DNA of 64,000 nucleotides from a virus. Positions 1 through 64,000 of the stretch are shown here, piece by piece. The DNA lies in the IMG/VR virus record IMGVR_UViG_3300018469_000001, positions 1 to 64,000 of that record; one strand, 5' to 3'. The notes beneath the pieces are model-generated. The model was not told where the DNA came from. It was given only the letters and a program-made list of their open reading frames with translations, and searched no databases. The position numbers and the translations under genes are program-made. How positions within the stretch are numbered: position 1 is the first letter of the stretch; the number at the start of each line of letters is the position of its first letter.

Positions 1-1
1 C

Positions 2-856
2 ACCAGCCAGGTCGCGTTCGCCGACGGCAGCGGCACCCGCACCGTCTGGCTGCGCGCCGAGCGGCGGGTGATCAACCGCGGTTTTGTGTGGTACTCCGGC
101 GGCAGCAACATCGCGATGGCGCACTCGGCCAACGCCGGCGCGACCCGCATCGACCGGGGTGTCCTGCGGGTGGACCGGTCCGCGGAGACGGTCACCGAGG
201 AAATCGTCACCGGCACGCCGGGGTCGGGTCAGCCGCCTGCGCTGACCAACAACGCCGGCCCGGGTACCGGCGTGTGGGAGTTCCCCTTGTACCGGGTGAC
301 CGTGGTCAACGGGGCGACGACGTTCGCCGACGAGGATGTGGTGCCCGAAGGCTGGTACGTGGGCGGCAACCCGATCGTTGTGGACGTGTCTTCCCGGCTG
401 CCGACCGCCGGGACGTCGCATATGCCGCCGGCCGGCACCATGTGTTACGTCACCAGCGAAGAGCGGATCCTGCTGTCCACCGGCACCGACTACCAGGAGA
501 TCCAGTCCGACACGGGCTGGCTGGCCATCCCGTTGCAGGCAGGTTGGGGTGTCGACGGGTTCTCCGTCGCCCAGTACCGCAAAAAGAACGGGATCGTGTA
601 CGTCACCGCCGGGTTCAGGCGCACCGGGGCGAGCCTGCCTGCGGGCGCCGCCTCCGCTATCGCCCTGCTGCCGTCGGGGTTCTGGCCGGCCCACGCCATG
701 CGGATGGGGGCGGTCATCAACCAGGCCGGATACGACAACGTGATCGGCGCGGTCGCCACCAACGGAGGCATCGGCATCAGCGAATACGCCGTGACGATCC
801 AGTCCGGCAAATGGCTGTACTTTCCGCCGATCAGCTATCCGGTGGTCACGAGCTGA
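2..856 (+). CDS. minor tail / tail-fibre-like protein (5-prime partial, open to window edge)
   Basis: Frame of ORF 68..856 stays open back to nt 2 (TSQVAFADGSGTRTVWLRAERR...). Gly/Thr/Val-rich beta-type composition. First of a same-strand run that ends in the endolysin. Confidence 0.55.
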   Translation, partial: TSQVAFADGSGTRTVWLRAERRVINRGFVWYSGGSNIAMAHSANAGATRIDRGVLRVDRSAETVTEEIVTGTPGSGQPPALTNNAGPGTGVWEFPLYRVTVVNGATTFADEDVVPEGWYVGGNPIVVDVSSRLPTAGTSHMPPAGTMCYVTSEERILLSTGTDYQEIQSDTGWLAIPLQAGWGVDGFSVAQYRKKNGIVYVTAGFRRTGASLPAGAASAIALLPSGFWPAHAMRMGAVINQAGYDNVIGAVATNGGIGISEYAVTIQSGKWLYFPPISYPVVTS

Positions 857-926
857 CCCGAGTTTTTCCAAGAGGTCCGGCGCTACGCGTCCGGGCCTTT
901 CGCATGTGTAGAGGGGGGAGGACGCC

Positions 927-2123
927 ATGGCCCGTCACCTGTTCGGCGACAGCCTGGCCGATTGGGCGTTCACAGAGGTCGACGGAGTCGACAGGACCGA
1001 CGACCTGGTCCAGGTCGCGCCGGCGGCGACGATCACGATGTGGAACGCCCGTACCGGCGGCACGCAGATCACCGACCTGGAGGACACCACCGGCTCGGCC
1101 ATCGACCATGTGATCACCAGTGACGGGTCGGACGGCCGGGCGGCCGGGTCGATCCCGGCGTTCTACGGCGACGACGACCGGTGGGTGGCGTGGGCGTCGG
1201 CGGACGGCGGCCCGCGGGTGTTGATGGTGTCCTCGGAGGTCGGCTCGCTGCTGGGCCCGCTGGTCGACACCATCAACCTGACCTTGACCGCGCACCAGGG
1301 CGGCGCCAACCCGCACGGCACCGACACCCGCGACCTGGTCGACTTCTCCCCCACGACGCCCACCGCCGGGCAGGTCCCGATGTTCGACGGGTCGGTGTAC
1401 GTGCCGGCCACTGTGGAGGGCCTCGACCCGGGGCAGTTCGTGTCGGTCGACGGCGGCAGCACGATCACCATCCCGGAAGGCAACGTCGACACCCGGGCGT
1501 TGCAGGTCCGCATCCCGTCCGGGGACCGGTCGGGTGCGGTCAACACGATCTCGATCTATTGGAACAGCGGCAGCAGTGGCGCGCCGGTGTGGGTGGAGAC
1601 GTTCCGGGTCGGCCCGTCCGGTGAGCTGATCTTGCAACCGTCGGCGATCGGCAAGGTGCCGTTGGAGGTGCGGCAGTTCTCCGGCTCCCAGTCGGCGAAC
1701 CTGACCACTTGGGCGACCTCGGCCGGCGTGTCGATCTCCTATGTGGACAGTGCCGGGCGGGTGCGGGCACCGAACCTGGGCATCACGCCGTCCTGGTCGA
1801 TCGACACCGCCACCGTCGTGACCGGCGAGTACCGCTGGTACAACCTGACCGGGACCACGTTGCAGTTGCGCGGGTTCCTCGCCTCGGCGGGCGGGCAGGT
1901 CCCGACCGGATCAAGCCTGATCATCAACCCGAAACTGGACGGCGTCGCCGTCTACTCATCGCCCAACCGGCCCACCATCGCCGCCGGCGGCCGGTCGTCC
2001 GGTCTGGCCGCGTCTTTGGCGACCACGGCGTGGCCGGCCTTGTCCTACCTGACCGTGGACGTGGATCAGGTCGGGTCGACGCTGGCCGGAACGAAGATCC
2101 ACATTCAGGGCTTGGCGTACTGA
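927..2123 (+). CDS. putative tail fibre / minor tail protein
   Basis: 398-aa ORF with RBS gaggggggagga just upstream of the ATG. Gly/Ser/Thr/Val-rich with no enzymatic motif. Lies within the tail module. Confidence 0.6.
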   Translation: MARHLFGDSLADWAFTEVDGVDRTDDLVQVAPAATITMWNARTGGTQITDLEDTTGSAIDHVITSDGSDGRAAGSIPAFYGDDDRWVAWASADGGPRVLMVSSEVGSLLGPLVDTINLTLTAHQGGANPHGTDTRDLVDFSPTTPTAGQVPMFDGSVYVPATVEGLDPGQFVSVDGGSTITIPEGNVDTRALQVRIPSGDRSGAVNTISIYWNSGSSGAPVWVETFRVGPSGELILQPSAIGKVPLEVRQFSGSQSANLTTWATSAGVSISYVDSAGRVRAPNLGITPSWSIDTATVVTGEYRWYNLTGTTLQLRGFLASAGGQVPTGSSLIINPKLDGVAVYSSPNRPTIAAGGRSSGLAASLATTAWPALSYLTVDVDQVGSTLAGTKIHIQGLAY

Positions 2124-2148
2124 CCGACCGACCCGGGGAGGGTGCGCC

Positions 2149-3711
2149 ATGGTCGCCATGGGTTACGCGCAGGGCGGAGTAGCAGGGGTCTCGGATTGGC
2201 CGTCGATGTACGCGGCCTATCCCGACCCGAGCTGTGTCCGCATTTTCATCAGCACCGGCAACGACCTGCCGGCCTGGTCGTCGCCGTCGTGGAACGTCCA
2301 CCCCAACGACACCAGGCTCATCATTTCGTGGAAGACGTGGCCTTTCGACCTGGCCGACTGGCTCGACGACCTGCCGGTCGCCCGGCAGGGAAAGGTCTAC
2401 CTGTGCTGGCACCACGAGCCCGAGCAGGACATGACCGCGACCGCTTTCAAGACGACGTTCGACGCGGTCCTCAACTCGATCGACGGACACACCAACCGGG
2501 CACACATCAAGGTCGGCCCCATTCTCACATCGGCGTGGCAATACCAGAATGGCAACGGCGCAAATTGGCCTGACTGGTGGTCGGCCACCATGATGTCCAA
2601 ATGCGATTTTAACGGCTGGGATGTTTATAACAGGGCGGGAATTGTTCCGTCAGACTATCCGCCGCCGCTTTCCCCGGACCATTCGTACGGCATTACGCTG
2701 AAACTGCCCGTCCAGTCGTCGAACATCCTCGAGCTGCCGTGGCTGATCGGCGAATGGGGAAGCCGCCGCACCGCAGCCGACACCACCGGCGCAGGCGCGG
2801 TCGCCTGGATGCGGTCCTGGGCTGAGTGCATGGAAGACGAGGCGTGCGAGCTGGCCGCCTGGTGGCACGACTCCGGCAACGACCTGCTCGATTTGAACCG
2901 CACCGCCGAAATCGCCGAGCTTCAATTCCAGGTGGCCAACTTCACCACCCCCGGCACGTTCCCGCCCGCCGGGAGCGGCGGAGGCGGAGGTGAGCCCGCC
3001 GAGATCGAGTTTGTCAACGATGGCCAGAACATGAACACCTCGGCGGCCACCGCGCTGCCGGTGGATGCCCCGGCCGGCATCGAGGACGGCGACCGGCTGG
3101 TGTCGTTCTTCGCCTGGTTGTCGACCATCGTCACCGCCACCAGCCCGGCCACCTTCACCCAGCTCAACGCGGACGAGCCCGACGGCACCAACCTGACCGC
3201 CCGCATCCTGCATCGTGAGGCCGGCGGCGAGCCGTCGTCGTATGCGTTCGGGGTGTCCTCGGCGGTCAAAAACGCGGCGTGGGTGGGGGCGTACCGCAAC
3301 GTCGACCCCGTCGATCCGATCTACGACTCGGGGATCGCAGACGGGGCGTCGGCAACCTCGCACGTAACCCCGGCCGTGGACGTCCCGGACGGCGGCTGGC
3401 TGGTGTACGGGGTGGTCACCCGGCACAGCCCGGGCGGTGCGGGCACGACCACATTCAGCAGCTCCGGCACCGCTCCGCAGGAACGCTACGAGGCGTCCAG
3501 CAACAGCGGGTCGGCGGACATTTCCATCGCCGTGTACGACTCAGGGGCGCCGCTGGACGCGGCCACCGGCGTGACCCGCACCATCACCAGTTCCCGGTCG
3601 GTCGGCAACGTCGTCACGTTCGCGATCGCGCTGAAACCGGCCGAGGCGCCGCCCGGTGGCGGCGGAGGCGGGGCGACCACCGTGCCCACGCCCGGCTGCC
3701 CGGTGGCCTAG
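2149..3711 (+). CDS. tail-associated glycoside hydrolase (clan GH-A-like barrel) with beta-rich C-terminal domain
   Basis: N-terminal ~260 aa carries acid/base-like CWHHEPE and nucleophile-like LIGEWG. A GSGGGGGE linker leads to a beta-rich domain ending in a GGGGGG tail. RBS ggggagg upstream. Confidence 0.65.
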   Translation: MVAMGYAQGGVAGVSDWPSMYAAYPDPSCVRIFISTGNDLPAWSSPSWNVHPNDTRLIISWKTWPFDLADWLDDLPVARQGKVYLCWHHEPEQDMTATAFKTTFDAVLNSIDGHTNRAHIKVGPILTSAWQYQNGNGANWPDWWSATMMSKCDFNGWDVYNRAGIVPSDYPPPLSPDHSYGITLKLPVQSSNILELPWLIGEWGSRRTAADTTGAGAVAWMRSWAECMEDEACELAAWWHDSGNDLLDLNRTAEIAELQFQVANFTTPGTFPPAGSGGGGGEPAEIEFVNDGQNMNTSAATALPVDAPAGIEDGDRLVSFFAWLSTIVTATSPATFTQLNADEPDGTNLTARILHREAGGEPSSYAFGVSSAVKNAAWVGAYRNVDPVDPIYDSGIADGASATSHVTPAVDVPDGGWLVYGVVTRHSPGGAGTTTFSSSGTAPQERYEASSNSGSADISIAVYDSGAPLDAATGVTRTITSSRSVGNVVTFAIALKPAEAPPGGGGGGATTVPTPGCPVA

Positions 3712-4022
3712 GCCACCGTCTGCGACGGCCACGGGTGCGGGGGCAGGTCGGATCCGGATTCCCACCCTCCGGACATCAGCATCCGCGTCCGCGGCGGCTC
3801 AGACGGGTCCGGCACGGCGGCGGCGGCGAGCTGGGCGACCAGTTGCGACCACGGGCCGCCCGGGCGGCGGCCGCTGACTGTGGCGTACGCGGCGGCCCGG
3901 GCGATCACCAGCATCTCGTCCAGCTCGTGCCGCTCGTAGCCGTCCTTGAGGGCGGCGACGACCGGGTCGAGGTCATCGCCGGGATGCGGCGTTGGGTCCG
4001 GCCACGACAGTTCTCTCGCCAT
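3708..4022 (-). CDS. hypothetical protein (reverse-oriented small gene between tail and lysis genes)
   Basis: Only ORF with consistent G/C third-position bias covering the 3712-4105 gap. No clear RBS and no recognisable motif. Confidence 0.4.
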   Translation of the reverse strand: MARELSWPDPTPHPGDDLDPVVAALKDGYERHELDEMLVIARAAAYATVSGRRPGGPWSQLVAQLAAAAVPDPSEPPRTRMLMSGGWESGSDLPPHPWPSQTVA

Positions 4023-4105
4023 GCCGGCAGGCTACCGCGCCTGCCGGCCCGTTCCGGCCGTCCAGCAGCACGCTGGCGGCGTCATCCAGGAGGGAGGCCG
4101 CGCCG

Positions 4106-5173
4106 ATGAAGGTGCCCGGGATCGTGTACGTGCAGGGCCGCAACGACTACCCCGACCACGACGGCCGCAAGTACGGCATAGCGATCCACAACACCAGCAA
4201 CAACGCGTCCGACACCGGCGAGGCGTCGTATGCCAGCCGGCGCACCGACGGCGTCTCGTCGCACTTCTACGCCGATCGCGACTCGGTCACGCAGTCGATC
4301 GACACCGAGGACCGGGTCGGGCATGCCGGCTCGGCGGAGGGCAACGGCAACGCGATCGCGGTGGAGATCACCGGAGGGAACGCCAAGACCCGCGGCTGGT
4401 GGCTGGAAAACGTGGCCTGGGCGAAGCTCGGCTCCGTGCTCGCCTACGTGATCAAGACTGATCCGGACTTCCGCGGTTTCCAGGTCCGCCGCGCGTCGGT
4501 CGCGGAAATGCGAAGCAACCCCAAGGTCAAAGCCTTTTACAGCCACGACGACATGCGCCGGGCGTGGGGCGGCACCGACCACACCGACCCCGGCCCCAAC
4601 TTCCCCTGGGACCGGCTCTTCCAGGCGGTCAACGCCGCGCTGGGCGGCACCGAGACGGAGGACGACGACATGCTGAGCCCCGAAGCCCGCGCCGCTGTGC
4701 GCGCCGAATGCATCGCCGCGCTGGAGACCATCCGCCCCTATCAGGCCGGCGGGCCGCGGGCGAGGTTGAAGGACCCCGACCGGCATCCGCCCAAAGGATG
4801 GGGCGACCAGTCGCTGCGCATGGAGGGCGACTACGTGTTCGAGGGCGCGCTCAACACGGCGAAGGGGCTGGCCGAGGTGAAGCTCGGCCAGAAAGCGGTC
4901 CTCGCCGCGATCGACGGCATCGACCAGGACGGCGTGATGGCCCGGGTGGAGGAGCTGGCCGCCGTCGAGGCCGAACGCGACGCCACCACCCGGCTGGAGG
5001 AGGCCGCCCGGTGGGCTGAGCTGCTGGACCTGCTCGACCGGTCCGAAGGTGCGGCCGCCGACGAGGTTGTGCGGCTGATCCGGGTCAAGCTGGCCGCATG
5101 GGCCGGCGACGGCGGCCAGGGCGACACGCCCGAGACGACGGACGATGCAGCAACGCCGGGGACGGGATCTTAG
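4106..5173 (+). CDS. endolysin, N-acetylmuramoyl-L-alanine amidase (Amidase_2/PGRP type) with coiled-coil C-terminus
   Basis: ATG 4106 is preceded by aggagggagg. IAIHNTSN..SSHFYADRD..GHAGS..NAIAVEI..HTDPGPNFPWD fits the Zn-amidase_2 signature. The longer start at 3992 was rejected. Confidence 0.85.
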   Translation: MKVPGIVYVQGRNDYPDHDGRKYGIAIHNTSNNASDTGEASYASRRTDGVSSHFYADRDSVTQSIDTEDRVGHAGSAEGNGNAIAVEITGGNAKTRGWWLENVAWAKLGSVLAYVIKTDPDFRGFQVRRASVAEMRSNPKVKAFYSHDDMRRAWGGTDHTDPGPNFPWDRLFQAVNAALGGTETEDDDMLSPEARAAVRAECIAALETIRPYQAGGPRARLKDPDRHPPKGWGDQSLRMEGDYVFEGALNTAKGLAEVKLGQKAVLAAIDGIDQDGVMARVEELAAVEAERDATTRLEEAARWAELLDLLDRSEGAAADEVVRLIRVKLAAWAGDGGQGDTPETTDDAATPGTGS

Positions 5174-5740
5174 CCCAGCCTGGGGGCGGCCGAGCAGGTC
5201 TGACAATTCAGTGACCGGACAGAAAGCTGGGCACGGATGGCCCGTACGGGTGATCCGCGCGGTTGTACCATCGGGCAACTTCGTCCGGCTAGATTTTTCG
5301 CACCGTACGAGCATTCCGGCGATGCCCGAAATCGGTCACATTCTGCGCGCTTTGCGCGCCGCGGCCCGCCTGGCGGGTCGACTCGATGGGCTCCACTCCA
5401 CGGGGGTGGCAGCGAAGCCGGCGGGGGACCAGGGGTTCACAGCGCGCGGCAAGCACGGCCCGGGACTCCCCCACCGACTCGCTGTTCGCAGTCCGGCCAG
5501 ATGGTCGGCTGCAACGGGGGGCGGGGGCGACCCGGCTCGCGGCCGGGTCGTCCCTCGCGCCGGGATGCGTAACGGTCCAGGGCGCAGGCAGGGTGCGCGC
5601 CACAGCAGCGCGCCTAGATAGTGTCGTGCGTCGATGCCTCGGTTCGATGGGGGCACGATACCCGGCGGCAGGCCAGATCGGTGTTTCGGGCCGGTTACCG
5701 AGCGGGAGCCGCCGGTAAGGTCAGGTCCGGCAGGAGAGAA

Positions 5741-5816
5741 GACAGCGGGGTGTCCCGCGCGGTGACCGTCGTTTCCGGGTAGGGGCGACGGTCACCGCGC
5801 GGGACACCCCGCTGTC
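5741..5816. terminator. bidirectional hairpin terminator (perfect 31-bp arms, 14-nt loop)
   Basis: gacagcggggtgtcccgcgcggtgaccgtcg (5741-5771) is the exact reverse complement of 5786-5816. Sits between the convergent endolysin region and the leftward operon. T-rich flanks on both strands. Confidence 0.8.
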
Positions 5817-5823
5817 TCGTGTT

Positions 5824-6507
5824 TCAGCCGGACAGGGCGGCGACATCGTCGGGCGGACGCACCTGTATCCGCGCGCAGGGGTCGCCGGTGACCACGCTCG
5901 GGCGGTGGATGATCACGCCGAGGTATCCGTGGCGGTGCAACGCGGCCTCGACCGCGTCGGCGACCTGATAGCCGGCCAGGTCGCGGATCAGGATCATTTC
6001 CGGGGCGGTCGGGTCCTGCCCGACCAGCGGCGTGTACGACCCGGCGCCCAGGTGCCGCTTGACGGTGACGGTGGCGATCCGCTGGACCGCCTCGACATGC
6101 AGGCCGAGCAGCGTGCGGGCGACGTCGACCGCACCGGCCGGCACACCCCGCAGCACCGTCGCCTCGACGAACGCGTCGATCGTCTCGCATGGCCCTTCGC
6201 AGAGGGCGTCGCCGCAGGCACAGCAGTCGCATGCGCAGTGGCAGTGCTGCGGGCCGAGGTCGTCGACGTCGGCCTGGCAGGCACCGTGGCAGAAGTCGCA
6301 GCCCGGATCCGGCTGGCCGCTGCCGGGCAGGATTCTGTGGATGGGCAGCACCGCCCGGACGGCGCGGGCGAGTTCGCCGTCGTCGCCGCCGGTGCGGGCG
6401 TACATCAGCCGCAACGCGTCGAACTGGCTGAGGTGGTTGTCCGGGTGCCTGCGCGGGTCGAGCAGCACCATCGGGTCGTGGCCGGTCATCGGGTCGTGGC
6501 CGGTCAT
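5824..6507 (-). CDS. Cys-rich hypothetical protein (last gene of leftward operon)
   Basis: 227 aa with the cluster CDFCHGACQ..HCHCACDCCACGDALCEGPC. ATGA overlap with the upstream stop. The first 18 nt are tandemly duplicated (MTGHDPMTGHDP). Confidence 0.6.
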   Translation of the reverse strand: MTGHDPMTGHDPMVLLDPRRHPDNHLSQFDALRLMYARTGGDDGELARAVRAVLPIHRILPGSGQPDPGCDFCHGACQADVDDLGPQHCHCACDCCACGDALCEGPCETIDAFVEATVLRGVPAGAVDVARTLLGLHVEAVQRIATVTVKRHLGAGSYTPLVGQDPTAPEMILIRDLAGYQVADAVEAALHRHGYLGVIIHRPSVVTGDPCARIQVRPPDDVAALSG

Positions 6508-6908
6508 CGCGGGGCTCCGTCCTGGGCGCCGTCACCGGCGGGCTGGCCGACGTTGATGAGGACCAGGCCGCGGATGGCCAACGCGGCGAGCAGCGCGTCG
6601 GCGTCGGCGTCGCTGATTCCGAGCATCTCGCACACGGTGTCGTGGGTGGCGGCGACGGAGATGTCGGGGCGGGCGTCGCCCTGGTAGTGGTGGACCACCA
6701 GCGCGGCGAGGTGCCGGGCGAGCAGCCACGCGTTGTCGGCGCTCAGGTGGGCTCTTCCCGTGGTGGCGGTGGACTTCACCCAGATGTGCGGGCCAGACGC
6801 TGCCGACGACTCGTACGCGGACACGGCGCCGTCGTACTGGCTGGGTATGGGCGGGTAGGCGGTGAAGCCTGCGCTTCGCGTGAAGGCGCCCAGGTCGTTG
6901 TTGGTCAT
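6504..6908 (-). CDS. hypothetical protein
   Basis: Start taken at MTNNDLGAF (ATG 6908), which overlaps the upstream stop (ATGA). The Arg-rich N-terminal extension of track ORF 6504..6992 was rejected. Confidence 0.55.
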   Translation of the reverse strand: MTNNDLGAFTRSAGFTAYPPIPSQYDGAVSAYESSAASGPHIWVKSTATTGRAHLSADNAWLLARHLAALVVHHYQGDARPDISVAATHDTVCEMLGISDADADALLAALAIRGLVLINVGQPAGDGAQDGAPR

Positions 6909-7324
6909 CGCTGATCGTCTCCGGGCTCGGTGGGGCACGGGTTGATGATGCACGCGGTGCGCAGGGACCGGCCGGCGTCGTTGAGGAGCCACTCCAGATC
7001 GTTGACCCGCTTGCCCCCCTCGGCGTACTCGACGTCGTACAGGACGGGATCGCTCAGCTTGCCCAGCTCGGCGGTGGCCCGGTCGACGGCGGCGACGGCT
7101 GCGGACAGGGCGGCGGTCAACGCGACACGGTGCCGGATGATCTGCCGCTCGTCCTCGATCATCGTCAGCGCCTCGGTCACCAGGTCGTACGCGCGGGCCC
7201 GGTTGCCGAGCTGCGCGCCGAGCTTCTCGGCGACCTGGTCGGGCTGGTGCTTCCCGCCGCGCAGGTAGTCGAAGAGGGCGACCCGGTCATCGGGGATCAG
7301 CTCGGCGGGTTTCTCGATGGGCAT
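6905..7324 (-). CDS. hypothetical protein
   Basis: Start at MPIEKPAEL (ATG 7324) with RBS aggaagga upstream. Helical, charged, protein-like sequence. The Pro/Arg-rich extension to 7699 was rejected. Confidence 0.6.
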   Translation of the reverse strand: MPIEKPAELIPDDRVALFDYLRGGKHQPDQVAEKLGAQLGNRARAYDLVTEALTMIEDERQIIRHRVALTAALSAAVAAVDRATAELGKLSDPVLYDVEYAEGGKRVNDLEWLLNDAGRSLRTACIINPCPTEPGDDQR

Positions 7325-7344
7325 CAGGGGTCCTTCCTGAGCGG

Positions 7345-7713
7345 TCAGGCGGTCCGGCGGCCGCGGGTGCGGGCCGGGATGTCGGACGGCAGGGCGTGGC
7401 GGCCCACCGCTGTGCCGGGGATGGTGCCCATGGAATCGTTGAGGCGGCGGCGGCGGCGGACCCGGGTGATGTCGTTGTCGGCCAGGGTCGGCCGCCGCGG
7501 CGGCGGGGGCGGGCTGGGCTGGGCGAAGAGTTCGGCGCGCCATTCGGAGAGCAGCCCGAACCGTTCCGCGATCGCGGCCGCGTACGGGCTGGCCGCTGCG
7601 GCGTCCTGCTCTGCGTCGGCGGCTGCGCATTCGTCGAACCACGGCTCCCCCTGGATGGCGATCCAGGGGGGCAGGTTGCCGCCGTCCCACGGCGACCATG
7701 CGTAGGTGGTCAC
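7345..7713 (-). CDS. hypothetical protein
   Basis: GTG 7713 is the only start in this frame. GC3-rich. Same strand and operon as its neighbours. Confidence 0.5.
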   Translation of the reverse strand: MTTYAWSPWDGGNLPPWIAIQGEPWFDECAAADAEQDAAAASPYAAAIAERFGLLSEWRAELFAQPSPPPPPRRPTLADNDITRVRRRRRLNDSMGTIPGTAVGRHALPSDIPARTRGRRTA

Positions 7714-7721
7714 GTCGCAGC

Positions 7722-8123
7722 CTAGAAGGGAATCGGCAGGTCGCGGGGGCTGCTGGCGGCGATCAGCGCGAACGGGTCGACGTGGCCGGTGATCGACGGG
7801 GCGGGGGTGGCCGTTCGGGCGGCCGGCCGGGTCAGCGCGGCGGGCATGGTGTCGCCGCGGCGGAGTACCTCGTCGCGTAGGACGGCCAGCCCGTAGGGGA
7901 GCAGCCAGCCGCCGGTGACCTCGCGGGCCGGGCGGCCGGCGGGGCCGGCGACGCGGTCGCGTTGGAGGCGGGCCCAGCCGCGGCGTTCGAGCATGAGCAG
8001 CGTGCCGTGGCCGGCGACGGCGCCGTCGGTGTGGTCGGGGCCGCGGTCGATGCGGTGCTGGGGGCGGTCCAGGGCGGCGAGCAGCGTGGCGTACAGGCCG
8101 TCGCGGAGGGGTTTGGTGGTCAC
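7722..8123 (-). CDS. candidate winged-helix regulator (first gene of leftward operon; possible immunity-type repressor)
   Basis: GTG 8123 with RBS gggag upstream. GTLLMLERRGWARL resembles a wHTH wing. Sits at a divergent junction facing the rightward early operon. Confidence 0.45.
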   Translation of the reverse strand: MTTKPLRDGLYATLLAALDRPQHRIDRGPDHTDGAVAGHGTLLMLERRGWARLQRDRVAGPAGRPAREVTGGWLLPYGLAVLRDEVLRRGDTMPAALTRPAARTATPAPSITGHVDPFALIAASSPRDLPIPF

Positions 8124-8188
8124 GTCGGGCTCCCGTCTCGGTGTTCCTCCGGCGGGCTGTCCGGGCCCGTCGGCGTCTCGCACCAGCG

Positions 8189-8217
8189 ACGTTACACGAC
8201 CGGCAAAAAAACCGCTA
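8189..8217 (-). promoter_or_regulatory. conserved promoter-like motif, copy F (TAGCGG-N17-TAACGT)
   Basis: Minus strand reads cctgTAGCGGtttttttgccggtcgtgTAACGT, about 60 nt upstream of GTG 8123. Shares GGTCGTGTAACGT with the other copies. Confidence 0.5.
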
Positions 8218-8315
8218 CAGGATGTGGCGCGGGTGTTGTTGCGCGGGTAAAGTAGCCGGTGGCAGGCGGTGTTGGACGCGCCGCCCGCCGCCGAGACGCA
8301 AGAGGAGAAACCACG

Positions 8316-8588
8316 ATGACGATCACCGCCGCGCCGGCTCTGCCGGCCGCTCCCGCGCTCCCCGAGACCGAGACCGGCGCCGGCGTGCTGTGCCAGCACG
8401 TCGGCTGCTGCGCCGGCGAGCCCGCCACGCCCGCACCGATGTTCCCCACCCGCACGGGTCAGGACGTCGGCGGACCGCGCCGCCCGGCGAGCTGGGGCGG
8501 CTACGGTCCCGGCGTGGCCAACCCCGACCTGCCCTGCCCCGACGGGCTCGACGACTGCTGCGGCCGCTGCGGCTGCCAGGGGGAGTGA
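8316..8588 (+). CDS. small Cys-rich protein (first gene of rightward early operon)
   Basis: ATG 8316 preceded by agaggagaaa. 90 aa with 8 Cys, including the doublets VGCCAG and CPDGLDDCCGRCGC. Confidence 0.55.
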   Translation: MTITAAPALPAAPALPETETGAGVLCQHVGCCAGEPATPAPMFPTRTGQDVGGPRRPASWGGYGPGVANPDLPCPDGLDDCCGRCGCQGE

Positions 8589-8593
8589 CCAAC

Positions 8594-9595
8594 ATGAAGA
8601 TCAGATATGAGGATTGGGCGCCCGGCCCAGAGGTCAAGATTGATATCCGGCGGGCTGAGGCCGTCTGCGCGCAGTACGCCGCGGACGGCTATGACCTGAC
8701 CCTGCGGCAGCTCTACTACCAGTTCGTCGCCCGCGGCTGGATACCGAACAATCAGCGCAGCTATAAGCGCCTCGGCGACATCGTCAACCGGGCACGGCTG
8801 GCCGGGATGCTCGATTGGGATTACATCGTCGACCGGACCCGCAGCTTGCAGGGCACCGCGCACTGGCGGACCCCGGGCGCGGTGATCGACTCCGCGGCGT
8901 ACTCGTACCGGCTCGATAAGTGGGCCGACCAGCCGCGCCGCGTCGAGGTGTGGGTGGAGAAAGAGGCCCTCGCCGGTGTCGTCCAGCGGGTCGCCGACGA
9001 GCACGACGTAGACTGGTTCTCGTGCCGCGGCTACGTGTCGCAGTCCGAACAGTGGGCGGCCGCCCGGCGGCTGCTGGGGTATCTCGAAAACGGCCAGGCC
9101 GTCACCATCCTGCACCTGGGCGACCACGACCCGTCCGGCATCGACATGACCCGCGACATCCGTGCCCGGCTGGAGAACTTCCTCACCCAGGACTGGTTGA
9201 ACGCCAACGTTGTCGATTTCGGCGGCGACAGCGTCAAGATCAGCGAAATCATGGGGCACATGCGCGACCGGGTCGGCGACGTGGACCCGATCGAGATACG
9301 TCGGATCGCTCTCAACTTCGACCAGGTCCAGCAGTACGACCCGCCACCCAACCCGACCAAGACGACCGACTCGCGGGCCGCCGGATACATCGAACGATTC
9401 GGCCACGAGTCGTGGGAACTCGACGCCCTACCGCCCGACGTCCTGGCGCAGCTCGTCCGTGACAACGTGGCGATGTTGCGCGACGACGACCGGTACGAGG
9501 CCGTCGAATCGCAGGAGGCCAGGGAACGTTCCCTGCTCCGGGCGGCCGCCGGCCGCTGGGACGACCTCGTCGCATTCCTCGGCGGGGAAGAGTGA
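8594..9595 (+). CDS. Topo VI-A / Spo11-like (mini-A type) WHD-Toprim protein
   Basis: LRQLYYQFV (catalytic-Tyr type motif) plus the Toprim-like LGDHDPSGIDM. ATG 8594 lies 6 nt after the upstream stop. Confidence 0.7.
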   Translation: MKIRYEDWAPGPEVKIDIRRAEAVCAQYAADGYDLTLRQLYYQFVARGWIPNNQRSYKRLGDIVNRARLAGMLDWDYIVDRTRSLQGTAHWRTPGAVIDSAAYSYRLDKWADQPRRVEVWVEKEALAGVVQRVADEHDVDWFSCRGYVSQSEQWAAARRLLGYLENGQAVTILHLGDHDPSGIDMTRDIRARLENFLTQDWLNANVVDFGGDSVKISEIMGHMRDRVGDVDPIEIRRIALNFDQVQQYDPPPNPTKTTDSRAAGYIERFGHESWELDALPPDVLAQLVRDNVAMLRDDDRYEAVESQEARERSLLRAAAGRWDDLVAFLGGEE

Positions 9596-10221
9596 CTCCC
9601 CCGACGGCGCCCGCTCAGGCGCCGGCCCTGAAAAGGAGGTCCCTGTTGACGACGACATTGTTGGGCCCGTGGCCCGACGACGCCCGGCCGGGTGCCGCCC
9701 CGGCGTGTGACAACACGGCGGTCGGTGTGCTGGTCATCGCCCCCGGCGGCTTCACCCTGCTGATCCACCAGCCTGGACGGCTGATCCTGCCGGTCGGGCA
9801 CATCGACGGCCGCGGCGGGCCGCACGACGCCGCCGACGCGATCGTCGCCGCCACCACCGGGCTGACCGTTGGACGTAAGCAGCTACTCGGCGAGGCGTGG
9901 CAGCCGATCGGCTGCCAGCGTGGGCAGGGTACGCCGGCCGGGGACGGCCACAAGTGGTCGCTGTACGTCGCGATGCCGCGCGGCGGCGCGCTGACCGGCC
10001 GCGCGCAGTGGCTCAGCCACGGGCAGTTGCAGGCCGCCGCCGAGCGGACCGCCGACTACGCAGCCGGCCTGATCACCGACCAGCAGTGGCACGCCCGCCC
10101 AGGTCTCGACCCGGTATGGGCTGCATCCCTGATCGGCAACCGGGTCGAGCTGACCGCCGACCAGCACGAAGCCATCCGGGCGTTGATCGACCGGGAGCCC
10201 TACACCGCGGCCGCCCGCTGA
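9592..10221 (+). CDS. Nudix-fold-like protein with degenerate Nudix box
   Basis: GTG overlaps the upstream stop. GHIDGRGGPHDAADAIVAATTGL has the exact Gx5Ex7REUxEExGU spacing, but E/RE/EE are replaced by G/AI/AT. Confidence 0.5.
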   Translation: MTPPTAPAQAPALKRRSLLTTTLLGPWPDDARPGAAPACDNTAVGVLVIAPGGFTLLIHQPGRLILPVGHIDGRGGPHDAADAIVAATTGLTVGRKQLLGEAWQPIGCQRGQGTPAGDGHKWSLYVAMPRGGALTGRAQWLSHGQLQAAAERTADYAAGLITDQQWHARPGLDPVWAASLIGNRVELTADQHEAIRALIDREPYTAAAR

Positions 10222-10292
10222 CCGCCCACGCCTGGCGGCCGGGTGGACACCGGCCGCCAGGTTTTCCCGTACCGAGACGGAGAGAGCCCCTG

Positions 10293-10520
10293 ATGCGTCG
10301 CCGACCTGCCGGCAGTCTTGCCGTGCTGCTGATCCTCGCCCTCGCGGCGATCCTGTTCTTGACCGGATGGTGCGCGGCCGCCGCCACCCGGCCCGTGAAA
10401 GTGTCCGACCAGGCGAAGAGCTGGTTGATCCTGGCGTTGATCCTGGTCGGAGCACTGACGATTCGGTGGGGGTGGAAGGCGCTGTGTCGCGCTGTGTCGC
10501 GGCGCTTCCACAACCACTAG
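10293..10520 (+). CDS. small membrane protein (2 predicted TM helices)
   Basis: ATG 10293 with RBS gacggagagag. Hydrophobic stretches LAVLLILALAAILFLTGW and WLILALILVGALTI. Confidence 0.55.
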   Translation: MRRRPAGSLAVLLILALAAILFLTGWCAAAATRPVKVSDQAKSWLILALILVGALTIRWGWKALCRAVSRRFHNH

Positions 10521-10591
10521 CCCCGGCCTGGGACGGGACATCCCGGGCCGGATCCACCAGAACACCGAGACGCACAGAGGAGAGACCAACG

Positions 10592-11371
10592 ATGGTCGAC
10601 AAGAGAGCCAACCAGGGGCCGGCTACCCGGCCGCTGCCGCCCCGGCTGCGGGCCGACGTGGCCGTGGCCCTAGCCGAAACCGCACCCGGCGTGCTGGCCA
10701 GCCTCACCCTGGCCAACGCCAACGCCCGCACCGCCGCCGAGTCGCGGCCTGGCCCGCACTACCGCGGCGAAGCCGCCTGGCTGGAGCGGCACGGACGGCG
10801 GCCGGTGACCGTCGTCAACACCCGCACCGGCGCCTACTGGGAGCGCAACAACGCCGGCTGGTGGCAGCCCGGCGGCGCCCCCGGCGACGACGACCTGGTC
10901 GACCAGCTCGGCGTGCTGCTGGCCTCCCCCAACCAGCAGATCGGCGCCATTGTGCGGCTGCTCCGCCAGGACCCGCGCCCCGCCGAAGAGTTGATGATGG
11001 CCGCCCAGAAAGCCGCTGTGCGGGCCCGCCGCGGCGTCGACATGGCCCGCGTCCACATCATCCGGTCCCGGGCGCTCGGCGAGCTGGACCGCACCGACCC
11101 GACCCCGCACCGCCTCGTCGAGCACGTCGACGACCTGGCCGCGCTGCTCGCCTCCTGCGACGCGGACATCGACACCGCCACCGACCCGCAGTGGGCGACC
11201 GCCTGCCGGCACAAGCTGGAGCAGTACCAGGCGCGCGGCGACGGCCGGTTCACCTACCCCGACCTGTACCCGGACCGGCCGGCCGCGGTCGCCGAGCTGG
11301 GCCGACACCTGCGGTGGCGCCGCCCCGGTCAGACGTTCTACGTCGAGCCCGGCGTCGGGGGGCTGTCATGA
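10592..11371 (+). CDS. hypothetical protein
   Basis: ATG 10592 with RBS agaggagag. 259 aa, GC3-rich, no recognised motif. Confidence 0.6.
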   Translation: MVDKRANQGPATRPLPPRLRADVAVALAETAPGVLASLTLANANARTAAESRPGPHYRGEAAWLERHGRRPVTVVNTRTGAYWERNNAGWWQPGGAPGDDDLVDQLGVLLASPNQQIGAIVRLLRQDPRPAEELMMAAQKAAVRARRGVDMARVHIIRSRALGELDRTDPTPHRLVEHVDDLAALLASCDADIDTATDPQWATACRHKLEQYQARGDGRFTYPDLYPDRPAAVAELGRHLRWRRPGQTFYVEPGVGGLS

Positions 11372-12021
11372 GCGACCTGGTCGAATACGGCAGCCCGCAG
11401 TGGCTGGCCAACATGCTGACGGCGTGGCTGTCCGCCCCGCACCCCGACACCGACGGGCAGGGCGACCCGGTCGCCGAGCTGGTCGTGATGGCTGCGGGCG
11501 GCGACAAGCTGGGCTGGGCGCCGCTGTCCGCGGCCGCCGTACGTGACCTCGGGCAGGCGCTGCAACGGTCCAGCGACGAGGTCGAGCAGACCCGCCGCCG
11601 CACCGAACGCGCCCACCAGATCGCGTCTCTGCTGGTCGACTGCCGCCGGGCCGGTGATGACGTCGGCGAGCTGCTCGTCGCCGCGCTCAACCGGGCCGGC
11701 GACCAGCGCGGGCTGGGCCCGGTCGGGCTGACCATGGGCCGGCCCGGCTCGTGGGAGGCCGCCGTTGTGCGGGATTGGGCGTCCGCCGGCTGGCCGATCA
11801 TCCCGGCCAACCTCGACCGGTGCGGCGAGCTGACCGCCCTGTTTACGGCCATGGCCGATGCCCGCGACGACGGCGGCGACGTGGTGTCGTGGGCGCTCGG
11901 TATGGCCGCCGACCAGATGGGCGGCGCAGAGCAGCTCGCCGGCCGGTCTCCGTGGCTGCGCAGCCGCGGCGCCTACAACATGATCGTCCAGTATGCGCGG
12001 CCGCAAGGCATGACGGCATGA
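11368..12021 (+). CDS. hypothetical protein
   Basis: ATGA overlap with the upstream stop. 217 aa. Confidence 0.6.
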   Translation: MSDLVEYGSPQWLANMLTAWLSAPHPDTDGQGDPVAELVVMAAGGDKLGWAPLSAAAVRDLGQALQRSSDEVEQTRRRTERAHQIASLLVDCRRAGDDVGELLVAALNRAGDQRGLGPVGLTMGRPGSWEAAVVRDWASAGWPIIPANLDRCGELTALFTAMADARDDGGDVVSWALGMAADQMGGAEQLAGRSPWLRSRGAYNMIVQYARPQGMTA

Positions 12022-12473
12022 CCGGCGACGGGCCGGTGACACCGGTGCCGCGGCTGGCCGCCGGGCGGATCGACCGGGGAGCCGACGCCGAGCAGGTCCA
12101 CCTGATCGAACGGCTCGGCGCCGGCCGGTGGCGTACCCGCTGCCCGGCTGGCGGCAACCGTGGCAGGGACCTGTTGCCGCCGGTGAACGCCTCGCCGACG
12201 CTGGCGCCGATCGACTGCGCCGGCTGCCTGGATTGCGCCGGCGACCTGGTCCGTGTGGTCAACGTCGTGGTCGGGGAGCAGCTCGCCGAGCTGGCCCGGG
12301 CCGGAAACCTGGTCAAGGCGTTCCTGGCCTGGGCGACACTGGACACCCGCCTCGACGACGGCGGGGTGGTGCTGGCTATTTACGCGGGCAGCACCCGGCT
12401 GCATCCTGTGACCAGCGCGGAACGGAACGGGTTGCTGGCCCGGTGGTTGGAGACCCGCCGCAAGTACCCGTGA
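12018..12473 (+). CDS. hypothetical protein
   Basis: ATGA overlap with the upstream stop. Contains CAGCLDCAG. 151 aa. Confidence 0.55.
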   Translation: MTGDGPVTPVPRLAAGRIDRGADAEQVHLIERLGAGRWRTRCPAGGNRGRDLLPPVNASPTLAPIDCAGCLDCAGDLVRVVNVVVGEQLAELARAGNLVKAFLAWATLDTRLDDGGVVLAIYAGSTRLHPVTSAERNGLLARWLETRRKYP

Positions 12474-12507
12474 CCGCAGGCGGGTGACCAGGTATTCCCG
12501 GGGAGAC

Positions 12508-12545
12508 GCAGCCCGGGGTGGTAAATCTTTACCACCCCGGGCTGC
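12508..12545. terminator. hairpin terminator (18-nt perfect palindromic arms)
   Basis: gcagcccggggtggtaaa tc tttaccaccccgggctgc, directly after the stop at 12473. Confidence 0.7.
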
Positions 12546-12591
12546 GGTGCGCGGACACCCGGAACAAAGATCAATATTTGAGGGGGAGCAG

Positions 12592-12789
12592 ATGAAGAAA
12601 GCGAGCGGATGGAAGAAGTCGAGCCGCTGCGAGTCGAGCATGTGCGTCGAGACCCGCAGGCTGGCCGATGGGACGGTGCTGGTGCGTAACTCGGTCAAGC
12701 CTGACGCCCAGGTGGCGGTCGGCCCGCAGGGCTGGCAGACGTTCATCGACGCGGTTAAGGCCGGTGAGTACGACGGGCCGGCGTCGTAG
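12592..12789 (+). CDS. DUF397-family small protein
   Basis: MKKASGWKKSSRCESSMCVETRRL..VLVRNS is the classic DUF397 pattern (W.KSS.C....CVE). RBS gagggggag. Lower-GC leader. Confidence 0.75.
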   Translation: MKKASGWKKSSRCESSMCVETRRLADGTVLVRNSVKPDAQVAVGPQGWQTFIDAVKAGEYDGPAS

Positions 12790-12930
12790 CATCGACCCCG
12801 ACGACCACCCGTGACGCGACGGTCGAATAGCCGCCGCACGGCGTTGCGGTAGGCGTGTCGCGGCGGATAGAGTGGCAGGGTGCGGCGTCCCGCCCGCTCA
12901 ACCCGACGACCTATCCGAGGTGACCCGACG

Positions 12931-13866
12931 ATGGCCGCCACCGCGACCGCCCCGCCGCAGAGCATCCCCGCCCAACGCAAGACCGCCGCCGGCCGCCGGC
13001 GGCCGCCGCCGCCGGTCACCCAGCCACCCAAGCTGATCTGGCCGAACGGCCCGTCCGGCGACCCGGAAGACGTGACCGGCCTCGACCCGGAGGCGTTCCA
13101 CGAGGCGATCACCGGCCGCGACCGCGACCAGTGGGACTACCAGCGGCTGTCCGCCGAAGCCGGCCGGTCCGTGCCCCGGATCCGCAAGTGGGTGATGCTC
13201 GCCTACGCCGTAGCGGACGCCGAGAAGGCCAGGAAGGCGGGCCGCCGGCCCAGCGAGGCGGTTCGTCGCCGGCTGGCCATCGACGACAAGGTGTTCGTCG
13301 TCCCGGACGGGTTCGTCGGCAGCTCCCCATGGTGGTACGCCTCGACCGCCCGCCGCCGCCTGATCGAGATCGAGGTCATGCACGACGACGGCCGGGTACG
13401 GCCGTACGCCTCGACCGGACGCAAGGCCGGAGCAGCCGACCGCAGCCCCCGCAATGCACCCCCGGCGCCAACCAAGGAGGAGGCCGAAGAGGTGCTGGCC
13501 GCCTACCGGGAGATGACCGGCGAGCCGCGGCGCATGTCCGACCTGGACGCCCGGGCGGTGCTGCGTGACCGGTTCGGGCTCAACGGGCTGCAGGTGGGCC
13601 GCCGGATACAGGCCGCGCTGGACGCCGAGGCAGGCCGGCCGGGCCGCGGGGTACGGACCCGCCGGATACAGGTCGACAACGCCGCGCTGCGCGCCCGCTA
13701 CCTGGAGCTGTACGCGGAGAAGAAGCAGGCCGGCTACTCCGACCGCGGCGCGTCGGAACGGGCCCGGGCCGAGCTGTCCGCCGAGACCGGCCGGACCCGC
13801 CGCGACCTGGCCGCCCGCATCCTCGACGCCGGCCGCAAGGCCGGCACTGTCACAGGAGACCGGTAG
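12931..13866 (+). CDS. hypothetical protein (Arg-rich, possibly DNA-binding)
   Basis: ATG 12931 with RBS gaggtg. 311 aa. No firm motif. Confidence 0.55.
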   Translation: MAATATAPPQSIPAQRKTAAGRRRPPPPVTQPPKLIWPNGPSGDPEDVTGLDPEAFHEAITGRDRDQWDYQRLSAEAGRSVPRIRKWVMLAYAVADAEKARKAGRRPSEAVRRRLAIDDKVFVVPDGFVGSSPWWYASTARRRLIEIEVMHDDGRVRPYASTGRKAGAADRSPRNAPPAPTKEEAEEVLAAYREMTGEPRRMSDLDARAVLRDRFGLNGLQVGRRIQAALDAEAGRPGRGVRTRRIQVDNAALRARYLELYAEKKQAGYSDRGASERARAELSAETGRTRRDLAARILDAGRKAGTVTGDR

Positions 13867-14018
13867 AAACACGGTCGGCCCGACTTCCCGACTTGGCTGG
13901 ACGAGCCGTTGATGCGTCGAGAGCGAGCCGACCGTTTATGCCGGGAGCTGGAAGAGATCCCGGCACCGAGACGCGAGAACGTCCCCCGCACCGCCATAGT
14001 GAAGCAGGAGAGAACCGC

Positions 14019-15320
14019 GTGAGCGCTGAGCGTACCAACACCCCGGAGTCACCCACCACCGCTGCCGCGCCGACCGTCGGCCAGGCCCTGATGCCGCGTC
14101 CCCGGTTCGACCCGGCGGACGGCGTCATCGAAATCCCCACCCCGCTGGCCGACGGGTTCCTCCGGTTCGTCCCCGGGCAGAAGACGATCGACGAAGCCCA
14201 GCTCGTCATCCTGGCGCCGTTGGGTGTCAAGGCCACCTGGGATCCGGCGTACGTGATCGCTTTCCTGGTGGAGTGCCATGAGCGGGGTCTCGACCCGTGG
14301 TCCGGCGAGGCTTACCTCATGCTCTACCCGGGCAACAAGTACATACGGCACATCGGGATCGCCGGGTTCCGGCGCAAAGCTGAGGAGACCGGCGAGTACG
14401 AGGGCAGCGACCAGGCGCAGTACTGCGGCCCGGACGGCAAGTGGCTGGAGGTGTGGCCGCACCGCGACCAGCCGCCGTACGCGGCCAAGGTCACCGTGCA
14501 CCGCCGCGGGCACCTCCCCGCGACCGTGGTCGCCCTCTACGACGAGTACTGCCCGCTGGAGGAAGACAAGCGGTGGGACGAAAAGGTCAACCGGAAGGTG
14601 CCGACCGGCCTGGGTAAGGTCCCGACGCCGATGTGGCGGCCGCCGTCGCAGGGCGGCAAGCCGACCGTGATGCTGGCCAAATGTTCGGAGGCCGCCGGGT
14701 TCCGCCGGCTGTTCCCGCGCCGGTTCAACGGCTTCTATGAGCCCGCCGAGTTTGAGGCCGCCGCCGGCCAGGTCGCGCAGATGGCCGGCGACGAGGTCGC
14801 CCAGCGGCGCCGGGAGGCGTACGCCGCCCGCACCGGCGGGACGACGGTCGACGGCGCCGAGGTCGGCGCCGAGGTGCTCGCCGACACCACATCGGACGCC
14901 GAGCGCGTCGACCAGGACGAGGCGGCCGGCCGGCCGCGGGCCGAGGCGGAGGTGCGGGCGCTGCTGCTCGCCGAGCTGGACGCGCAGGCCGCGCTGATCG
15001 GCCGGGACCGGGCATGGATGACCCGCAAGTGGTCGCAGTCGCGCGGCGGCGCCGACTTCGAGACGGCCGCGGTGGCCACCATGACCGCGCACGTACACCG
15101 GTTCCGCCCGTACGTGGTCGACCGGCTCCGCCAGACCGGCCGGCACCAGCTCGCCGAGCGGTACCACACCGCCCCGCTGGCCGGCACCCTCGACGAGCTG
15201 TTCGGCCACGCCGAGCCGTGGACGGTGACCGCCGAGCAGGCGCATTCCGGCGTCGGGCACAAGATCACCGACGGCGACGTGGCGGTCGACGAGGCCACCC
15301 CGGCCGGGGTTCCGGCATGA
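14019..15320 (+). CDS. recT: RecT-family single-strand annealing recombinase
   Basis: GTG 14019 with RBS gcaggagag. FLVECHERGLDPW..EAYL..IGIAGFRRKAEETGEY..MLAKCSEAAGFRRLFP matches conserved RecT blocks. Confidence 0.8.
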   Translation: MSAERTNTPESPTTAAAPTVGQALMPRPRFDPADGVIEIPTPLADGFLRFVPGQKTIDEAQLVILAPLGVKATWDPAYVIAFLVECHERGLDPWSGEAYLMLYPGNKYIRHIGIAGFRRKAEETGEYEGSDQAQYCGPDGKWLEVWPHRDQPPYAAKVTVHRRGHLPATVVALYDEYCPLEEDKRWDEKVNRKVPTGLGKVPTPMWRPPSQGGKPTVMLAKCSEAAGFRRLFPRRFNGFYEPAEFEAAAGQVAQMAGDEVAQRRREAYAARTGGTTVDGAEVGAEVLADTTSDAERVDQDEAAGRPRAEAEVRALLLAELDAQAALIGRDRAWMTRKWSQSRGGADFETAAVATMTAHVHRFRPYVVDRLRQTGRHQLAERYHTAPLAGTLDELFGHAEPWTVTAEQAHSGVGHKITDGDVAVDEATPAGVPA

Positions 15321-15556
15321 CACCCGCCGAGCGTAAGGATCTCGCCGACGCTGTCGCTGCGATACGCGGCGGGGCCGGGCTGACCGCAGTGGAGGTCCAC
15401 TTGCAGGTCAGCCGGATCGGCCGGGCCGGCATCCTGGTGACCGCCGCCCACATCGAGGCACACCTCGGACATCCGCTGGCCGAGGCCAGCCACGGCGAGA
15501 TGCGAGGCGTGATCGCCGCGCTGAACGCCGTCAACCGGTCCGGGGTGTCGGCGTGA
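15317..15556 (+). CDS. hypothetical protein
   Basis: ATGA overlap with the recT stop. 79 aa. Confidence 0.5.
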   Translation: MTPAERKDLADAVAAIRGGAGLTAVEVHLQVSRIGRAGILVTAAHIEAHLGHPLAEASHGEMRGVIAALNAVNRSGVSA

Positions 15557-16872
15557 CCGCCGCGCTGGAGCTCCCGGCCGGGCTGACTGTCGACATGCTC
15601 GCCGCCGCCGCCCTGGTGGAGGCCGGGCCGGTCGACCCGCTGCTTGCGCCGTGCGCGGCGTGCGGTGAGCCGCCGCTCGTGCACGACGACGCACACACCT
15701 ACCACGCCGACGCGGTGTGGGCGCTCGCGCTGGCCGCGCAGGATGCCGCGGACCGGCCGGTGATGGACGACATCGTCGCCCGCCTCGACGCCGAGCACGT
15801 CCCGTCGGGGAAGACCGGCCCGTCGCCGTCCGATGCGGGCGCATGCCGGCGGGCACTGTGGTACCGGGACCGGCCACCCGCCGACTACACCCCACGCCAG
15901 ATCGACGAACGGCGGGCGGCGCTGGGCAACCTGATCCACCAGGCCGGCGCACACGCCCGCGCGGTGCTGTACCCGTGGCGCTGCTACGAGATGGTGGTTG
16001 CGATGCCCGGCCTGGACCGCGGCGGCCGGGTCGACGAATACGACCCGGTCCTCGGCGAGGTGATTGACTGGAAGTCGGCCGGCCAGGCCAAATGGCAGAT
16101 CATCGGCGACGACGGCCCCACCGACGACCAGTGGTCGCAGGGGCGCATCTACGGGTACGCGCTGGACATGGCCGGCTATCCGGTGCGCCGGATCCGGATC
16201 ATCCAAATCAACCGGGACACCGGCGCCGAAGAGAGCTTCGCCGAGGACTACGACCCCGCGGCCGGGCTGGCCGCGTTGGACGCGCTCACCGAAGCCGCCA
16301 CCATGATCGAGGCGGGGGTGGTGCCTCCCCGCGACGGCTACGGGCCCCGCGACTGGCGCTGCAAGTGGTGCCCCGCCATGGATCACTGCTGGTCGACTGT
16401 GCGGGCCGCCGAGGTGGGCCGCTCCCCCGAATCGCTGACCATCCTCGGCGAGCAGCCGGAGGACCCGTCGATCGCCTGGGCCGGCCGCACCGTGCTGACC
16501 CTGTCCGCCGACCGGCTCGCCCGGGAGAAGGCCGAGAAACGCGCAAAGTCGCTGTTGCAGGGCATCAAGCCGGGCACGTACGGCCAGGACAGCGACCAGC
16601 CCGTCGAGGTCTACCTCGACTGGTCCACCTCGTACGCGTACAAGGCCGCATATGAGCAGCTCCGCGCCCTGTACGAGCTGCCCGACGACCTGCGGCCGCC
16701 GCTGGCGGAGGTCGGCGAGGTGGAGAAGAAAAGCTCGAGCACGACCGCGGTGCGGCGGCCGCGGGCAGCCAAGCGGGCGGCCGCCCGCAAACCGCGAGGC
16801 AAGGCGCTGCCGGCCGCCGAGGCCGCCGGCGCCCAGCTCGCCGCCGAGATTGGGGAGGAGGCGCCGAGGTGA
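15553..16872 (+). CDS. PD-(D/E)xK exonuclease, Cas4/RecB-like (RecT partner)
   Basis: D..EVIDWK nuclease core, an N-terminal Cys plus a C-terminal CKWCPAMDHCW cluster (Cas4-like Fe-S ligands). Adjacent to recT. Confidence 0.75.
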   Translation: MTAALELPAGLTVDMLAAAALVEAGPVDPLLAPCAACGEPPLVHDDAHTYHADAVWALALAAQDAADRPVMDDIVARLDAEHVPSGKTGPSPSDAGACRRALWYRDRPPADYTPRQIDERRAALGNLIHQAGAHARAVLYPWRCYEMVVAMPGLDRGGRVDEYDPVLGEVIDWKSAGQAKWQIIGDDGPTDDQWSQGRIYGYALDMAGYPVRRIRIIQINRDTGAEESFAEDYDPAAGLAALDALTEAATMIEAGVVPPRDGYGPRDWRCKWCPAMDHCWSTVRAAEVGRSPESLTILGEQPEDPSIAWAGRTVLTLSADRLAREKAEKRAKSLLQGIKPGTYGQDSDQPVEVYLDWSTSYAYKAAYEQLRALYELPDDLRPPLAEVGEVEKKSSSTTAVRRPRAAKRAAARKPRGKALPAAEAAGAQLAAEIGEEAPR

Positions 16873-17135
16873 TGCCGATGACGGACACCGCCCGGCTGGC
16901 CATGCTGCAAGCCGTCGCCGACCGCGAGGTGTGGTACACGCCCGGCCGCGGTGTCCTCAACACGAGCACCGGCCGTGACGTGCTCGCCGAGGCCACCAGG
17001 CTCCGCCGCCGCGAACGGCTGGTCGACGTCGACTTCGACGCCGAACGGCTCGGCTCATACCCGTACGTGCTCACCCCCGCAGGCCAGGCCAAGCTGGATG
17101 CCGGCCGGCCGCCGGGCACCAATGTCAGGAAGTGA
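16869..17135 (+). CDS. hypothetical protein
   Basis: GTGA overlap with the upstream stop. 88 aa. Confidence 0.5.
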   Translation: MMPMTDTARLAMLQAVADREVWYTPGRGVLNTSTGRDVLAEATRLRRRERLVDVDFDAERLGSYPYVLTPAGQAKLDAGRPPGTNVRK

Positions 17136-17141
17136 GGACTG

Positions 17142-17570
17142 ATGGACGCCGACTTCATCGCCCCGGTACCCGCGCAACGCGACGGCGCGGGCGCCGCCCT
17201 GGTCGTGACGTGCCGGGCCCGCCGCCACGAAACCCCGGCGGCCCGGGCCGCCGGGTGTGTCTGCCCTACCGAGTTCGGCCGCCCCTACCAGCCGCCGCCC
17301 ACCGACGGCGACGACCTGGGCGACGACCTGGGCGACGTCGCGATGCTCGCCGCGGCGACCAGGACGTTGCAGGCCGCGCTGGAAGAGGTGATGCGCCGGG
17401 CCGATGTGTGGGCGCAGGCGTTCGACGGCCGGCCCGAGTACCGGGCGCGGGCGGTGGCCATGTTCGCCGCCGACCTGCGCGATCGGGTGGACGGGGCGCC
17501 GGGCGGGTGGGCGGCGATGGTCGCCGAGCTGGCCATGCGACTGACCGAGCAGGGGGATCCGCAACGATGA
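17142..17570 (+). CDS. hypothetical protein
   Basis: ATG with RBS gaggac. 142 aa. Confidence 0.5.
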   Translation: MDADFIAPVPAQRDGAGAALVVTCRARRHETPAARAAGCVCPTEFGRPYQPPPTDGDDLGDDLGDVAMLAAATRTLQAALEEVMRRADVWAQAFDGRPEYRARAVAMFAADLRDRVDGAPGGWAAMVAELAMRLTEQGDPQR

Positions 17571-17776
17571 CTAGCTATGCGTTGATCGAAAACCCAAACG
17601 GGACCGCCGCCGCGATCGATACCGACGCCGTTCGCGCGCTCGTCGGCTACACGCAGCGGCTCGCCGCCGAGGGGATCACATGGTCGCTCGGGTGCGGCTG
17701 CACGTCCCGAGTGACCTGCGGATACCACCGTGACCAGCACCAGCGGGCCGAGGGGAGCCGTAAGGGTGACTACTGA
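17567..17776 (+). CDS. hypothetical small protein
   Basis: ATGA overlap with the upstream stop. 69 aa. Confidence 0.45.
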   Translation: MTSYALIENPNGTAAAIDTDAVRALVGYTQRLAAEGITWSLGCGCTSRVTCGYHRDQHQRAEGSRKGDY

Positions 17777-18329
17777 CGATGCCCGACCTACGCATCCGGT
17801 CGCTCGGGCGATCTGCGGCTGCAAGGTCTACCTCGACACCAAGAAGGTAGAGCACCGCGACGGCTGCCCCTTCCCGCTGGCCGCGATCGAGGCCGCCACC
17901 TGGAACCGGTGGTTCGAGGACCGGAAACTGTCGCCGCTCGGCGCGCCGGTGCGCTACTGGACCGGCGACCGCCACGGCGACGGACGGACCGGCACCGCCC
18001 GCACCGGAGCACAGGTGCTCGCCGGCCAGACCGCCGTGCTGTGGGTCAACGAGACCGGCGGCGCGATCTGCCTGACCCACGTCGAGAACCTGACGCCCCG
18101 GTACGTGGACGCGCACGGCGAGCACTGGCACCCCGCCGGACACGACGAGGAGGGCCGGCGCTGGCTGCGATGCGAGGAGACCAACCGCGGCGTGCGCTAC
18201 CGCGAGGCTGTCGATCTGGAGTTCGGGCCGCTGACCGACGCCGAGGCTGAGGCCGCTCTACCTGAGATTCGTCAGGCGATCCGTGACGAGATCCGCCGAG
18301 CCGAGGGAGGCATAGACAACCATGCGTAG
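17766..18329 (+). CDS. hypothetical protein
   Basis: GTG 17766 chosen within track ORF 17730..18329. Start uncertain. Confidence 0.5.
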   Translation: MTTDDARPTHPVARAICGCKVYLDTKKVEHRDGCPFPLAAIEAATWNRWFEDRKLSPLGAPVRYWTGDRHGDGRTGTARTGAQVLAGQTAVLWVNETGGAICLTHVENLTPRYVDAHGEHWHPAGHDEEGRRWLRCEETNRGVRYREAVDLEFGPLTDAEAEAALPEIRQAIRDEIRRAEGGIDNHA

Positions 18330-18579
18330 CCTTCCGGGGAGAGTCCGCATGCTGCTTGTCCCAAAGGTCGGCCCCCTGCTGCGGATCACCACCACGCTGA
18401 CCGATTACAAGGCTATCGACGCGTGGTTCCGCGACCCGGCTAGCGCGGGCATACCGGTGAGCATCCCGAACGCCGATGATCCGTCCGACGTGCGACGTTT
18501 CCTACCGGCCGAGATCGCCGAGATTGCGCTCATCGGGCCATTCAACGACGGGGCTGGAGGAAGAGTCGATGGCTGGTAG
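18322..18579 (+). CDS. hypothetical protein
   Basis: ATG with RBS gagggagg. 85 aa. Confidence 0.45.
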   Translation: MRSLPGRVRMLLVPKVGPLLRITTTLTDYKAIDAWFRDPASAGIPVSIPNADDPSDVRRFLPAEIAEIALIGPFNDGAGGRVDGW

Positions 18580-19042
18580 GTACGCCGAGCGGACTGAGGT
18601 GCCCAGCGGCCGCAGCCGCGACGAGATCGAGCGGACGTTGCAGCGGTACGGCGCTACCGCGTTCGCATACGGGTGGGAAAACGGCGCAGCGACGGTGATG
18701 TTCGAGATCGGTACACCGCGCGGTGTTCGCAGGATCCGGTTTCGGCTGGCGATGCCCGACCGGCAGGCGCGCGAGTTCACCGAGACACCGACCGGCCGTG
18801 CCCGGTCGGCCAGCGCGGCGGAACAGGAGTTCGACCGGGCGACCCGGCAGCGTTGGCGCGCACTGTCGCTGGTAATCAAGGCGAAGCTGGAGGCGGTCGA
18901 GGCCGGAATCTCCACAGTGGAGGACGAGTTCCTGGCTCAAATCTGTCTGCCGGACGGGTCGACCGTCGGCGAGTGGGCGGCCGACCAGCTCGCCGTCACC
19001 TACGAGCGCGGCGCGATGCCCGCGCTGATGCCAGGGGGCTGA
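18569..19042 (+). CDS. hypothetical protein
   Basis: ATG 18569 with RBS ggaggaag. 157 aa. Confidence 0.55.
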   Translation: MAGRYAERTEVPSGRSRDEIERTLQRYGATAFAYGWENGAATVMFEIGTPRGVRRIRFRLAMPDRQAREFTETPTGRARSASAAEQEFDRATRQRWRALSLVIKAKLEAVEAGISTVEDEFLAQICLPDGSTVGEWAADQLAVTYERGAMPALMPGG

Positions 19043-19044
19043 CC

Positions 19045-19407
19045 GTGCTCGATGACGAGACCGTGGTGATCGGCGCCGACGAGACCGTGGTGATCCCCAA
19101 GCAGCCGCCGCCGCGGGTGTATCGGGCCGACCGTCGCCGGCGGCTGTACGTGGAGCTGGAGCCCCGCGCGGGTGGTCTGGTGGGCGGCTATGCGGCCGGC
19201 GACACCTGGACGTGGTGTCCGGTGCCGTTCGTGGCGGTCAGGTGGCGGGGGTCGCCGCGGCTGGCCGGGCTGGTCCTCGGCGCGGCCGCGGTCGCATCCA
19301 TCCCGGTCGGGCTGCCGGCCCCGTGGTCGGTGCTGCTGGTGCTGTGGCTCGCCATCCCGGCCGCCGGCGCGTTCTGGCACGCCTGGCTTCACGGGCGGCT
19401 GGTGTGA
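19045..19407 (+). CDS. membrane protein
   Basis: GTG 19045. C-terminal TM stretches. The N-terminus has the 18-nt unit gacgagaccgtggtgatc twice (DETVVI x2). Confidence 0.5.
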   Translation: MLDDETVVIGADETVVIPKQPPPRVYRADRRRRLYVELEPRAGGLVGGYAAGDTWTWCPVPFVAVRWRGSPRLAGLVLGAAAVASIPVGLPAPWSVLLVLWLAIPAAGAFWHAWLHGRLV

Positions 19408-19616
19408 GCGGCGCGGCGGCGGGAGTCAACTACTGCGGGCGGTGGGTATCCGTCCCGCGGGGCCAGCGTGAACGGTACGGGTGGGAAACCCGGCTGGTGT
19501 GCAACCGCAAGCCGCACAACGACAAGGGCCGGCACCGGTCGCGGGCCGGCTGGACGTGGCCGGACGGCGGCCGCATCGAGGACGTGCGACCGGGCGCCGT
19601 AGGCGGTGCCGCGTGA
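19404..19616 (+). CDS. hypothetical small protein
   Basis: GTG overlaps the upstream stop. 70 aa. Confidence 0.4.
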   Translation: MSGAAAGVNYCGRWVSVPRGQRERYGWETRLVCNRKPHNDKGRHRSRAGWTWPDGGRIEDVRPGAVGGAA

Positions 19617-19957
19617 GCGGCGGTGAGCTGGACCCGCCGCGCGACTGGGACGCCGCGTACGGCGCGTACGACCAAGCCGGCGCGTCGACCCGCACCTGCC
19701 ACGACTGCCCGGGAACGGTCCGTGTCCAGGCCGGCGACTGGGGGTGGAAAGCCCACCGGTTCTACCTGCACGGCGAGGGGGAAGACCCCGGCCATCACCC
19801 GGCGCCCGCCCAGGAACGCCGCGACGACCTACCGCCGCCGTGGACGGACCAGCAGCGCGCCGACTTCCACGCCCGCAACCGTGCCCGCCGGCACCGGGCC
19901 CGGCACCAGCCCCCGCCCGGCCCGGGCGGTCCGCCGCCGCGTGCTGGCGCCGGATGA
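19613..19957 (+). CDS. hypothetical protein
   Basis: GTGA overlap with the upstream stop. Contains TCHDCPG. Confidence 0.45.
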   Translation: MSGGELDPPRDWDAAYGAYDQAGASTRTCHDCPGTVRVQAGDWGWKAHRFYLHGEGEDPGHHPAPAQERRDDLPPPWTDQQRADFHARNRARRHRARHQPPPGPGGPPPRAGAG

Positions 19958-20223
19958 GCGCCGGGCAGCTCGCCGCCGACCTGGCCGCCGCAACCGCAAA
20001 CCTGACTGGCTGGATCGAAGACCGGGCTGCCGAGCTGGCCGCCGGCCTGGTCGCCGACGCCGAGGCGATCGCGGACGGACGCTGCGCCGCGCTCGAGCAG
20101 ACGTACGCCGCCGAACGGAAACGCCACCTGGATCTCGAGGCCGAGCTGCGCCACCAGCTAGAACGCCAGATCGGTTGGCAGGCCAACCACGTCCGCGGCC
20201 GCTGCCAGCCGGCCGACCCGTAA
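19954..20223 (+). CDS. hypothetical coiled-coil protein
   Basis: ATGA overlap with the upstream stop. 89 aa. Confidence 0.5.
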   Translation: MSAGQLAADLAAATANLTGWIEDRAAELAAGLVADAEAIADGRCAALEQTYAAERKRHLDLEAELRHQLERQIGWQANHVRGRCQPADP

Positions 20224-20431
20224 CTACCGGCATGGCCTGTTGCGTCGTTTTCTGTGGTCGGATACCGTGATCGCCTAGAGCGGATCAAGACCACGACGGC
20301 CAAAGGGGGCGACCGGTCATGCTGCGACCCAACCAACCGGCCGTGTCCCTGATCCGGTGCGTGTCGCGCCAGATGCTCGCCCTGTCGATCGTTGCGGGTC
20401 TACCATCCGACCTTGTGACAATGGCTGAAAC

Positions 20432-20463
20432 AACGAGCGGCCCGCGAAAGCGGGCCGCTCGTT
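20432..20463. terminator. GC-rich hairpin with GAAA loop in 490-bp non-coding gap
   Basis: aacgagcggcccgc gaaa gcgggccgctcgtt forms a perfect 14-bp stem. Lower-GC surroundings. Confidence 0.6.
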
Positions 20464-20716
20464 GACGCTCAACATCCGGCGATCTTGGGAGGTGGCAGGC
20501 GATTTCAGCGGTCGCCTACCCGTCAAACATTGCAGCGCTCGACCCTTTTAACCTCTACCAGCCACACCGGGAGTTGCGCGCGGCGAGGACAGCATAGCGG
20601 AAGCGGACCGGTACCGCACCCGCCATCTAGTGCTGCCGTCGGCGTGTCGCCACCACCGGTGGGCGGAACGGCATAGACATGACCACCACCATGCAAGACC
20701 ACCGGGCAGTGACGGC

Positions 20717-21871
20717 ATGAGCAGCGTCGCCCTGATGTGGGCCGCGACCGTGGCCCCGGTCGCCGACGTGCAGGAATACGCGATCCTCGTGCGGATGGCC
20801 GACGAGGCCGACGAGGCCGGCTGCGGCGTGCTGCTCGGCACCGCCACCATCGCCGCCGACGTCCTGGTCAACGCGAAGACCGTCCAACGGCGCCTCGACG
20901 CGATGCTCGAGCGCGGGCTGCTCGGACTCGGAGACCAACGCAAAGCCGCATACATCCGCGCCGACCGCCGACCCGTGGTCTACGACCTGCTGATCCCGGC
21001 GACCTGTTTCGCCGACCTGGCCCGCACCAACGCCCGCCGGGCCGCCAAGGATCTGCCGCCGCTCACCCCGGAAAACCGGCCGGTCCAGGCGCCACCACCT
21101 GAGGACAAGCGACGCACCCCCCGCAACGACATCGGCAAGCCGCGCGCCAAGAAGCTGCTCGAGGGCGGCGACGACGCACCCGCCGCCGCCGACGGGGTGA
21201 CTGCTAGTACCCCCGTCGGCGACCCGGACGAATCGGGCACGGGGGGACTGCTAGTCCAGCACGGGGGGACTGCTAGTCCAGCACGGGGGGACTACCAGTC
21301 ACCCGACCCTGGAACTACAGACCCGGGAAGTACTGACCCGGGTAAAACCTCTTCTCCGTCGCGAACGTCAGCTAGCGCGCACGCGAGCACCGCGACGGAG
21401 ACCGCGACAGCCCTAGGCGACTACGACCGGGAACACCTCGTCGCCGCCTGCCGTACCGCCGCCGCCGCCCGCGCCGGCGTGCCCGGCTGGACGGTCCGGC
21501 AGTGCGGCGAGGCCGCGCAGGCCGCGCTGGGCGCCGGCCACGACCCAGCCGACGTCGCCGAGCGGCTGGTCGAGCTGGCGCACGACAAGGCGTGCGCGTT
21601 CCCCACCATGCTGGCCGCCGACCTGGCCGTCGCCGCCGCCCGGGCGGTGCAAGCTGCGCGGCCGCCGGCCGCGCCGCCCTGGCCGACGGCCGGCGATGCT
21701 GCGCCCGAGGGTGCGGTCCGGTACCTGGACAACGACCGGCCACGCTGCCGCACCCACCCCGGCCAGCCGGCCGACAACTGCTCGGCGTGCCGCATCGACG
21801 CCCGGGTCGCCGCCGCCGAGGCCCGGATGGAGGCCGAACGGGCGCCAGACAGCACCGCCGACGCGGCGTAG
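20717..21871 (+). CDS. helix-turn-helix replication-initiator-like protein
   Basis: N-terminal wHTH typical of actinophage/plasmid initiators (ILVRMADEADEAG..TIAADVLVNAKTVQRRLDAMLERGLL). Contains an iteron array. C-terminal Cys pair. Confidence 0.6.
   Translation: MSSVALMWAATVAPVADVQEYAILVRMADEADEAGCGVLLGTATIAADVLVNAKTVQRRLDAMLERGLLGLGDQRKAAYIRADRRPVVYDLLIPATCFADLARTNARRAAKDLPPLTPENRPVQAPPPEDKRRTPRNDIGKPRAKKLLEGGDDAPAAADGVTASTPVGDPDESGTGGLLVQHGGTASPARGDYQSPDPGTTDPGSTDPGKTSSPSRTSASAHASTATETATALGDYDREHLVAACRTAAAARAGVPGWTVRQCGEAAQAALGAGHDPADVAERLVELAHDKACAFPTMLAADLAVAAARAVQAARPPAAPPWPTAGDAAPEGAVRYLDNDRPRCRTHPGQPADNCSACRIDARVAAAEARMEAERAPDSTADAA
21194..21300. repeat. iteron-like direct repeats inside the initiator gene (candidate origin)
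   Basis: The 22-bp unit ggggggactgctagtccagcac occurs twice in perfect tandem (21241-21284). Degenerate copies lie at 21194-21210 and 21285-21300. Confidence 0.55.
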
Positions 21872-21940
21872 CGTCAACCACTGCCGGCGTGGCCTGGACA
21901 CCCCGCCGGCAGCACCACCCCGAGACGAGAGGAACCCCCG

Positions 21941-23266
21941 ATGACCGCCACCATAGGCCGCCCAGAAGCCCCGTACGCCTCCAACGCCGCCGCCGCCCCC
22001 GACTCCACCCCCGACCGACGGCAGGCCGCCGTACGGGCGCTCGGCCCGGTCAACGCCCACGATCCGCGGCTGCCCGGACGTGTCGTGCTGCTACGAGCCG
22101 ACGCCGCCGCCCTGCCCCTGCCCGACGAGTCGGTCGACCTGGTCGTCACCTCGCCGCCGTACTGGGCGCAACGCTCGTACACCGACGGCGGGGCCCACTA
22201 CGCCGGGCAGCTCGGCGACGAGCCCAGCCCCGACGCCTACGTCGACCGGCTGGTCGCCTGCACCGCCGAGTGGGCGCGCGTCATCAAACCCGGCGGGTCG
22301 ATCTTCGTGAACCTCGGCGACAAGTACGCCGCCCGCGCCAACGCCGGCCCGTCCCGGGCTGTGTCAGGCCGCCAGGACCGGGCCGAGTGCCGGCCGCCGC
22401 ACCCGCCGGTGACCTCGTTCGCCCGCGACAAGTCGCTGCTCGGCCTGCCATGGCGGTACGCGCTGCGGTGCATCGGCGCCGGATCCGCGCTCGCCGACCC
22501 GTCCGTGGTCAAGCTGCTGCTCGCCGACGTCGCCGCCGGCGTCGTCCCGTTGGCCGTCGCCGAGGACCTGGTCGACACGCTCGCCGCCACCCCGGCAGAC
22601 GGGCCGCGGCTGATCCTGCGCGCCGAAATCCTCTGGTACAAGCGCAACGGGATGCCCGAGTCGGTCACCGACCGGGTACGCCGCGACCACGAACACGTCT
22701 TCCACCTCGTCAAGTCGGCCCGCCACTTCGCCGGCATCGACGCCGTCCGCGAGCCGCTGTCCAGCGCCTCACCCGAGCACGACGCCCGACGGCGAGGCCG
22801 CGGCGACGTCCGCCTGGACCTGGCCAACGGCGGCCGCACCTCCACCAGCAACCCGCTGGGCAAGCTGCCCGGATCCGTGTGGGACATCGTCACCCAACCT
22901 TTGACCCTGCCGCCCCATGTCGCGCACGCCCGGTGCTGCGCCGGCCAGCCGTCGCCGGGCTGCGGCGACGGTCTCGGCCACTACGCCGCGTTCCCGCTGG
23001 AGTTGCCCCGCCGGGCCATAGCCGGCTGGTGCCCGCCCGCCGGGGTCGTTCTGGACCCGTGCGGCGGCACCGGTACCGCCGCGCTGGTCGCCGCGGCGAC
23101 GGGCCGCACCGGCATCAGCGTCGACCGTTCCGCCGACTACACCGACGTCATCGCCCGCTGGCGCACCAACGATCCCGCCCAGGTCGCCCGCGCCTTGGCC
23201 GTACCGGTCCCGGCCGCGCCCGAGCTGACCGGCCAGGCCGACCTGCTCGCCGGGATTCTGCCGTGA
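21941..23266 (+). CDS. DNA methyltransferase (beta-class N4-C/N6-A, SPPY type)
   Basis: Motif IV VDLVVTSPPYW, then C-terminal motif I VLDPCGGTGTAA. RBS agagga. Confidence 0.85.
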   Translation: MTATIGRPEAPYASNAAAAPDSTPDRRQAAVRALGPVNAHDPRLPGRVVLLRADAAALPLPDESVDLVVTSPPYWAQRSYTDGGAHYAGQLGDEPSPDAYVDRLVACTAEWARVIKPGGSIFVNLGDKYAARANAGPSRAVSGRQDRAECRPPHPPVTSFARDKSLLGLPWRYALRCIGAGSALADPSVVKLLLADVAAGVVPLAVAEDLVDTLAATPADGPRLILRAEILWYKRNGMPESVTDRVRRDHEHVFHLVKSARHFAGIDAVREPLSSASPEHDARRRGRGDVRLDLANGGRTSTSNPLGKLPGSVWDIVTQPLTLPPHVAHARCCAGQPSPGCGDGLGHYAAFPLELPRRAIAGWCPPAGVVLDPCGGTGTAALVAAATGRTGISVDRSADYTDVIARWRTNDPAQVARALAVPVPAAPELTGQADLLAGILP

Positions 23267-25029
23267 CCGCCCGGCGTGCCCCCTCTCAGGCAACGTGGGA
23301 GCGCATCGACGCCGCCCGCCGCGAGCAGGCATCCCGGGCGCCCGGGGTGCCCCGCGACACCGGCTCGTGCGAGGGCCCGAACTGCTCGGCGAAGATCAGG
23401 TGGGCGAAGACGGTCGATGGTGGCCGCATGCCGGTCGACTTCACCCCGGACCCGGACGGCCGGCTGATCCGCGTCATGGTCGCTAAGGGCGACTGGCGGA
23501 TCCGTGTCCTGGCCGCCGGGGAACAGCCCGGCGGCGACGTGCACCGGTGGACGTCGCACTACGCCACCTGCCCCGACGCGGCCTGGTTCAAAGCCCGAGG
23601 CCGCGCCGCCACCCCGGCTGTCGGCCCACCTGCCCGCCGCCACCTGCAACCCGCCCCACCGCCGGCCGCGACGGCGCCAGACGTGCTGCTGGTCGTGGAC
23701 GGAAACTCGCTGGCCCACCGGGCGTGGCACGCCTACGAAAAGGCGGGCATGACCGCCCCGGACGGCCGGCCCATCCACGCCGTGTACGGATTCCTCGCGC
23801 TGCTGGCCGGCATTGTGGACAAGACCAGCCCCGACGGGCTGCTGGTCGGCTTCGACGACCGGGCCACGTCGGCCCGCCGCGACCGGTACCCCGAGTACAA
23901 GGCCGGCCGGGCGGAGAAGAACCCCGACCTTTACGCCCAGCTCGACGACATCGGCGCCATCCTCGACGCCATCGGAGTGTCCACAATGGTGCCGGCCGGG
24001 CTGGAAGCCGACGACGTGCTCGGCTCCGCCGCCGCCGCGGCCGAGCAGGCCGGCTGGCGGTGTGTGATCGCCACCAGCGACAAGGACGCGTTCGGGCTGA
24101 TCACCGACACGACCAGTGTGCTGCGGCTGGTGTCCGGGCTGGACAACGCCGAGCAGTACACCCCGGCCTGGCTGGCCGGCCGGTACGGCGGGGTCACCCC
24201 CGCCCAGTGGCTCGACTACGTCGCCCTGGTCGGCGACACCTCCGACAACCTGCCCGGCGTGCACGGCATCGGCCCGAAGACCGCCACGAAGCTGCTCAAC
24301 CACCTCGGATCCGTCGACGCGGCGCTCGCCGACCCGCCCGCCGTACGCGAGGCGGTCGGTACGGCCTACGCGGCCAAGCTGGCCGGCGACGCGGCCCGGG
24401 CGGTGCTGGCCCGCAACCGGGACATCATGGCCATCCGCCGGGACCTGCCCGTCGGCCTCGACGCCTGCCGGCCCACCGTCACCGCCGCGACGGTCGCCGC
24501 CGTACTCAACGGCCGGCACCTACCCAAGCTGGTCGACCGGGTCACTACTGCCCTGTGCCGGCCCGCCGCCCAGCCGACCCCGCCGCGCGGGCGCGGGCAC
24601 CTGGCCGCCGTACCCGACCTGCCGCCGCCGGTCGCCGCGGCCGTGGGGCAGTTGGCGCCGCGGCTGCTCTACCTCAACCCGCTGCCGGCCTGCCCGGACT
24701 GCGGCGAAACCTACGCGGCGTCGATGCCGCTGGCCGCAGCCAGCGGCGGCACCGTCGCCCTGACCGGTGAGCAGGTGTTGATCGCCATGGAACATCCGGC
24801 CGGTGACCTGCTCGCCGTGTCCGTCGGCGGCGGGTGGGCGGTGCGCCGCGTCACTGCCGGCGAGGCCCGGCTCCCGGCCGGCAACCGGCGCCGCGCCCAC
24901 CGGTGCGCCGACTACCCCGGCAAGTGCATGTTCTGCGGCGGCCCGGCCCGCCCCTACCTGTGCGGCCTACGCTGCAACGGGCACGCGCCCGTCGCCATCC
25001 GCCCCGCCGGCCCGGTATCGCCCGAGTGA
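23263..25029 (+). CDS. 5-3 exonuclease / flap endonuclease (PolA N-terminal type) with extra N- and C-terminal Cys modules
   Basis: LLVVDGNSLAHRAWHAY, EADDVLGS, ATSDKD and GDTSDNLPGVHGIGPKTA (H3TH). GTGA overlap with the methylase stop. Upstream part of track ORF 21502.. rejected. Confidence 0.8.
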   Translation: MTARRAPSQATWERIDAARREQASRAPGVPRDTGSCEGPNCSAKIRWAKTVDGGRMPVDFTPDPDGRLIRVMVAKGDWRIRVLAAGEQPGGDVHRWTSHYATCPDAAWFKARGRAATPAVGPPARRHLQPAPPPAATAPDVLLVVDGNSLAHRAWHAYEKAGMTAPDGRPIHAVYGFLALLAGIVDKTSPDGLLVGFDDRATSARRDRYPEYKAGRAEKNPDLYAQLDDIGAILDAIGVSTMVPAGLEADDVLGSAAAAAEQAGWRCVIATSDKDAFGLITDTTSVLRLVSGLDNAEQYTPAWLAGRYGGVTPAQWLDYVALVGDTSDNLPGVHGIGPKTATKLLNHLGSVDAALADPPAVREAVGTAYAAKLAGDAARAVLARNRDIMAIRRDLPVGLDACRPTVTAATVAAVLNGRHLPKLVDRVTTALCRPAAQPTPPRGRGHLAAVPDLPPPVAAAVGQLAPRLLYLNPLPACPDCGETYAASMPLAAASGGTVALTGEQVLIAMEHPAGDLLAVSVGGGWAVRRVTAGEARLPAGNRRRAHRCADYPGKCMFCGGPARPYLCGLRCNGHAPVAIRPAGPVSPE

Positions 25030-25222
25030 CACGACATGCGAAAACCCCACCACAGGCCATTGCGGCGCCCGGCCGGTCGGGCGTATCGTCGGCGCTGATG
25101 GGCAAGCCTTTCGCAGCGCGGGCGGCCCGTCCATCACCCAAGGCATGCCGGTCGTACTGCCCCGTGGGCTGCGGCCGGCATCGCCGCGTCTGGACAACGC
25201 ACACCGAGACGGAGATCACCGC

Positions 25223-25624
25223 ATGACCCGAACCGAACCACCACCCCGCCCCGCACCCCACGCCCGGGCCGCCCGCCGCCGGGCTGGCCACGTCGCGGTC
25301 GGCGTGCTCACCGCCGCCGCGGCCGCGCTCACCCTCGCCGCCGCGTGGGCCGACCTCGACGGCGCCCCGGTCCTCGCCGGCCGGCTCCAGCTCGCCGCCG
25401 CCGCCGCGATCGCCGTGCCGTTCCTGGCGTGGCTGCGGCTGCTGGTCGAGTACAAGCCCGCCCGGCCGCTGAACCGCCACGAGGTGACCGCCCGGGCGAT
25501 ACCCGGCCCGCGGCGTGAACCACCGGCGATGCGTCCGCTTCCCCCGCCCAGGATCGTCGGGACGGCACCCCGGCCGGCGTTGCCCCCGGCGAGCCCACCC
25601 GCCCGGGCGGCTCTACCCCGCTAA
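25223..25624 (+). CDS. membrane protein
   Basis: ATG 25223 with RBS gagacggag. Two hydrophobic helices followed by a Pro-rich tail. Confidence 0.5.
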   Translation: MTRTEPPPRPAPHARAARRRAGHVAVGVLTAAAAALTLAAAWADLDGAPVLAGRLQLAAAAAIAVPFLAWLRLLVEYKPARPLNRHEVTARAIPGPRREPPAMRPLPPPRIVGTAPRPALPPASPPARAALPR

Positions 25625-25646
25625 CATCCACTGATCGATTCCAGTC

Positions 25647-25689
25647 ACAATGGGGCCCCGCGCACTACAGATGCGCGGGGCCCCATTGT
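25647..25689. terminator. bidirectional hairpin terminator (17-bp perfect stem)
   Basis: acaatggggccccgcgc / gcgcggggccccattgt with a 9-nt loop, between convergent genes. Confidence 0.75.
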
Positions 25690-25698
25690 CGTTTCCGG

Positions 25699-27462
25699 TC
25701 AACATCCGGCGGCCGGCACCGCCTCGGACCGCACCGCGGCCACCACCTCGCCGAACTCCGCGAACCCGTCCGGCCCCGGCACCAGCCGGTCGCTGTCGGA
25801 CAGCACCGCGAACCAGCGGCCGTCCGGCGTCTCCGACAGCACCGCCAGCAGCTCGCCGCCCTCGTCATGCAGGCGCAGCACCCGTGCCCCGCCGCGGGCG
25901 TGCACCATCCGGTACAACGTGCACCCGGGCACCGCGTCGGCCTGCCCCATCATCGACGCGGCGACCCGGCCGGCCACACACCGCAGCTCTTCGTCGTCCG
26001 CCGACGTCGGCAGTGCACTGCCCTCCAGAGCGGACTGCTCGCGGATCATCCGGGCGTTCCAGTGCTCACCTACTCGCTCGCCGCCGCTGGGCGCCGCGTA
26101 GTCCGGCCGCGGCGTGCTCTGCCCGACGGCCATGACGGGGGCGACCGGGTCGGGGTTGTTCGGGCAAGCCTTGCCGCCCTCGACGGGCCCGTGCGGCTCG
26201 CTGATGTGCGCCCCGCAGCCGCGACACTGGTTGTCCTTGTCCCACCCGTCCAGGACGGCGCTCAACGCGTCGCCGGTCGCCGCCAGCTCCCCCGTGAGCG
26301 TGGCCGCGGCCTGCGCGACAACCGCGGCCCGGGTGGCCGGGTCCAGGTCGCCGAATGTCTTACCGACCGGCCACTGTGCCGGCGCGGCGACCGCGTCGCC
26401 CTGGTCGACGGCCTCGGCGACCGGCCCGCCGGCGATGACCGCGGCGTACAGCGCGCGGACCTCGTCGTCGCCCGGCAGCGGCGCCCCGATACGGCCGGCG
26501 GCGAGCAGCTTGGCGCGCATCCTGGCCACGCCGACCCGGCATGTGCATCGATCCCATGTGGCGCGCGAGAAGTGCCCGAGATAGACCTCGCAGTCCTCGG
26601 CGTGAGCGTCGCGCAGGACCGGGTCCTCGTCGCCCTGGCCGACGGGCTCGTCGGTGCGCGGGGCGATCATCTCGGCGACCTGCTCGCCGGTCATCCCCAG
26701 CACGGGCGCCGCGGTGTCCTGGTCGACCACGTCGGTCTGCGCGTTGCCCTGGTCCTCGATCGCGTAACGCTTCTCGAGGTCGTCCAGCATTGCGCTGGTC
26801 TCCGCGAGCAGGTCGGTGGCCGGCGCCGGGTCTGCGGTGCGCTTGGCGAGCAGCCGGACCTCTACGCCCTTCGTGCGGGTCACGCCGTTGGTGCCGCCGG
26901 TGGGAGTGGTGGCCAGGCAGGAAACCTTGGTGCGGGTGGTCTTGATGGCCACGCCCACGCGGTACCGCTGGTGGGAGTGGACGATCACCAGGTCGCCGGG
27001 GGCGATGTCGGCGTTCGGGTCCAGCGTGTCGAACTCGTCCCGGTGGGAGGTGCGGCAGTTGGCCTGCGCGACCGGGGCGTACGTGGCGTACAGCCGGTCG
27101 TTTTCGACGCGGTCCGTCGCGCTCTTGACGGCGCCCTTGGCGGTCGCGGACCGGGCCATCTCGACGCTGTTCTTGACGTACGCGCAGGTGTACCCGCCGC
27201 TGGGCTGGCCGGCCTTGTGGTGGTCGCCGTCGTTGATGAAGAAGGTGCGGCTCAGCGTGTGAAACTCGGCGTCGGCCGGCACCGCGTAGAACGTGGCGGT
27301 GTTGCCGAACACCGGCTCGGCGTCCTTGGCCCGCAACTCCACCGTGGCGTACCGGACGATGTTGATGCGTCGGCCCTGAATCTCGACCGTGTCGATGATC
27401 TCCGGGGCGCTGTGGTTGGGGAATTCGAGGGTCTCGGTGCTGTAGTCGTTTCGCAGTGTCAT
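25699..27462 (-). CDS. large hypothetical protein (587 aa), own promoter and terminator
   Basis: ATG 27462 (MTLRNDYST) with RBS gagagggc. Cys pairs CTC and CRGC..C. No family recognised. The extension to 27711 was rejected because it crosses the promoter and terminator. Confidence 0.65.
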   Translation of the reverse strand: MTLRNDYSTETLEFPNHSAPEIIDTVEIQGRRINIVRYATVELRAKDAEPVFGNTATFYAVPADAEFHTLSRTFFINDGDHHKAGQPSGGYTCAYVKNSVEMARSATAKGAVKSATDRVENDRLYATYAPVAQANCRTSHRDEFDTLDPNADIAPGDLVIVHSHQRYRVGVAIKTTRTKVSCLATTPTGGTNGVTRTKGVEVRLLAKRTADPAPATDLLAETSAMLDDLEKRYAIEDQGNAQTDVVDQDTAAPVLGMTGEQVAEMIAPRTDEPVGQGDEDPVLRDAHAEDCEVYLGHFSRATWDRCTCRVGVARMRAKLLAAGRIGAPLPGDDEVRALYAAVIAGGPVAEAVDQGDAVAAPAQWPVGKTFGDLDPATRAAVVAQAAATLTGELAATGDALSAVLDGWDKDNQCRGCGAHISEPHGPVEGGKACPNNPDPVAPVMAVGQSTPRPDYAAPSGGERVGEHWNARMIREQSALEGSALPTSADDEELRCVAGRVAASMMGQADAVPGCTLYRMVHARGGARVLRLHDEGGELLAVLSETPDGRWFAVLSDSDRLVPGPDGFAEFGEVVAAVRSEAVPAAGC

Positions 27463-27511
27463 GGCTGGCCCTCTCGTCTCGGCGGGGCGACCCGATCGCC
27501 CAACACCCGTG

Positions 27512-27540
27512 ACGTTACACGACCAGCAACAAGACCACAA
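27512..27540 (-). promoter_or_regulatory. conserved promoter-like motif, copy A (TTGTGG-N17-TAACGT)
   Basis: Minus strand reads TTGTGGtcttgttgctggtcgtgTAACGT, about 45 nt upstream of ATG 27462. 25 nt identical to copy B. Confidence 0.55.
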
Positions 27541-27565
27541 CAACGCGGGGCGGTTTGGGCACAGA

Positions 27566-27603
27566 AAAGACCCGAGGCGGGCCGGCACCCACCCCGGGTC
27601 TTT
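27566..27603 (-). terminator. intrinsic terminator of the 28338-27618 cassette
   Basis: On the minus strand, stem AAAGACCCGGGG / CCTCGGGTCTTT (1 mismatch) is followed by TCTTTTCTGT, 15 nt after the stop at 27618. Confidence 0.8.
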
Positions 27604-27617
27604 GCGCGCGGCCGGTC

Positions 27618-28019
27618 TCAGCGATACAAGACCGTCGGGAAGCCGTGCGCCACAAGGAAGTCGTCGAGCGCCTGGTCGACGTCGTTGCTGGACGCCTTGT
27701 CGTCGTGCCACTCGGTGTACGCGGCATGCAGCGCGGTCAGCCCGTCGTCATGGGTGGAGGCCGGCCCGGTGGTCTCCACCTGGCGCACGTTGATGACGAA
27801 ACGGCCGTCCAGCGTCGGCACCCATTGCATCTGGCGCACACTCCACCGCGCCTGCGCCAGCACGGCCGTGGCTGCGGTGACCCAGCCAAACGGATCGGCC
27901 GGGCTGAACTTGAGATCGTGCGCGCCGGTCTCGGTGTAGATGCGGACCTCGCCGGACGCCGGCTCGGCCAGCGCTACGCCGTCCTGGACGACATGGGATG
28001 GGGGTCTGCTGATTGGCAT
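27618..28019 (-). CDS. hypothetical protein (133 aa), second gene of two-gene cassette
   Basis: Clean ORF, GC3-rich. No motif recognised. Confidence 0.6.
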   Translation of the reverse strand: MPISRPPSHVVQDGVALAEPASGEVRIYTETGAHDLKFSPADPFGWVTAATAVLAQARWSVRQMQWVPTLDGRFVINVRQVETTGPASTHDDGLTALHAAYTEWHDDKASSNDVDQALDDFLVAHGFPTVLYR

Positions 28020-28050
28020 GGCGGGCCGCTCCTTCGTCGATGCTGGCGGG

Positions 28051-28338
28051 TCAGAGGTAGCCGAGAACCTTGAGCAGCGGGCCGTGGAGCTGGCCGGCGA
28101 CGTGGGCCATGGTGTCGGCCTGGTCCTGGCTGATGCCGTACACGCCTGGGTCGAGGCTCAGGTCGTGCGGGGCACCGGCGTCGATGATGTCGATCAGCGC
28201 ACCGATCGCGGCCGCGTCCAGGGCGATGATCGCCCGGCGGTTGTCCCGGTCGATCAGTACCCGGACGAACGGGGCGCCGTCGGGACCGGCGTCGACCGGC
28301 GGGACCGGCGTGGCTGTGGCGGGAAGTAGGTCCGACAT
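28051..28338 (-). CDS. hypothetical protein (95 aa), first gene of two-gene cassette
   Basis: ATG 28338 (MSDLLPAT) with RBS gagggggc. The extension to 28494 was rejected because it crosses promoter copy B. Confidence 0.6.
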   Translation of the reverse strand: MSDLLPATATPVPPVDAGPDGAPFVRVLIDRDNRRAIIALDAAAIGALIDIIDAGAPHDLSLDPGVYGISQDQADTMAHVAGQLHGPLLKVLGYL

Positions 28339-28386
28339 CTCGGCCCCCTCGTCCTCGGCGGGCGGCCGTTCCGCCCAGCGCAAGCA

Positions 28387-28416
28387 AACGTAACACGACC
28401 AGCAACAAGACCACAA
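28387..28416 (-). promoter_or_regulatory. conserved promoter-like motif, copy B (TTGTGG-N18-TACGTT)
   Basis: Minus strand reads TTGTGGtcttgttgctggtcgtgtTACGTT, about 50 nt upstream of ATG 28338. Confidence 0.5.
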
Positions 28417-28430
28417 CGCAGCGTGTCGTG

Positions 28431-28664
28431 TTAGTCCTGTGAGGTGTCCGCGATCAACCCGTTGGCAGCCAACCCCCGCCGCATATCCCGCCACGCCTCC
28501 ATCGCGTCGCGGTACGGCTTACGCCACGCACCCTTGCGTGGCCGCCCCACATCATCGCGCCCCCGCTCGGCCACCGACCGCCCCAAACTCTCCTGCTTGT
28601 CGATGTACCGCCGGACCATATCGACGGACAACCCGACCAGCCGGGCCGCGTCCTCCATCGACAT
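28431..28664 (-). CDS. excisionase/MerR-like HTH DNA-binding protein
   Basis: MSMEDAARLVGLSVDMVRRYIDKQ is a typical N-terminal HTH. An alternative start lies at 28715. The rest of the 593-aa antisense track ORF was rejected. Confidence 0.6.
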   Translation of the reverse strand: MSMEDAARLVGLSVDMVRRYIDKQESLGRSVAERGRDDVGRPRKGAWRKPYRDAMEAWRDMRRGLAANGLIADTSQD

Positions 28665-28752
28665 CGTCGGGCGGTCCCGATCACCAGCACCGTCCACACG
28701 CCACCCCTGATCCATTCGGGAGTACCTAGCAAACCTCGGAAGCGACACGATC

Positions 28753-30279
28753 ATGCCAGTCAGCCGGAAACCCGACCGCCAAGACGCGGCCGCATCCTGC
28801 AAACCTGGCAAACCTTGCACGGATCGTGTCACACTGGCGGGCATGCTCACAGCCGGACCGGACCACCGGACCACCACCGCGGACCACCGGACCATCCCGG
28901 ACCGGACCGCCCCGGCGCGACCCCATGCACCGGACCGGTCCGGTCCGCCCCCACCGGTCCGCCCCACCGGACCGCCCCACCGGACCGCCCCACCGGACCG
29001 CGTTGAGGAACGGACCGGACCGCGCCGTCGCCCCGGACCGGTCCGCACACCCGGACCGGTCCGCCCCCTGCCCGCCGGCGGCGGACTGGCCCTGTTCGTG
29101 CTCATCGGCACCGGCGCCGCCATCTGCGTGACCTCCTTCCTGTTCTCCTTCGAGAACGTCAAGCACCTCGCCATCAGCATCGGCATCCACAAAGACATCG
29201 CCCCCTGGATCTCCCCCACCGTCGACCTGTCCGTCGTCGGGTTCATGGTCGCCGTCCAGTGGCTCGCCCTGGCCGGCGTCACCTCCGCCCAGCTCCTACC
29301 CGCCCGCCGCGCCCTGGTCTTCGCCGGCGCCGTGATGCTGCTGCTCAACAGCGCACCGTCGGCCATGAACGCCGTCGCCGACCAGGACGTCAAAGCCGCA
29401 GGCCGCGCCCTGGTCGAGGCCGCCGTGCCGTGCCTGCTCATCATCTGGACCCACGTTGGCCCGAAGGTCATCCGGCTGTTCATCGAGGTCCGCGAGCAGC
29501 ACCGCGCCGCCGTACACGCCGTCCAGGCCGCCGCTGAGCAGGCCGCCCACGCGGAACAGCTCGCCGCCGAGCTCGCCGACCGGGCCGCCGCCGACTGGGC
29601 CGACCGGGCCGCCGCGGCGGAACGCCAGGCCGCCGCGGACCGCGAAGACGCGCAGCGCCGCGAGCTGCTCGCCGCCGCCGCCCGCCGCGAGGAAGCCGAC
29701 CGGGCGGACCGGACCGCCCGCGAGCAGGCGGACCGGTCCGCCCGCATCGAGTTGGCCCGGGCCGAAGCCGCACGCGCCGAAGCGGACCGGACCGCCGCAG
29801 CCGCCGAGGCGGACCGGGCCCGCGCCGAGGCGGACCGGGCTGCCGCGGACCGGGCCGCCGCAGAGGCGGACCGGCTCGCCGCCGAAGCACTGCGGACCGA
29901 AGCCGCGGCCGCGGCCCGGCCCGCCACCCGCCGCACCGGAACGCGGACCGGACCGCCGCACCGGAACGCGGACCGGCCCGGTCCGGTCCGGCCGCCGGCG
30001 GACAACGTCGCGCCGATCGCCGACGGAGCCACCGGCGCCCGCGAAGCCCTCGACAAGATCCGCCGCGAGTATCCGCGGTTCTCGTCGTGGGCCGAGCTGC
30101 GCACCGCGATGGAGGGCAGGGCGCCGTCGCTCAACGACGTCGCCCGCACCACCGGCATGGGCAAGGCACGCATCAGCCGGGCGCTCCAGCACGCCGAAGA
30201 CCTGGGCGTCACCTACCGCGACCCCGGCGACGACGAAACCAACCCCGACAACACCCCGGCGGTAACTGTCAGCAACTAG
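28753..30279 (+). CDS. DUF2637-like membrane protein with ADR-repeat coiled coil and C-terminal HTH
   Basis: TM core LALFVLIGTGAAICVTSFLFSFENVKHLA..APWISPTVDLSVVGFMVAV is typical of DUF2637 in actinomycete conjugative elements. Start uncertain (28753 or 28843). The first ~100 codons coincide with the repeat array. Confidence 0.65.
   Translation: MPVSRKPDRQDAAASCKPGKPCTDRVTLAGMLTAGPDHRTTTADHRTIPDRTAPARPHAPDRSGPPPPVRPTGPPHRTAPPDRVEERTGPRRRPGPVRTPGPVRPLPAGGGLALFVLIGTGAAICVTSFLFSFENVKHLAISIGIHKDIAPWISPTVDLSVVGFMVAVQWLALAGVTSAQLLPARRALVFAGAVMLLLNSAPSAMNAVADQDVKAAGRALVEAAVPCLLIIWTHVGPKVIRLFIEVREQHRAAVHAVQAAAEQAAHAEQLAAELADRAAADWADRAAAAERQAAADREDAQRRELLAAAARREEADRADRTAREQADRSARIELARAEAARAEADRTAAAAEADRARAEADRAAADRAAAEADRLAAEALRTEAAAAARPATRRTGTRTGPPHRNADRPGPVRPPADNVAPIADGATGAREALDKIRREYPRFSSWAELRTAMEGRAPSLNDVARTTGMGKARISRALQHAEDLGVTYRDPGDDETNPDNTPAVTVSN
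28855..29062. repeat. dense GG(A/T)CC / CGG(A/T)CCG repeat array (candidate clt / translocase recognition sites)
   Basis: 20 GGACC/GGTCC pentamers in 208 bp, in both orientations, including CCGGACCGGTCCGG palindromes. A 13-bp unit gccccaccggacc occurs x3 (plus one inverted-core copy) at 28947-29000. Confidence 0.7.
29704..29991. repeat. second GCGGACCGG repeat cluster (also encodes the ADR protein repeat)
   Basis: About 10 copies of GCGGACCG(G/A) plus GGTCCGGTCCGG at 29980-29991. They coincide with the EADRA..ADR coiled-coil coding region. Confidence 0.5.
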
Positions 30280-30432
30280 TCGCATGTGGTCGTCGCATGC
30301 AGTCGCCCCACCAGGGGCCACCCGGGCGGCCCAGAACAGCAGAAACAGCCCCCCGCCCGGGGGACGACGACGATCACGACCACGACCACAACATGCACAC
30401 CCCGTCACCACCCGGATAGGAAGGCCCGGCAG

Positions 30433-31767
30433 ATGACGCTCAACACCACGCCGGCCACAGCACCACCGCCCGCACCCGCCCCACCAGCAGACAAGCCGGC
30501 CGCCGAGAAGAAGCCCAGCCGCAACCCGGTGGTCCACGTACGGCCGCTGGCCGCCGCAGCCGGCAACGCCGCCACCATCGGCGGCGCCACCGCCGTACAC
30601 GCCGGCGGACCGTGGGCGCTCGCCGCGATCGCAGCCGTCGCCGCCGTCGGCGCAGGCGCGGCGGCCCGCACCCGCGTGCGGTCCAACCGGGCCGCCTCCG
30701 GCTCAGCGTTCCGGACCACCCGGACCACCACCAGCGGCGGCCGCCGCACCGGCATGCCCCACCTCGGGCTCGGCCGCAGCACGTCGGGCCGGGCCGCATC
30801 AGCCGGCATCCCGGCCGGCCGCCGCGGCGGCACCGCGGCGACTGCCGGCCGACGGACCGGCGGCGCCCGGACCGGTCTCGGCCGCGGCGGATCCGGCCTG
30901 TCCGGTCTGCGTGGCCGCGCGCCCGGGCTCGGCGGCAAATCCGGCAGCGGCAAGCTCACCCCGGGCAAGGTCGCCCGCGCCCGCCGGCTGCTCGCCGACC
31001 GGAAAGCACGCGACGCCGCCCGGCGGGCCCGGCACAAGCTGCGCGGCGAAACCGGCCAGCGGCGCCAGGCCGCAGCCGACCAGGCCCGCGCCCGCCGCGA
31101 CGCCCAGCGGGAACACCGCCGCACCAACCCCGGCTGGTGGCGACGCTGGTGGCGGGCCCGGACCGGCCGCACCACCAAACCCGACGACCCGGCCACCACC
31201 ACGCCCGGCAACAAGACGGGCCGGGAACCGGCCGTCGGCGACACCGCCCGACGCGGCACCACCGACCCGGGCCGCCGCACACCGCGGCGCCCCGCCCAGC
31301 CACCCGCAGGCCACCGGCCCGCAGGTTCCCGCCCCGCCACACCCACCGGCCCGGCCATCCCGGCCGCCGCCGCATCAGGAGGACCCGTGTCCGCAGGACC
31401 GTCGGTGATGCGGGCGCTGCTCGCCCTCGCCGAAGAGATGAAAGCCGTTGCCATCAAGCACGAACGACCCGAAGGCGTCATGCAGCTCATCCAGGAATAC
31501 GAAATCCTGCCCGAGGTGCTCGACGTGCTCACCGAAGCGTGGACGGCTTGGCACACCCGCGCCACCGACCCGCACGACGGTGACCCGCTCAACCCGGCCG
31601 TGATGGATCTGCTCGCCGAAATCGCCAAAACCCAGCGGGTCGCCGCGCACGCCGCAGCCGAAGTCGCCCCGCTGGCCCGCCGGCTGGAGGCCGCCCGCAT
31701 CGAGGCGCTACGCGACCGCCGCAACCGGATGTGGGACCTGCGCGCAAACGACGGGTACGCGGCATGA
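30433..31767 (+). CDS. Spd-like hypothetical protein (Arg/Gly-rich centre, helical C-terminus)
   Basis: ATG 30433 with RBS aggaagg. One TM-like segment (PWALAAIAAVAAVGAGAAA). Lies immediately upstream of, and coupled to, the translocase. Confidence 0.6.
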   Translation: MTLNTTPATAPPPAPAPPADKPAAEKKPSRNPVVHVRPLAAAAGNAATIGGATAVHAGGPWALAAIAAVAAVGAGAAARTRVRSNRAASGSAFRTTRTTTSGGRRTGMPHLGLGRSTSGRAASAGIPAGRRGGTAATAGRRTGGARTGLGRGGSGLSGLRGRAPGLGGKSGSGKLTPGKVARARRLLADRKARDAARRARHKLRGETGQRRQAAADQARARRDAQREHRRTNPGWWRRWWRARTGRTTKPDDPATTTPGNKTGREPAVGDTARRGTTDPGRRTPRRPAQPPAGHRPAGSRPATPTGPAIPAAAASGGPVSAGPSVMRALLALAEEMKAVAIKHERPEGVMQLIQEYEILPEVLDVLTEAWTAWHTRATDPHDGDPLNPAVMDLLAEIAKTQRVAAHAAAEVAPLARRLEAARIEALRDRRNRMWDLRANDGYAA

Positions 31768-34079
31768 GCGGGCGGCGCCGGCCCCGGGTGGACCTGTCGT
31801 TCGGCCCCGGACATGGGCCGGTCTCCGGGGTACTCAACGCGGCCGGCGCTGCCCTGGGCGCCACCATGCTGCTAGACCTCACCGGCGGGTCAGGGGTGTA
31901 CGGGTTCGCCGCGGCGTTCCTGCTCGCCTGCGCAGGCGCGGGCGTGGCCCTCTGGTACGACCAGCCCGACCGGGTCGTGGCCTACCGGGCCGGCTGCTGG
32001 CTGGCCGCCGGCGTCTGGTCGGCGTGGACCCTGTCCGGATTCCAGGGCATCCCGCTGCCGGCCACCGCCATGCGGTTGGGCGGCTGGTTCTGGTCGCCGG
32101 GCACCCCGTGGGCGGCACGCCCGGCCTACGGCCTGGCCGCCGGCGCCGCCGTCGCCGCCGCGGTCGGCTGGGCCATCGAGCGGGCCGAAAAACGCGCCGC
32201 CGCCGAGGCCGAACGACTGGCCAAACAGACCGAAGCCCAGCGGCTCGCCGCCGAAGAAGCTGCCCTGGCCGCCCGCACCCCCGCCAACGAGCAGGAAGCC
32301 ATCGCCTTCACGGTGGGCCCGGTGCTGCGCCGCATCACCCGCAAGGCGATCCAGATCCTCAACGTCGAGCTGTGGGAGCCCAACTACGGGCACACCCTGG
32401 ACTGCGAGCTGCCCGACGACGGCACCACACTCGGCGACATCAAGCCGTACGAAGAGGCGATCGCGTCCGCGCTGGACCTGGGCGAGGGTTGCGGGGTAGA
32501 GATCGTCCGGCCGGAAGGGCTCGGCCGCCGCGCCGTCCACATCAAGATCACGACGGTGTCGGCGCTCGGCCAGGACATTCCGCTGCCCGCCGACTACAGC
32601 CCGGAGACCATCGAAAACCCGGTCGCGTTGGGGGTCGAAACCGACCGCAAGGTCGCCGAGGTGCCGTTGCGATTCGAGTCCGCCGTCCTGGTCGGGCAGA
32701 CCGACAGCGGCAAGTCCAACCAGCTCAACGTCCTGGTCGCCGGCCTGGCCCGGTGCACCGACGTGCTGCTGGCCGGCATCGACCTGTCCGGCCAGGGCCG
32801 ATTCCTGCGCCCCTGGCAGCGTCCCTACTACGAGGGACGCGCCCCCGCCCCCGTGTTTGCCCTGACCGCGGTCAACGACGTCCAGGCCGCCCTGCTGGTC
32901 CAGGCGCTCATCCAGATCGTCGACGGCCGCACCGCCGACTACGCCCCGCTGATGCACGCCGAGAAAGAAGACAAGATCGTCCCCCGGCCGACGTTGCCGC
33001 AAATCGTGCTGATCATCGATGAGTTCGGCAAGCTGTCCGAGCGGGTCAAAGAGATGGTCATCACCTTGACCGACACCGGCCGCGGCGCCGCCGTCCGCGT
33101 CGTGTCCTGCGCGCTGGAGGCCACCGCCGGCTACATCCCCCGAAAGATCATCACGCAGTCGCGGGTCCGTATCGGCATGCGCGTCCAGGACGAAACCCAG
33201 CTCCAATATTTGTTCGACACCACCTGGCGCCGCGGCCGATTCGACCCGGCGTCGATGCCCTGGAAGGGCAGCGGCCTCTACACCGAGGGCACCCGATTCC
33301 CCGACCGCTTCAAGGGCTACCGGGTCAACCCCGAGCAGGTCGACCAGATCGCTGTCGCGGTCGGCCCCCTGCGCCCCCCGCTCGACGAGCCGTCACTGCG
33401 CCGCGGCGACGACGTCACCCTCACCGTCAAGGGCGACGACGGGCTGCGCACCGAACGCGACTTCGTCGGCGTGCTTACCGCCAACGAAGCCATGACCTTC
33501 CCGCTGATCTTCCCCGACGGCGCCGGCCCCTCAGCCGCCGCCGCCACCAGCACCGGAGAGGACCCCGCGATGTCCCAACAGCAGCAGCCTGCCAGCACCG
33601 GCCCGGCCGCCGACCTCGGCGGCGCCGTACGCGACCTGAACAGCTCGCTCGAGCGCGCCCGCAAGGCCGCCGACGCAGCCGAGAAGGCCGTCGCCGGCGG
33701 CGACGGCGACCAGGGCGACGACCAGCAGCCCGGCCCCGCCGACGACCCCGAGCTGCCAAGCCTCAACGCCCTGTGGGCGTCCCCGGCCGAAGAACCAGTG
33801 CGCCCCAAGGACCAGGCCCCGGCGGCCGCGCCGCGCCGTCCGGCCGTACCGCCGCGCCGCCGCGTCCAGCAGCTCATCGCCGCGGCCGCCGACACCGGTA
33901 TCGGGCCCGGCGACATCCACGCCGCGCTCAAGGCCGAGGGCTACCCGACCTCGCTGACCACGGTCAACAACTGGCTGCGGGAGTGGGCCGCGCAGGGCAT
34001 CGTCGTCCAGCCCGCGGGGGAGCGCACCCCGTGGTTTCCCGGCCCGCAGATGGGCGAGCACGGGCAGGCAGCGGCATGA
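31764..34079 (+). CDS. traB: TraB/TraSA-type FtsK/SpoIIIE-family dsDNA translocase
   Basis: N-terminal hydrophobic helices, Walker A VGQTDSGKSN, Walker B IVLIIDEFGK, and a C-terminal wHTH-like tail (IHAALKAEGYPTSLTTVNNWLREWAAQGIV). ATGA overlap with the upstream stop. Confidence 0.85.
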   Translation: MSGRRRPRVDLSFGPGHGPVSGVLNAAGAALGATMLLDLTGGSGVYGFAAAFLLACAGAGVALWYDQPDRVVAYRAGCWLAAGVWSAWTLSGFQGIPLPATAMRLGGWFWSPGTPWAARPAYGLAAGAAVAAAVGWAIERAEKRAAAEAERLAKQTEAQRLAAEEAALAARTPANEQEAIAFTVGPVLRRITRKAIQILNVELWEPNYGHTLDCELPDDGTTLGDIKPYEEAIASALDLGEGCGVEIVRPEGLGRRAVHIKITTVSALGQDIPLPADYSPETIENPVALGVETDRKVAEVPLRFESAVLVGQTDSGKSNQLNVLVAGLARCTDVLLAGIDLSGQGRFLRPWQRPYYEGRAPAPVFALTAVNDVQAALLVQALIQIVDGRTADYAPLMHAEKEDKIVPRPTLPQIVLIIDEFGKLSERVKEMVITLTDTGRGAAVRVVSCALEATAGYIPRKIITQSRVRIGMRVQDETQLQYLFDTTWRRGRFDPASMPWKGSGLYTEGTRFPDRFKGYRVNPEQVDQIAVAVGPLRPPLDEPSLRRGDDVTLTVKGDDGLRTERDFVGVLTANEAMTFPLIFPDGAGPSAAAATSTGEDPAMSQQQQPASTGPAADLGGAVRDLNSSLERARKAADAAEKAVAGGDGDQGDDQQPGPADDPELPSLNALWASPAEEPVRPKDQAPAAAPRRPAVPPRRRVQQLIAAAADTGIGPGDIHAALKAEGYPTSLTTVNNWLREWAAQGIVVQPAGERTPWFPGPQMGEHGQAAA

Positions 34080-35038
34080 CCGGCCGCATCATCGGCATGA
34101 GCGGGCCCATCATCGGCACCCGGATACGCCGGCCCGGCGACCCGCCGCCGCAGACGGTCGACTGGCTGCCTCACCCCGACCCCGACCCCGCCGACGTCAC
34201 GCCGGCTCGCGCCACCGGCAAACCACGCACCAAAGGCCGGCCTATGCCGGAGATGCCCGCCGGCGGCTACCTGCCGTACCGGCTGTTCGGGAAGCTCCCC
34301 GCCGAGGCCGCCTGGTGGCGGCGCCTGACCGCCTGGGCGACCGGCAGCGCGCACCACCTGCTCTACCTGGGCATCACCTGCCGCAACGGGTTCGTGCGTT
34401 GGGTGGAGCATTCCGACATCCAGGACTGGGCCGGCGACGTGGCCCGGGCCGAACGCGACGACTCGATCCGGTGGCGCACCCTCTACGACGCCGTCGAAGA
34501 CGAGCGCGGCCGCATCGTCCTGGTCCTCGACGACCGGCAGCCCGACGGCGCCCGCCCCGCCCGCCCCGACGAGCTGCTCGACCCGCAGCCTCACCCGTGG
34601 CGTCTCAACGGCGTCGACGTGCTCGCCCACCGCATCCACCCGGCCGGCCTGCCCGGCCGCCGCATGGGCACCGTCATCGAAGGGGCCAAGACCGGCGAGC
34701 GCCGCATGGTCCAGGCCGAGGCCCCGGTCCACAACCACGAGCACAACGAAGGCAACGCCGGCGCCGTACGCCGGCGGTACCGCATCCTGCCCACCCACGT
34801 AGCGCTGTGGCGCCGCCAGGCCGCCCACCTGGCCCTGCTGTGGCTCACCCTGGCCGGGCTGCTCGGCTGGGCATCCTACGACGGCCGCGGACTGTCGGGC
34901 ATCCTCGCCGCGGTCTCCTCCGCCATCCCGGTCGCCGCCGTGCTGATCCTGCTCGCCCAGCTCGGCCGGCAAACCGTCCGCGGCCGCGTCCACCTGAAAC
35001 TGCAACGGGCACGCCGCAGGGGAGGCGCCCGCCGATGA
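34076..35038 (+). CDS. hypothetical protein with C-terminal TM helices (Spd-like)
   Basis: ATGA overlap with the traB stop. C-terminal LALLWLTLAGLLGW and AIPVAAVLILLAQL. Confidence 0.55.
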   Translation: MTGRIIGMSGPIIGTRIRRPGDPPPQTVDWLPHPDPDPADVTPARATGKPRTKGRPMPEMPAGGYLPYRLFGKLPAEAAWWRRLTAWATGSAHHLLYLGITCRNGFVRWVEHSDIQDWAGDVARAERDDSIRWRTLYDAVEDERGRIVLVLDDRQPDGARPARPDELLDPQPHPWRLNGVDVLAHRIHPAGLPGRRMGTVIEGAKTGERRMVQAEAPVHNHEHNEGNAGAVRRRYRILPTHVALWRRQAAHLALLWLTLAGLLGWASYDGRGLSGILAAVSSAIPVAAVLILLAQLGRQTVRGRVHLKLQRARRRGGARR

Positions 35039-35424
35039 TCCCCGGATCAGGTGACGTGCTGCTCATCGACCGCGAGGCGTCCGTCCAGTTCCTCGAGCCG
35101 ATCCTGTTGCGGGTCATCCGCGTCCACAACTGGACCACCTACACCGGGTGGGTGTGGCTGGACGGATACCAGCTCCTGCCCAACGGTGACGCCATCGAGC
35201 GCCGGTCGGTGTTCGTCCAGCTCGCCGGGCTTAAGCAGATACCGACCGCCATCCCGCCGGCGGCCCGCCGCAACGCCGCCCGGTCGGCGAAACGGAAAGC
35301 GCCGGACCGCGACAAGTGCCATCCCACGTTGGTCCACCTGCCGGATCCGACCCGGCCGCCGGACCCGGAGCCGCGATCCCGGCCGGAGCCGCATGCTCGC
35401 GCCGGTGGGCTGCAACGCTCGTGA
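35035..35424 (+). CDS. hypothetical protein
   Basis: ATGA overlap with the upstream stop. 129 aa. Confidence 0.55.
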   Translation: MIPGSGDVLLIDREASVQFLEPILLRVIRVHNWTTYTGWVWLDGYQLLPNGDAIERRSVFVQLAGLKQIPTAIPPAARRNAARSAKRKAPDRDKCHPTLVHLPDPTRPPDPEPRSRPEPHARAGGLQRS

Positions 35425-35540
35425 GAGCGCTTGCCGCCGTGGCGCGTCGAGGCGCCCGGCTGATCCCGTGGCCGGTCAACGACCCGGTGATGGTCGGCCT
35501 CGCCCTGGCCGTCCTGCTGACCCTGGCCGTCCTCGGATAA
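35421..35540 (+). CDS. very small membrane protein (39 aa)
   Basis: GTGA overlap with the upstream stop. VMVGLALAVLLTLAVLG. Low confidence because of its size. Confidence 0.35.
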   Translation: MRALAAVARRGARLIPWPVNDPVMVGLALAVLLTLAVLG

Positions 35541-35554
35541 CCCACCCCCTCCCG

Positions 35555-35583
35555 TTGTGGTCTTGTTGGTGGTCGCGTAACGT
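35555..35583 (+). promoter_or_regulatory. conserved promoter-like motif, copy C (TTGTGG-N17-TAACGT), rightward
   Basis: TTGTGGtcttgttggtggtcgcgTAACGT lies 49 nt upstream of ATG 35632, followed by the palindrome ggtgggtggcc/ggccacccacc in the leader. Confidence 0.6.
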
Positions 35584-35631
35584 GTCGGGTGGGTGGCCAC
35601 CCCGGGCCACCCACCAGGCAGGGAGACGAAC

Positions 35632-35826
35632 ATGGACCAGCTCGACCTGTTCGGCGAGGCCACCCCCATCACCGCCCCGTCGCCCGCCCCGGTCGACCCC
35701 CAGCTCGCCCTGTTCCGCCCCGACTTCCTGGCCATGCGCGCCCCCCGGCCGCGCGGTGCCGCCGCCCGCAAGGCCGCCGCGGCCGCCGCCCTGGACCCCG
35801 CGCTGCACAACGACGCGCTGATCTGA
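35632..35826 (+). CDS. hypothetical small protein
   Basis: ATG 35632 (MDQLDLFGE) with RBS gcagggag. Confidence 0.5.
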   Translation: MDQLDLFGEATPITAPSPAPVDPQLALFRPDFLAMRAPRPRGAAARKAAAAAALDPALHNDALI

Positions 35827-35835
35827 GGGACGACA

Positions 35836-36291
35836 ATGACCGACGACCGTTACGACGAGCTGGGCCCGCTGGCCTTCGCCCCCGACGACACCATCGAGAT
35901 CGAGCAGCCCCCGGTCGACGTGCCCCGCGACACCTGCGGACTGCGCCCCGGATCGCGCCGCGTGGCCAGCAGCAGCGGCGACCGCGACTACCGCTACATC
36001 GGCGTCGTACGCCTCGACGGCCGGCCGATCGCCGAGTGCGGCCACGAGCACCGCAACCGCGACTGGAACGGCGCCACCGACTGCGCCCGCGCCGTCCTCG
36101 CCGGAGCAGCCAACCCCAACGTCGCCGCCGCGGCCGCCGGAACGATCTGCGACCGCTGGATGCCGCTGACCCATGCCACCGGCCACACCTACAGCAAGAC
36201 CACCATCGACGCGGCCAAGACCGCCGCCCACACCGACGCGGCCACCTACCGCGCCGCCGTCGACACCGTCCGCACCGCCATCGCCCGCTGA
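35836..36291 (+). CDS. hypothetical protein
   Basis: RBS gaggga. 151 aa. Confidence 0.55.
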   Translation: MTDDRYDELGPLAFAPDDTIEIEQPPVDVPRDTCGLRPGSRRVASSSGDRDYRYIGVVRLDGRPIAECGHEHRNRDWNGATDCARAVLAGAANPNVAAAAAGTICDRWMPLTHATGHTYSKTTIDAAKTAAHTDAATYRAAVDTVRTAIAR

Positions 36292-36305
36292 AAGGGACCA
36301 CGACG

Positions 36306-37175
36306 ATGACCGTCACCATCACCACCACCCCGGCCGGCCTGGTCGTAGAAGCCCCTTACGACGCCACGTTCGTGGACGCCGCGCACGATCTGTCCGGCGT
36401 TTTCAGCGGACCCCCGGCGCGCACCTGGACCTTCGACCTCCGCGACGAGCAGTCCGTGCGCGCCCTGTGCCGCGACATCTACGGCACCGACGGCGCCGAC
36501 GACCAGCCCACCCTGTCTGTCCGAGTCCCCCTGACCGCCCGGCCGGACCGCAGAACCGCCCGAGAGTTCCGCGTCGCCGGCCGCACCCTGGCCTACCGGC
36601 CCGGCCGCGACGTAGACGTCAAGCTCGGCAAGGGCGTCGTGCTGATCTCCGGAGGCTTCCCCGGCTCCGCCGGCTCCGTGTCCTATCCGGAGCTGGCACC
36701 GTACGACGACACCGTCGTGGAGGTCCGCGACCTTCCCCCCGGCGCCGCCCACAAGATCGTCGCCGATGTGCCCGGCGCCACCCTGGTCGACGACGCCGCC
36801 CAGCAACGCGACGCGCTGATCGCCGAACGGTCCGCGCTGCTCGCCCGCGTCGCCCAGATCACCGACACCCTCACCGCCACCGGCCCCGGCCCCGTCCTGA
36901 CCGCCCAGCCCTGGGCGCTGCCCACCCGCGACGGCGAAACCGCCGTCCAGTACACGCTGGCCATCGAGCCCGACACCACCGCCCGATTCGCCGCGGTCCG
37001 GATCAACGACAGTTTCACCGGCGAGATCCGCATCTGCCGCCGCGGCGAGTACCACTTCGTCTCCCGCAGCCGGGTGTCCGCCACCGACCCGATCGGCGAC
37101 TGCCATCCCGACACCGGCGCGGCAACCATGCTGCAGGCCGCACTGGCCGGCCTCAACTCCGAGATCCGACCCTGA
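36306..37175 (+). CDS. hypothetical protein
   Basis: ATG 36306 with RBS gaaaggga. 289 aa. Upstream part of track ORF 35589.. rejected. Confidence 0.6.
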   Translation: MTVTITTTPAGLVVEAPYDATFVDAAHDLSGVFSGPPARTWTFDLRDEQSVRALCRDIYGTDGADDQPTLSVRVPLTARPDRRTAREFRVAGRTLAYRPGRDVDVKLGKGVVLISGGFPGSAGSVSYPELAPYDDTVVEVRDLPPGAAHKIVADVPGATLVDDAAQQRDALIAERSALLARVAQITDTLTATGPGPVLTAQPWALPTRDGETAVQYTLAIEPDTTARFAAVRINDSFTGEIRICRRGEYHFVSRSRVSATDPIGDCHPDTGAATMLQAALAGLNSEIRP

Positions 37176-37193
37176 AAGGACACACCCGACCGC

Positions 37194-37466
37194 ATGCCCA
37201 CCACCATCAGCTACACCGACACGTACCGGCTGGACGCCCCGTGCGCGGTCGACGACCTCGACCTCGACCCCGACCTGCGTAAGCGGCTACTCGAGGCGGT
37301 CAACGGCGACGACACCGCCGTACGCACCCGGGTCAGCGACCGGGTCGAGCGGGAGATCACCGCCCGGCTGCGACGGTACGGCGTCACCGACACCGGCGAG
37401 TGGCTCGGCGACTGGTCCGCCGCCGCCCTGATCGACAGAATCCTGGAGGAGGAGATCACCCGATGA
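37194..37466 (+). CDS. hypothetical protein
   Basis: 90-aa acidic ORF. Confidence 0.5.
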   Translation: MPTTISYTDTYRLDAPCAVDDLDLDPDLRKRLLEAVNGDDTAVRTRVSDRVEREITARLRRYGVTDTGEWLGDWSAAALIDRILEEEITR

Positions 37467-37642
37467 CCGTCAAGCTCGCCGAGCTGGTCGACCGGCTCAC
37501 CGAGGCCAGCACCAAACCCGTCTCGCCGGCACTCGTGCGCGTCTGGCTGGGCGACCCACCCGACACCGAGACCTACACCGACGTCGACGCCGCCGACCTG
37601 GTCGCCGCCTGGAAGGAAGGCGACGTCCACCCCGACAAGTAG
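37463..37642 (+). CDS. hypothetical small protein
   Basis: ATGA overlap with the upstream stop. 59 aa. Confidence 0.45.
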   Translation: MTVKLAELVDRLTEASTKPVSPALVRVWLGDPPDTETYTDVDAADLVAAWKEGDVHPDK

Positions 37643-37693
37643 CCGCCGCCGTCCGTTCCCACCTACCAGGGCGGATACCCGCCCCGGGGTGGA

Positions 37694-38044
37694 CTACTCC
37701 ACCCGCCGATCCCCCTGGTCTAGTCCACCCTCGTCGTGGTCGGCGAGCCACGACCCGATCACCGACTCCGGGAAACCCCTTGCCCGCATCGCTGCGGCCT
37801 GCGCGGCGGCGGCGACCTGCTCCCGGTGCTTACGGTCTTCCGCCCGCCGGGCCCGCCGCTCGGCCCACCATCGCTCTTCCGCCCGGCGTGCCCGCGGACT
37901 GAACAGCAGCAGGTTCGCCGCCCACGCCACCGCGACCACAACCACCCCGGCCGCCTCCGCCGGATACAGCACGGCCAGCGCACCGAGCGCCACCACCACC
38001 AGCAACGCCACCGAGGCGGTCAGCACCGTGTCCAGCCCCCACAC
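37694..38044 (-). CDS. membrane protein
   Basis: Two N-terminal TM helices followed by an Arg/Glu-rich tail. Confidence 0.5.
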   Translation of the reverse strand: MWGLDTVLTASVALLVVVALGALAVLYPAEAAGVVVVAVAWAANLLLFSPRARRAEERWWAERRARRAEDRKHREQVAAAAQAAAMRARGFPESVIGSWLADHDEGGLDQGDRRVE

Positions 38045-38048
38045 AGCG

Positions 38049-38762
38049 TCAACACCGACCCGCGTGATCGGGGTGCCGGTACCGGCCGTACGACCGCTGC
38101 CGCTGGACCAGCTTCCCGTCCGCGACGAGCTGGTCCAGCACCTCGATCAGCGTGCTGTTGCGTACCGGCTGCCCCAGCTCGGCGAGCCGACCGGACAGCG
38201 CATGCTTGGAGATGCCGTCCGTGCCGGACAGCAACGCCTGCTCGACGATGATCAGCTCGGCGACGTCCCGGTCCTCGCCGGCCGGGCGTTGTGGCGGTCC
38301 GCCAAGCTCGAAGGGGGTCTCGGCCGCCGCCGACGCCGCCGAGAAGTCCGCCCGCCCCGCCGGCGTCTGGCCGGCCCGCGGCTCGCCGAAGCAGTCCGCC
38401 GCGGCTGTTCCCAGCCCGTACCGGCCGTGCCCGTCGTAACCCCACGACGCCCGCACCGGGACCTCGTCGACCCGGTCGGCGAGGTCCGCCCCGTACTCGC
38501 CGTGGGAGCGTTCCCGGTGGGCGGCCTGCGCCGCCCGATGTTCGATCATTTCGCGTCGACCCCGCTGTCTGCCATGCAGGTAGGCCAGCCTCGCCAACCC
38601 CGCCGTGGCTACCCCAGCGCCGAGCAGGAAGAACGTGGCCCCACCCGTGTCCCCGCCGGCTGTGGCCAACAACGCAACGGCCACCGTCAGGAAAAGCACC
38701 GTCACCGCGGACAGCTCAGCTACCAGTACCGACCAGTCGGCCGGATGAATCCGCCGTCGCAT
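38049..38762 (-). CDS. membrane-anchored protein with C-terminal winged-helix-like domain
   Basis: Two N-terminal TM helices. C-terminal GISKHALSGRLAELGQPVRNSTLIEVLDQLVADGKLV. Confidence 0.55.
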   Translation of the reverse strand: MRRRIHPADWSVLVAELSAVTVLFLTVAVALLATAGGDTGGATFFLLGAGVATAGLARLAYLHGRQRGRREMIEHRAAQAAHRERSHGEYGADLADRVDEVPVRASWGYDGHGRYGLGTAAADCFGEPRAGQTPAGRADFSAASAAAETPFELGGPPQRPAGEDRDVAELIIVEQALLSGTDGISKHALSGRLAELGQPVRNSTLIEVLDQLVADGKLVQRQRSYGRYRHPDHAGRC

Positions 38763-38793
38763 GTTCGTCTCCTCAGTCCAGAAAAAGGGGTGA

Positions 38794-39042
38794 TCACTGC
38801 GCGATCAGGTCGGGTGCCCACCAGGCCAGGACCGCCCACCCGGCCAGCCCGCCGAGCAGCAGCACCGCCGCGACGAGCAGCACCCGCTTGACCGCGGCCA
38901 CCACCCGCCACCACCACCACACGAACCGGTCGACGGCGATGAGCACGGCGTCGCGTACCGCCTGAGACAGCAGGGTGGCCAGCATCCCGCCGACCGCACC
39001 GACCGCGATCAGAGCCCAACTGCCGGCGTCGATGGTGCCCAT
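38794..39042 (-). CDS. small membrane protein
   Basis: Three hydrophobic segments and a WWWW motif. Confidence 0.5.
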   Translation of the reverse strand: MGTIDAGSWALIAVGAVGGMLATLLSQAVRDAVLIAVDRFVWWWWRVVAAVKRVLLVAAVLLLGGLAGWAVLAWWAPDLIAQ

Positions 39043-39145
39043 AAGTCAGCCTCCACGCGTCTCGGTGTCCGCGGGTAGGTGCGTCCAACACCCGACCCGA
39101 CCACCCGCCATGGTATGCGACCGGCAACTAGCAGACAACAGCCTG

Positions 39146-39175
39146 TAGCGGGGCAGATGTTGGGGCGGGTACCGT
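39146..39175 (+). promoter_or_regulatory. promoter-like element TAGCGG-N18-TACCGT giving a leaderless transcript
   Basis: Shares the 10-mer CCTGTAGCGG with copy F. The -10-like hexamer ends 6 nt before ATG 39182, leaving no room for an RBS. Confidence 0.4.
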
Positions 39176-39181
39176 GACCGG

Positions 39182-39571
39182 ATGGACGACACCCCGGAGC
39201 TCGACGACGACGGCATTCCGCCCGGCGCCCTCATCGTCCCGGCCCGCATCACGATGGTCCTCGACGCCCGCGGCCTCGACGGCCCCAACGTCGACCTGCA
39301 CTGCGGCACCCACGAAGGCAACCCGGACGGCGACGTCGACGCGTGGGAGCTCGGCCAGGCCGAACCGACCCGCGCCCAGGCCCGGCTGATTGCCGCACTC
39401 GCCGAGGTGCCGGTGGCGCTGCTGTACGAGCCGATCACCGACGCCGAACGCGGCGCCCGCGGCTACATCTGCATCCGCGGCCGCGGCGGCGCCAAGAAAG
39501 GGCTGCGCCGCGGCTGCTACCCGATCAACGGCCTGTCGCCCCCGCCGTCCCGCCAGCCCCGACTGTTCTAA
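39182..39571 (+). CDS. XRE-like HTH DNA-binding protein
   Basis: ITMVLDARGL..VDAWELGQAEPTRAQARLIAALAEVPVALL follows the XRE pattern (..WE.G...P....l..lA..l.v). Confidence 0.55.
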   Translation: MDDTPELDDDGIPPGALIVPARITMVLDARGLDGPNVDLHCGTHEGNPDGDVDAWELGQAEPTRAQARLIAALAEVPVALLYEPITDAERGARGYICIRGRGGAKKGLRRGCYPINGLSPPPSRQPRLF

Positions 39572-39664
39572 CCCGGGGGAGTGCACCGCGGCCCGGCCGC
39601 GCGGGGGAGTCCCGCGACCGGGCCCCGGCGTCTCCAGGGGGGACGGCGCCCAGCGTAACGCCGG

Positions 39665-40189
39665 TCAGCCAATCAGGCGGGCGAATCTGTGCCCACCGCC
39701 GGGCCACGGATGCCGGACCGTGACCCGCCGCCCCGACCCGGGCGCGTCCGCGACCCACACCCGCAGCCGGCCCGACGGCCCGGTCACCTTCACCACCACA
39801 CCGACGTGGTAAGCGCTTCCCCGACCGCCCCAGTAGACGAGATCACCCGGGCGGACCAGCCGGCGGGGGATAGGCCGCCCCAGGCGGGACTGTGCGGCCG
39901 CCGTGCGGGGCAGCTTGCGCCCACCCACCGCGTAGGACCGCAACGCCAAACCCGAGCAGTCGTAGGCCTCAGGCCCGGACGCACCCCACCGGTACGGCTT
40001 GCCGCGCTGCGACCGGGCGTGCGCGGCGACCCGGTCCCGTCGCACCACCAGGGCAGCGGCCACGGTGGTGCGTGACGCGAAACGCGTCACGCGTGACGCC
40101 CTGCCGGCCGCCGCCGCCCGATACGCGAGCGCCTCGACCAGCTCGCCCGGCGCCAACACAGCCGACGTGGGGGAGTGGTGCGCCACCAC
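39665..40189 (-). CDS. NlpC/P60-family peptidoglycan endopeptidase
   Basis: GKPYRWGASGPEAYDCSGL (catalytic Cys) ..GDLVYW..SAYHVGVV (His). Start uncertain (GTG 40189). Confidence 0.8.
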   Translation of the reverse strand: MVAHHSPTSAVLAPGELVEALAYRAAAAGRASRVTRFASRTTVAAALVVRRDRVAAHARSQRGKPYRWGASGPEAYDCSGLALRSYAVGGRKLPRTAAAQSRLGRPIPRRLVRPGDLVYWGGRGSAYHVGVVVKVTGPSGRLRVWVADAPGSGRRVTVRHPWPGGGHRFARLIG

Positions 40190-40580
40190 AACCGGGTGAC
40201 CAGGAACATGCGCTGGCGCGATGACCAGGCAGGAAACGCCGGCGACCAGCGCACGGCAACAGGACCACAGCAGGACAGGCCTCCGCGGCTCGGCCCGGGG
40301 CTCTCACGCGCATTCCACCCACCCGCCCGGGAAGCCTCTCCCGGCCAGGCGCGGCGCCCGCGACCCCACCCACCCCCGTACGCGGGGACAGGCCGCCACC
40401 GGCGCCGGGGAAAACCCGGGCGTGGGCATGTGTCGCCACTACCACACCACACCCGGCCGGCCACGCGTGCAAGGTTTGCCAGATTTTCGGCCCGACGTTC
40501 AACCCCGACCAGTCGTGATCGGCCGACGGACGGGCCGACCCATCGACAGCGGCTCGCGCACCCGCACCGTCCCGGCGTAC

Positions 40581-40648
40581 CGTCCGCACCGGCGCGGCCG
40601 AGTTGTGGACGGCTCGGCCGCGCCCCTGACGTCCACAACCGTCCACAC
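40581..40648. promoter_or_regulatory. operator-like CGTCC(A/G)CA repeats upstream of the DUF4352-like gene
   Basis: GTTGTGGACG (40602-40611) is the inverted repeat of CGTCCACAAC (40630-40639). Further direct copies are CGTCCACAC (40640-40648) and CGTCCGCAC (40581-40589). Confidence 0.4.
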
Positions 40649-40664
40649 CCTCAGGAGGACCACC

Positions 40665-41315
40665 ATGTACCACCAGGACCCCCGCAACGTCGGCGCCGGC
40701 CAGCCCGGCCCCAGCTACGGCTACGACCGGCCGGCCGACTACCCGCAGCCCCCGCAGCCACCGCGCAAGAAGTCCCGCGGCTGGCTGATCGCCGCCGTCG
40801 TCGTCGGCGCGATCCTGGTGCTGTGCGCCGCCGGCGCCGCAATCGTCGTCGGCACCGCCGCCGAGCAGGCCGCCAACGTCATCCCCGACGGCACCGCCAC
40901 CCCCCGCGAGGCCACCGTCGGCATCGGCCAGCCGGCCCGCGACGGCAAGTTCGAGTTCACCGTCACCAAGGCCAGATGCGGCAAGACCAGTTACGGCAAC
41001 AAGTACGCCGGCGCGCAGGCCGCCGGCCTGTACTGCGAGATCCGGCTCACCGTCGCCAACATCGGCGACCAGGCGCAGCTCTTCGCCCAGTCCGAGCAGA
41101 AGGCGTACGACACCGCCGGCCGGCAGTACTCCACCGACCTGACCGCCGCCATCTACGCCAACCAGGGCAGCGACGTGTGGCTCAAAGAGGTCAACCCCGG
41201 CAACAAGATCAGCGGCCTGTTGATCTTCGACGTGGCCAAGGGCACCCTGCTCGACCGCGTCGAACTGCACGACTCGATCTTCTCCGGGGGAGTGGTCGTC
41301 AAGCTCAGGGGGTGA
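40665..41315 (+). CDS. DUF4352-like membrane-anchored protein
   Basis: ATG 40665 with RBS caggagga. Pro-rich N-terminus, one TM helix, then GQPARDGKFEFTVTKARCG..LYCEIRLTVANIG..ISGLLIFDV. Confidence 0.65.
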   Translation: MYHQDPRNVGAGQPGPSYGYDRPADYPQPPQPPRKKSRGWLIAAVVVGAILVLCAAGAAIVVGTAAEQAANVIPDGTATPREATVGIGQPARDGKFEFTVTKARCGKTSYGNKYAGAQAAGLYCEIRLTVANIGDQAQLFAQSEQKAYDTAGRQYSTDLTAAIYANQGSDVWLKEVNPGNKISGLLIFDVAKGTLLDRVELHDSIFSGGVVVKLRG

Positions 41316-41435
41316 GCCTGACCGACCACCACCCGCGCGCCCGGCCTCGTTCGCGTACGGGGCCGGGCGCGCGGCTGTCTGGCATCATCGGCCGACATGC
41401 CCATCTTCCGCGCAAGCCCACCTCGAGCCGCGCGG

Positions 41436-42881
41436 TCAGCGAACGGCGGGCATGACCAGCGTCATCGCATCAGCCGGCCGGTACGCCGCCACCGCGCCGC
41501 CAGCTCCGACCGGCTCCGGGACCGCCGGCCCGGCGCCGAGCGCCACCTCAACCGTGGCCCGCGTGCCCCAGCCGGTACGCCAGCACGTCACCACACCCCA
41601 CCAGCGTGCCGCCCGCAACACCGTCGCCGCGAACAGGCCAGCCACCGGCGCCAACAACCAGACCCCCCACTGATACCAGGCCGACTGATCCGACCGGCGG
41701 ATCGTCATGTACCGCAGGCACATCCCGTAGGAGATGGCCACCGGCACCGCCAGCAGCCACACGACCAGCTCCCACGTCGGCGACACCGCCAGCCCGGCCA
41801 CCACCACCCCGCCGAACAACGCCGTCGACACCCCGGTACCAACCCACCGCTGCGTATGCAGCCACCACGCCGGCCGGCCCATCGACAGGAACCGGGCCCG
41901 CCACAGCGACCGGATCGTCGACCCGCGCATCCACCGCAGGTACATCCGCCAGAAATGGCCGAACCGCTGCGGCATCAGCGAGAACGCCAACGCCGACGGC
42001 TGCTGAACCGTCCGCCCCCGCGTCATCGCATACAAGGTGAGCAGCGAGTCATCGGAGAACGGCACCCGCCGCCCCCCGAACGTCTCGGTCAGGTAGCCGA
42101 CGACGTTGTCGCGCATCACCTCAGCCCGGTACAAGGCGATCGGCCCCGAGTTCACCCACACCGACCCGCCCAGCACCGACAGGGCACCCCGGTCGACGAG
42201 CTGCCCGGTCACAAACCACAGATCGGTGATCCGCGTCAGCAGGTTGCCGCGCACGTTGGCCGCCATCACCACCCCGGCCACCGACTGCACCCGATGATCA
42301 GACATCGGCTTGAGTAGCTCCGCCAACGCCGCGGCGTCCGAAATGGTGTCCGAGTCGACCGTCCACAGGAAGTCGGCGTCGCGCACCCACGCCAACGCCT
42401 GCACCTGGGCGTGGCGCTTGCCCGCGTTGGGCTGCCGCACCCACACCGGCCGCACGCCGGCCGCCGCCGCCGCCCGGTAGAACCAGGCCCGCACCCCGTC
42501 GTAGGCGGCCACATCGGGCGACCCGTCATCAACCACCACGATCGACTGCGGCCGCCGGTCCTGCCCGATCATCGACTCCAGACAGGCCCGCAACGCCGCC
42601 GGGTCCTCGTTGTACGCCGGCCCCAGCGCCGCCACGTTCGCCTCATCGAGCCGCGCCTGCCACCGCCGACCCACCTCGACCGGCCGATTCAGGTAGGAGA
42701 AGCCGAGCTGCGCGACCAGCACACCCCACAGCAGCACATACAGGGCCACAAACCGGTGCCCCCGCGCCTCGGTGAGCAACCCGTGCGCGGCCAGCCCGTG
42801 ATGAGCCGACCACACCGCCACCGCCACCAGCACCGCCAACGCAGCCACCAACACCCGGCCACGCACCAGCCGGGCGCTCAC
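41436..42881 (-). CDS. processive family-2 glycosyltransferase (hyaluronan/chitin/cellulose-synthase-like)
   Basis: IVVVDDGS, TVDSDT, a GPIALYR.. block and YLRWMRGS (xxRW motif), flanked by TM helices. GTG 42881 overlaps the stop of the upstream small gene. Longer start rejected. Confidence 0.8.
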   Translation of the reverse strand: MSARLVRGRVLVAALAVLVAVAVWSAHHGLAAHGLLTEARGHRFVALYVLLWGVLVAQLGFSYLNRPVEVGRRWQARLDEANVAALGPAYNEDPAALRACLESMIGQDRRPQSIVVVDDGSPDVAAYDGVRAWFYRAAAAAGVRPVWVRQPNAGKRHAQVQALAWVRDADFLWTVDSDTISDAAALAELLKPMSDHRVQSVAGVVMAANVRGNLLTRITDLWFVTGQLVDRGALSVLGGSVWVNSGPIALYRAEVMRDNVVGYLTETFGGRRVPFSDDSLLTLYAMTRGRTVQQPSALAFSLMPQRFGHFWRMYLRWMRGSTIRSLWRARFLSMGRPAWWLHTQRWVGTGVSTALFGGVVVAGLAVSPTWELVVWLLAVPVAISYGMCLRYMTIRRSDQSAWYQWGVWLLAPVAGLFAATVLRAARWWGVVTCWRTGWGTRATVEVALGAGPAVPEPVGAGGAVAAYRPADAMTLVMPAVR

Positions 42882-43126
42882 CGACCCAGCAGACGGGCCA
42901 GCCGACCACGCCGGCTGTGCGCCGGGGGAGCAGCCAACACCGCACCAGCCGCCGACACCGACCGGCCCTGACGCCACGTCATCCGCAGCAGCAACGTCCC
43001 ACCGACGATCATCACCGCGGCGATCACCGCCAGCAACAGCGGCCACGACACCGCATACGACCCGCCGGCAACACCAATCGTCAACGCCGCAGCGCGACCA
43101 GTACGAGGCAAAGAACCGAACGACAT
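42878..43126 (-). CDS. small membrane protein co-transcribed with GT2 synthase
   Basis: ATG 43126 with RBS ggagttgg. 82 aa with one or two TM segments (WPLLLAVIAAVMIVGGTLLL). Confidence 0.55.
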   Translation of the reverse strand: MSFGSLPRTGRAAALTIGVAGGSYAVSWPLLLAVIAAVMIVGGTLLLRMTWRQGRSVSAAGAVLAAPPAHSRRGRLARLLGR

Positions 43127-43388
43127 GACAGACCAACTCCACGGGTAGGTGTATTTCGACGGCCGCCGATCAATGCCGGCCGCCAGCCGGCATTCTGCCG
43201 TACCCGCCGCCCCGCCACACCCCGCCCGAATCGGCCATCCGGACACGACCAACCACCCGACCAGCCTGCGGAAGCCGTCGCGTGACCGCCACGGGCCGGC
43301 GCCCACCCGTGGAAGAAGACGCCGGCCCCCTCGGCTGAACCCACCCCGAGCACACCACCCGACAGCGGCGACCACCAGCCCGAATTGT

Positions 43389-43697
43389 TCACATATCCAG
43401 CCGAACACCCAGGCGTGACCAAAGCCCCAGCCCCGCCGGCGGATCTCCACCCGACAGCGCAGGCCCCGACCCGTACACCTCCGACCAGACGCACCGGCCG
43501 ATCCGCCACGCATGGGCCGGCAGAACACACCGGCACACAAACGACGACGGGTCACACACCGGCACCGCACCGCCCAGCCCGTCGACCTGGTCTCCGCCGT
43601 GGACCTGCTCGTGCCGACAGCACCAGCCGTCATCGCACGGCTGGAAGTCCACGCCGGCGCCCGGCAGATTCGGGCAACAGTCCGGGAACGGATACAC
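43389..43697 (-). CDS. Cys-rich small protein
   Basis: GTG 43697 preceded by the strong RBS aggaagg. 9 Cys, including the doublets PDCCP and DDGWCC. Confidence 0.5.
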   Translation of the reverse strand: MYPFPDCCPNLPGAGVDFQPCDDGWCCRHEQVHGGDQVDGLGGAVPVCDPSSFVCRCVLPAHAWRIGRCVWSEVYGSGPALSGGDPPAGLGLWSRLGVRLDM

Positions 43698-43974
43698 GAG
43701 GCAACCTTCCTAGGATGGGAGCCCGTCGTCGGCCGACGACGCAGGACGGCCACCGCCCCGCAGCGTACACAGCGTCACGACCAGCGACTACGCAGCGTGG
43801 CGCCCCACGCTGGTCGGTGTTTCATCGTGCTTGACCTGGGAAAACTCGCACTATCCGAACAGGCCGGCCGCGATGCCCCGGACGATCTCTCTACCCTGAT
43901 AACTTGACTTGTCCCGCCTGAGCACTGGCTCAGATCAAGAGCAGGAAGACCCAGCAACGACGGAGGCGACGCGG

Positions 43975-44205
43975 ATGAGCGGCGGCGAGCAGAAGGTCCG
44001 GCGCGCTGTGGCGTTGGCCGTACGGGACTGCCTGATCGGCGATCCCACGCTGACCGAGGAACAGATCATGGTGGCGGTGATCGCCGAATTGGAAATCCGC
44101 GCGTACCACCCGGGCGCGGCGACGCCGACGTCGGTGGCTGTGGCCGAAAACCTCGCGTCCGTCCTGGACGGACGGCTGAGGGCGGGCGCCGAGGCCGACG
44201 CATGA
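43975..44205 (+). CDS. hypothetical small protein upstream of and coupled to integrase
   Basis: ATG 43975 with RBS ggagg. ATGA overlap with the int start. Confidence 0.45.
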   Translation: MSGGEQKVRRAVALAVRDCLIGDPTLTEEQIMVAVIAELEIRAYHPGAATPTSVAVAENLASVLDGRLRAGAEADA

Positions 44206-45314
44206 GGGCGGGCACCGATCTGGTCGTGCCGACCGGCACCGGACAGATCACGCCGCAACAGGCCCGCGACAGCTACCTGCCGGCCTCGGCCCGCGAGCTG
44301 ATCGTCAAGGGTGTGCCGGCGAACACGCTGCGCTCGTACTCTGCGGCGTGGCGGCCGTTCCGGCTGTGGTGCCAGAACCGGCAGCGCGGTTTCGCGCCGG
44401 TCTCCGAAAACACCATGATCAGCTACTTGGATGAGTGGCGCGGCCGGCCGATGCACCACAACCGCTGCAAGTGCCGTCACCACCGGCCGGCACCGTCCAC
44501 CATGTGGCTGTGGTACGCCGCGGTGCGCTTCTACCACCGGGTAGGGTCGCCGCCGCTGCCGTGGGAGTGCGGCGAGAACCTGACCCGCGCCATGATCGGC
44601 TACTCGCTGGAGATGGTCGAGAGCGGCTGGACGCCGGCCCGGGCGCCGCGGGCATTCCCGACCGACGTCACCAGGATGGTCGACGCGCTGGACCTGTCCG
44701 AGCCGAAGTACCTGCGCGACCGGGCGATCATCCTGACGAACTTCTACACCGCCGGCCGGTCGGCTGATCTGGGCACGTACCGGCTCGCCGACGTTGAGCA
44801 CTTCCCCCGCGGGATCCGGCTCGTGCTGCGCATGTCGAAGACCAACCGCCGGCCCGGTAAGAAGATCGAGTCGCGGGAGGTGTTCGAGAACAGCCTGCGG
44901 CCGCAGTACTGCGGGGTCGAGGCGATCCACGCCTGGACCGATTGGCTGCGTTGCCAGGGTGTCACGTCGGGTGCCCTGTTCCGGCCGTTCTCCAAGCCGC
45001 ACTACAAGGCCGGCGAGCGCAAGGCCGGGGTGCTGCTGCGCGGGCACCGCGACGGCGAGGCGTACCGGATGGACGGCACCAGCCTGTCGGAGGTCATCCA
45101 GGATGCTGCGATCCGGGCGGAGCTGCCCAACGCCGAGCAGTACACCTGCCATTCGCTGCGCCGCGGCCGGGCCACCCAGCAGCGTGAGCTGGGCGGCGAC
45201 CCGCTGGACATCGCCCGGGCGTACGGCTGGGCACCCAATGGTGCGATCAACGTGTACCTGGAGGAGGCCGAGCGGGAGGCGCCGACCGCGGTTGGCGCGC
45301 AGGGGCTGCTGTGA
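44202..45314 (+). CDS. int: tyrosine recombinase / integrase
   Basis: SAM-like N-domain (TLRSYSAAWRPFRLWC), catalytic-domain blocks AGRSADL, HSLRRGRAT and GWAPNGAINVYLEE (R..HxxR..Y). Confidence 0.85.
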   Translation: MRAGTDLVVPTGTGQITPQQARDSYLPASARELIVKGVPANTLRSYSAAWRPFRLWCQNRQRGFAPVSENTMISYLDEWRGRPMHHNRCKCRHHRPAPSTMWLWYAAVRFYHRVGSPPLPWECGENLTRAMIGYSLEMVESGWTPARAPRAFPTDVTRMVDALDLSEPKYLRDRAIILTNFYTAGRSADLGTYRLADVEHFPRGIRLVLRMSKTNRRPGKKIESREVFENSLRPQYCGVEAIHAWTDWLRCQGVTSGALFRPFSKPHYKAGERKAGVLLRGHRDGEAYRMDGTSLSEVIQDAAIRAELPNAEQYTCHSLRRGRATQQRELGGDPLDIARAYGWAPNGAINVYLEEAEREAPTAVGAQGLL

Positions 45315-45530
45315 TGCCCTGCTGCTCTCCCGTGTCGCTGGCCTCAACGTCGGCGCACCCCCGCAACTGTCAGGCAACGCCGACATGCCGCCGCATGGCG
45401 GTATGTGCGAGACGCGGGATGGTGTGCCCTGCTGAAATGGGCCGCCCGGTGAGCGCTGCCCGCACAGAGTAACCCCGACCGGCCGCCGACACGCTCAAGG
45501 TCGACGGCCTATCCGAAAGGAACTGCCGAG

Positions 45531-47288
45531 ATGACCGAACAGACAACCGAGGCCCGCCGGACCGGGCTGCCGCCCGGCGCCGCGGAGGCCCTGGCCGCCG
45601 CGCTCGGCCCGCGGCTGCGCGCCAACCGGCACCTGCCCGAGCACAAGGACCGCGGTGGGCAGGAGGCCACCGACCAGGCGCTGCTCGACACTGCCGGCGG
45701 CCGCGAGCTGCTCGACGCGCTGTGGGATTCCGGGATGCTCGCTGTGCCGGGTGGGCCGCCACGGCCGCCGCTGTACCGGGAACCGCCCGCCATCGACAAC
45801 CGGGACCAGCGCAGCGAGCTGGTCGCCGACCGGCTGGCCCCGATCCTGCGCGCCGAGGCCCGCCGGGAGCATCCCGACGCGACGTGGGTCGACGAGCACA
45901 GTGCCCGCGACCTCGTCGTCGACGCCGGATTCGACCTTGTCGTCGACGCGCTGTGGCGGGCCGGGCTGCTCACCTTCGAGCACGGCGACGACCGGGCGCA
46001 CCTGCGGGCGAGCTGGGCGGCGATGGGCGGCGCCATCGACGCGCTGGCCAAGGGTAGGACGCTGACCGCCGACATGCTCGCCCGCGTCCCGCAGTCCCAC
46101 GTCACCTATCTGCTGGGCCAGCAGCATCTGCGGAAGATCACCCGTGATGCGTGGTCGCGGCTGGAGGCCGCCAAGACGCTGCTCGGCATGATCCGCGATG
46201 GGGCTGCGGTGGGCGGCGACCTCGCGTACGTGCGCACCAACCTGGCCGTGCTGCACGGCATGCTGGCCGGGGAGGTGTCGTGGAATCTGACCCAGCCCCG
46301 CGACGACATGGCGACCGCCGACGCCGAAGACCAGTCGATGTACGCCGAGGTCCGCTACCGGGCCGCCCGGGCCGCCGTGGACGCCGAAGGGCTGTTCGCC
46401 GCGGTCGGCGAGACGATGATGCAGGCCGGCGCCGCCGTGGACCCGTTCGTCGCCACCCAACACCTGTTCGCGCACCGGGCCGCGGTGTACGCGTGGGCGA
46501 CCGCCGGGCTGCTGCGGTTCGTGCGCGACCACATCGGTGAGGCCGAGGCGGACGTGGCGGCCGAGCTGGTCGACCAGCTCGGCCAGAACGGTGAGGCCGG
46601 CTATGTGGAAGACCTGCCGCGGGACACCGACACCGATGGCGGGTACGCCGACCTGCTGGCCGCCTGGACCGGCGCTCCCGGCCGGCCCAGGCCGCAACGT
46701 GCCGCGGGTGGTGACGCCGGCGCGCTGCTCGCCGCCCTGGACAACGCCGCCCTGGAGATGTGGCGGCGCGGCGACTGGAAGGCCGGCACCGCCGCGCTCA
46801 CCCCTGCCCTGCGGGAGCTGCTCGCCGACGCAGCCGACCGCAAGGTGGCCACCTTCAACGCCAACGCGCGCCGGGCCGGCCACACCGGGATGAACCCCGC
46901 CGACCGGTGGTGGCGCACCGACGGCGCCGGACCGGTGCTGCCGGAACCGTGGGGAGACCTCACCGTCGGCCCGCAGCCCGAAGACCCGGGCGACATGGTG
47001 TACCTGTTCAGCGGCGGACCCCGTACCGGTACGTCGGCCGCCCGACCGATCATGACCAGCCGCTATCTGCACTGCCGGACCAGCGGCGACGCGCCGATGC
47101 TGATCTGGGCGCCTGCCGACTCGTGGCCTGGCGAGCCCCGGTACGTGCCCGAAGGGTTCGACGACCGGGGGCGGCTGGTGATGCAGTGGCGGCTGGCCAC
47201 CGATCAGGAGGTCGCCGCGGTCGGCCAGCGGCAACGCGACCGCGACGCCCAGGGCGGCGAGCGCGGACAGTCAGGTGACGAGCGGTGA
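45531..47288 (+). CDS. large hypothetical protein (585 aa)
   Basis: RBS gaaagga. Helical, GC3-rich. No family recognised. The antisense 579-aa ORF was rejected. Confidence 0.65.
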   Translation: MTEQTTEARRTGLPPGAAEALAAALGPRLRANRHLPEHKDRGGQEATDQALLDTAGGRELLDALWDSGMLAVPGGPPRPPLYREPPAIDNRDQRSELVADRLAPILRAEARREHPDATWVDEHSARDLVVDAGFDLVVDALWRAGLLTFEHGDDRAHLRASWAAMGGAIDALAKGRTLTADMLARVPQSHVTYLLGQQHLRKITRDAWSRLEAAKTLLGMIRDGAAVGGDLAYVRTNLAVLHGMLAGEVSWNLTQPRDDMATADAEDQSMYAEVRYRAARAAVDAEGLFAAVGETMMQAGAAVDPFVATQHLFAHRAAVYAWATAGLLRFVRDHIGEAEADVAAELVDQLGQNGEAGYVEDLPRDTDTDGGYADLLAAWTGAPGRPRPQRAAGGDAGALLAALDNAALEMWRRGDWKAGTAALTPALRELLADAADRKVATFNANARRAGHTGMNPADRWWRTDGAGPVLPEPWGDLTVGPQPEDPGDMVYLFSGGPRTGTSAARPIMTSRYLHCRTSGDAPMLIWAPADSWPGEPRYVPEGFDDRGRLVMQWRLATDQEVAAVGQRQRDRDAQGGERGQSGDER

Positions 47289-47722
47289 CCGCCGCTGTCC
47301 GGCCGGCGGCCGACACCCGGCAGATGCTGCACGCGTACGAGCACCCCGCCCCAGTGCTCGTCGCGTGGATCATCAACGACATGGGCGGCGGTGCGGGAGA
47401 CGGCCGAACCATCACCCGCAGAGCCATCTTCCAGCGGTACCGGGACAGACTGCCGAACCGTACCCCCCGCCAGGTGGACAAGCGGCTCTGCGACGCCCTG
47501 CGCCTGCTGGAGAAGGCCGGCATTGTCCGCCGCGACGGCAGGGCCGCGGTGACCGTGACCGACCCGGCCCTGCTGGCCATGGCCGCCGGGAACCTGCGCC
47601 TGATGAACGCCCCCGACGGCACCCTGCTCCGCTGGGACCAGTGGACGGGCGTACCTGCGGTGCCCGAAGAGCTGCGCGCCGCCCAGGCCGTCCGGCAGGC
47701 GGAGGCACGCCGTGACCGGTAG
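47285..47722 (+). CDS. winged-helix-like protein, paralog 1
   Basis: GTGA overlap with the upstream stop. LCDALRLLEKAGIVRRD. About 40 percent identical by eye to the next gene. Confidence 0.6.
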   Translation: MTAAVRPAADTRQMLHAYEHPAPVLVAWIINDMGGGAGDGRTITRRAIFQRYRDRLPNRTPRQVDKRLCDALRLLEKAGIVRRDGRAAVTVTDPALLAMAAGNLRLMNAPDGTLLRWDQWTGVPAVPEELRAAQAVRQAEARRDR

Positions 47723-48143
47723 TCCGCTGGACCCGGGCGACGCCCGCCGGATGCTGGCCGCGTACGAGAGCCCGGAGGCGGTGTTGGTCGCCGCTATCGT
47801 CATAGGCGCCACCGGCGGTGGCCGCGCCGGTGGCGCCACCGACCGCAGGCTCGTCGAGGACCGGTGGGCGGCGCGAATGTCGACCGGCCGGCAGATCACC
47901 CGCGACAAGGTCCGCAACGCCCTGCGGATCATGGAAGTGGCGGGGATGCTCCGCCGCGACGCGCACCGGGTGATCGTGGCCGACCCGGCCCGGCTGGCCA
48001 TGGCCGCCGCAAACATGCGGATCATGTACGACCCGGGCAGCGGCGCCCCGATCCCTCGCAACATGTGGTCCGGCATACCCGACGTGCCCGACGAGCTGAT
48101 CGCCGCCCAGCTTGACCGCATCAACGGGGCCCGCTGTGGCTGA
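47712..48143 (+). CDS. winged-helix-like protein, paralog 2
   Basis: VRNALRIMEVAGMLRRD. Shares ML.AYE.P..VLVA, DPA.LAMAA.N.R.M and VP.EL.AAQ with paralog 1. Confidence 0.6.
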   Translation: MTGSPLDPGDARRMLAAYESPEAVLVAAIVIGATGGGRAGGATDRRLVEDRWAARMSTGRQITRDKVRNALRIMEVAGMLRRDAHRVIVADPARLAMAAANMRIMYDPGSGAPIPRNMWSGIPDVPDELIAAQLDRINGARCG

Positions 48144-48372
48144 AACCCAGTACGTCGAAGTGCGCATCCTGGGCAAAAACGTCGACACGGCGCTGGCCGC
48201 CCTGGCCGCCCTACGCGCAGGCGCCGACGGCCATCGGGTGCACATCAGCCCCGGGCAGCGCGGCCCCTACCCGTTCCGCGACGGCCGGGTCGCCTTCTAC
48301 GCCGCCGTGCACGTCGACCTGGCGGCCCCGGCCGGGCCGCCGACCCTACCCACCGATGGAGGACCCGCATGA
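48136..48372 (+). CDS. hypothetical small protein
   Basis: GTG 48136 within track ORF 48112..48372. Start uncertain. Confidence 0.4.
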   Translation: MAETQYVEVRILGKNVDTALAALAALRAGADGHRVHISPGQRGPYPFRDGRVAFYAAVHVDLAAPAGPPTLPTDGGPA

Positions 48373-49568
48373 GCACCGACACCGACGGCACCCCGCTGCC
48401 GATCATCGACGGGCCGAGCACGGCCGGCGGGGCGCCGCTGGCCGTGCTCGGCCGGTACACCGTCGCCGACCTGGCCGGCACACACCCCGACCTGGCCCGG
48501 CTCGCCGCCTACCCCGGCGGGCCGGTGCTGGCCGTCACCTGCCGCCGCCCGCACCTGCCCGCCGAACTGGCCGACGACCCGGACGTCAACGTTGTCGCCC
48601 GCGACGGCAACATGCACCTGCTCGCCGCCCGCCCGGACGGCGGCCCGACCGACAACCTCGCCGACCTGGTCACCCTCGCCGTCGAGCACGAGGTCGACGA
48701 GCACGGCGACCCCGCCGCCTGCTCCTGCCCGAACGCACGCTGGGCCGGCACCGAACCACAGGAGATCCACACCGACCCGGGCTGCCCGGTGCACGGCGAA
48801 CCAGCCACCGCCCTGGCCGCCCTGGCCGCCCAGGCAGCCGAAGACGCCCAGCAGCGCTGCCAGCCCGCGTACGGCGACGTCGACATCCTGCCGGCGCTGC
48901 GCGACGCCACCCACACCGCCGTCAACTACACCCTGGCAGCCATGGGCAGGGTCGGCGCCGCCGAACGGGCCAAGCTTGAAGAGAGGCTCGCCGAGCTGGC
49001 CGCCCTACCCGACGTGTGGGACACGAAAGTCGACGGCACCGACCGGGCCGACGTGCTCGCCCGGGTGTCCGCCATCACCGCCGGGTTCTATGACCGGCCC
49101 GGCCGGGCCGCCCAGGTCGCCCGCTACCACGCCGTAGGGGTCGCCCAGGCCGCCGCCGGCGAGCTGGCCGCCGCCCTCGGCATGCCCGGCCATCCGTCCT
49201 ACGACCACGACTACGGCGCTGCGGTGTTCGCCGCCGCGACCGCCCGGCTGACCGGCCGCCCGGCCGCCGTCGACTGGCGCGGCTACCCGCGCGCGCTGGA
49301 CCCCGGCGCGCAGGTCGACGGGATCGGCGACCTGTGCCTGTTCCTGGGCGGCTCATGGGAGACGCTGGCCGGCCAGTCGTCGTTCACCGGCGAAGTGCTG
49401 AAACTGATCGTCAAAGCGCAGGCCACCCCGGAGAACTTCCTCGGGCTGGCGCTCGCGTTCCCCCGGGTGGTGACCGCCTGGCGCACCTGGATGGACATGC
49501 GGCCCATCCCCACCGCCGCCGAGCTGGCCGCCGAGCTGACCCGCCGCGCGGAACGACCACGATCATGA
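48369..49568 (+). CDS. hypothetical protein (399 aa)
   Basis: ATGA overlap with the upstream stop, RBS ggagga. Contains CSCP..C.VHG. No family recognised. Confidence 0.6.
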   Translation: MSTDTDGTPLPIIDGPSTAGGAPLAVLGRYTVADLAGTHPDLARLAAYPGGPVLAVTCRRPHLPAELADDPDVNVVARDGNMHLLAARPDGGPTDNLADLVTLAVEHEVDEHGDPAACSCPNARWAGTEPQEIHTDPGCPVHGEPATALAALAAQAAEDAQQRCQPAYGDVDILPALRDATHTAVNYTLAAMGRVGAAERAKLEERLAELAALPDVWDTKVDGTDRADVLARVSAITAGFYDRPGRAAQVARYHAVGVAQAAAGELAAALGMPGHPSYDHDYGAAVFAAATARLTGRPAAVDWRGYPRALDPGAQVDGIGDLCLFLGGSWETLAGQSSFTGEVLKLIVKAQATPENFLGLALAFPRVVTAWRTWMDMRPIPTAAELAAELTRRAERPRS

Positions 49569-49954
49569 CCGGTGGCGAGTGGGCCGAGATCGGCTACCAC
49601 CTGATCGGCTGGACGTACGCGTGGTGGCTGTTCCTGTCCCCCGGCTGGCTCGGCCGGTACATCCCGGGCCGGGCCGGCGAGGTGATCCGTACGGTGTGGA
49701 TCGAATGCAAGCCGTTCGCGTTGCCGGCCGTCGGCGCCTGGTACGGGTGCCGGCTGTACGCCGACTGGGCGGCCGGCCACACCGGGTTCAACGGGCGCGC
49801 GACGTGGGTGCTGATGATCGGTCTCGGGACATGGTGGCTGAACCGCAACGACGGCAACGACGACGACCGGTGGCGCCGACGCCGACGCAAAGCCGCCGCC
49901 CGGATCCGCGCCCTGGCCGGCCGACTGGTCGTCTCCCCCGGCGGTGCGTCGTGA
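49565..49954 (+). CDS. membrane protein
   Basis: ATGA overlap with the upstream stop. Trp-rich TM segments followed by an RRRRRK tail. Confidence 0.55.
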   Translation: MTGGEWAEIGYHLIGWTYAWWLFLSPGWLGRYIPGRAGEVIRTVWIECKPFALPAVGAWYGCRLYADWAAGHTGFNGRATWVLMIGLGTWWLNRNDGNDDDRWRRRRRKAAARIRALAGRLVVSPGGAS

Positions 49955-50106
49955 ACACCGCGGTCGCGCTGGGCATCGTCGGCCTCATCGCCGCGGCGAC
50001 CGCGGCGATCATCGTGCTGCCCGTACTCATCTCCGCCTTCTACCCCGACTGCGGCCACCGGGTGTGCCGGTGGCTGCGCGGCGAGCCGGAAGGCGGCCGG
50101 CGGTGA
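49951..50106 (+). CDS. small membrane protein (51 aa)
   Basis: GTGA overlap with the upstream stop. AVALGIVGLIAAATAAIIVLPVLISAF. Confidence 0.4.
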   Translation: MNTAVALGIVGLIAAATAAIIVLPVLISAFYPDCGHRVCRWLRGEPEGGRR

Positions 50107-50729
50107 CCAGATGGGCGCGGGCACGCCGGTGGCTGCGGCTGGGACCGACCCGCGCCGAGCTACGCGACGAAACAACGCTGTGGAAGGCCCGCGCCGCGCA
50201 CGCGGAGCAGGAGGAGAAAGAGGCGCACGCCCTGCGCAAGCAGCGCGGCCGCGACGCTCAGGAACGCATCGAGCAGGCCGACCGGCGGCGCCGGGAAGCC
50301 GAGCAGCACGCCAAGCAGCAAGTCGAGCAGGCGTACGCGCTGGTGTACCAGATCCGCCGCGAGGTGCACGGCCAACTCAACGAACCGGACCGGGTCGACG
50401 GCTGCTCCAAGGTCCGGTTTCACCGCGAGCCCGAAGCCGCCGAATGGGGCCGGCACATCGCCAGCCGGTGCGGGGAAAACCCCGACGTCTACTACGCGTA
50501 CGAATGCCGGACGTGTCCGCGCAGCCCGCTGACCATGGGCAAGTACTGGCACGCCGCCCACGACGGCACAGCAGCGGCCGAGGCCGAAAGAGCCGCCTCG
50601 ATGCAGCGGCGGGAAGACCAGCGCCGCGCGGCCAGCCGTGCCGGACGGCTGCTCAAGCAGCGCGTCGACCCGAGAATCCTCGCCCAACTCCGCAAGATCA
50701 ACAACAATAGTTCGGGAGAACCGACATGA
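50103..50729 (+). CDS. hypothetical coiled-coil / Cys-containing protein
   Basis: GTGA overlap with the upstream stop. Contains YECRTCP. Confidence 0.5.
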   Translation: MTRWARARRWLRLGPTRAELRDETTLWKARAAHAEQEEKEAHALRKQRGRDAQERIEQADRRRREAEQHAKQQVEQAYALVYQIRREVHGQLNEPDRVDGCSKVRFHREPEAAEWGRHIASRCGENPDVYYAYECRTCPRSPLTMGKYWHAAHDGTAAAEAERAASMQRREDQRRAASRAGRLLKQRVDPRILAQLRKINNNSSGEPT

Positions 50730-51058
50730 CGCTGCTCGGCGGCATCCCCGACCAAGCCCTGCCGCTATGCCCCAACGTGACCACCGGCGGCGGAGTCAAC
50801 CCGCTCCACGCAACCGCCAACGGCATCCTCGACGCGTTCTACGCCGCCGCGGACCTCAACGCCGACAGCGAGTTCACCTCACCATCGGTGGCCAGAGCGT
50901 ACGAGGCGGCCGCCGGCCAGGCCGATGAACGGATGCCGCTCTACCGGGAGCAGGTCGCCGTCCCCGACGGCAACTACATGATCGTCACCGCCTACTACTT
51001 CCGCTGCAAGGTGTGCGGCTTCACCCTGCCCGCCACCGCGACTACGGCGCCGCGGTGA
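50726..51058 (+). CDS. hypothetical protein
   Basis: ATGA overlap with the upstream stop. C-terminal CKVCG. Confidence 0.5.
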   Translation: MTLLGGIPDQALPLCPNVTTGGGVNPLHATANGILDAFYAAADLNADSEFTSPSVARAYEAAAGQADERMPLYREQVAVPDGNYMIVTAYYFRCKVCGFTLPATATTAPR

Positions 51059-52065
51059 CCGGCGCCGAAGGCCCCGACAACGGCTGGTCGTTCACCGCCC
51101 ACGCCTACGGCTGCGGCTACTCGCCGAAGCTCACCGCCGGCCGGCTCGTCCAGAAACACGACCCGGCGTGGCAGCTACCCGAGAACGGCAACAGCCGCTG
51201 CGCGGTGTCGCTCCAACGGTTCGTGACCGCCCGCGCCGCCCACCCGCTGCTGCACAAAACCCCCGGGTACGGGCTCGGCTACCACCACAGCATCGAACCG
51301 CGCGGCGAGATCGCCGGATACCCCGACGTGCACGCGTGGGCGCCCCGCCCGGGCGCGATGCTGTTCCGGGAGCTCAAAGGGATGGGCGTCGACCCCCGCC
51401 CCGAACAGGCCGCCACCCTCACCGACCTGGCCGCGGCCGGCGCCAACGTCGGCGTGTGGTGGCCGTGCTGCTGGTACGCCGGCCGCGTTGACCGGGAGCT
51501 GGCCGCGCTCGCCGCCGCCACAACCCTGATCGGTGGACAATGGGCGGCCGGGCTGCCCCCTCAGCCGGGGCAGCCCGGCTACACCCCGTGGACACCCGAC
51601 CAGCCCACCCCGGTGCGCACCTCACGCCGCGCCGTCGCCGACCGGCTCGCCCCGGCCACCCCCGCACCGGACCGGCCGGCCACCGAAATGCCCGGCGCCG
51701 ACCTGCCGCCCGCGTTCACCGCCTACGTGCTCGCCGGCTACACCGTGCCCATGCCCGCCTCCGCCGCCGCCTCGGCCGCCTCGATCACCCTCGACGAATG
51801 GCTCCGCGATCGCGGATTCCCACCCTCCGCCGTGCCCTACCCGGTGCGGATCATCACCACCGTCACCTCCGGCGTGGCCGTCCAGTGCCGCGTCGGAGGG
51901 CCCGCAGCCCCCCGCGTGTGGCGCTCGGCGCCGCAAGGCCGCGACCAACCCCGCGACCTACCCGCCGACCTGACCATCGCGCTCGGCGCCGCGGTGATCT
52001 ACGGCGACGACGCCGTCGCCATGCTCGACGACACCGACCCGACCCGTGACACACCCGCAGCCTGA
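51055..52065 (+). CDS. VRR-NUC-domain nuclease with Pro-rich C-terminal extension
   Basis: GYPDVHAW..GAMLFRELKG....PEQAATLTDLAAAGANVGVWW fits VRR-NUC (PD..E.K..Q). GTGA overlap with the upstream stop. Confidence 0.65.
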   Translation: MTGAEGPDNGWSFTAHAYGCGYSPKLTAGRLVQKHDPAWQLPENGNSRCAVSLQRFVTARAAHPLLHKTPGYGLGYHHSIEPRGEIAGYPDVHAWAPRPGAMLFRELKGMGVDPRPEQAATLTDLAAAGANVGVWWPCCWYAGRVDRELAALAAATTLIGGQWAAGLPPQPGQPGYTPWTPDQPTPVRTSRRAVADRLAPATPAPDRPATEMPGADLPPAFTAYVLAGYTVPMPASAAASAASITLDEWLRDRGFPPSAVPYPVRIITTVTSGVAVQCRVGGPAAPRVWRSAPQGRDQPRDLPADLTIALGAAVIYGDDAVAMLDDTDPTRDTPAA

Positions 52066-52088
52066 CCCCCGAAGGAGACCGACGACCC

Positions 52089-53183
52089 ATGCACACCGCC
52101 AACCTCGCCGGCGACCCACTCGCCACCTTCGTCGACCAGGTCCGCTCCGTGCTCCACATACGCACCACCAGCCCCGTCCGCGAACCCGACGCCATCGAAA
52201 CCTGGAGCGAGGGCAACGGCTACATGTGGACCTGGACGGCCGGCTACGACAGGTTCCGCGGGCAGTGGACCATCCACGCCGGCGCACCCCTGGATCCGGC
52301 CCCGGTGCTGACCTGCCCCGCCGGGGTGTGGCGGTTCCGCCGCCCCGACCGGGCCACCGGCGACAAGCTGCTCATGCTGCTACGCCTCGCCGGCGGCATC
52401 CCCGCCCAACCCAACCCGGCCAACCCGGCCGACTGGGACCGGCGCCCGACGGGCCGCACGCTGCAACCAGGCGAGTCGCCGCTACGCGACGCTGTCCTCG
52501 TCCGCGACGGCACACGGATTCCGAACCTGCCGGACGGCTACGTGCCGGTGTTCCTGGTCGGCGAGCCCGACGGCGACTGGATACAGGAAGTTGTCATGCC
52601 CGACGGCGGCCGCAGCTACTTCAACCCGTACCAGGGCGGGATCCTCACCTGGACCGACCACAACACCGTGCATGGCGTCCGGGTATACCCCAACCAGCCC
52701 GTCGGCCACATCCCGGCGTCGCCGCCGCCCAACGGCCCTGACGCCGTCCCCCTGGTCGACGACCCGGCGGTCGCCGCCGCCCAGCGGGCCGAGGCCGCCG
52801 CCGGGGCGGTATCCGCCGCGCAACGGGCGATCGCCGACGGGCCGCATCCGCAGTGGGTCGACGGCCCGCAGGCGTGGAGCCTGCGGATGCGGCCCGTCCC
52901 CGCCGTCCAGACCGACGAGTTTCACGCCACCCCACCGGCCGACCCCGACCGGGCAGTCGGCACCGCCCAGGTCACCGGCACATCGCTCACCCCGGAAGAC
53001 CTCCCCGGCCTACGCCCAGCGACCGACCGCGAGATGGCCGGCCCCTGGCCCGAAGGCGCGGTCGTGGAAGACCAGCAGCACGGCGGGCCGGTCGGCCACG
53101 TCACCGAGCACGCCGACGACACCACCCCGCCGCCGCCTGCCCATCACCCGGGCGGCGCCACATCCAGCGGCGACACCTGGTAG
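52089..53183 (+). CDS. hypothetical protein (364 aa)
   Basis: Strong RBS gaaggag. Confidence 0.6.
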   Translation: MHTANLAGDPLATFVDQVRSVLHIRTTSPVREPDAIETWSEGNGYMWTWTAGYDRFRGQWTIHAGAPLDPAPVLTCPAGVWRFRRPDRATGDKLLMLLRLAGGIPAQPNPANPADWDRRPTGRTLQPGESPLRDAVLVRDGTRIPNLPDGYVPVFLVGEPDGDWIQEVVMPDGGRSYFNPYQGGILTWTDHNTVHGVRVYPNQPVGHIPASPPPNGPDAVPLVDDPAVAAAQRAEAAAGAVSAAQRAIADGPHPQWVDGPQAWSLRMRPVPAVQTDEFHATPPADPDRAVGTAQVTGTSLTPEDLPGLRPATDREMAGPWPEGAVVEDQQHGGPVGHVTEHADDTTPPPPAHHPGGATSSGDTW

Positions 53184-53271
53184 CCCGCCACCAACCCCGG
53201 AAATGTCGTACCCCGCCGATAGCGTGCGGGACGGTAGAGGGATAGAACGCCTCGTCGGGCGTCGTCACATC

Positions 53272-53298
53272 GGTCCGCACCCTGCCGGGGGTGCGGAC
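53272..53298. terminator. hairpin (11-bp perfect stem) in 255-bp lower-GC gap
   Basis: ggtccgcaccc tgccg gggtgcggacc. No obvious U-tract. Confidence 0.45.
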
Positions 53299-53438
53299 CG
53301 AACCACATCCGGCCCAACATGCGAACCATAAGGACCGGCGAACCGCCAGCCGGCCGGTCGTACACTCGTCGCAACATCATCGGAAGTGCGGCGCGCGGAA
53401 GCCGCTCCCCGACTGGTCCACGTTTCGGGAGCGTCAGG

Positions 53439-53756
53439 GTGAGCATCGACGCCGCGGTCGCCGCAGACGCGCCCCCAGGTCTCACCGACCTGGCCCAGTA
53501 CGGCGCCATAGGCGTGCTGTGCGCCCTGTTTGTGTGGTTCGCTTTCAAGGCGTGGCAGCGTGAAACCACGCGGGCCGACCGGCTGGAAGCCGAAGTCACC
53601 CGCCTCAACACCACCATCCAGGACCAGGCCATTCCCGCTCTACTCGCTGCCGCCGACGCCATCAAGGAATGCACCGAGCTGCTACGAGATCAGAGGCACG
53701 ACCGCTGGCGCGACACACACCCGGCGGCCGGCCGTAGGGACGGAGACCAGCGTTGA
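53439..53756 (+). CDS. holin-like single-TM protein with coiled-coil tail
   Basis: GTG 53439 with RBS gggag. LAQYGAIGVLCALFVWFAFKAW followed by a charged helix. Confidence 0.5.
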   Translation: MSIDAAVAADAPPGLTDLAQYGAIGVLCALFVWFAFKAWQRETTRADRLEAEVTRLNTTIQDQAIPALLAAADAIKECTELLRDQRHDRWRDTHPAAGRRDGDQR

Positions 53757-53947
53757 TGGTTGGCGAGCAGGAACGGCGACCCGCGGCCAACGGAGCGACC
53801 CGGCTGGAACGGACCGCGGCGCTGCTCAGCGAGGCGATCGACCTGCTCCGGGCGGAGATGAGAGAAAGCCGCGGCGACACCGACAAGGATGGAGATCATG
53901 ACAGCATCACGGGGGAACGAACCGGTGGACCACCCGACGACCTCTGA
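53756..53947 (+). CDS. hypothetical small protein
   Basis: ATG 53756 directly after the upstream stop. Overlaps the next call. Low confidence. Confidence 0.35.
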   Translation: MVGEQERRPAANGATRLERTAALLSEAIDLLRAEMRESRGDTDKDGDHDSITGERTGGPPDDL

Positions 53948-54362
53948 GCCGCTGGTCCGGGCGTTGGACAACGTCGGCACCGCTGTGCGGGCGCTGGCCG
54001 ACGAGTCGCGTGAGGAACGCAAGGCGCGCGACGCCGAGACCCGCGAGGAACGCAGGAGGCAGGCCCGCCGCGACCGGCGCAACATGGTGCTGCTCGCCGT
54101 GATCGGCGTGCTGGTGGTCGGGCTGGGCGTGCTGGTGTTCCAGAGCCGGGCGATCAACGAAAGCAACAGCGAGATCCTGCGGACTGTCCGCGACTGCACC
54201 ACCGAGGACGCCCCCGGCGACTGCTACGAACGCAGCCAGGCCCGTACCGGCGCGCTGGTCTCCGAGCTGATCGCCGCGCAGTTCGACATCGCCTGGTGTG
54301 TGAAGATCAGCGATACGCGGCAGGCCGCGCAAGATTGCGTGACCCAGGCCCGCCGCAAGTAG
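53898..54362 (+). CDS. membrane-anchored protein
   Basis: ATG 53898 with RBS ggatggag. Charged N-terminus, TM segment MVLLAVIGVLVVGLGVLVF, and a Cys-containing ectodomain. Confidence 0.5.
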   Translation: MTASRGNEPVDHPTTSEPLVRALDNVGTAVRALADESREERKARDAETREERRRQARRDRRNMVLLAVIGVLVVGLGVLVFQSRAINESNSEILRTVRDCTTEDAPGDCYERSQARTGALVSELIAAQFDIAWCVKISDTRQAAQDCVTQARRK

Positions 54363-54409
54363 CACCCCTGGCCACCGCGGCCCGGGCCCGAGAAACGGGG
54401 GGAAAGATC

Positions 54410-54814
54410 ATGTCAACTGCGACAGTGCTGGTCGGCGAGGTAATCAACCGGGCCGGCGACATCATCCTCGCCGACCCGGTCGACGGGCTCGGCGCGCCGG
54501 CCGGAATCCCGGACCTGGTCATGTTCGCCGCCCTGGTGGGCACGTTCATGCCGCCGCTGGTGGCGATCATCCAGCAGCCCCGCTGGTCGCCGATCACCCG
54601 GGCGATCGTCGTCATCGTGTCCTGCGTGCTGGTCGGCGCAGGCACCGCAGCCCTCGAGGGGCAGTTGACCGGGCAGCGGTGGACCACCGCCGCCCTGATC
54701 GTCGGCACCGCCGCGGTCACCGCCTACCGGATGTTCTGGCAGCGGGCCGCCACCCGTATCGAGTACGCCACCAGCAGCGAGCCGACACCGCCCAGGCCGG
54801 CCGGCGTCCGGTGA
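54410..54814 (+). CDS. holin-like multi-TM membrane protein
   Basis: ATG 54410 with RBS ggggggaaag. Three or four hydrophobic segments. Confidence 0.5.
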   Translation: MSTATVLVGEVINRAGDIILADPVDGLGAPAGIPDLVMFAALVGTFMPPLVAIIQQPRWSPITRAIVVIVSCVLVGAGTAALEGQLTGQRWTTAALIVGTAAVTAYRMFWQRAATRIEYATSSEPTPPRPAGVR

Positions 54815-55088
54815 CCGCCGGCGTCCGGGCCCGGCCCCGTGTCGACGCGTGGGAGTCGGGCCCGGCCAACCGGCCAGGCAATTCCGGACAGGCGTACGGC
54901 TCCAACCTGACCTGACGTTTGTCGATCACCGATTAGGCTGGGCGGCAGGGACACGGGTGCGCGCGGCAAACCACCAGTGGACACCATGGCGAAAACCCGC
55001 GGGGATGGCAGGCCCCGCGACCCCGCGCACCCTCACAGTCTCTAGGCGCCCGCTCGGGGCACCGCCTTGGACGATCGGGGGTCACCTC

Positions 55089-55241
55089 GTGAAACGACCC
55101 ATCCTCGCGCAGCTGCTCGCCGCCGTCGCCGCTGTGGTGTCGCTGTGGCGGCAGCCCGGCCGGCACGCCGAACCCGACCAGTCGGCCGCCGGCCGGCACC
55201 GCCGCGGCCGGACACCCGACAGGCAGCCCACCGATGTTTGA
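55089..55241 (+). CDS. very small membrane protein (50 aa)
   Basis: GTG 55089. ILAQLLAAVAAVVSLW. Overlaps the next start. Confidence 0.3.
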   Translation: MKRPILAQLLAAVAAVVSLWRQPGRHAEPDQSAAGRHRRGRTPDRQPTDV

Positions 55242-56691
55242 CCGCGACCGCCAGGACGACGCAGGGTTGTGCCGGGTCGGCGGGCACCGCCACGAGGGCG
55301 CCGCCGCCATCTGCGCCTACCACCTTGAGGCCGGCCGCGCCCAGCTCGCCGCCCTGCCCCGTCTCGTGCGCGACCTCACCCAACATCTGGTGCCCGGCCC
55401 GTCCCTGCCGTCGGAGAAGGTCACCTCCAAGAAGGTGGGCTCGCCCACCCCGGGCCGGCTGGCCGTGCTCACCCTCGTCGGCCCCGGCAGCACCGAAATC
55501 AGCCGCGACAGCCGATCCCTGACACCGCAGGTACGCCGCTGGTCCACCCTGGAAACCCGCACCGTCGCCGTGCCGCGGGGGCAAGGCGCCGCGCTGCGGT
55601 ACGAGCTGGTCCGCCGGCAGGTCCGGGTGTGGCACCGCGAGCTGGTCGTCGACCCGACCGACCCCGGCCGGACATGCCGGTGCGGCCAGCAGCATCCGGA
55701 AACCCCGCGCCGGCCGCTGCTGGTCGCCGACCATGACCAGGTCGGCGCCGCACCGCCGGCGGAGTGGGCCGACCTGTGGGTGCGCCGTTGGCGCCGCGAG
55801 CTGGGTCACCCGGTGCCGGCCCGCACCCGCACCCGCGGCTTCGCCCGGCTGATCGGCCGGGCCGCGCCGATCGTGCTGCCCGCCCGCCCAGCCGTGGCCA
55901 CGGTGGCCGAAGACCCGGTCGGCCGGCTCGCCGACGCAGCCGTGCGGGAGTCGCTGAGGATGGCGCACGGCCGGCCGCAGGTACTGCCTGGCGTGGCCGC
56001 CTACCTGGCCATCAAACGGGCGTACGCCGCGCAGGTGGCCGCCGCCCGCGGGCAGGTCGCCGCCACCCTGCTCGGCCTGGACACCGCCGGGTCGCCGGCC
56101 GACCGGCTGGCCGCCGAATGGGCGCTGCGCTACGGCGCAGCCACCACGGCCGCCATGGTGGAGGTCGACGCCGGCTACCTCCACCAGTGGCTGCCCGAGG
56201 CGGCCGAGCTCGACGCCGCCGCGGTCGGCGAGTTCCTGGTTGAGCTGCGGGCCATGGTCGCCGAGCTGGAGCACACGTTGGGGGAAACCCGCGACGACCA
56301 GTGGCTCGGCCGCTGCCCCGCCGAGCTGCGCGACGACCAGGGCGACACGACCGGCCGGATCTGCGGGTACGGGCTGTGGCAGGACCCGTACCGGTCCCGG
56401 GTCGAATGCCCCCGCTGTCACGCGGCCTGGCCCGAGGCCGACTGGCTGGCCCTGGCCAACCGGATCCGCGTCGTGTGGCCGGTCGACCGCCGCCGGCTCT
56501 ACACCTACGCCGACCGGGCGTACGCGGAGCGGCAGGTCGACCGGCTGCCCCGCTGCAAGGGCTGCGAGCTGACCATGGCCATCCAGTGGCGGGAGATGCG
56601 CGGCCGCGGCTACCAGGAGCGGATGTGGCGGCCGGCCGCCATGGTGTGCCCGGCCGGCTGTCTCGCCGGCGGGACAGCAGCCGCCGCATGA
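55234..56691 (+). CDS. hypothetical protein (485 aa) with Zn-ribbon-like Cys pairs
   Basis: CRCG.., RICGYG..ECPRCH, CKGCE. No family recognised. Confidence 0.6.
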   Translation: MFDRDRQDDAGLCRVGGHRHEGAAAICAYHLEAGRAQLAALPRLVRDLTQHLVPGPSLPSEKVTSKKVGSPTPGRLAVLTLVGPGSTEISRDSRSLTPQVRRWSTLETRTVAVPRGQGAALRYELVRRQVRVWHRELVVDPTDPGRTCRCGQQHPETPRRPLLVADHDQVGAAPPAEWADLWVRRWRRELGHPVPARTRTRGFARLIGRAAPIVLPARPAVATVAEDPVGRLADAAVRESLRMAHGRPQVLPGVAAYLAIKRAYAAQVAAARGQVAATLLGLDTAGSPADRLAAEWALRYGAATTAAMVEVDAGYLHQWLPEAAELDAAAVGEFLVELRAMVAELEHTLGETRDDQWLGRCPAELRDDQGDTTGRICGYGLWQDPYRSRVECPRCHAAWPEADWLALANRIRVVWPVDRRRLYTYADRAYAERQVDRLPRCKGCELTMAIQWREMRGRGYQERMWRPAAMVCPAGCLAGGTAAAA

Positions 56692-56960
56692 TCACCCCGG
56701 ATGATTTCGTTGTGGTCGCCGACCCGCCGCCGACCCCAGCTGCCAACGCGGCCCGCCCCGGCCTGCCCGAGGTGACCGTCGGCAGCACATGGGAAGGCGC
56801 CGACCAAGAAAGCTGGTGGCTGATCCTGTACCCGTCGCCGGACCGCACCCGGTGGCGGGCCCTGTGCCTGCGCGCACCCCGGCGGTATCCGTGGGTGGAG
56901 GCGGGCGAGGAATGGTGGCTGCCGGCGGAACGGTTCGGCGACGGCCTGGTGCCGCTGTGA
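56688..56960 (+). CDS. hypothetical protein
   Basis: ATGA overlap with the upstream stop. Confidence 0.5.
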   Translation: MITPDDFVVVADPPPTPAANAARPGLPEVTVGSTWEGADQESWWLILYPSPDRTRWRALCLRAPRRYPWVEAGEEWWLPAERFGDGLVPL

Positions 56961-57328
56961 CCTCGACAGGGTGGGATCCCGACCGGCCGCCGCCCGAAGT
57001 GGCCGCGGCGATGTGGCCGCTGCCCGTCGGCGGCGGCTGGGAAGGCGGCACCGTCGACAACGCCGGCCGCCGCTGGGTTCACCAGCCGTGGGACGGCTGG
57101 ACCCTGGCCGGCACCGGCCGCGTCTACACCGCAGCCGCCGTGCGGCGCCGACGACGACGCGAAAACGTGGTCCAGCTCGTCGTTCCGGCCGCCGGGCTGG
57201 GCTCGCTCGCCCTGATCTGCGCCGGGCTGCTGCAAGTCACCTTGTGGTGGGTGGTGGCCGGGCTGCTGCTGGCCGCCGCCACCGTCGCGCTGATCCGATG
57301 GGGGCTGTTCGATGGCCGCCCCTGGTGA
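56957..57328 (+). CDS. membrane protein
   Basis: GTGA overlap with the upstream stop. C-terminal double TM. Confidence 0.5.
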   Translation: MTSTGWDPDRPPPEVAAAMWPLPVGGGWEGGTVDNAGRRWVHQPWDGWTLAGTGRVYTAAAVRRRRRRENVVQLVVPAAGLGSLALICAGLLQVTLWWVVAGLLLAAATVALIRWGLFDGRPW

Positions 57329-57893
57329 CCTGTTCGCGCTGCTGCCCGACCCGACTGTGGCGGCCGGCCGGGTCCGCCGCCGGCGGATACGCTGCCGTAA
57401 CCCGCTGTGCCGCCGTTGGGTGTACGTCGACCGGGCGGTGTACGGCTACGGCGAAGACTGCGCTGAAACACGCGGCCTGGTCGTGCACCGGTGGAAACTG
57501 ACCGATCATGGGCAAGAAGGCCCCAACCTGTTCACCCACCCACAACCCTGGAGGTCCCCCGTGTCCGGTATTCGCCGCTTCACCGTCAGCCCTGACGGCG
57601 GATCTATCGCCGCCGAAGGTGTCCGGTTCTCCGACGGCACCGTCGTGGTCAAGCAGGCCGAGGTCGACAAGCCTGACATCTACAAGGCCGGCACCGTCGT
57701 GGCCGGGAAGGTCACCGACGGCGAAGTCCCCAACAAGCTGATCTCCAAGGACTACGGCGACCGGGAGATCACCCTCACCTGGCTGGACACCGCCCCGGCT
57801 GCCGGGAACGTGCCGGCGGCGATGCAACCCGCCGGGCTGCTCGCCGAGCAGGCCGACGCCGAGGCCGCAGCCGCCGAGGACGCCGACAAGTGA
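57312..57893 (+). CDS. hypothetical protein
   Basis: 193 aa. Contains CRNPLCRRW. Confidence 0.5.
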   Translation: MAAPGDLFALLPDPTVAAGRVRRRRIRCRNPLCRRWVYVDRAVYGYGEDCAETRGLVVHRWKLTDHGQEGPNLFTHPQPWRSPVSGIRRFTVSPDGGSIAAEGVRFSDGTVVVKQAEVDKPDIYKAGTVVAGKVTDGEVPNKLISKDYGDREITLTWLDTAPAAGNVPAAMQPAGLLAEQADAEAAAAEDADK

Positions 57894-58591
57894 CCGCCCC
57901 GGGTAGCGGCGACCCGGCACACCGGCGGGCGCACGAAACGTCCGCTGACCTGCCCGGCGGTGTCGCCGCACTACCGCCGCCGGGCATCCATTTCAGCGAC
58001 AACAGCGGCCGGCTGCTGCTGTCCCTGCGCATCGAGGGCGGCCGGGTGGTCGCCGACTACCGGCCCGAAGACCTCGACGCTGCCGCCCGGCTGCTGGTCG
58101 CCAACGTCGTCCGGATCCGGGTGTCCGCAGAACACGACCCCACCCCCGCCCGGTTCGACGGCGAACGGGCCGGCGACATCCACCGTCAGGTGCTCGCCGC
58201 GCTGGACCGGGTCGCCACGACCGCGGTCGACGCCGGCGGGCTCACCCCGGCCGGCCTGTGGCGCCCCGACGTGCTCGAGTCGGGTGTCGGGGTGTTCGAC
58301 GGCGAGGAACAGCTCGTGTTCGCCGACCAGGGCGACGCCGTCCAGGTCCAGCACGCGGCCACCTGGTGCCCGGCCCGGATGCTCACCCTGCTGACCGGCC
58401 GCCGCGCACACCTGGTAGCCCACGCCCCCGACGGCGGCGGCCGCTGTACGTCGTGCCTGTCCGTGCCCGGCTGGGCCGGCGCCCGCTACCAGTGGGCCCC
58501 GCCGTGGCCGTGCGAGCCGTACCGCTCCCACCTGGCCGGCCTGCCCGACCTACCGCAGGAGATCACCCATGCCGTCGACCACCATCCGTAA
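57890..58591 (+). CDS. hypothetical protein with C-x2-C..WPC motif (DUF6221-like, from memory)
   Basis: GTGA overlap with the upstream stop. RCTSC...PWPCEPYRSHLAGLPDLPQE. Confidence 0.5.
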   Translation: MTAPGSGDPAHRRAHETSADLPGGVAALPPPGIHFSDNSGRLLLSLRIEGGRVVADYRPEDLDAAARLLVANVVRIRVSAEHDPTPARFDGERAGDIHRQVLAALDRVATTAVDAGGLTPAGLWRPDVLESGVGVFDGEEQLVFADQGDAVQVQHAATWCPARMLTLLTGRRAHLVAHAPDGGGRCTSCLSVPGWAGARYQWAPPWPCEPYRSHLAGLPDLPQEITHAVDHHP

Positions 58592-58883
58592 CCGCCGCGC
58601 AGGCATGCAAGACCAGCCGCACCCGTCCCGCGTCCCGTACGCCGACGGGGGAACCGTGCCGTGGGGCACCCTGACCGACCGGCAACGCGACCAGGTACGG
58701 GCGTGGCTGCTAGAGCGCGGCGTCGATCCGGCCGATGTGCCGCCGGACGCGATATTCGAGTACGACCCGCCCGCCGGCGAGTGGCGCATCGAAGTCCAGG
58801 CACGCCGCGACGGGCTGCCGTACCTGCGGCCGGACGGCGAGATGGCCACCGTGATCCGCCGGGTGTGGGCGCGGACCCGGTGA
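58569..58883 (+). CDS. hypothetical protein
   Basis: ATG with RBS aggag. Overlaps the upstream gene by 23 nt. Confidence 0.45.
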   Translation: MPSTTIRNRRAGMQDQPHPSRVPYADGGTVPWGTLTDRQRDQVRAWLLERGVDPADVPPDAIFEYDPPAGEWRIEVQARRDGLPYLRPDGEMATVIRRVWARTR

Positions 58884-59353
58884 GCGCACCGCCTCGCCGG
58901 GTCAAGACGCTGACCGGGTTCGCCGCCGACGTGCTCGACGCCGCGGTGCTGGCTGCCCTGTGGGCGGCCGAGGCCGCCGAGGCCGCAGCCACCCCGGCGC
59001 CGTGGTTCGCCGCCGCCCAACGCGGCAAGATGCCGGTCGTCGGCGTGCCCGCCGGCGAAGACCAGCCCGCCCGGGCGCTGGCCGTGTTCGGGCACGCAGG
59101 CACCACAGCGCGGGCCGCCGACGCCCGGCTGGTCGCCGAGCTGCGCAACACCGCCCCCACCATGTACGCGTCCATCCGGGAGACCGTCGAACGGCACGGC
59201 CTACGCCCCGACGGAGCCTGGCCCGGCTGTCTGCACTGCGTCGACGGCCCCGCAGACGACCCGATCGACTTCCCCTGCGTCGACTACCGGGCGGCCGCCC
59301 GGATGATCCCCAACCTGCCCGAGGATGTCACCCATGCCCTTGCCCGCGACTAA
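58880..59353 (+). CDS. hypothetical protein with C-x2-C..FPC motif (paralog-like of 57890..58591)
   Basis: GTGA overlap with the upstream stop. GCLHCVDGPADDPIDFPCVDYRAAARMIPNLPED. Confidence 0.5.
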   Translation: MSAPPRRVKTLTGFAADVLDAAVLAALWAAEAAEAAATPAPWFAAAQRGKMPVVGVPAGEDQPARALAVFGHAGTTARAADARLVAELRNTAPTMYASIRETVERHGLRPDGAWPGCLHCVDGPADDPIDFPCVDYRAAARMIPNLPEDVTHALARD

Positions 59354-59972
59354 CCCCGCCGCCCCCCTGCGCGTCTGCCGTATCCGCGGCGGACAGACCG
59401 ACGCCCAGGTCGCCCTGATTGTTGAGTGGGCGCGCGCCAACAGGATCGACCCGGCCACGGTCGATAGCACCAACGGATTCGAGATCAACTACGGGGATGG
59501 GCTGATCTGGTGGCGCGACCACCAGACAGGCCGGCCGCAATCGTCCCGGCTGCTGATCGGCCCGTCCGCCGAGCTGCTCACCGCGGTCGGCCGGATCGAC
59601 CAGCCGGCGCCGGCCGCCCCGCCGGTACGTCGCCGCGGCGTCGTCCTGGTCGACGAGGACCAGCTCGGCCGGCTGCTGCGCCTACCCGACGACTGGCGGG
59701 TCCTCGCCTTCCAGCCCTACCCGATGCGGCTGGCGATCGGCCTGCTCGTCGAAGGCCCCGGCCTGCCCGAGTGCCACCCCGGCGCCGAGCCCCCGCTCGT
59801 GGACACCCCGGCACCCCCGGCCGAATCGGTCGGCTACGCGACCGCAGTCAACGCGATCGAGCGCTGCGCCCACGCCGGCCACGCCGACCCCACCGACGAG
59901 ACAGCCCGGGCGTGCCTGGCGTGCACCCGCGATGCGGTGGTCGCCCTGCTCACCGGCCGCCGCACCGGATAG
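59334..59972 (+). CDS. hypothetical protein
   Basis: ATG 59334 (alternative 59325) with gagg upstream. Confidence 0.5.
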   Translation: MPLPATNPAAPLRVCRIRGGQTDAQVALIVEWARANRIDPATVDSTNGFEINYGDGLIWWRDHQTGRPQSSRLLIGPSAELLTAVGRIDQPAPAAPPVRRRGVVLVDEDQLGRLLRLPDDWRVLAFQPYPMRLAIGLLVEGPGLPECHPGAEPPLVDTPAPPAESVGYATAVNAIERCAHAGHADPTDETARACLACTRDAVVALLTGRRTG

Positions 59973-59974
59973 GC

Positions 59975-60217
59975 ATGTCCACGGGGGGCGACCGGCCGGC
60001 GCTGGCCGGCATCGACGTCGCGGCGCTGCACATGGCCCGTACGTACGGGCCGGATACCAGCGACGCCACGGTGCGCCGGTGGCGCGGCCGGATCCGGGTG
60101 TGGGCCATCCGGTACGCCGGCGAGGTGGGCGACCACGGCAGGGAAGGCCGCCGCCGCGTGTACGACCTGGCCGAGCTGCAACAGGTGGCGACACGCGTCC
60201 TGTCGGCTGATCTTTGA
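59975..60217 (+). CDS. excisionase/MerR-like HTH protein
   Basis: ..DATVRRWRG...RRRVYDLAELQQV is typical of small HTH_17-type phage proteins. Confidence 0.5.
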   Translation: MSTGGDRPALAGIDVAALHMARTYGPDTSDATVRRWRGRIRVWAIRYAGEVGDHGREGRRRVYDLAELQQVATRVLSADL

Positions 60218-60392
60218 CGGTCCGAGGAAGGCGTGTAACACTTCCTGCGAGCAGGCGACGTGTGCCCGGCCCCACCTAGACGGGGGCCGGTCACGGGTCG
60301 CCTTTCGCTGTGCCCGTCCCCCTGCCTGCGCCCACATCCCCCGACCGTCCTGCCTGCCGCAGCGGCCGGCCCGGCGCGCGGGTCATGCACGC

Positions 60393-60429
60393 GGCGGCCG
60401 CCCAGCATCCGAGCTGCTGGGCGGCCGCC
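60393..60429. terminator. hairpin terminator (15-bp perfect stem)
   Basis: ggcggccgcccagca tccgagc tgctgggcggccgcc, inside the 400-bp non-coding gap between convergent genes. Confidence 0.6.
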
Positions 60430-60620
60430 GACGTGTCCAGGCTTGCACCCGTCATCTAGCGCTCCAGGATGCCCGCGGGGAGAGTCGGCGCACCAGGCCC
60501 CGTCCGCGCGGGGGCTGTGCCGCCATCGCCGCGGGTCACGCCGGTTGGAATCCGGCCGGGTGCCCGGCCGGGCAGTTGTCGGCCGCGGCCGGGTCGTCGA
60601 GCCGGAAGCAGGCGGTGCGG

Positions 60621-60941
60621 TCAGGCTTTGCGGACCAGGAAAGACGAGGTGGCGAAGCCGCTGGGCGTCAGGCGAAGCCAGTAGCGGCCGCCGGGGGTGA
60701 TCTCAGTGACTGTGGCCGGAAGTTCGGCGGGCGCGTCGTCAAGAGTCGCCAGGACCGCGTCGCCGACCTTGATCTGCGTGTTGTCGGGGGCGAGGTGGGC
60801 GTACCTGCCGGCCTCGGTGCGGTACCGGGCCGCGGTGTCCATCGCGGCTGTGTGGTGGCTGTCGGTGTCGGCGGCGCCCAGCATGAGGTACTCATCGACT
60901 CGTGTCTGGTAAAACGACGCTTCGTCGGTGGTGATGTTCAT
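60621..60941 (-). CDS. hypothetical protein (106 aa), leftward single-gene cassette
   Basis: ATG 60941 (MNITTDE) with RBS gagggagac. Headed by promoter copy D. Confidence 0.55.
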   Translation of the reverse strand: MNITTDEASFYQTRVDEYLMLGAADTDSHHTAAMDTAARYRTEAGRYAHLAPDNTQIKVGDAVLATLDDAPAELPATVTEITPGGRYWLRLTPSGFATSSFLVRKA

Positions 60942-60980
60942 GGTGGGTCTCCCTCGGTCCGCGCGCTGCCAACAACGCAC

Positions 60981-61009
60981 ACGTTACACGACCACCAATT
61001 AGACCGCAA
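60981..61009 (-). promoter_or_regulatory. conserved promoter-like motif, copy D (TTGCGG-N17-TAACGT)
   Basis: Minus strand reads TTGCGGtctaattggtggtcgtgTAACGT, about 40 nt upstream of ATG 60941. Confidence 0.55.
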
Positions 61010-61041
61010 CAGCGCGGGGTGTGATTCCGGGAGGGGTCATC

Positions 61042-61767
61042 GTGGCGGACACCGAACAGCGCGTTGACCAGGACCAACCCGCCGAACGCTGGACCGACTA
61101 CATGCGGCTACCCGACATCGCCGGCGCACCCCGCAACCCCAAGAGACACGCCGCCGCCGACATCAGCAACAGCATCCACCAGTTCGGCCTGGCCGAGCTC
61201 CCCACGCTGGACGAGCGGACCGGCCGGCTCGTCGCCGGCCATGGCCGCCTTGACCAGCTCACCGCGAAACGCTCCGCCGGCGACCCGCCGCCCCGCTACG
61301 TGCGCGTCGACGACGACGGCGAATGGCTCATCCCCGTCTCGCGTGGCTGGGAATCCGACACCGACGCGGCCGCCGCGGCATACCTCGTCGCCTCCAACCA
61401 CCTGACCACCAAGGGTGGCTGGGACCGCGACGACCTGGGCCCGATGCTGGCCGGCATCAACACCGTCGACCCGGCGCTGTTCCACGCGACCGGCTTCACC
61501 GACCTCGAGCTGGCCGCGCTACTCGACGCGCCGGACGGCGAGAACGACAACCCCGGAGGCGGAGGCGGGGGCGGCGCCGGGCAGGACACCAGCGTGCGGC
61601 CCGGCGACGTCTGGCACCTCGGCGCCCACCGGCTCACCATCGGCGACGACGACAACCTGTTCATCGTCACCCGGATCATCCGCACCTGGCAGGTCGAGAC
61701 CGGGGACTTCCCCGAGCGGGCACGCGGCGACGGGCCGCGTGAGCCAGTCGACTTCCACGACGTCTGA
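61042..61767 (+). CDS. ParB-like nuclease-domain protein with truncated methyltransferase N-terminus
   Basis: NPKRH and VAGHGR (ParB/Srx box). After a GGGGGGG linker comes PGDVWHLGAHRLTIGD, the usual entry into an SPPY methylase, but the ORF stops about 45 aa later. Confidence 0.65.
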   Translation: MADTEQRVDQDQPAERWTDYMRLPDIAGAPRNPKRHAAADISNSIHQFGLAELPTLDERTGRLVAGHGRLDQLTAKRSAGDPPPRYVRVDDDGEWLIPVSRGWESDTDAAAAAYLVASNHLTTKGGWDRDDLGPMLAGINTVDPALFHATGFTDLELAALLDAPDGENDNPGGGGGGGAGQDTSVRPGDVWHLGAHRLTIGDDDNLFIVTRIIRTWQVETGDFPERARGDGPREPVDFHDV

Positions 61768-61821
61768 GACGGCCGCGCCGCAGCCCGGCAATAGGGGTGA
61801 CGGGTAGGCGGTGCGCCACAC

Positions 61822-61862
61822 GGTGACGGCGCCGACCCTTGAGCAAGGCCGGCGCCGTCACC
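61822..61862. terminator. bidirectional hairpin terminator (16-bp stem, 1 mismatch)
   Basis: ggtgacggcgccgacc cttgagcaa ggccggcgccgtcacc, between convergent genes. Confidence 0.7.
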
Positions 61863-61873
61863 ACCCCACCGGG

Positions 61874-62272
61874 CTACCCGTCCGGCTGCTCGGACGCCAC
61901 CTGCTCGGCGATGTCCAGCAGCCACCAGATCGCCGTCGACACCGTCGGCGTGTACGTCACCACGCCCTGCGCATTGCGGAGCACCTCATACAGCCGGGCC
62001 ACCGCTTCCGCGTCGATGTCGACCATGACCAGCGGTCCCAGATTCGCCGCCTCATGTAGGGCCGGCTGCTGCGCCTTCACCCAGTGCTGTGCCGTGCCGT
62101 GCCGGGCGGCCACGTCCGCCGCCCACCCGATGATCTGCCCGTACGAGTCCAGCTCGCATGGCCGGCCCGCAGAGACGACCCGGTCGAGGAACGCCACCAT
62201 CGCCGTCGACAGCAGCTCCGGCCGGGTCTGCCCCACCCAGTCAGCCCGCGTCACCCGCTCACGCTCACCCAC
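61874..62272 (-). CDS. hypothetical protein, leftward single-gene cassette next to terminase
   Basis: GTG 62272 chosen downstream of promoter copy E (alternative 62254). No motif recognised. Confidence 0.5.
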   Translation of the reverse strand: MGERERVTRADWVGQTRPELLSTAMVAFLDRVVSAGRPCELDSYGQIIGWAADVAARHGTAQHWVKAQQPALHEAANLGPLVMVDIDAEAVARLYEVLRNAQGVVTYTPTVSTAIWWLLDIAEQVASEQPDG

Positions 62273-62334
62273 ACGGCCACACCCTTTCCCGGTCTCGGTA
62301 CGCGCGGGCTGTCCAATGCCGACGCGATCCCCCC

Positions 62335-62364
62335 AACGTACCCGCACCGCAAACAAGACCACAA
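62335..62364 (-). promoter_or_regulatory. conserved promoter-like motif, copy E (TTGTGG-N18-TACGTT)
   Basis: Minus strand reads TTGTGGtcttgtttgcggtgcgggTACGTT. Confidence 0.45.
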
Positions 62365-62440
62365 CGACAAGGGGCGGCCTAATCGCTGGACGTGTCGCGG
62401 CGTCTGCCTACCCAACCGCGAACCGTAAGGACGTGCGACC

Positions 62441-62887
62441 ATGCCCGCATCACGCGCTCAACGGGCCGCCACCGCCATCCGCCGTCAGAAGGCCATCGCC
62501 ATGCGACTCGGCGGCGCCGACTGGGACACCATCGCCGACCGCCTCAACTACGCGTCCAAGGGCGCCGCGTGCACCGACGTGACCCGCGCCATGGAAGCCG
62601 CCGCAGCCGACGCCCTACGCGACGCCGACGTGCTGCGCCACATCGAGCTGTCCCGCCTCGACCGGCTGCAGGTCGGCTTGTGGACCCGCGCCGCCGGCGG
62701 CGACATGGACGCCGTCGCCTCCGTGCTGGCCATCATCGACCGCCGGGTAAAGCTGCTCGGGCTCAACGCCCCGATCAAATTCGCGGGGGTGAGCCTCAGT
62801 GCCATCGAAGCCGAAATCGCCCAGCTCGAAGCGCAGGAAGCCGACGGCGGGCCGGGGACTGTCGCCCCTGGAACGGATCCGGCTTGA
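62441..62887 (+). CDS. terS: terminase small subunit
   Basis: N-terminal HTH-like AIAMRLGGADWDTIADRLNY, then an oligomerisation helix. Lies immediately upstream of and overlapping the large terminase. RBS aaggacg. Confidence 0.7.
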   Translation: MPASRAQRAATAIRRQKAIAMRLGGADWDTIADRLNYASKGAACTDVTRAMEAAAADALRDADVLRHIELSRLDRLQVGLWTRAAGGDMDAVASVLAIIDRRVKLLGLNAPIKFAGVSLSAIEAEIAQLEAQEADGGPGTVAPGTDPA

Positions 62888-64000
62888 CCGGCTCCGCCAC
62901 CTGCGCGAGCTGGCCCGCCGCCGCGCCGAGGCCACCCGCGTCCGCAACGCGAAACGGTGGGACACCCCCGGTGCCATGGCCGCCGAGCTTGACCCCGACA
63001 CCGTCGAAACGCCGGCGCTGGAGCTGATCGACCGCGCCCTGGTCGACGTCGCCGAGGGCCGCTGCAAGCGGCTCATCATCAGCGTCCCGCCGCAGGAAGG
63101 CAAGAGCCAGCGCGTCTCGCGGCGCTTCCCGCTGTGGCTGCTGACCCGCCGGCCGTCCGCCCGGATCGTCATCGCCGGCTACGAGCGCGGCATCGCCCGA
63201 CGGTGGGGCCGCGCCATCAAGGCCGACATCGCCACCCACGGTGAGATGCTCGGCCTGTCCGTCCGCGACGACACCTCGGCGGCGCACGAATGGCAGCTCG
63301 CCGGCGAAGAGGGCGGGGTTTACTGCGTCGGCATCGGCGGCGCGCTGACCGGACGACCCGCCGACGTCATGGTGATCGACGACCCGCACAAGGGCCGCAA
63401 AGAGGCCGACTCGCTGGTCCAACGCGAAGCGGTGTGGGACTGGTGGACGGAGACCGCCCGCACCCGGTTCGGCCGCGACACCCCAATCGTCCTGATCCAG
63501 ACCCGATGGCATGAAGATGACCTCGCCGGGCGGCTGATCGCCCACGACCGCGACTCGTGGAAGGTCATCAACATCCCCGCCCAGGCCGACCACAAACCGG
63601 AGGCCGGCGAAACCGACCCGCTCGGACGTGAACCCGGCGAGTTCCTGGAGTCCACCCGCGGCCGGCACCTGACCCGGCCGCTCGGCAAATGCCCCAAGCA
63701 CCCGACCGGCATCGCCACAGCGGCCGGCGCGGTACGGGAGTGCTGCGACTGGGACGACCTCAAACACGACGTCGGCTCCCGCGGCTGGGAGGCCCTCTAC
63801 CAGGGCAACCCCACCCCCGGCATGGGTGTCATCTTCCAACGGGGCTGGTGGAAGGAATACGAGCAGCCACAATGGATCGTCCGGGGTGACGGCTCGCACT
63901 GGGCGGTCAGCTTCGACGAGATGATCATTTCGGTGGACTGCGCCTTCAAGGACACCGAGGGCTCCGACTACGTCGCGATGCAGGTGTGGGGGCGCCGCGG
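62799..64000 (+). CDS. terL: terminase large subunit (3-prime partial, runs off window)
   Basis: Frame open from the stop at 62790 to the window end (hence not in the ORF track). Walker A ISVPPQEGKS, Walker B DVMVIDDP, IQTRWHEDD. Start uncertain (GTG 62799 or ATG 62976). Confidence 0.85.
   Translation, partial: MPSKPKSPSSKRRKPTAGRGLSPLERIRLDRLRHLRELARRRAEATRVRNAKRWDTPGAMAAELDPDTVETPALELIDRALVDVAEGRCKRLIISVPPQEGKSQRVSRRFPLWLLTRRPSARIVIAGYERGIARRWGRAIKADIATHGEMLGLSVRDDTSAAHEWQLAGEEGGVYCVGIGGALTGRPADVMVIDDPHKGRKEADSLVQREAVWDWWTETARTRFGRDTPIVLIQTRWHEDDLAGRLIAHDRDSWKVINIPAQADHKPEAGETDPLGREPGEFLESTRGRHLTRPLGKCPKHPTGIATAAGAVRECCDWDDLKHDVGSRGWEALYQGNPTPGMGVIFQRGWWKEYEQPQWIVRGDGSHWAVSFDEMIISVDCAFKDTEGSDYVAMQVWGRR

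Follow-up and report, generated by a model that had tools for sequence, protein, structure and literature searches.

The segment from 25,699 to 28,416 is best explained as a hypervariable accessory-gene slot in a Micromonospora-type temperate actinophage. It lies in a window of 64,000 nt (the whole stretch of DNA that was analyzed, IMGVR_UViG_3300018469_000001; GC ~72%) whose source is a high-GC actinobacterial temperate phage, with genes for an integrase, an endolysin and a terminase. The slot carries two leftward units, each separately bounded and both opposed to the flanking rightward operons, an anatomy that had been described in the initial annotation and that was confirmed here. Cassette 1 consists of g95 and g133 between promoter B and the hairpin T1, while cassette 2 consists of g587 behind promoter A. 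Tentatively, the products can be seen as co-regulated accessory proteins of phage-host conflict, which would sooner serve the phage's own side (takeover or counter-defense). This phage-side reading is considered more likely than a role in prophage defense.

Directly upstream of cassette 1 and on the same strand lies HTH77 (28,431–28,664, minus strand). It encodes a small, basic helix-turn-helix protein (pI 9.8; matches to HTH_29 and MerR, both sub-threshold) and is divergent from a DUF2637-like gene; repeated GGTTTGCYAGGT motifs are present in the intergenic region between the two. Homologues of HTH77 occupy the equivalent position in four related elements (L001, L002, L004 and L018), and the gene is a conserved anchor beside the variable slot. 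The g587 gene has the 5'-3' exonuclease operon on one side and the HTH/DUF2637-like genes on the other. The leftward set HTH77/g133/g587 converges on the RecT-methylase-exonuclease operon and diverges from the DUF2637-like and FtsK-like genes. From the DUF2637/FtsK-like genes to the 5'-3' exonuclease, the window, L001 and L002 keep one gene order (HTH gene, small gene(s), g587-like gene), which is partly kept in L004 and L018. Of the conjugation block that had been proposed as a neighbor, there remain a sub-threshold DUF2637 match and an FtsK-like gene, homologues of which are common in actinophages. The GC content of cassette 1 is 0.68–0.70 versus 0.76–0.77 in the flanks (5–8 points lower), and that of g587 is 0.74–0.75. 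Both g133 and g587 recur in relatives, whereas g95 varies.

Each cassette is headed by a promoter-leader module on the minus strand. Module B (28,339–28,416) heads g95 and contains the -35 hexamer TTGTGG (28,411–28,416) and the -10 hexamer TTACGT (28,388–28,393). Module A (27,463–27,540) heads g587, with TTGTGG at 27,535–27,540 and TAACGT at 27,512–27,517. The two share the 29-nt motif TTGTGGTCTTGTTGCTGGTCGTGTWACGT, found in exact or near-exact form at 28,388–28,416 and 27,512–27,540 (both minus strand), and the earlier claim of two copies of one promoter was thereby borne out; a match by chance was seen in none of 100 shuffles. Overall, the modules are identical at 77 of 104 positions, and the distance from motif to ATG is exactly 49 nt in both. 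The 49-nt leader of module B ends in CCGAGGACGAGGGGG-N6-ATG, and that of module A contains a small hairpin (GGGCGA/TCGCCC) followed by CCGAGACGAGAGGG-N6-ATG. From the TTGNNN-17 nt-TANNNT geometry, we infer that both modules act as promoters. A generic sigma-70 scan called neither of them, as TTGTGG scores only 3/6.

At least seven copies of the module, with a 17-nt spacer, are present in the window, and six of the seven found head leftward units. Besides A and B, a copy with 5 mismatches (8,189–8,217, minus strand) heads a leftward four-gene unit (5,824–8,183), and one with 4 mismatches (60,981–61,009, minus strand) heads a single leftward gene (60,621–60,941). Two degenerate copies on the minus strand, with 9 and 8 mismatches, head the leftward genes at 37,694–39,042 (copy at 39,110–39,138) and the single leftward gene at 61,874–62,272 (copy at 62,336–62,364). 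The only rightward copy (35,555–35,583, plus strand, 2 mismatches) heads genes at 35.6–37.6 kb. The consensus consists of a -35 TTGYGG, 17 nt, a -10 TAACGT and a leader of ~50 nt, often with CCGAGAC-GGAG before the start codon. Copies were also found in L001 (3), L002 (5), L004 (2) and L018 (1). Spacer identity is 0.76 within genomes versus 0.58 between genomes, and hexamer identity is 0.79 versus 0.81. An inverted repeat downstream of the -10 is of variable sequence, and its stability barely exceeds that of shuffled versions (mean z -0.65). The promoter is a phage-wide module that was not imported with its cargo, and to credit g587 with its own regulation, as had been done before, is misleading because the same promoter is common to at least seven units. 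In L009 and L010, more distant relatives of g587 likewise lie behind a hairpin and a TTGNNN-17-TAGNGT promoter; for another one, at the contig end of L008, only the -10 and the leader are visible.

Cassette 1 ends in T1 (27,566–27,603, minus strand), a hairpin with a 17-bp stem, a 4-nt loop and a U-tract (tail UUUUCUGU; folding z = -3.7), and its designation as a canonical intrinsic terminator was confirmed by these features. The second hairpin, T2 (25,647–25,689), had likewise been called a terminator, with a 17-bp stem. It is a strong, perfect hairpin of 19 bp (folding z = -7.2) located between convergent genes, namely g587 and a plus-strand membrane-protein gene that ends at 25,624. However, a U-tract was sought on the minus strand and none was found, the plus strand carries only GUUUCC, and T2 is not a canonical intrinsic terminator.

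All three cassette genes can be regarded as real, as had been annotated, on the basis of their coding signature (GC3 0.87–0.93, GC2 ~0.5) and Shine-Dalgarno-like sequences, and all three products are acidic (pI 4.4–5.0). The first gene of cassette 1, g95 (28,051–28,338, minus strand; 95 aa, pI 4.4), is an orphan in a variable slot. Among 5.8 billion proteins no homologue but itself was found; the slot is empty in L001, holds only a remnant mini-ORF and a hairpin in L004, and is filled by an unrelated 112-aa gene in L018. The orphan status and the L004 remnant would also suit a g95 that is no functional gene at all, being instead a chance ORF or a decaying remnant in a long g133 leader. This is very unlikely, as the coding-type GC3/GC2 extends across the whole ORF, a Shine-Dalgarno-like sequence is present and the motif and the ATG are exactly 49 nt apart, in the same register as in module A.

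The second gene, g133 (27,618–28,019, minus strand; 133 aa, acidic), belongs to a small family that has not been described before and that conserves the C-terminal motif LHAAYTEWHD..ASSNDVDQALDDFL..GFPTVLYR. Homologues are P0004, P0005 and the genes at 9,425–9,841 of L001 and 1,064–1,561 of L004. Like the partners of a type II toxin-antitoxin module, g95 and g133 are two small, co-oriented and predictedly co-transcribed genes that are separated by 31 nt and share a single promoter and terminator. It was their size that had led to the label of a toxin/antitoxin-like pair, yet such a module is extremely improbable here. The partners do not co-occur in relatives: g133 homologues persist without g95 in L001 (directly behind the promoter), L004 and L018, and in L019 within a different small-gene operon, and an orphan whose slot changes content argues against a toxin-antitoxin pair in its own right. 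Neither protein matches toxin or antitoxin models in Pfam, PADLOC or NCBIfam; both are acidic and no DNA-binding model, as would be expected of an antitoxin, was matched. The AF2 model of g133, which is of low confidence (pLDDT 65), gave no meaningful Foldseek match and no toxin/antitoxin fold.

That g95, g133 and g587 fall into no recognizable family, as first stated, was confirmed in Pfam, PHROGs, PADLOC, NCBIfam and the PDB sequences. The defense function that had been suggested for such autonomous units fared less well. PADLOC-DB 2.0 returned no match for g95, g133 or g587, and none for the ten other proteins from promoter-family units (0 of 13 in all). The three cassette proteins likewise showed no domain of the enzymatic, NTPase, nuclease or membrane kinds that defense effectors typically have.

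The product of g587 (25,699–27,462, minus strand; 587 aa) is a mosaic in which at least four modules are joined in frame, each of which is also found independently. An exhaustive HMMER search gave 31 matches, which map to separate segments. The N-domain (aa 1–220; 26,803–27,462, minus strand) is predicted to be a new, confidently folded domain (pLDDT >90) of mixed beta/alpha structure with SH3/Tudor-like barrels, and has ~22 homologues, some of them internal copies within giant proteins. Its profile found no match in the PDB, where its structure gave weak Agenet/Tudor matches only. In BFVD, two uncharacterized phage proteins of ~230 aa were retrieved (E 1.5e-6 and 5.7e-6). Module Z1 (aa 278–314; 26,521–26,631, minus strand) carries the His/Cys motif H..DC.V.LGH.S.A.W.RCTC, probably binds zinc and also occurs in free-standing small proteins (matches P0030–P0032 and P0035). 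In module M2 (aa 348–432; 26,167–26,421, minus strand; matches P0028, P0033, P0034 and P0036), the motif WP.GKTFG.L... is followed by CxxC...H...C. The C-domain (aa 485–584; 25,711–26,010, minus strand; pLDDT 80–87 for aa 530–580) is found alone (P0027) and inside giant proteins. The Cys pairs noticed earlier are indeed present: g587 has 12 Cys, including H-x3-C-x5-H-x8-C-x-C (aa 287–308) and the CxxC...H...C of aa 413–433. No conserved catalytic motif was found in g587, and its tandem SH3/Tudor-like barrels and two putative zinc knuckles suggest that it would work by binding rather than by catalysis.

The mosaic structure is also visible in the comparison with the L001 orthologue, in which nucleotide identity is 64–79% for aa 1–120 and 519–587 and 98–100% for aa 268–357, and in which three indels (27, 108 and 41 aa) keep the reading frame. 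The N-domain has a dN/dS of 0.87, against 0.22–0.37 for the neighboring methylase, exonuclease and FtsK-like genes, each value being taken from a single pair in a genome of extreme GC3; DUF2637 (0.61) and g335 (0.58) are also elevated.

HTH77, g133 and g587 could instead be accessory or regulatory parts of the neighboring DNA-handling modules, with possible roles in the transfer or segregation of DNA, in the control of replication or in kil/kor-like regulation. The synteny conserved in the window, L001 and L002 (partly in L004 and L018) and the repeated motifs of the HTH/DUF2637 intergenic region would fit, and SH3/Tudor-like barrels, here seen in weak structural matches, and zinc knuckles are common nucleic-acid-binding folds. 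We nevertheless hold this to be rather improbable. Other N-domain proteins are encoded in unrelated neighborhoods (L008–L010) or near terminase and portal genes. Core replication or transfer factors do not usually gain and lose modules or show a near-neutral dN/dS, and the cassettes stand outside those operons with promoters and terminators of their own.

The giant proteins that contain g587 domains come from other actinophages and measure 1,964–2,820 aa. Three of them (P0010, P0011 and P0014) contain both the N- and the C-domain, in shuffled orders, and each is encoded shortly downstream of a terminase gene and of a gene that is for a portal or of portal size (the match to a portal, tested only in L005, has E 4e-105). 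P0011 ends in a stretch similar to a head-maturation protease (PHROGs, E 1e-9). No Pfam domains were found in four giant proteins, and g133 and g95 have nothing in common with them. Since its domains are common to giant proteins of the packaging region, g587 points to the offensive side of the phage and not to prophage defense.

In the favored phage-side reading, a host sigma-HrdB-type RNA polymerase would read every copy of the module, and the cassettes would thereby belong to a single regulon, perhaps modulated by a phage-specific factor, as the spacers are more alike within genomes than between them. The g587 protein, and probably g133, would be made early after entry and disarm or take over the host. 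Such a role is suggested by the domains shared with presumably virion-delivered polyvalent-type proteins, by the intragenic mosaicism and by the fast protein evolution. The cargo is swappable, with a g95 slot that differs between relatives and g133/g587 recurring downstream of the HTH gene. It counts against the phage-side reading that g587 is not beside the packaging genes and has no known effector domain. The leftward orientation against the lytic operons and the bounding terminators are, moreover, classic features of morons.

Morons carry their own promoter and terminator and are inserted between conserved genes of temperate phages. Expressed from the prophage, the cassettes would in that case provide the lysogen with superinfection exclusion or anti-phage defense, with g587 as a new sensor or effector. 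Like morons, the cassettes are independent units with a promoter-like module and a hairpin, opposed to the flanking operons of an integrase-bearing phage; their content varies among relatives and the GC of cassette 1 is slightly lower (by 5–8 points). Mosaicism and fast evolution would suit defense genes equally. In the mycobacteriophage Adephagia, the genes behind repeated ESAS promoters are partly expressed in lysogens, including a HicA toxin, and partly not (PMC11373665), so early and lysogenic expression cannot be told apart by a shared promoter. Unlike in morons, the cassette promoter is phage-wide rather than imported and also heads multi-gene units, and g133 and g587 are conserved at the locus. 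Together with the empty PADLOC search, the lack of matches to typical effector domains and the offensive context of the g587 domains, this makes a moron-type defense role unlikely.

A broader reading is doubtful to a similar degree. The N- and C-domains of g587 would then constitute an undescribed family of phage counter-defense or host-takeover modules, which large actinophages would deliver inside capsid-packaged giant proteins and which temperate relatives would make as mosaic proteins in their own right, under an ESAS-like early regulon. If true, the slot would be an anti-defense hotspot and could be a source of new inhibitors (g95, g133 and the L018 gene of 112 aa).

The shared module marks co-regulated uncharacterized genes and cargo-exchange slots, and it offers a sequence handle for accessory genes in the poorly studied Micromonospora-type phages. 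The N-domain of g587, with no relative in Pfam, NCBIfam or the PDB, links small free-standing proteins to giant proteins of the packaging region; if the latter are delivered on infection, its family would be a candidate early effector. An attractive but unsupported toxin-antitoxin/defense label is also removed from the cassettes.

Among known systems, g587 resembles the polyvalent proteins, for which packaging and delivery with the DNA have been argued and whose domains are also met singly in phages (Iyer, Burroughs, Anand, de Souza, Aravind 2017; PMC5512222). Both are multi-module proteins with domain shuffling and solo modules, and with at least four segments g587 falls within the 2–15 independent domains by which polyvalent proteins are defined. 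Its giant relatives share the terminase/portal context from which packaging and delivery were inferred. In contrast to polyvalent proteins, g587 is small, lies outside a packaging or conjugation-apparatus neighborhood and shows none of the known early-effector domains (ArdC, methylase, helicase, peptidase, MuF) in Pfam or NCBIfam.

The closest counterpart of the promoter module is the ESAS/SAS system (extended start-associated sequences) of Cluster K mycobacteriophages (Pope et al. 2011, PMC3203893; Adephagia, PMC11373665). Both are intergenic, are present in about seven copies per genome of an actinobacterial temperate phage, have SigA-like -35/-10 hexamers 17–18 nt apart and a conserved sequence around the Shine-Dalgarno site just before the ATG, and head non-structural genes of unrelated families. 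Both are also kept across related phages with genome-specific variants. In sequence they are unrelated: ESAS/SAS combine the 13-bp SAS consensus GGGATAGGAGCCC with 17-bp inverted repeats, whereas the window has TTGYGG-N17-TAACGT with CCGAGAC-GGAG. The inverted repeat in the window is variable and located downstream of the -10, and the host genus differs. By these sequence comparisons, the module is an analogue of ESAS/SAS and not a member of that family.

Two leftward transcription units, carrying three genes, lie on the minus strand close to the 5'-3' exonuclease gene (23263-25029) of the phage. The first, cassette 1, consists of promoter-leader module B (28339-28416), g95 (28051-28338, 95 aa) and g133 (27618-28019, 133 aa), followed by the hairpin T1 (27566-27603). 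The second, cassette 2, comprises promoter-leader module A (27463-27540) and g587 (25699-27462, 587 aa); the hairpin T2 (25647-25689) is located 3' of g587 in minus-strand order. A small helix-turn-helix (HTH) gene, HTH77 (28431-28664, minus strand), is found directly upstream of cassette 1. The initial annotation had described two promoter-headed leftward units with three genes, and this is borne out by the coding-type GC3 (0.87-0.93) and Shine-Dalgarno sequences of all three genes and by the 29-nt motif TTGTGGTCTTGTTGCTGGTCGTGTWACGT at 27512-27540 and 28388-28416, which was matched in none of 100 shuffles. Modules A and B are identical at 77 of 104 positions, and the distance from the motif to the ATG is exactly 49 nt in both. 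The annotation had also placed a terminator behind each unit. T1 is indeed canonical (17-bp stem followed by the tail UUUUCUGU), but T2, although a strong hairpin (19 bp, perfect, z = -7.2) between convergent genes, has no U-tract on the minus strand.

The wider window has a GC content of about 72% and is transcribed mostly rightward. It also encodes a topoisomerase-like protein, RecT, an N4/N6 DNA methylase, an endolysin (3992-5173), a tyrosine integrase (44202-45314) and the large terminase subunit (62799 to the window end). Since the gene set includes the latter three, the window can be assigned to a temperate actinophage. Rfam and tRNA scans of the whole window gave no match. The only named relative of the cassette genes comes from Micromonospora sp. 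NPDC049230. Just upstream of the integrase (region 43975-45314) lie a gene for a DUF4352 protein (40221-41315) and, in leftward orientation, one for a family-2 glycosyltransferase (41436-42881). Judged by position and family, these two are more likely than the cassettes to act in lysogenic conversion or superinfection exclusion. Further on, adjacent genes of 145 and 143 aa (47285-48143) have a 73-nt segment in common (47548-47620 and 47969-48041, 81% identity), which suggests a tandem duplication.

To the right of the cassettes, a DUF2637-like and an FtsK-like protein (31764-34079) are encoded, both below the Pfam threshold. This region had been called a conjugation block, which could not be established. 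Homologues with 30% identity to the FtsK-like protein occur in Thermobifida phage P1312, in the Streptomyces phages Hiyaa, Spocter and Galactica, and in phage ZL12; those of P1312, Hiyaa, Spocter and ZL12 are annotated as DNA translocases, and the phages that carry them include ordinary actinophages. With the DUF2637 match below threshold as well, conjugation was set aside as a basis for interpretation. The cassettes might serve the adjacent DNA-handling genes, with which their synteny is conserved, but such a role is considered improbable. Within the DUF2637-like gene, a long stretch of low complexity (29480-29900) codes for Ala, Asp, Arg and Glu in ADRAAAEADR-type repeats, which show up as several direct-repeat families. 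In the divergent intergenic region between this gene and HTH77 (28700-28830), the repeated motif GGTTTGCYAGGT occurs at least twice, and it is conserved in a related record, L004 (120-260). These repeats are a candidate operator at which the small HTH protein would act, the arrangement before the FtsK-like operon being kil/kor-like.

The promoter-leader module is not restricted to the two cassettes. Looser copies of the motif occur at 8189-8217 and 60981-61009 and, in degenerate form, at 39110-39138 and 62336-62364 (all minus strand), as well as at 35555-35583 on the plus strand. Together the copies head one rightward operon and all obvious leftward units of the window apart from the HTH and GT2 glycosyltransferase genes. 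The first gene behind the degenerate copy at 39110-39138 (38794-39042, minus strand) codes for an 82-aa, Trp-rich and very hydrophobic protein (gravy 1.24) that is probably membrane-inserted. The module is also present in L001 (a metagenome record), L002 (Micromonospora), L004 and L018. It consists of a -35 TTGYGG, a 17-nt spacer, a -10 TAACGT (TANNNT type) and a leader. Most leaders have a short GC hairpin, and CCGAGAC directly precedes the GGAG ribosome-binding site in 12 of the 17 copies. The hexamer regions are equally alike within and between genomes (identity 0.79 versus 0.81); the spacers resemble one another more within a genome (0.76) than between genomes (0.58). This pattern would fit either a trans-acting factor specific to each genome or concerted evolution, and as the latter would also explain the within-genome likeness, which alone suggests a repressor operator in the spacer, that idea was set aside. 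The leader hairpin was not robust as a structured RNA element, with individual z values mostly insignificant and a mean z of -0.65 over 16 leaders. Motif scans revealed no further relatives: the viral contigs gave no match, the single genome-contig match (Arthrobacter) is probably due to chance, with no conserved leader or CCGAGAC element downstream, and the seven metagenome-contig matches are low-GC chance hits.

What stands behind the module differs between the relatives. In L001 the order is HTH, g138 (46% identical to g133), g636 (the g587 orthologue) and a 394-aa gene, the set being convergent with the exonuclease operon. In L004, HTH, a 57-aa membrane protein, a promoter and a remnant mini-ORF with a hairpin are followed by a g133 homologue, a terminator, a promoter and a 701-aa g587 homologue. 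Between its promoter module and the g133 homologue (883-1063), a Shine-Dalgarno sequence, a mini-ORF of 13-21 codons, a strong hairpin and a second CCGAGAC-GGAG are found; the stretch resembles the remains left by deletion of a cargo gene, and it lies where the window has g95. In L018, DUF2637 is divergent from HTH, and the promoter is followed by an unrelated 112-aa gene and a g133 homologue. Finally, in L002, five unrelated genes, among which is a 990-aa g587 homologue, are each headed by a promoter module, and these modules lie in both orientations within 5 kb. The g95 protein matched only itself among 5.8 billion proteins, and blastn/tblastn searches of the region or g587 against phage and plasmid collections gave no match. 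As g95 is without a match and the slot differs between relatives, g95 is swappable cargo and not an obligate partner of g133. The toxin/antitoxin-like nature proposed earlier for the two-gene unit is thereby effectively refuted, because the pair is not conserved. The promoter module can be seen as a marker of exchangeable cargo.

For g95, g133 and g587, no match was obtained in Pfam, PADLOC, NCBIfam or PDB sequences, and nothing significant in PHROGs (best E 0.076), in agreement with the initial annotation, which had recognized no family. The features of the cassettes are real, and their gene content is genuinely uncharacterized. All three proteins are acidic (pI 4.4-5.0). The structure model of g133 is mediocre (pLDDT 65), and its Foldseek search against the PDB returned only noise (TM 0.2-0.3). 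It had been proposed that both cassettes carry superinfection-exclusion or anti-phage defense genes, as temperate phages often do in autonomous units. The anatomy of the cassettes agrees with this, as it does with their being morons; the functional part finds no positive evidence, as none of the 13 proteins from units of the same promoter family matched PADLOC. A defense or moron role seems unlikely.

More can be said about g587. An exhaustive HMMER search yielded 31 relatives, which map to separate segments of the protein. About 22 proteins share the N-domain (aa 1-~220), and the His/Cys module (aa 278-314) is also present in free-standing proteins 48-203 aa long. The other segments are a module covering aa 348-432, the CxxC...H...C motif (aa 413-433) and a C-domain (aa 485-584). 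Many relatives contain an extra C-terminal module (HVTEI...WRCVQGDA...RWEHH.D..GEWWEPV), which the window lacks and which L001 encodes as a gene of its own. In the AlphaFold2 model, aa 10-210 are predicted with a pLDDT above 90 and the remainder with low confidence. Foldseek retrieved two uncharacterized phage proteins of ~230 aa (E 1.5e-6 and 5.7e-6); against the PDB, only weak Agenet/Tudor/KOW/SH3-type matches were seen (E >= 7e-3), which give a fold hint only, and a 22-sequence N-domain profile found no match there. A BFVD match to a Bacillus phage 'host shutoff protein' (E 5.6e-4, TMt 0.15) was rejected as unreliable.

The gene is a mosaic. Compared with its L001 orthologue, it shows in-frame indels of 27, 108 and 41 aa, and in the parts coding for aa 1-120 and 519-587, 64-79% of the nucleotides are identical. 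The stretch for aa 268-357 (~270 nt, window 26400-26660) is 98-100% identical, with flanking parts at 64-88%, which indicates recent intragenic recombination. The pairwise dN/dS of the N-domain is 0.87, versus 0.22-0.37 for the neighboring methylase, exonuclease and FtsK-like genes, values that derive from single pairs with extreme GC3, two other neighbors scoring about 0.6. A stand-alone transcription unit is typical of the family, because the distant g587-like genes of L009 and L010 are also preceded by a hairpin and a TTGNNN-17-TAGNGT promoter; in L008, where the gene lies at the contig end, only the -10 and leader are in view.

Five g587 relatives are giant proteins of 1,964-2,820 aa, with WNPAHHPRDARGRF as N-terminus. 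A Pfam scan of four of the five gave no match. Three of the giants (P0010, P0011 and P0014) combine the N-domain with the C-domain of g587, in differing order, and P0011 has a C-terminus similar to a head-maturation protease (E 1e-9). On three independent large actinophage contigs (L005 2900-11362, L006 6001-13092 and L007 6001-13506; 2,363-2,820 aa), the giant gene lies just 3' of two genes, one for the large terminase and one of 660-750 aa, the latter identified as portal in L005 (E 4e-105). This new, confidently folded domain family, common to g587 and giant phage proteins, is a point of interest, together with the promoter module. As a tentative reading, the cassettes may form one regulon served by the host principal sigma factor, with g587, and probably g133, as phage-side conflict proteins of a binding type that would act, most plausibly, early after entry.

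The organization, in which a repeated promoter module heads accessory cassettes of a phage, is of a known general kind. For the module itself, the closest analogue is the ESAS/SAS of Cluster K phages. Adephagia has seven ESAS promoters, and the downstream genes are in part expressed in lysogens and in part not (PMC3203893, PMC11373665); because of this difference, the module alone gives no expression timing. For the proteins, the comparison is with the polyvalent proteins of Iyer et al., which were inferred to be packaged and injected from their terminase/portal-type gene context and whose domains also occur solo in phages (PMC5512222). The giant g587 relatives are found in the very gene context on which that packaging inference was based (PMC5512222).

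Follow-up and report, generated by a model that had tools for sequence, protein, structure and literature searches.

We propose that the 28.4-35.5 kb segment of a temperate phage genome is a conserved operon common to this phage lineage, actinomycete plasmids, and pZL12, and that it serves virion-independent DNA transfer, a reading to which we give about an even chance. The window, i.e., the whole stretch of DNA analyzed here, covers 64 kb of a temperate, siphovirus-type phage genome that totals approximately 100.9 kb. Since the DNA is 72% G+C, genes were called by codon-usage log-odds, and these calls reproduced the open reading frames (ORFs) of the preliminary description of this DNA, which had read positions 28,431 to 45,314 (referred to here as the block) as a Streptomyces-type conjugation module embedded in a phage. 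Profile matches bore out the tailed-phage genes that it had placed on both sides of the block: virion or tail-like proteins are encoded at 68-2123, an Amidase_2 endolysin at 4106-5173, RecT at 14019-15320, and TerL from 62799 (phrog_38, E 7.5e-70). With the tape measure and Sipho_Gp37 genes also found in the genome, the replicon is a genuine tailed-phage genome. Relatives in isolate genomes lie on separate contigs of approximately 90-130 kb, and some are integrated in the chromosome. The nearest named relatives of the translocase described below are in Actinoplanes, Micromonospora, and Salinispora, and TerL has an 80% identical counterpart in Micromonospora sp. NPDC049366; judging from these relatives, the host most probably belongs to the Micromonosporaceae.

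The central gene of the operon, g43 (31764-34079, plus strand), encodes a 771-amino-acid protein that we assign, from its motifs, predicted structure, family matches, and phylogeny, as a membrane-anchored FtsK-fold dsDNA translocase with a C-terminal winged helix. The N-terminal hydrophobic helices, Walker motifs, and C-terminal winged helix-turn-helix (HTH) noted previously were all recovered by transmembrane (TM) prediction, motif inspection, and an AlphaFold2 model (mean pLDDT 83). Walker A lies at residue 311 (GQTDSGKS within VGQTDSGKSN) and Walker B at residue 414 (IVLIIDE, then FGK), while the model places N-terminal helices at residues 19-91 and 118-170, the motor at 287-548, and the winged helix, composed of three helices and a strand, at 697-759. 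The match to Pfam FtsK_SpoIIIE is weak (18.1 bits, under the cut-off of 24); the protein matches phrog_31069 'FtsK/SpoIIIE-like' with an E value of 1.5e-80, and the FtsK motor ranks first in Foldseek (E 1.5e-19, TM-score 0.62-0.69 normalized to target length). HerA/FtsK-type ATPases of anti-phage systems are among the lower Foldseek matches, and PHROGs assigns the family to its category 'moron, auxiliary metabolic gene and host takeover'.

Phylogenetic analysis placed g43 with plasmid-borne, transfer-type translocases and not with housekeeping FtsK or terminases. A clade with 100% bootstrap support unites g43 with the 'second' FtsK-like genes of actinomycete plasmids, pZL12.71c, and the genes of phages P1312 and Hiyaa, while canonical Tra proteins and Escherichia coli FtsK fall outside it. 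The label 'Streptomyces-type TraB' does not hold, since g43 is approximately 20% identical to pIJ101 Tra and to the canonical Tra proteins of pSQ10 and pDSM40587, as it is to E. coli FtsK; a canonical pIJ101/pSVH1-type TraB was ruled out on this identity and the separate clade. By score, the best plasmid match (206 bits) exceeds the best phage match (164 bits).

Immediately upstream, g42 (30433-31767, plus strand) encodes a 444-amino-acid partner protein (14% Arg, 12% Gly) with one TM helix, an Arg/Gly-rich tract, and a conserved C-terminal helical domain at about residues 316-440. With tblastn, this domain was located shortly before the translocase in 12 loci, and a jackhmmer search recovered a single g42 homologue at each of the 21 loci examined, in every case the ORF preceding the translocase, including pZL12.72c, P1312_064, the Hiyaa gp101 region, pSQ10, pFQ12, and pDSM40587. 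The g42-g43 pair is also carried by small plasmids without phage genes (pSQ10, 18 kb; pFQ12, 22 kb; pDSM40587, 29 kb). ATGA overlaps couple g42 to g43, g43 to g44, and g44 to g45, and a GTGA overlap lies at 35421. The three ORFs downstream of g43 (34076-35540, plus strand) encode g44 (320 amino acids with a C-terminal TM helix), g45 (129 amino acids), and g46 (39 amino acids with a TM helix); Pfam and PHROGs-type profile searches found no family match for any of them. Among relatives, g44 is kept in L022, L021, L013, and L008, and g45 in L022 and L021.

At the head of the operon, g41 (28843-30279, plus strand) starts at a conserved ATG at 28843 or a GTG at 29098, preceded in relatives by a conserved 'GATCGTGxCACACTG...ATG'. 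TM prediction, composition, and the family alignment describe a polytopic membrane protein with four TM helices, a long coiled coil rich in Ala, Arg, Asp, and Glu, and an HTH-like C-terminal tail. The membrane and coiled-coil part of the earlier 'DUF2637-like' assignment is therefore sound, while the DUF2637 link is weak: a Pfam search with g41 itself gave no match, one of six family members matches PF10935 (5.8e-4), and hhalign against DUF2637/SpdB gave 56% probability (E 1e-4). Divergent from the operon, g40 (28431-28664, minus strand) encodes a 77-amino-acid HTH protein, a candidate regulator with weak matches to HTH_29 (E 4e-4) and MerR (E 1.6e-3); it is kept at the same position in L022, L021, and L013, and its counterpart in L012 matches MerR/HTH_17. 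The HTH gene, the four-TM coiled-coil protein, the Arg/Gly-rich protein, and the ATGA/GTGA-coupled ORFs were thus all present as first described.

The repeat locus proposed earlier is also real and lies at the operon head. Heptamer counts and TRF delimit an array of CCGGACC (GGTCCGG) at 28851-29075 (plus strand), a candidate cis-acting site. The 250 bp at 28851-29100 hold 14 copies, 13 of them on one strand, whereas the density in the rest of the window predicts approximately 0.2; within the array the 13-nt unit CCGGACCGCCCCA is repeated 4.7 times, and the TRF score is 101. Copies occur in all three reading frames, and codon-position GC is 0.84/0.74/0.80, without asymmetry. Coding repeats of Ala-Asp-Arg in g41 also give rise to heptamers such as CGGACCG, with a second cluster of 12 copies at 29765. 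The CCGGACC array recurs in L022, other relatives have different heptamer arrays at or near the operon, and heptamer arrays adjoin the operon in the window and most relatives. Where the heptamer is identical between relatives, so are the recognition helices of the winged HTH. TraB proteins recognize 8-bp repeats in clt via their C termini (PMC4447253). The array is a candidate clt/TRS-like site, operator, or centromere.

A motif search found the 31-nt motif CGTTGTGGTCTTGTTGSTGGTCGYGTWACGT exactly three times, against zero expected from 100 shuffles: upstream of g37 (copy A, 27512-27542, minus strand), g39 (copy B, 28388-28418, minus strand), and g47 (copy C, 35553-35583, plus strand). The motif had been taken for a promoter common to the block and the tailed-phage genes around it, yet all three copies (27.5, 28.4, and 35.6 kb) adjoin genes of unknown function and none adjoins a recognizable virion or replication gene, and its 21-nt core has no further exact copy in approximately 20 kb of flanking genome or in relatives.

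We propose that the g43 product would assemble as a hexameric pore-motor in the membrane of the hypha and that the g41 and g42 products are putative membrane or envelope partners of the pump. The heptamer array would be the site at which the winged helix loads the motor onto the double-stranded genome of the phage or prophage, and unprocessed dsDNA would then be pumped over septal cross-walls or into an adjoining hypha. Such a pump could let the phage spread without virions, through conjugation or within the mycelium, as well as by infection. Several observations weigh against a transfer role. Homologues of g41 and g44-g46 were not detectable in plasmid operons. The gene set had been called a Tra/Spd hallmark, but searches of the block recovered no homologue of Spd, GntR/Kor, or Rep, and its proteins showed no resemblance to pIJ101 SpdA, SpdB, or KilB. 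The array lies between the divergent g40 and the operon, where an operator would also sit. Moreover, the family is present in plaque-isolated phages (among them Hiyaa, Spocter, Galactica, Keanu, Gilgamesh, and Wofford), and in phages such as Hiyaa a conjugative role is not obvious.

The right part of the block, at 35.6-45.3 kb, appears to be an ordinary region of lysogeny and accessory genes. Gene calls gave five small soluble proteins of unknown function, g47-g51 (35632-37642, plus strand), partly kept in L022 and L021, among which g49 alone has a match (phrog_18108, unknown function). Three small membrane proteins, g52-g54 (37694-39042, minus strand), are kept in L022, with g53 also in L021 and L013. 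An NlpC/P60 peptidoglycan endopeptidase (39665-40189, minus strand; PF00877, E 2.9e-16) is a second cell-wall hydrolase besides the endolysin; in L008, L013, L021, and L022, a homologue follows the translocase at a distance of 8-10 kb. A membrane-anchored DUF4352 protein with one TM helix (40665-41315, plus strand; PF11611, E 7.6e-24) is kept in L021 and L022. A polytopic family-2 glycosyltransferase (GT2) with five TM helices (41436-42881, minus strand; Glycos_transf_2, E 5.4e-15; Glyco_tranf_2_3, E 3.7e-14), overlooked in the preliminary description, is a candidate lysogenic conversion gene. The following 1.1 kb (42882-43974) contains no ORF with supporting coding statistics, no tRNA, and no Rfam match; it lies upstream of a 76-amino-acid xis-like gene with an ATGA overlap to a 370-amino-acid tyrosine recombinase (together 43975-45314, plus strand; Phage_integrase, E 7.5e-7; phrog_1), and we infer that it is possibly the attP region. 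The recombinase is 26% identical to the pZL12.36c integrase/recombinase. TM predictions and Pfam matches thus verified the small membrane proteins, NlpC/P60, DUF4352, and integrase genes, but NlpC/P60, DUF4352, GT2, xis-like, and int read as lysogeny or accessory genes and not as the right half of a conjugation module.

We next considered whether the operon might serve vertical maintenance instead of transfer, with the array as a centromere- or KOPS-like site recognized by the pump. Plasmid or prophage copies would be cleared or distributed past closing septa into hyphal compartments and spores, and the pump might act jointly with the tyrosine recombinase to resolve multimers, on the model of FtsK-XerCD/dif. 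In favor of this reading, the fold most resembles that of FtsK, which natively clears DNA from septa; the phage encodes a tyrosine recombinase; no ParA/ParB or recognizable partition system was found among approximately 60 proteins scanned; and the element assembles as a free circle, while relatives lie on separate contigs. However, pZL12 has its own ParA and ParB besides the operon, and in pSQ10 the operon is accompanied by a ParA gene. The integrase is 10 kb distant and follows a small xis-like gene, an arrangement typical of integration, and some relatives are integrated. We regard maintenance as rather unlikely.

Somewhat less probable again is a function in the infection cycle, in which the membrane-anchored translocase and its partners would move replicating phage DNA between compartments of the infected mycelium during lytic growth, or in exclusion, in which incoming DNA of competing phages or plasmids would be blocked or expelled (superinfection exclusion or defense). 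The plaque-isolated carriers, the PHROGs category, the HerA/FtsK-type ATPases known in anti-phage systems, and the DUF4352, GT2, and small membrane protein neighbors, which resemble prophage exclusion genes, are consistent with such a function, but the closest relatives by score are plasmid genes, the same gene pair occurs on small plasmids free of phage genes, and a predicted sequence-specific winged helix with a cognate array on its own DNA points to self-recognition and not exclusion.

That the block came in recently as an AICE or plasmid fragment, or that assembly falsely joined a phage to a conjugative element, is largely refuted and very improbable: an Int plus FtsK-like Tra gene set recalls AICEs (PMC3218068) and the nearest scored translocase relatives are plasmid genes, but Rep, GntR/Kor, and Nudix genes are absent inside the block (the sole Nudix-like gene found, catalytically degenerate, is 19 kb beyond it), no att-like direct repeats bounding it were found, G+C content and codon usage are uniform over its borders, the map closes as a circle of approximately 100,858 bp, the identical sequence occurs in the ENA and Logan contigs and the identical translocase protein is recorded from a JGI source (longest contig 100,981 bp), and in L022, which has a translocase of 81% identity, synteny extends from the methylase and exonuclease genes through the block to the gene past the integrase. 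Judged by this synteny, the block is a conserved part of the phage backbone and no inserted AICE, and the assembly gives no sign of a chimera.

The proposed transfer operon is shared with pZL12, a Streptomyces plasmid-phage whose sole FtsK-like gene is a member of the g43 family. The operon order in pDSM40587 and the NBC_01102 plasmid is DUF2637 protein, approximately 690-amino-acid protein, translocase; pZL12.73c-71c follow the same order, but pZL12.73c lacks a Pfam DUF2637 match. We infer that pZL12.71c-73c correspond to pZL12 traA-traC. At least eight complete Streptomyces plasmids of 86-152 kb have both a pZL12-type TerL and a g43-family translocase. On gene content, the combination of a terminase with a g43-type translocase is thus already known, from pZL12 (2010) and these phage-plasmids, and the element described here joins an established type of phage with a possible virion-free mode of spread and is no new phage-AICE hybrid.

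The protein at the center of the block (g43, 771 aa, encoded at 31764-34079) carries a Walker A motif (VGQTDSGKSN) at residue 311 and a Walker B motif (IVLIIDEFGK) at residue 414. Its match to the Pfam FtsK family is weak (18 bits), and its match to phrog_31069, an 'FtsK/SpoIIIE-like' family, has an E value of 1.5e-80. We found that the AlphaFold2 model of g43, built with 42 homologues (mean pLDDT 83), has three or four membrane helices at the N terminus, followed by an alpha/beta motor and, at residues 697-759, a C-terminal winged helix (pLDDT approximately 87-92 in this block), with a Fur-type winged helix-turn-helix profile match at E 0.013. Foldseek returned FtsK motor domains first (best E 1.5e-19), followed by the coupling protein TcpA, EccC, and HerA. 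We regard the fold and the domain order of g43 as established. By fold and family g43 is not a phage packaging ATPase: the genome has a separate TerL, the match of g43 to a terminase PHROG (E 8e-5) is far weaker than that to the FtsK-like PHROGs, and terminases are absent from the top 50 Foldseek matches.

Relatives of g43 occur in both phages and plasmids. By tblastn, the phage relatives (28-31% identity) are Thermobifida phage P1312, the Streptomyces phages Hiyaa, Spocter, Galactica, and Keanu, and 'phage ZL12'; 48 actinomycete plasmid records match, mostly at approximately 26-36% identity. Eight viral contigs in IMG/VR carry members of the family, and the contigs that bear homologues number 66. 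Compared by megablast with the phage and plasmid collections, the block gave no match. The neighbour-joining tree (341 motor-domain columns, 200 bootstraps) places g43 in a clade with 100% bootstrap support that also holds nine Micromonosporaceae-type homologues, plasmid genes, pZL12.71c, P1312, and Hiyaa. Identity of g43 to pZL12.71c and to the 'second FtsK-like' genes of plasmids is 30-36%. Outside the clade lie pIJ101 Tra(KilA) and the canonical Tra proteins of pSQ10 and pDSM40587 (19-21% identity to g43), as well as E. coli FtsK (approximately 20%); Gilgamesh-type proteins are likewise outside the well-supported clade (48% bootstrap). The preliminary description had called g43 a Streptomyces-type TraB and had proposed a phylogeny against plasmid and phage translocases. 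The tree agrees with it in that g43 groups with plasmid translocases and not with housekeeping FtsK, but canonical Tra also falls outside the clade, and the TraB label has to be withdrawn for a protein approximately 20% identical to that group. Given its clade membership and this low identity to canonical Tra, our data indicate that g43 is a transfer-type plasmid/phage FtsK-like ATPase and not a member of the classical TraB family. The translocase family is therefore distinct from canonical TraB and common to plasmids and phages.

Two small actinomycete plasmids, pDSM40587 and pSQ10, contain two FtsK-like translocases each. In both, the canonical Tra adjoins a GntR gene, while the second translocase is part of a partner-plus-translocase pair, which points to two distinct systems and hence two DNA-translocation functions per plasmid. 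A tblastn search with g43 at E 1e-5 matched no second place in pDSM40587, and a literature search on pSQ10 found no papers.

We found that the translocase has an obligatory partner gene. A jackhmmer search seeded with the C-terminal 144 residues (aa 301-444) of g42, the Arg/Gly-rich 444-aa protein encoded directly before g43, was run against six-frame ORFs of the window and of 23 fetched loci, 24 sources in total. In 21 of these, the window counted, the search recovered a single ORF, and in all 21 this ORF is immediately upstream of the translocase; these loci include pZL12.72c, P1312_064, the Hiyaa gp101 region, pSQ10, pFQ12, pDSM40587, and NBC_01102. Since the partner precedes the translocase in each of these 21 loci, the two form a universal two-gene core. 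In the window, g42 and g43 overlap by ATGA. The relationship of g42 to the other partners was recovered only by iterative profile search; when g41 and g42 were aligned pairwise by BLASTP with pZL12.73c, pZL12.72c, and the neighbours in pDSM40587, no match reached significance.

In plasmids, the two-gene core is preceded by a DUF2637 membrane protein. The protein in the same operon position here, g41, has four TM helices and a coiled coil. The preliminary description had termed it DUF2637-like, for which we obtained an hhalign probability of 56% and a PF10935 match by one of six family members; jackhmmer gave no link from g41 to the plasmid DUF2637 proteins, and a word-indexed homologue search yielded four matches swamped by the coiled coil. 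We consider g41 analogous to the plasmid protein by position and architecture, with marginal sequence similarity. Pfam gave no match for g41 (from either start), g42, g44-g48, or the majority of the flanking genes, and NCBIfam no meaningful one for ten block proteins. The divergent gene g40 encodes a 77-aa MerR/HTH_29-like protein. Together with the coupled downstream genes g44 and g45, as well as g53, g55, and the NlpC/P60 and DUF4352 genes, it is conserved among nearer relatives only.

Between g40 and the membrane part of g41 is an array of the heptamer CCGGACC (28851-29075). It comprises 14 copies in 250 bp, 13 of them co-oriented, compared to approximately 0.2 expected, and includes 4.7 copies of a 13-nt unit (TRF); elsewhere in the window the heptamer occurs 25 times in forward and 17 times in reverse orientation. 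All three reading frames contain copies, and G+C content along the stretch shows no bias by codon position, which argues for a DNA-level element despite a conserved in-frame ATG that precedes the array. For these reasons, and given unit lengths of 5, 8, and 13 nt, we rejected a protein-level repeat in an N-terminal extension of g41 as the main explanation. We found the same heptamer, and an identical recognition helix in the winged helix-turn-helix, in the relative whose translocase is 81% identical (locus L022). A heptamer-cluster scan of more distant relatives identified other arrays beside the operon (CGACCCG, AGACCGG, CCGACCC, and CCGTACG) and, in pFQ12, a GACGCAA array directly 3' of the translocase; the recognition helices of all of these differ. 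This pattern is what a clt/TRS-like site would show, although it is confounded by phylogeny, and some of the heptamer clusters are by-products of coding Ala-Asp-Arg repeats. The array would also fit an operator for g40 or a centromere.

We reasoned that g43 would form a hexameric pore, that its winged helix would recognise the CCGGACC array, and that unprocessed dsDNA would be pumped between hyphal compartments or cells. We give a role of the operon in transfer or spreading an even chance. A role in segregation or maintenance, in which the array could serve as the centromere, is unlikely. As to the element as a phage-plasmid candidate, Pfam scans of about 60 of its proteins found no ParA, ParB, or Rep families, and it has an integrase. 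Since candidate recognition arrays are now located, CCGGACC in this element, an experiment on binding and transfer is straightforward.

A second repeated element lies around the operon. The 31-nt motif CGTTGTGGTCTTGTTGSTGGTCGYGTWACGT occurs at 27512-27542 (minus strand), 28388-28418 (minus strand), and 35553-35583 (plus strand), with none expected by chance, and each copy is approximately 30-50 nt upstream of a gene start (g37, g39, and g47). It is likely a promoter or operator common to three transcription units around the translocase operon, which it would co-regulate; its exact core is absent from the 81%-identical relative. The preliminary description had regarded it as a promoter motif common to the block and the phage genes. 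With just three local copies (27.5, 28.4, and 35.6 kb) beside genes of unknown function, the motif gives no link between the block and recognisable virion genes. No matches came from Rfam or from a sigma-70 promoter scan.

Further upstream, the 384-aa protein g33 (20717-21871) contains in its low-complexity middle 2.9 near-perfect copies of the 22-nt unit GCACGGGGGGACTGCTAGTCCA (21237-21342), plus a partial copy upstream and a 15-nt repeat. Its N-terminal 205 residues resemble a 481-aa pSQ10 protein encoded beside the pSQ10 GntR gene (E 1e-17). By these features g33 resembles a replication initiator of plasmid ancestry that carries an iteron origin internally, in the style of lambda O.

Since raw ORF lists are uninformative at the 72% G+C of the window, we called genes by codon-usage log-odds, which gave 87 genes; a tRNA scan found no tRNA genes in the window. 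Encoded inside the window are virion/tail-like proteins, an Amidase_2 endolysin, RecT, an N6/N4 methylase, a 5'-3' exonuclease, and the start of TerL. Genes just outside it encode the complete TerL (Terminase_6), a portal candidate (660 aa), a protein of 2,617 aa, the tape measure (1,312 aa or longer), and a tail protein of the Sipho_Gp37 family. The virion and packaging module is thus complete (TerL, portal candidate, tape measure, Sipho_Gp37, tail proteins, and endolysin), and judged by this gene content the window is part of a genuine siphovirus-type genome. The 2,617-aa ORF (15735-20726 of locus L009, from the same genome) follows TerL and the portal candidate approximately 5.7 kb beyond the 3' end of the window; within its residues 1-1,664 the sole Pfam match is a weak one to PI3/PI4-kinase. 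For the translocase and TerL, the closest relatives with a name come from Actinoplanes, Micromonospora, and Salinispora, which makes Micromonosporaceae the probable host family. Micromonospora sp. NPDC049366 (93-kb contig, TerL 80% identical) and Actinoplanes sp. NBRC 101535 (107-kb contig BSSY01000028.1) each carry a relative.

Exact-protein look-ups placed the window sequence on the ENA metagenome contig k141_5529450 (100,964 bp). The coordinate offsets relative to this contig differ by 100,858 bp on either side of window position approximately 18.3 kb, which indicates that the window crosses the contig ends, that these overlap by 106 bp, and that the genome maps as a circle of approximately 100,858 bp without host flanks. 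The contig ends, with their circularisation overlap, are at window 18239-18344. A Logan contig of 82,395 bp has the same sequence rotated differently, and JGI data also contain an identical translocase protein, the longest contig there being 100,981 bp. For SRR6958472, the Logan assembly stops at approximately 5769, within a 650-bp gene-free gap (5174-5823) after the endolysin gene, which might mark a repeat or a physical genome end. A circular map without host flanks fits an extrachromosomal element and also a permuted virion genome.

The right part of the block (35.6-45.3 kb) contains genes for small proteins, three small membrane proteins, an NlpC/P60 hydrolase, a DUF4352 protein, a family-2 glycosyltransferase, a 1.1-kb non-coding stretch, and a xis-like gene with an integrase gene, and we read it as a lysogeny and accessory region. 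The tyrosine integrase matches Phage_integrase at E 7.5e-7 and has the non-coding stretch upstream. The glycosyltransferase (41436-42881, minus strand) is polytopic, with five TM helices, and is encoded beside the membrane-anchored DUF4352 protein and the NlpC/P60 hydrolase, near the integrase; these three are candidate lysogenic-conversion or exclusion genes. An NlpC/P60 gene recurs 8-10 kb from the translocase in four relatives, and its product could be the one item of this region that is a functional part of a wall-crossing apparatus. For the operon itself, a role in the infection cycle or in exclusion would fit such neighbours; we think it quite unlikely.

Locus L022, a JGI contig, is syntenic with the window from the methylase and exonuclease genes, across the entire block, as far as the next gene past the integrase, and composition is uniform across the block borders. 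By synteny and composition, the block is part of the phage backbone. We consider an inserted AICE or an artefact very improbable, as in the phage-AICE hybrid and the assembly breakpoints raised earlier: beyond the integrase and the translocase that an AICE would bring, the block has no Pfam, NCBIfam, or PHROG match to RepSA, RepAM, or Prim-Pol (28.4-45.3 kb), no GntR/XRE regulator, no Nudix (Pif) gene, and no bounding direct repeats. A degenerate Nudix-like protein, g13 (9592-10221), is encoded 19 kb outside the block. It is 36% identical over 174 residues to a NUDIX hydrolase of pSQ10 (E 1e-19), an enzyme of the same class as the pSAM2 'Pif' transfer-immunity factor. The REx2EE Nudix box of g13 is lost and there is no Pfam NUDIX match, so it is probably a catalytically dead Nudix fold. 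A 65-aa protein of the DUF397 family (Pfam), typical of Streptomyces XRE/DUF397 gene pairs, is encoded at 12592-12789, with a homologue in the block region of L022 (16162-16356).

The features listed in the preliminary description are themselves present: the 771-aa protein with both Walker motifs, the ATGA/GTGA overlaps, and the HTH gene all lie where it had placed them, and the four-TM coiled-coil protein, the Arg/Gly-rich protein, the small membrane proteins, and the NlpC/P60, DUF4352, and integrase genes were also found. The glycosyltransferase had been overlooked. The feature is real and was carefully observed, but it was over-interpreted.

We advance a broader proposal tentatively and consider it less likely than not. 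Temperate actinophages and phage-plasmids of 85-115 kb may form a lineage that as a whole has two routine modes of transmission, as virions and by virion-independent pumping of dsDNA between hyphal compartments or cells, via a dedicated two-gene core that would read an element-specific clt-like heptamer array co-varying with the winged helix. This lineage would cover the window element, its Micromonospora, Actinoplanes, and Salinispora relatives, the IMG/VR contigs, and pZL12. If the operon does transport phage DNA from one hyphal cell to another, a second, receptor-free transmission route would be open to temperate phages of mycelial actinomycetes. The boundary between phage and conjugative plasmid would be blurred, and this would affect host range, gene flow among antibiotic producers, and the classification of metagenome contigs.

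Housekeeping FtsK/SpoIIIE proteins are the best structural match for g43 (2iut and 6t8o). FtsK likewise has a motor and, at the C terminus, a winged helix with which it reads short, oriented motifs in DNA (KOPS/SRS). However, g43 is 20% identical to housekeeping FtsK and belongs to a mobile element; its N-terminal membrane domain is different, and the long linker is absent. Furthermore, its candidate motif is clustered in one array, whereas the KOPS/SRS motifs of FtsK/SpoIIIE are spread and skewed along the replicon.

AICEs combine an integrase, Rep, and an FtsK-type Tra (PMC3218068, PMC2440964). Like pSAM2, SLP1, and pMEA300, the window encodes a Tra of FtsK/SpoIIIE type and a tyrosine integrase whose gene is preceded by a small one, and the Nudix fold of g13, though outside the block, is a further AICE-like trait. 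Unlike these elements, the block lacks their replication and regulator genes and att boundaries, and it resides in an element of approximately 101 kb with a full virion module.

The canonical TraB of pSVH1 and Tra(KilA) of pIJ101 share with g43 a membrane anchor, an FtsK-type motor, and a C-terminal winged helix in the same order, and these systems, like the window, have short direct repeats on their own DNA near the gene and several small membrane proteins alongside. The window repeat is a heptamer, while that of pSVH1 is the 8-mer GACCCGGA. Canonical systems also have an adjacent GntR repressor (TraR/KorA), as part of a kil-kor pair, and SpdA/SpdB/KilB, none of which has a counterpart in the block. 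The Tra/Spd-type gene set expected earlier was thus not recovered: tblastn against pIJ101 gave no SpdA, SpdB, or KilB similarity in the block, and no block protein matched GntR. The C terminus of TraB has been described as recognising 8-bp clt repeats (PMC4447253).

Among actinophages, the translocases of P1312 and Hiyaa are in the same clade as g43 at only 28-31% identity, and the C-terminal regions of the FtsK-like proteins of P1312, Hiyaa, Spocter, Galactica, and Keanu, and more distantly Gilgamesh and Wofford, are unalignable with that of g43 by BLAST. As in the window, the partner domain is encoded upstream in P1312 (P1312_064) and Hiyaa (gp101 region); Hiyaa gp98 is a membrane protein with a weak DUF2637 match, and in P1312, 12 copies of CCGGTCC form an array 3 kb downstream of the translocase. 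For such actinophage proteins, one paper suggests a use 'during replication' (PMC11536984).

The closest known system is the Streptomyces plasmid-phage pZL12/phiZL12 (GQ919031), together with its relatives (pSLE1, pSAM1-size plasmids of 85-94 kb). pZL12 has the same type of tailed-phage genome (approximately 90 kb), and its only FtsK-like gene, pZL12.71c, belongs to the g43 clade (30% identity) with a homologous partner directly upstream and a membrane protein before that. The two TerL proteins share 34% identity, and the tyrosine recombinases 26%. The host family differs (Micromonosporaceae-like for the window); pZL12 has ParA and ParB, whereas no ParA, ParB, or RepA was recognised in the window; and the window's membrane protein before the partner and g44-g46 are without detectable homologues in pZL12. 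The pZL12 operon abuts the terminase gene and has no strong heptamer array alongside by the heptamer-cluster scan, while the window operon has its array and lies approximately 29 kb upstream of TerL. The concept of a phage with plasmid-type transfer has had experimental precedent since 2010 in pZL12, for which citing literature reports conjugal transfer (PMC3583192). Terminases of the pZL12 type occur in 35 Streptomyces plasmids, most of 85-94 kb, and at least eight of these records are also in the translocase match list. Virion genes combined with a g43-type operon are therefore already known from pZL12 and these plasmids, and the window represents a new, divergent member from a different host family.

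Follow-up and report, generated by a model that had tools for sequence, protein, structure and literature searches.

In TraB-type conjugation DNA is moved in double-stranded form, and the pump together with a clt site suffices. To our knowledge, such sites have been described for just a few small Streptomyces plasmids. The locus described here raises the question of whether a dense array of GG(A/T)CC (GGWCC) cores is such a loading site for a TraB-like translocase encoded nearby, as had been proposed in a sequence-only reading of the 64,000-nucleotide stretch analysed here (the window). The window appears to be part of an actinobacterial mobile element of roughly 100 kb that combines phage and plasmid features.

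An exact recount agrees with the 20 cores in 208 bp that had been claimed. Array 1 spans positions 28855–29062, has no strand assigned and consists of 15 GGACC and 5 GGTCC pentamers, some standing alone and others paired as direct or inverted doublets. With its flanks the motif reads CGGWCCG / ACCGGACC; the CGGWCCG context, said to hold for nearly all cores, is indeed prevalent, but the count is 16 of 20. The palindromes that had been noticed were located at 28930 (CCGGACCGGTCCGG) and at 28931, 29034 and 29052 (CGGACCGGTCCG), and Tandem Repeats Finder recovered the reported 13-bp unit (CCGGACCGCCCCA) as a sub-array at 28940–29001, likewise without strand, with a period of 13, 4.7 copies and 95% matches. 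The window without its two clusters contains 3.5 GGWCC per kb, a background that predicts 0.73 cores in 208 bp and therefore gives a Poisson probability of 4e-22 for at least 20; multiplied by the 64,000 start positions, this becomes 2.5e-17. When strand-symmetric 7-mer clusters were ranked over the whole 64-kb window, array 1 came first and array 2 (see below) second. The two arrays hold 33 of the 72 CGGWCCG heptamers in the window, and the 39 outside them are at or under background, since dinucleotide shuffles predict 56 window-wide. No further clt-like array was found in the 64 kb scanned of the ~101-kb contig, the downstream side of traB included. Two other readings of the array were tried and set aside: an RNA element has no match in Rfam and the mixed orientation speaks against it, and a restriction-site decoy (GGWCC, GTGCAC and CCGCGG are all palindromic) was dropped because most copies in the related locus L001 differ from GTGCAC and arrays track traB.

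The second cluster of about ten copies was also confirmed. Array 2 (29636–29991, no strand) lies about 0.85–1 kb downstream of array 1 and comprises 17 CGGWCCG heptamers, mostly GCGGACCGG; 16 GGWCC cores fall at 29706–29989, ~10 of them being GCGGACCGG. This cluster had been called ambiguous on account of an ADR peptide repeat that it encodes. The coding overlap is real, but codon choice leans to the motif and array 2 is more than a by-product of the peptide.

Translation, a frame plot and an AlphaFold2 model point to a plus-strand membrane-protein ORF of 478 aa at 28843–30279, its full extent being probable. The protein is ordered as a disordered Arg/Pro/Thr/Gly-rich tail, a four-helix transmembrane (TM) core, a long coiled coil, a disordered linker and a C-terminal HTH-like domain, and array 2 falls within the part coding for coiled coil and linker. 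In the public gene call the protein starts at GTG 29098 and has 393 aa (P0001). Array 1 nevertheless probably lies within the coding sequence, preceded by the conserved ATG 28843 and not by 28753. That it is upstream non-coding DNA was not borne out, given that a promoter-like block and the in-frame ATG 28843 are conserved in four loci: in the window as in L001, L002 and L005 this ATG or its counterpart shares the reading frame of the TM core, and in all four the array follows directly after the promoter-like block and ATG. Openness of the ORF is no evidence for coding, all six frames being nearly stop-free across the arrays.

A homologue search with the full-length protein was swamped by low-complexity words and returned 4 proteins only; the TM core alone (29074–29520, plus strand) was used instead. 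A profile built from six TM cores (A4) gave 951 protein matches, the best of which are DUF2637 (PF10935) or 'SpdA protein' entries at ~40% identity and E ~1e-33. Pfam PF10935 itself gave no match on the window protein and sub-cut-off matches in relatives (5.8e-4 in one of five, 5.5e-3 in L004 and 6.7e-4 in L025), so that the DUF2637 assignment made earlier stands at superfamily level by profile search but not by Pfam. The C-terminal HTH-like domain (30016–30222, plus strand; ...SLNDVARTTGMGKARISRALQHAE...) is modelled as four short helices with pLDDT values of 81–88. Foldseek against the PDB gave no significant match (E > 1); the top neighbours are mostly HTH or wHTH DNA-binding domains, and the FtsK gamma domain is found among these non-significant neighbours. 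Weak Pfam matches to HTH_36 and LacI were obtained for the same domain in relatives. Otherwise, hardly any Pfam or NCBIfam family matched the ORF or its neighbours, GTDB genome scans with the membrane protein and with TraB gave no matches, and an IMG/VR scan with the membrane protein gave none either.

Upstream, a small divergent gene on the minus strand (28431–28664, 77 aa; call mapped from a near-identical contig) encodes a MerR/HTH_17-like HTH protein with sub-threshold Pfam matches to HTH_29, MerR and HTH_17, and has homologues at the equivalent position in L001, L002 and L005. The divergent promoter region contains three GCAAACCT repeats on the plus strand (28729-36, 28799-806 and 28808-15), found by reading the sequence and as a repeat family; they probably serve as an operator and are a separate feature from the GGWCC array, and at the equivalent position L005 carries CTTCCA seven times. 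In an alignment of the window, L001, L002 and L005 the pattern TG.CA...TG...GCATG is invariant. It points to a CAnnnT hexamer (CACACT) separated by a 7-nt spacer from ATG 28843 (28830–28845, plus strand), CACACT being a probable -10 element and ATG 28843 the probable leaderless start of the membrane-protein gene. We infer this promoter from the alignment, since a promoter and terminator scan, whose consensus is of the E. coli type, gave no match.

Selection on the array acts at the DNA level, as had been suggested, because the cores occupy three frames and both orientations, exceed a synonymous-codon null, and give way in relatives to other motifs and other peptides. The forward cores of array 1 are distributed 5/5/5 over the three codon phases. 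With the peptide fixed, 20 cores were observed in array 1 where 5.6 are expected, an excess of 3.5 times, and in array 2 there were 17 against 4.3–4.8; in both cases 0 of 2000 simulations reached the observed number. The TM core between the arrays has no motif excess under the same null (2 observed vs 3.0 expected). The null was beaten 3.5- to 15-fold in every array (window, L001, L002, L005 and the Thermobifida phage P1312), and rare codons are heavily used within arrays, namely GCA in L001 and GGT (33, vs 2 GGC) in P1312. Since the array region is probably translated, there is room for a protein-level role of the tail. Codon identity can also be maintained by recent duplication without selection.

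The TraB-like gene that had been recognized nearby was substantiated by PHROG, tblastn and alignment as encoding a TraB/FtsK-like dsDNA translocase of 771 aa (31764–34079, plus strand). It matches phrog_31069 at 9e-81 and, in tblastn, actinomycete plasmid FtsK/TraB genes at 31–36% identity (E down to 2e-52) as well as actinophage FtsK-like genes; Pfam FtsK_SpoIIIE scored 18.1 bits, under the 24-bit cut-off. The protein has N-terminal hydrophobic segments, aligned Walker A (GQTDSGKS) and Walker B (IIDE) motifs and, judged by its sequence, a C-terminal wHTH-like tail. The called start, 31764, agrees with the 2.7 kb by which array 1 had been placed upstream of traB. A single gene intervenes, a called Arg/Gly-rich ORF of 444 aa (30433–31767, plus strand) that has no match in Pfam, NCBIfam or PHROG. 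In P1312, L025 and L037 the distance between array and traB is 0.1–1 kb. Among 26 IMG/VR loci with a double GGACCGGTCC, four have at least 16 cores per 300 bp and all four lie beside a TraB-like gene, while the other 22 are without a TraB match. The array of L037 lies directly after the traB stop in apparently non-coding DNA, which is the canonical clt position, and plasmid pSQ10 has the same architecture, its traB being followed immediately by 12 CGTTAC/GTAACG repeats that occur in either orientation.

Arrays are also present at the equivalent place in related elements, each built on a motif of its own (TGCACCGG, GTCCGCGGAC, GAACCGGWCC) and coding for unconserved peptides; the position of the array is kept while motif and peptide differ. 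The near-identical public contig L003 lacks one 13-bp unit (about 28959–28971) and is identical to the window in the rest of the alignment, an indel that breaks the reading frame. L001 has two arrays, one inside the homologous membrane-protein gene and a second cluster in a different gene. The L005 homologue carries an array, its contig ending before the C-terminus, and the L004 homologue has the HTH but neither array nor tail. In L002 and L025 the array-bearing genes encode both a DUF2637-like TM core and an HTH. In P1312 a 0.9-kb GGWCC array of 45 cores lies within an HTH-plus-membrane gene just downstream of traB, in which the HTH is N-terminal and the domain order therefore permuted. The classical AICEs L009 and L010 and the phages Hiyaa and phiZL12 have no comparable arrays. 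The C-terminal segments of TraB look unrelated among elements with a common GGWCC core. Compared by eye over six sequences in all, the putative recognition helices of the GGWCC elements (KARISRAL, TAREIRAAL, SRASRLL) have an R..R pattern, and those of elements with other motifs read KRRILAAL, KQIMEAL and KQKIKDAL; P0004 and L001 have a motif type in common but differ in the helix.

The array is real, constrained as DNA, built on an element-specific motif, polymorphic in copy number and linked to TraB-like genes. That a protein binds it, which protein this is and that it plays a part in transfer are our inferences. Our leading reading, to which we assign a probability of roughly 45%, is that the arrays serve the TraB/Spd module as a clt-like loading site. 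The array would then be a cis-acting, DNA-level cluster of protein-binding half-sites with the core GGWCC, belonging to a dsDNA transfer module of TraB and Spd-like proteins, with both arrays embedded in the gene of a putative DUF2637-type membrane protein. Its many bi-orientational motif copies would recruit the hexameric TraB translocase and assemble it via the C-terminal wHTH domains, possibly with the assistance of the membrane protein's HTH, after which the pump would drive the element DNA into an adjoining cell or hyphal compartment. Counted against this reading are the 2.7 kb and the intervening gene between array 1 and traB, and the number of cores, ~20 + 17, which is far above that of described clt loci. 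TraB is not the sole candidate binder, because the array-bearing membrane protein has an HTH-like domain and arrays accompany such genes in several lineages; the site could be read by the wHTH of TraB or by the HTH of the membrane protein.

The arrays could instead be read by the HTH of the DUF2637 membrane protein and not by TraB. This protein would bind its own gene, as SpdA2 binds sps, and would tether the element's DNA at the membrane, either to stabilise or segregate it or as an adaptor passing it on to the TraB pore. We regard this as unlikely but credible. Arrays lie inside genes with a TM core and an HTH in the window, L002, P1312 and L025, as does one of the two in L001; the C-terminal domain folds confidently into helices whose structural neighbours are mostly of the HTH or wHTH class; an Spd protein that binds palindromes in its own coding sequence is a precedent (PMC4170104); and the R..R pattern is common to the GGWCC elements while the TraB C-termini look unrelated, which is why the membrane protein's HTH may be favoured as the reader. 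However, the Foldseek matches are not significant, the L004 homologue has the HTH without an array, one L001 array is in another gene, those of L037 and pSQ10 lie directly after traB and outside such a gene, P0004 and L001 pair one motif type with different helices, and the helix comparison is one of six sequences by eye. It is improbable that the arrays have no DNA-binding role and are fast-evolving, low-complexity coding sequence for disordered tails and linkers, with repeats left as a by-product of replication slippage. The in-frame ATG conserved before the arrays in four loci and the predicted disorder of tail and linker agree with that account, as do the P1312 repeats, which are mostly in frame (V[D/V]RSG), and, by tblastn coordinates, array lengths that differ by multiples of 3 between P1312-like phages of 99% identity; slippage does occur, as the unit-length polymorphism shows, and duplication ancestry alone could beat the codon null. 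Yet slippage yields direct repeats, not the inverted copies and palindromes present in every array; the cores occupy all three frames, a 13-bp indel breaks the frame, and L004 manages without the tail. Moreover, the element-specific motif recurs in a second cluster ~1 kb off and, in L001, in another gene, L037 has an array of the same kind in apparently non-coding DNA, and TraB genes co-occur with dense arrays.

Regulation and replication offer two further accounts. The array might be an extended operator of the spd/tra operon in a circuit of the Kil-Kor type, bound by a repressor, be it the product of the small divergent HTH gene or another, with the two clusters perhaps looping. It does start 10 bp past the probable start of the first gene in the string of membrane-protein gene, 444-aa ORF and TraB gene, it faces a conserved divergent small HTH gene, and in pSVH1 the repeats bound by TraR lie upstream of the spd operon (PMC4447253). 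Nevertheless we hold an operator to be highly improbable: the promoter-proximal GCAAACCT triplet, like the CTTCCA repeats of L005, is better placed for that function, 20 + 17 sites over 1.1 kb are far beyond known operators, and the arrays of L037, P1312 and L001 lie away from promoters. When array motifs were compared over 4–7 elements with the candidate recognition helices of the TraB wHTH, the membrane protein's HTH and the small HTH, the small HTH alone came out as an unlikely reader of the array, as its helices do not track the motif, those of L001 and L005 being similar while their motifs differ. Least likely of all are replication-origin iterons or a partition centromere. Dense short repeats of mixed orientation are typical of both, and iterons of actinomycete plasmids can be near or inside genes (PMC3583192), but no Rep-, ParA- or ParB-like match was found near the arrays or among the scanned ORFs, a better candidate exists in the polymorphic 22-bp repeats at 21237–21342 upstream of a large polymerase/exonuclease-like ORF, and the arrays of all related elements go with the tra/spd module.

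A bolder combination, which we consider unlikely, is a 'membrane centromere' in which the membrane protein's HTH binds dozens of sites in its own gene and docks the DNA at the TraB pore, the reading frame flips whenever a 13-bp unit is gained or lost and expression becomes phase-variable, and phage genomes spread between hyphal compartments by a clt-dependent, conjugation-type route without virions. The last element is suggested because bona fide tailed phages such as P1312 have the whole module, with TraB, a 0.9-kb GGWCC array and a membrane protein bearing an HTH. The signature itself, two dense, bi-orientational, element-specific arrays in a gene that lies beside traB and encodes a DUF2637 membrane protein with an HTH, recurs in sequenced phages and in large actinobacterial elements, most of them unannotated. 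If the arrays are loading sites, transfer origins would be predictable from sequence, one could directly test the specificity code, whether of TraB or of a new adaptor protein, and the question would arise whether some actinophages spread their DNA by a conjugation-like route.

TraB proteins of known systems bind short, clustered clt repeats via a wHTH (PMC4447253; PMC3583192); described clt loci contain 4–9 repeats, and that of pWTY27 reaches into traA (PMC3583192). The present arrays resemble clt in being clusters of short (5–9 bp), element-specific repeats that vary between elements, in the presence of an FtsK-like TraB with a C-terminal wHTH-like tail on the same element, and in a possible coding overlap as in pWTY27. 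They differ in number and layout, with ~20 + 17 cores in two clusters as opposed to 4–9 repeats in a single locus of 50–175 bp, in the use of both orientations and palindromes, in their location within a DUF2637/Spd-like gene, array 1 being 2.7 kb upstream of traB where a clt usually, though not universally, adjoins that gene, and in the host element, which is ~100 kb and has phage-like genes. The published recognition sequence of pSVH1 is reportedly GACCCGGA, whose resemblance to GACCGGA we treat as a lead only.

A second parallel is provided by pIJ101, where SpdA2 binds sps palindromes inside the spdA2 coding region (PMC4170104). In both cases the sites lie within a spread-module gene whose product is a DNA-binding protein (here putatively, through the HTH-like domain), and the sps sites match a short peptide repeat, their position relative to the start codon varying between plasmids (PMC4170104). 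By contrast, many plasmids have the conserved 12-bp sps palindrome in common, in 2–3 copies, whereas tens of element-specific copies are found here; SpdA2 is small (117–163 aa) and non-membrane, and sps affects stability and not transfer. A further parallel is to the spread proteins SpdB2 and DUF2637 ('SpdA' of AICEs, the integrative conjugative elements of actinomycetes). SpdB2 binds dsDNA non-specifically and interacts with TraB (PMC4447253). The TM core of the window protein is homologous at profile level to the DUF2637/'SpdA' proteins, and four predicted TM helices, a coiled coil and a position beside traB are also in common. The window protein is, however, twice as long, its tail is encoded by the repeats, its coiled coil is long and its C-terminus carries an HTH-like domain, and the classical AICE loci L009 and L010 are free of arrays. 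Hexameric dsDNA pumps of the FtsK/SpoIIIE type read 8-bp KOPS or SRS motifs through a C-terminal wHTH, the gamma domain. Those motifs are spread chromosome-wide with an orientation bias that directs translocation, whereas the motifs described here form two local clusters of mixed orientation.

An array of 20 GG(A/T)CC cores had been described at 28855-29062 from the sequence alone, and this array (array 1) is real: the count (15 GGACC and 5 GGTCC), the palindromes (one perfect CCGGACCGGTCCGG and three CGGACCGGTCCG) and the 13-bp tandem unit (28940-29001, 4.7 copies, 95% identity) were all recovered, with 16 of the 20 cores in a CGGWCCG context. At the background of the rest of the window (3.5 cores per kb), only 0.73 cores would be expected in 208 bp (P(≥20) = 4e-22). 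A strand-symmetric 7-mer scan of the 64 kb placed array 1 first in density among short-repeat clusters and the second reported cluster (array 2, 29636-29991), which is likewise genuine, next; it found no further repeat array. The window contains 72 copies of CGGWCCG where dinucleotide shuffles give 56. Since 33 of the 72 fall within the two arrays, the rest of the window has the motif at background frequency or lower.

Both arrays lie within one long ORF (28753-30279). Its product consists of an Arg/Pro/Thr/Gly-rich disordered tail, four hydrophobic helices, a ∼170-residue helix, most of which is modelled with confidence, then a disordered linker and, at the C-terminus, a compact domain of four helices (pLDDT 81-88) whose sequence is HTH-like. 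Foldseek gave no significant match for this domain; HTH and wHTH DNA-binding domains formed the majority of its top, non-significant neighbours. When the transmembrane (TM) cores of six relatives were combined into a profile, it matched 951 proteins, the best being actinomycete DUF2637 (PF10935) or ‘SpdA protein’ entries at ∼40% identity. Two such matches that were inspected are located in classical actinomycete integrative conjugative elements (AICEs) with GntR, TraB, RepSA and an integrase or recombinase. The description of the TM core as DUF2637 thus holds at the superfamily level but not beyond it, the protein having no match in Pfam or NCBIfam.

Selection on the DNA rather than the peptide, as originally proposed, is well supported. 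The 15 forward cores of array 1 are divided 5/5/5 among the codon phases, and the reverse cores likewise occupy all three. When codons are resampled at the element's own frequencies without changing the encoded peptide, 5.6 cores are expected in array 1 and 4.8 in array 2 compared with 20 and 17 observed, counts reached in 0 of 2000 simulations for either array, although by itself this is no proof of selection because codons are also kept by recent duplication. The TM core between the arrays contains 2 cores compared with 3.0 expected. For the arrays, this codon test shows a 4- to 15-fold excess also in phage P1312 and in L001, L002 and L005, three related loci with homologues of the membrane protein. 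Rare codons are heavily used in the arrays. The homologous loci keep the array in the same position with an element-specific motif (TGCACCGG in L001, GTCCGCGGAC in L002 and GAACCGGWCCGG in L005), and the encoded peptides fail to align. Two clusters of an element's own motif, ∼0.8-1.4 kb apart, were found in the window, L001, L002 and the IMG/VR array locus L025, the second L001 cluster lying in the 3′ end of another gene. Every array has mixed orientations and palindromes, which slippage alone would not generate.

All six frames are almost stop-free across the arrays of four loci, so that an open frame is uninformative on coding. No third-position GC signal is seen over 28753-29050; beginning at ∼29053 it is strong. 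Four homologous loci have in common a promoter-like block (CAnnnT, seven bases and an invariant GCATG at its end), whose ATG corresponds to 28843. In the window, L001, L002 and L005 alike, this ATG and the TM core share a reading frame (chance probability ∼1-4%), on which basis we prefer 28843 over 28753 as the likely start of the membrane-protein gene, perhaps a leaderless one; array 1 would then encode the first ∼75 residues. A consensus promoter scan found none, and we infer that the block upstream of the ATG may serve as the promoter. In L001, a 13-nt inverted repeat with the L001 motif (CTTGCCCCGGTGC...GCACCGGGGCAAG, 7918-7957) lies in intergenic DNA upstream of the conserved ATG.

Over 21.2 kb (window 18-40 kb), the window differs from a near-identical public contig (ENA ERZ27251491 k141_5529450) only by one SNP (G at 36251, where the contig has T) and two indels of whole repeat units, indicating that it derives from a distinct, near-identical sequence or assembly. 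One indel, at ∼21237, gives the window an additional copy of a 22-bp unit; the other is one 13-bp unit inside array 1. In the public contig the latter breaks the frame between ATG 28843 and the TM core, and the called protein starts at a GTG corresponding to window 29098. Unit number is therefore variable or assembly-dependent, and the change is not frame-preserving. The difference could be a phase switch or may be an assembly artefact; it is consistent with a DNA-level element and a dispensable encoded tail, and the homologue in the related locus L004, with only ∼25 residues ahead of TM1 and no array, agrees with such a tail. In two P1312-like phages with TraB 99% identical to that of P1312, array lengths differ by ∼9 and ∼69 bp (tblastn coordinates), multiples of 3 that contrast with the frame-breaking 13-bp indel. 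Tandem repeats at 21237-21342 (22-bp GCACGGGGGGACTGCTAGTCCA, 2.9 copies; a 15-bp repeat, 2.5 copies) lie close upstream of a 1175-aa ORF that matches exonuclease/polymerase PHROGs and could be an iteron or operator.

Downstream of the membrane-protein gene are a 444-aa ORF (30433-31767), highly Arg/Gly/Thr-rich in its middle part and without a match in family searches, and then the gene for a 771-aa TraB/FtsK-like protein. Large unannotated ORFs occupy the position of the 444-aa ORF in L001 (877 aa) and L002 (574 aa). The 771-aa protein matches phrog_31069 (9e-81) and ends in a wHTH-like tail. FtsK/TraB genes on plasmids of Streptomyces, Kitasatospora, Nocardiopsis and Frankia are 31-36% identical to it, and identity is comparable for the FtsK-like genes of Streptomyces phages, phiZL12 and Thermobifida phage P1312. 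The next ORF overlaps the traB stop (ATGA). A 21-bp repeat (34072-34118) spans this junction, the canonical clt position, yet has only 2.2 copies and resembles coding sequence. Phage-flavoured ORFs include an Amidase_2 endolysin-like (3950-5173), the 1175-aa polymerase/exonuclease-like (21502-25029) and an exonuclease-like ORF (15337-16872); DNA methyltransferase and NlpC/P60 genes are called on the 101-kb public contig. Family matches are near-absent in the other large ORFs, and the ORFs scanned yielded no capsid, portal or terminase gene.

Scanning IMG/VR for two GGACCGGTCC within 30 bp yielded 26 loci. Four reached a density of 16 or more cores per 300 bp, each of them adjoining a TraB-like gene; the remaining 22 had no TraB match. 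P1312-like phages account for two of the four. In P1312 itself, the first gene downstream of traB carries a 0.9-kb array with 45 GGWCC cores compared with 14 expected from codon usage, unmentioned in the P1312 genome paper, and its product has an N-terminal HTH, ∼300 array-encoded residues and a C-terminal multi-helix membrane domain. Repeats of the GTGACA/TGTCAC type with palindromes, between the P1312 traB stop and the next gene (8560-8720), look like an operator distinct from the GGWCC array. The L025 gene encodes a DUF2637-like core, an array-encoded linker and a C-terminal HTH, and a second array separates it from the remotely TraB-like ORF that follows. In L037, another IMG/VR array locus, 16 cores directly follow the traB stop in apparently non-coding DNA, the canonical clt position. 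On the linear Streptomyces plasmid pDSM40587 (NZ_CP083591.1, 8700-9030), short repeats (CCGGCCAC x6 and GCTCCGGAC-type) lie at the 5′ end of an annotated DUF2637 gene, some upstream of the annotated start.

The wHTH of TraB proteins is known to bind short repeats that cluster in clt (PMC4447253, PMC3583192), and SpdA2 binds palindromes within its own gene (PMC4170104). Here the TraB wHTH and the membrane-protein HTH are equally well placed as candidate readers. In favour of TraB, a TraB element needs a clt and the window offers no other array; moreover, the arrays of L037 and plasmid pSQ10 stand beside traB, outside any HTH-membrane-protein gene. In favour of the membrane protein, TraB tails look unrelated among elements with a common GGWCC core, the membrane-protein helices of these elements have an R..R pattern in common (by eye), and arrays are embedded in HTH-membrane genes of several lineages, even with permuted domain order. 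L004, the first array of L001 and P0004 are counter-examples to reading by the membrane protein. A small divergent HTH protein is an unlikely third candidate; these proteins are mutually homologous, but their helices do not track the array motif and separate promoter-proximal repeats are better placed as the operator. These repeats lie in the DNA that separates the conserved ATG from the divergent small HTH gene (GCAAACCT x3 at 28729-28815 in the window, CTTCCA(A/C) x7 at 1012-1075 in L005); they are distinct from the main array and likely operators.

Of the proposed mechanisms, we consider a clt-like site, as the sequence-only reading had suggested, the best supported; it would be read by the TraB wHTH, with the membrane-protein HTH standing as the explicit alternative reader. 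Among described systems, the pWTY27 clt reaches into traA (PMC3583192), and pSQ10 resembles the arrays studied here in having 12 CGTTAC/GTAACG repeats, its own motif, which follow traB immediately and run in both orientations. Relative to described clt loci, the window array is far larger, uses both orientations, forms two clusters, lies inside an Spd-like gene and is polymorphic in unit number, and arrays of this kind occur in large phage-like elements and in one sequenced phage.
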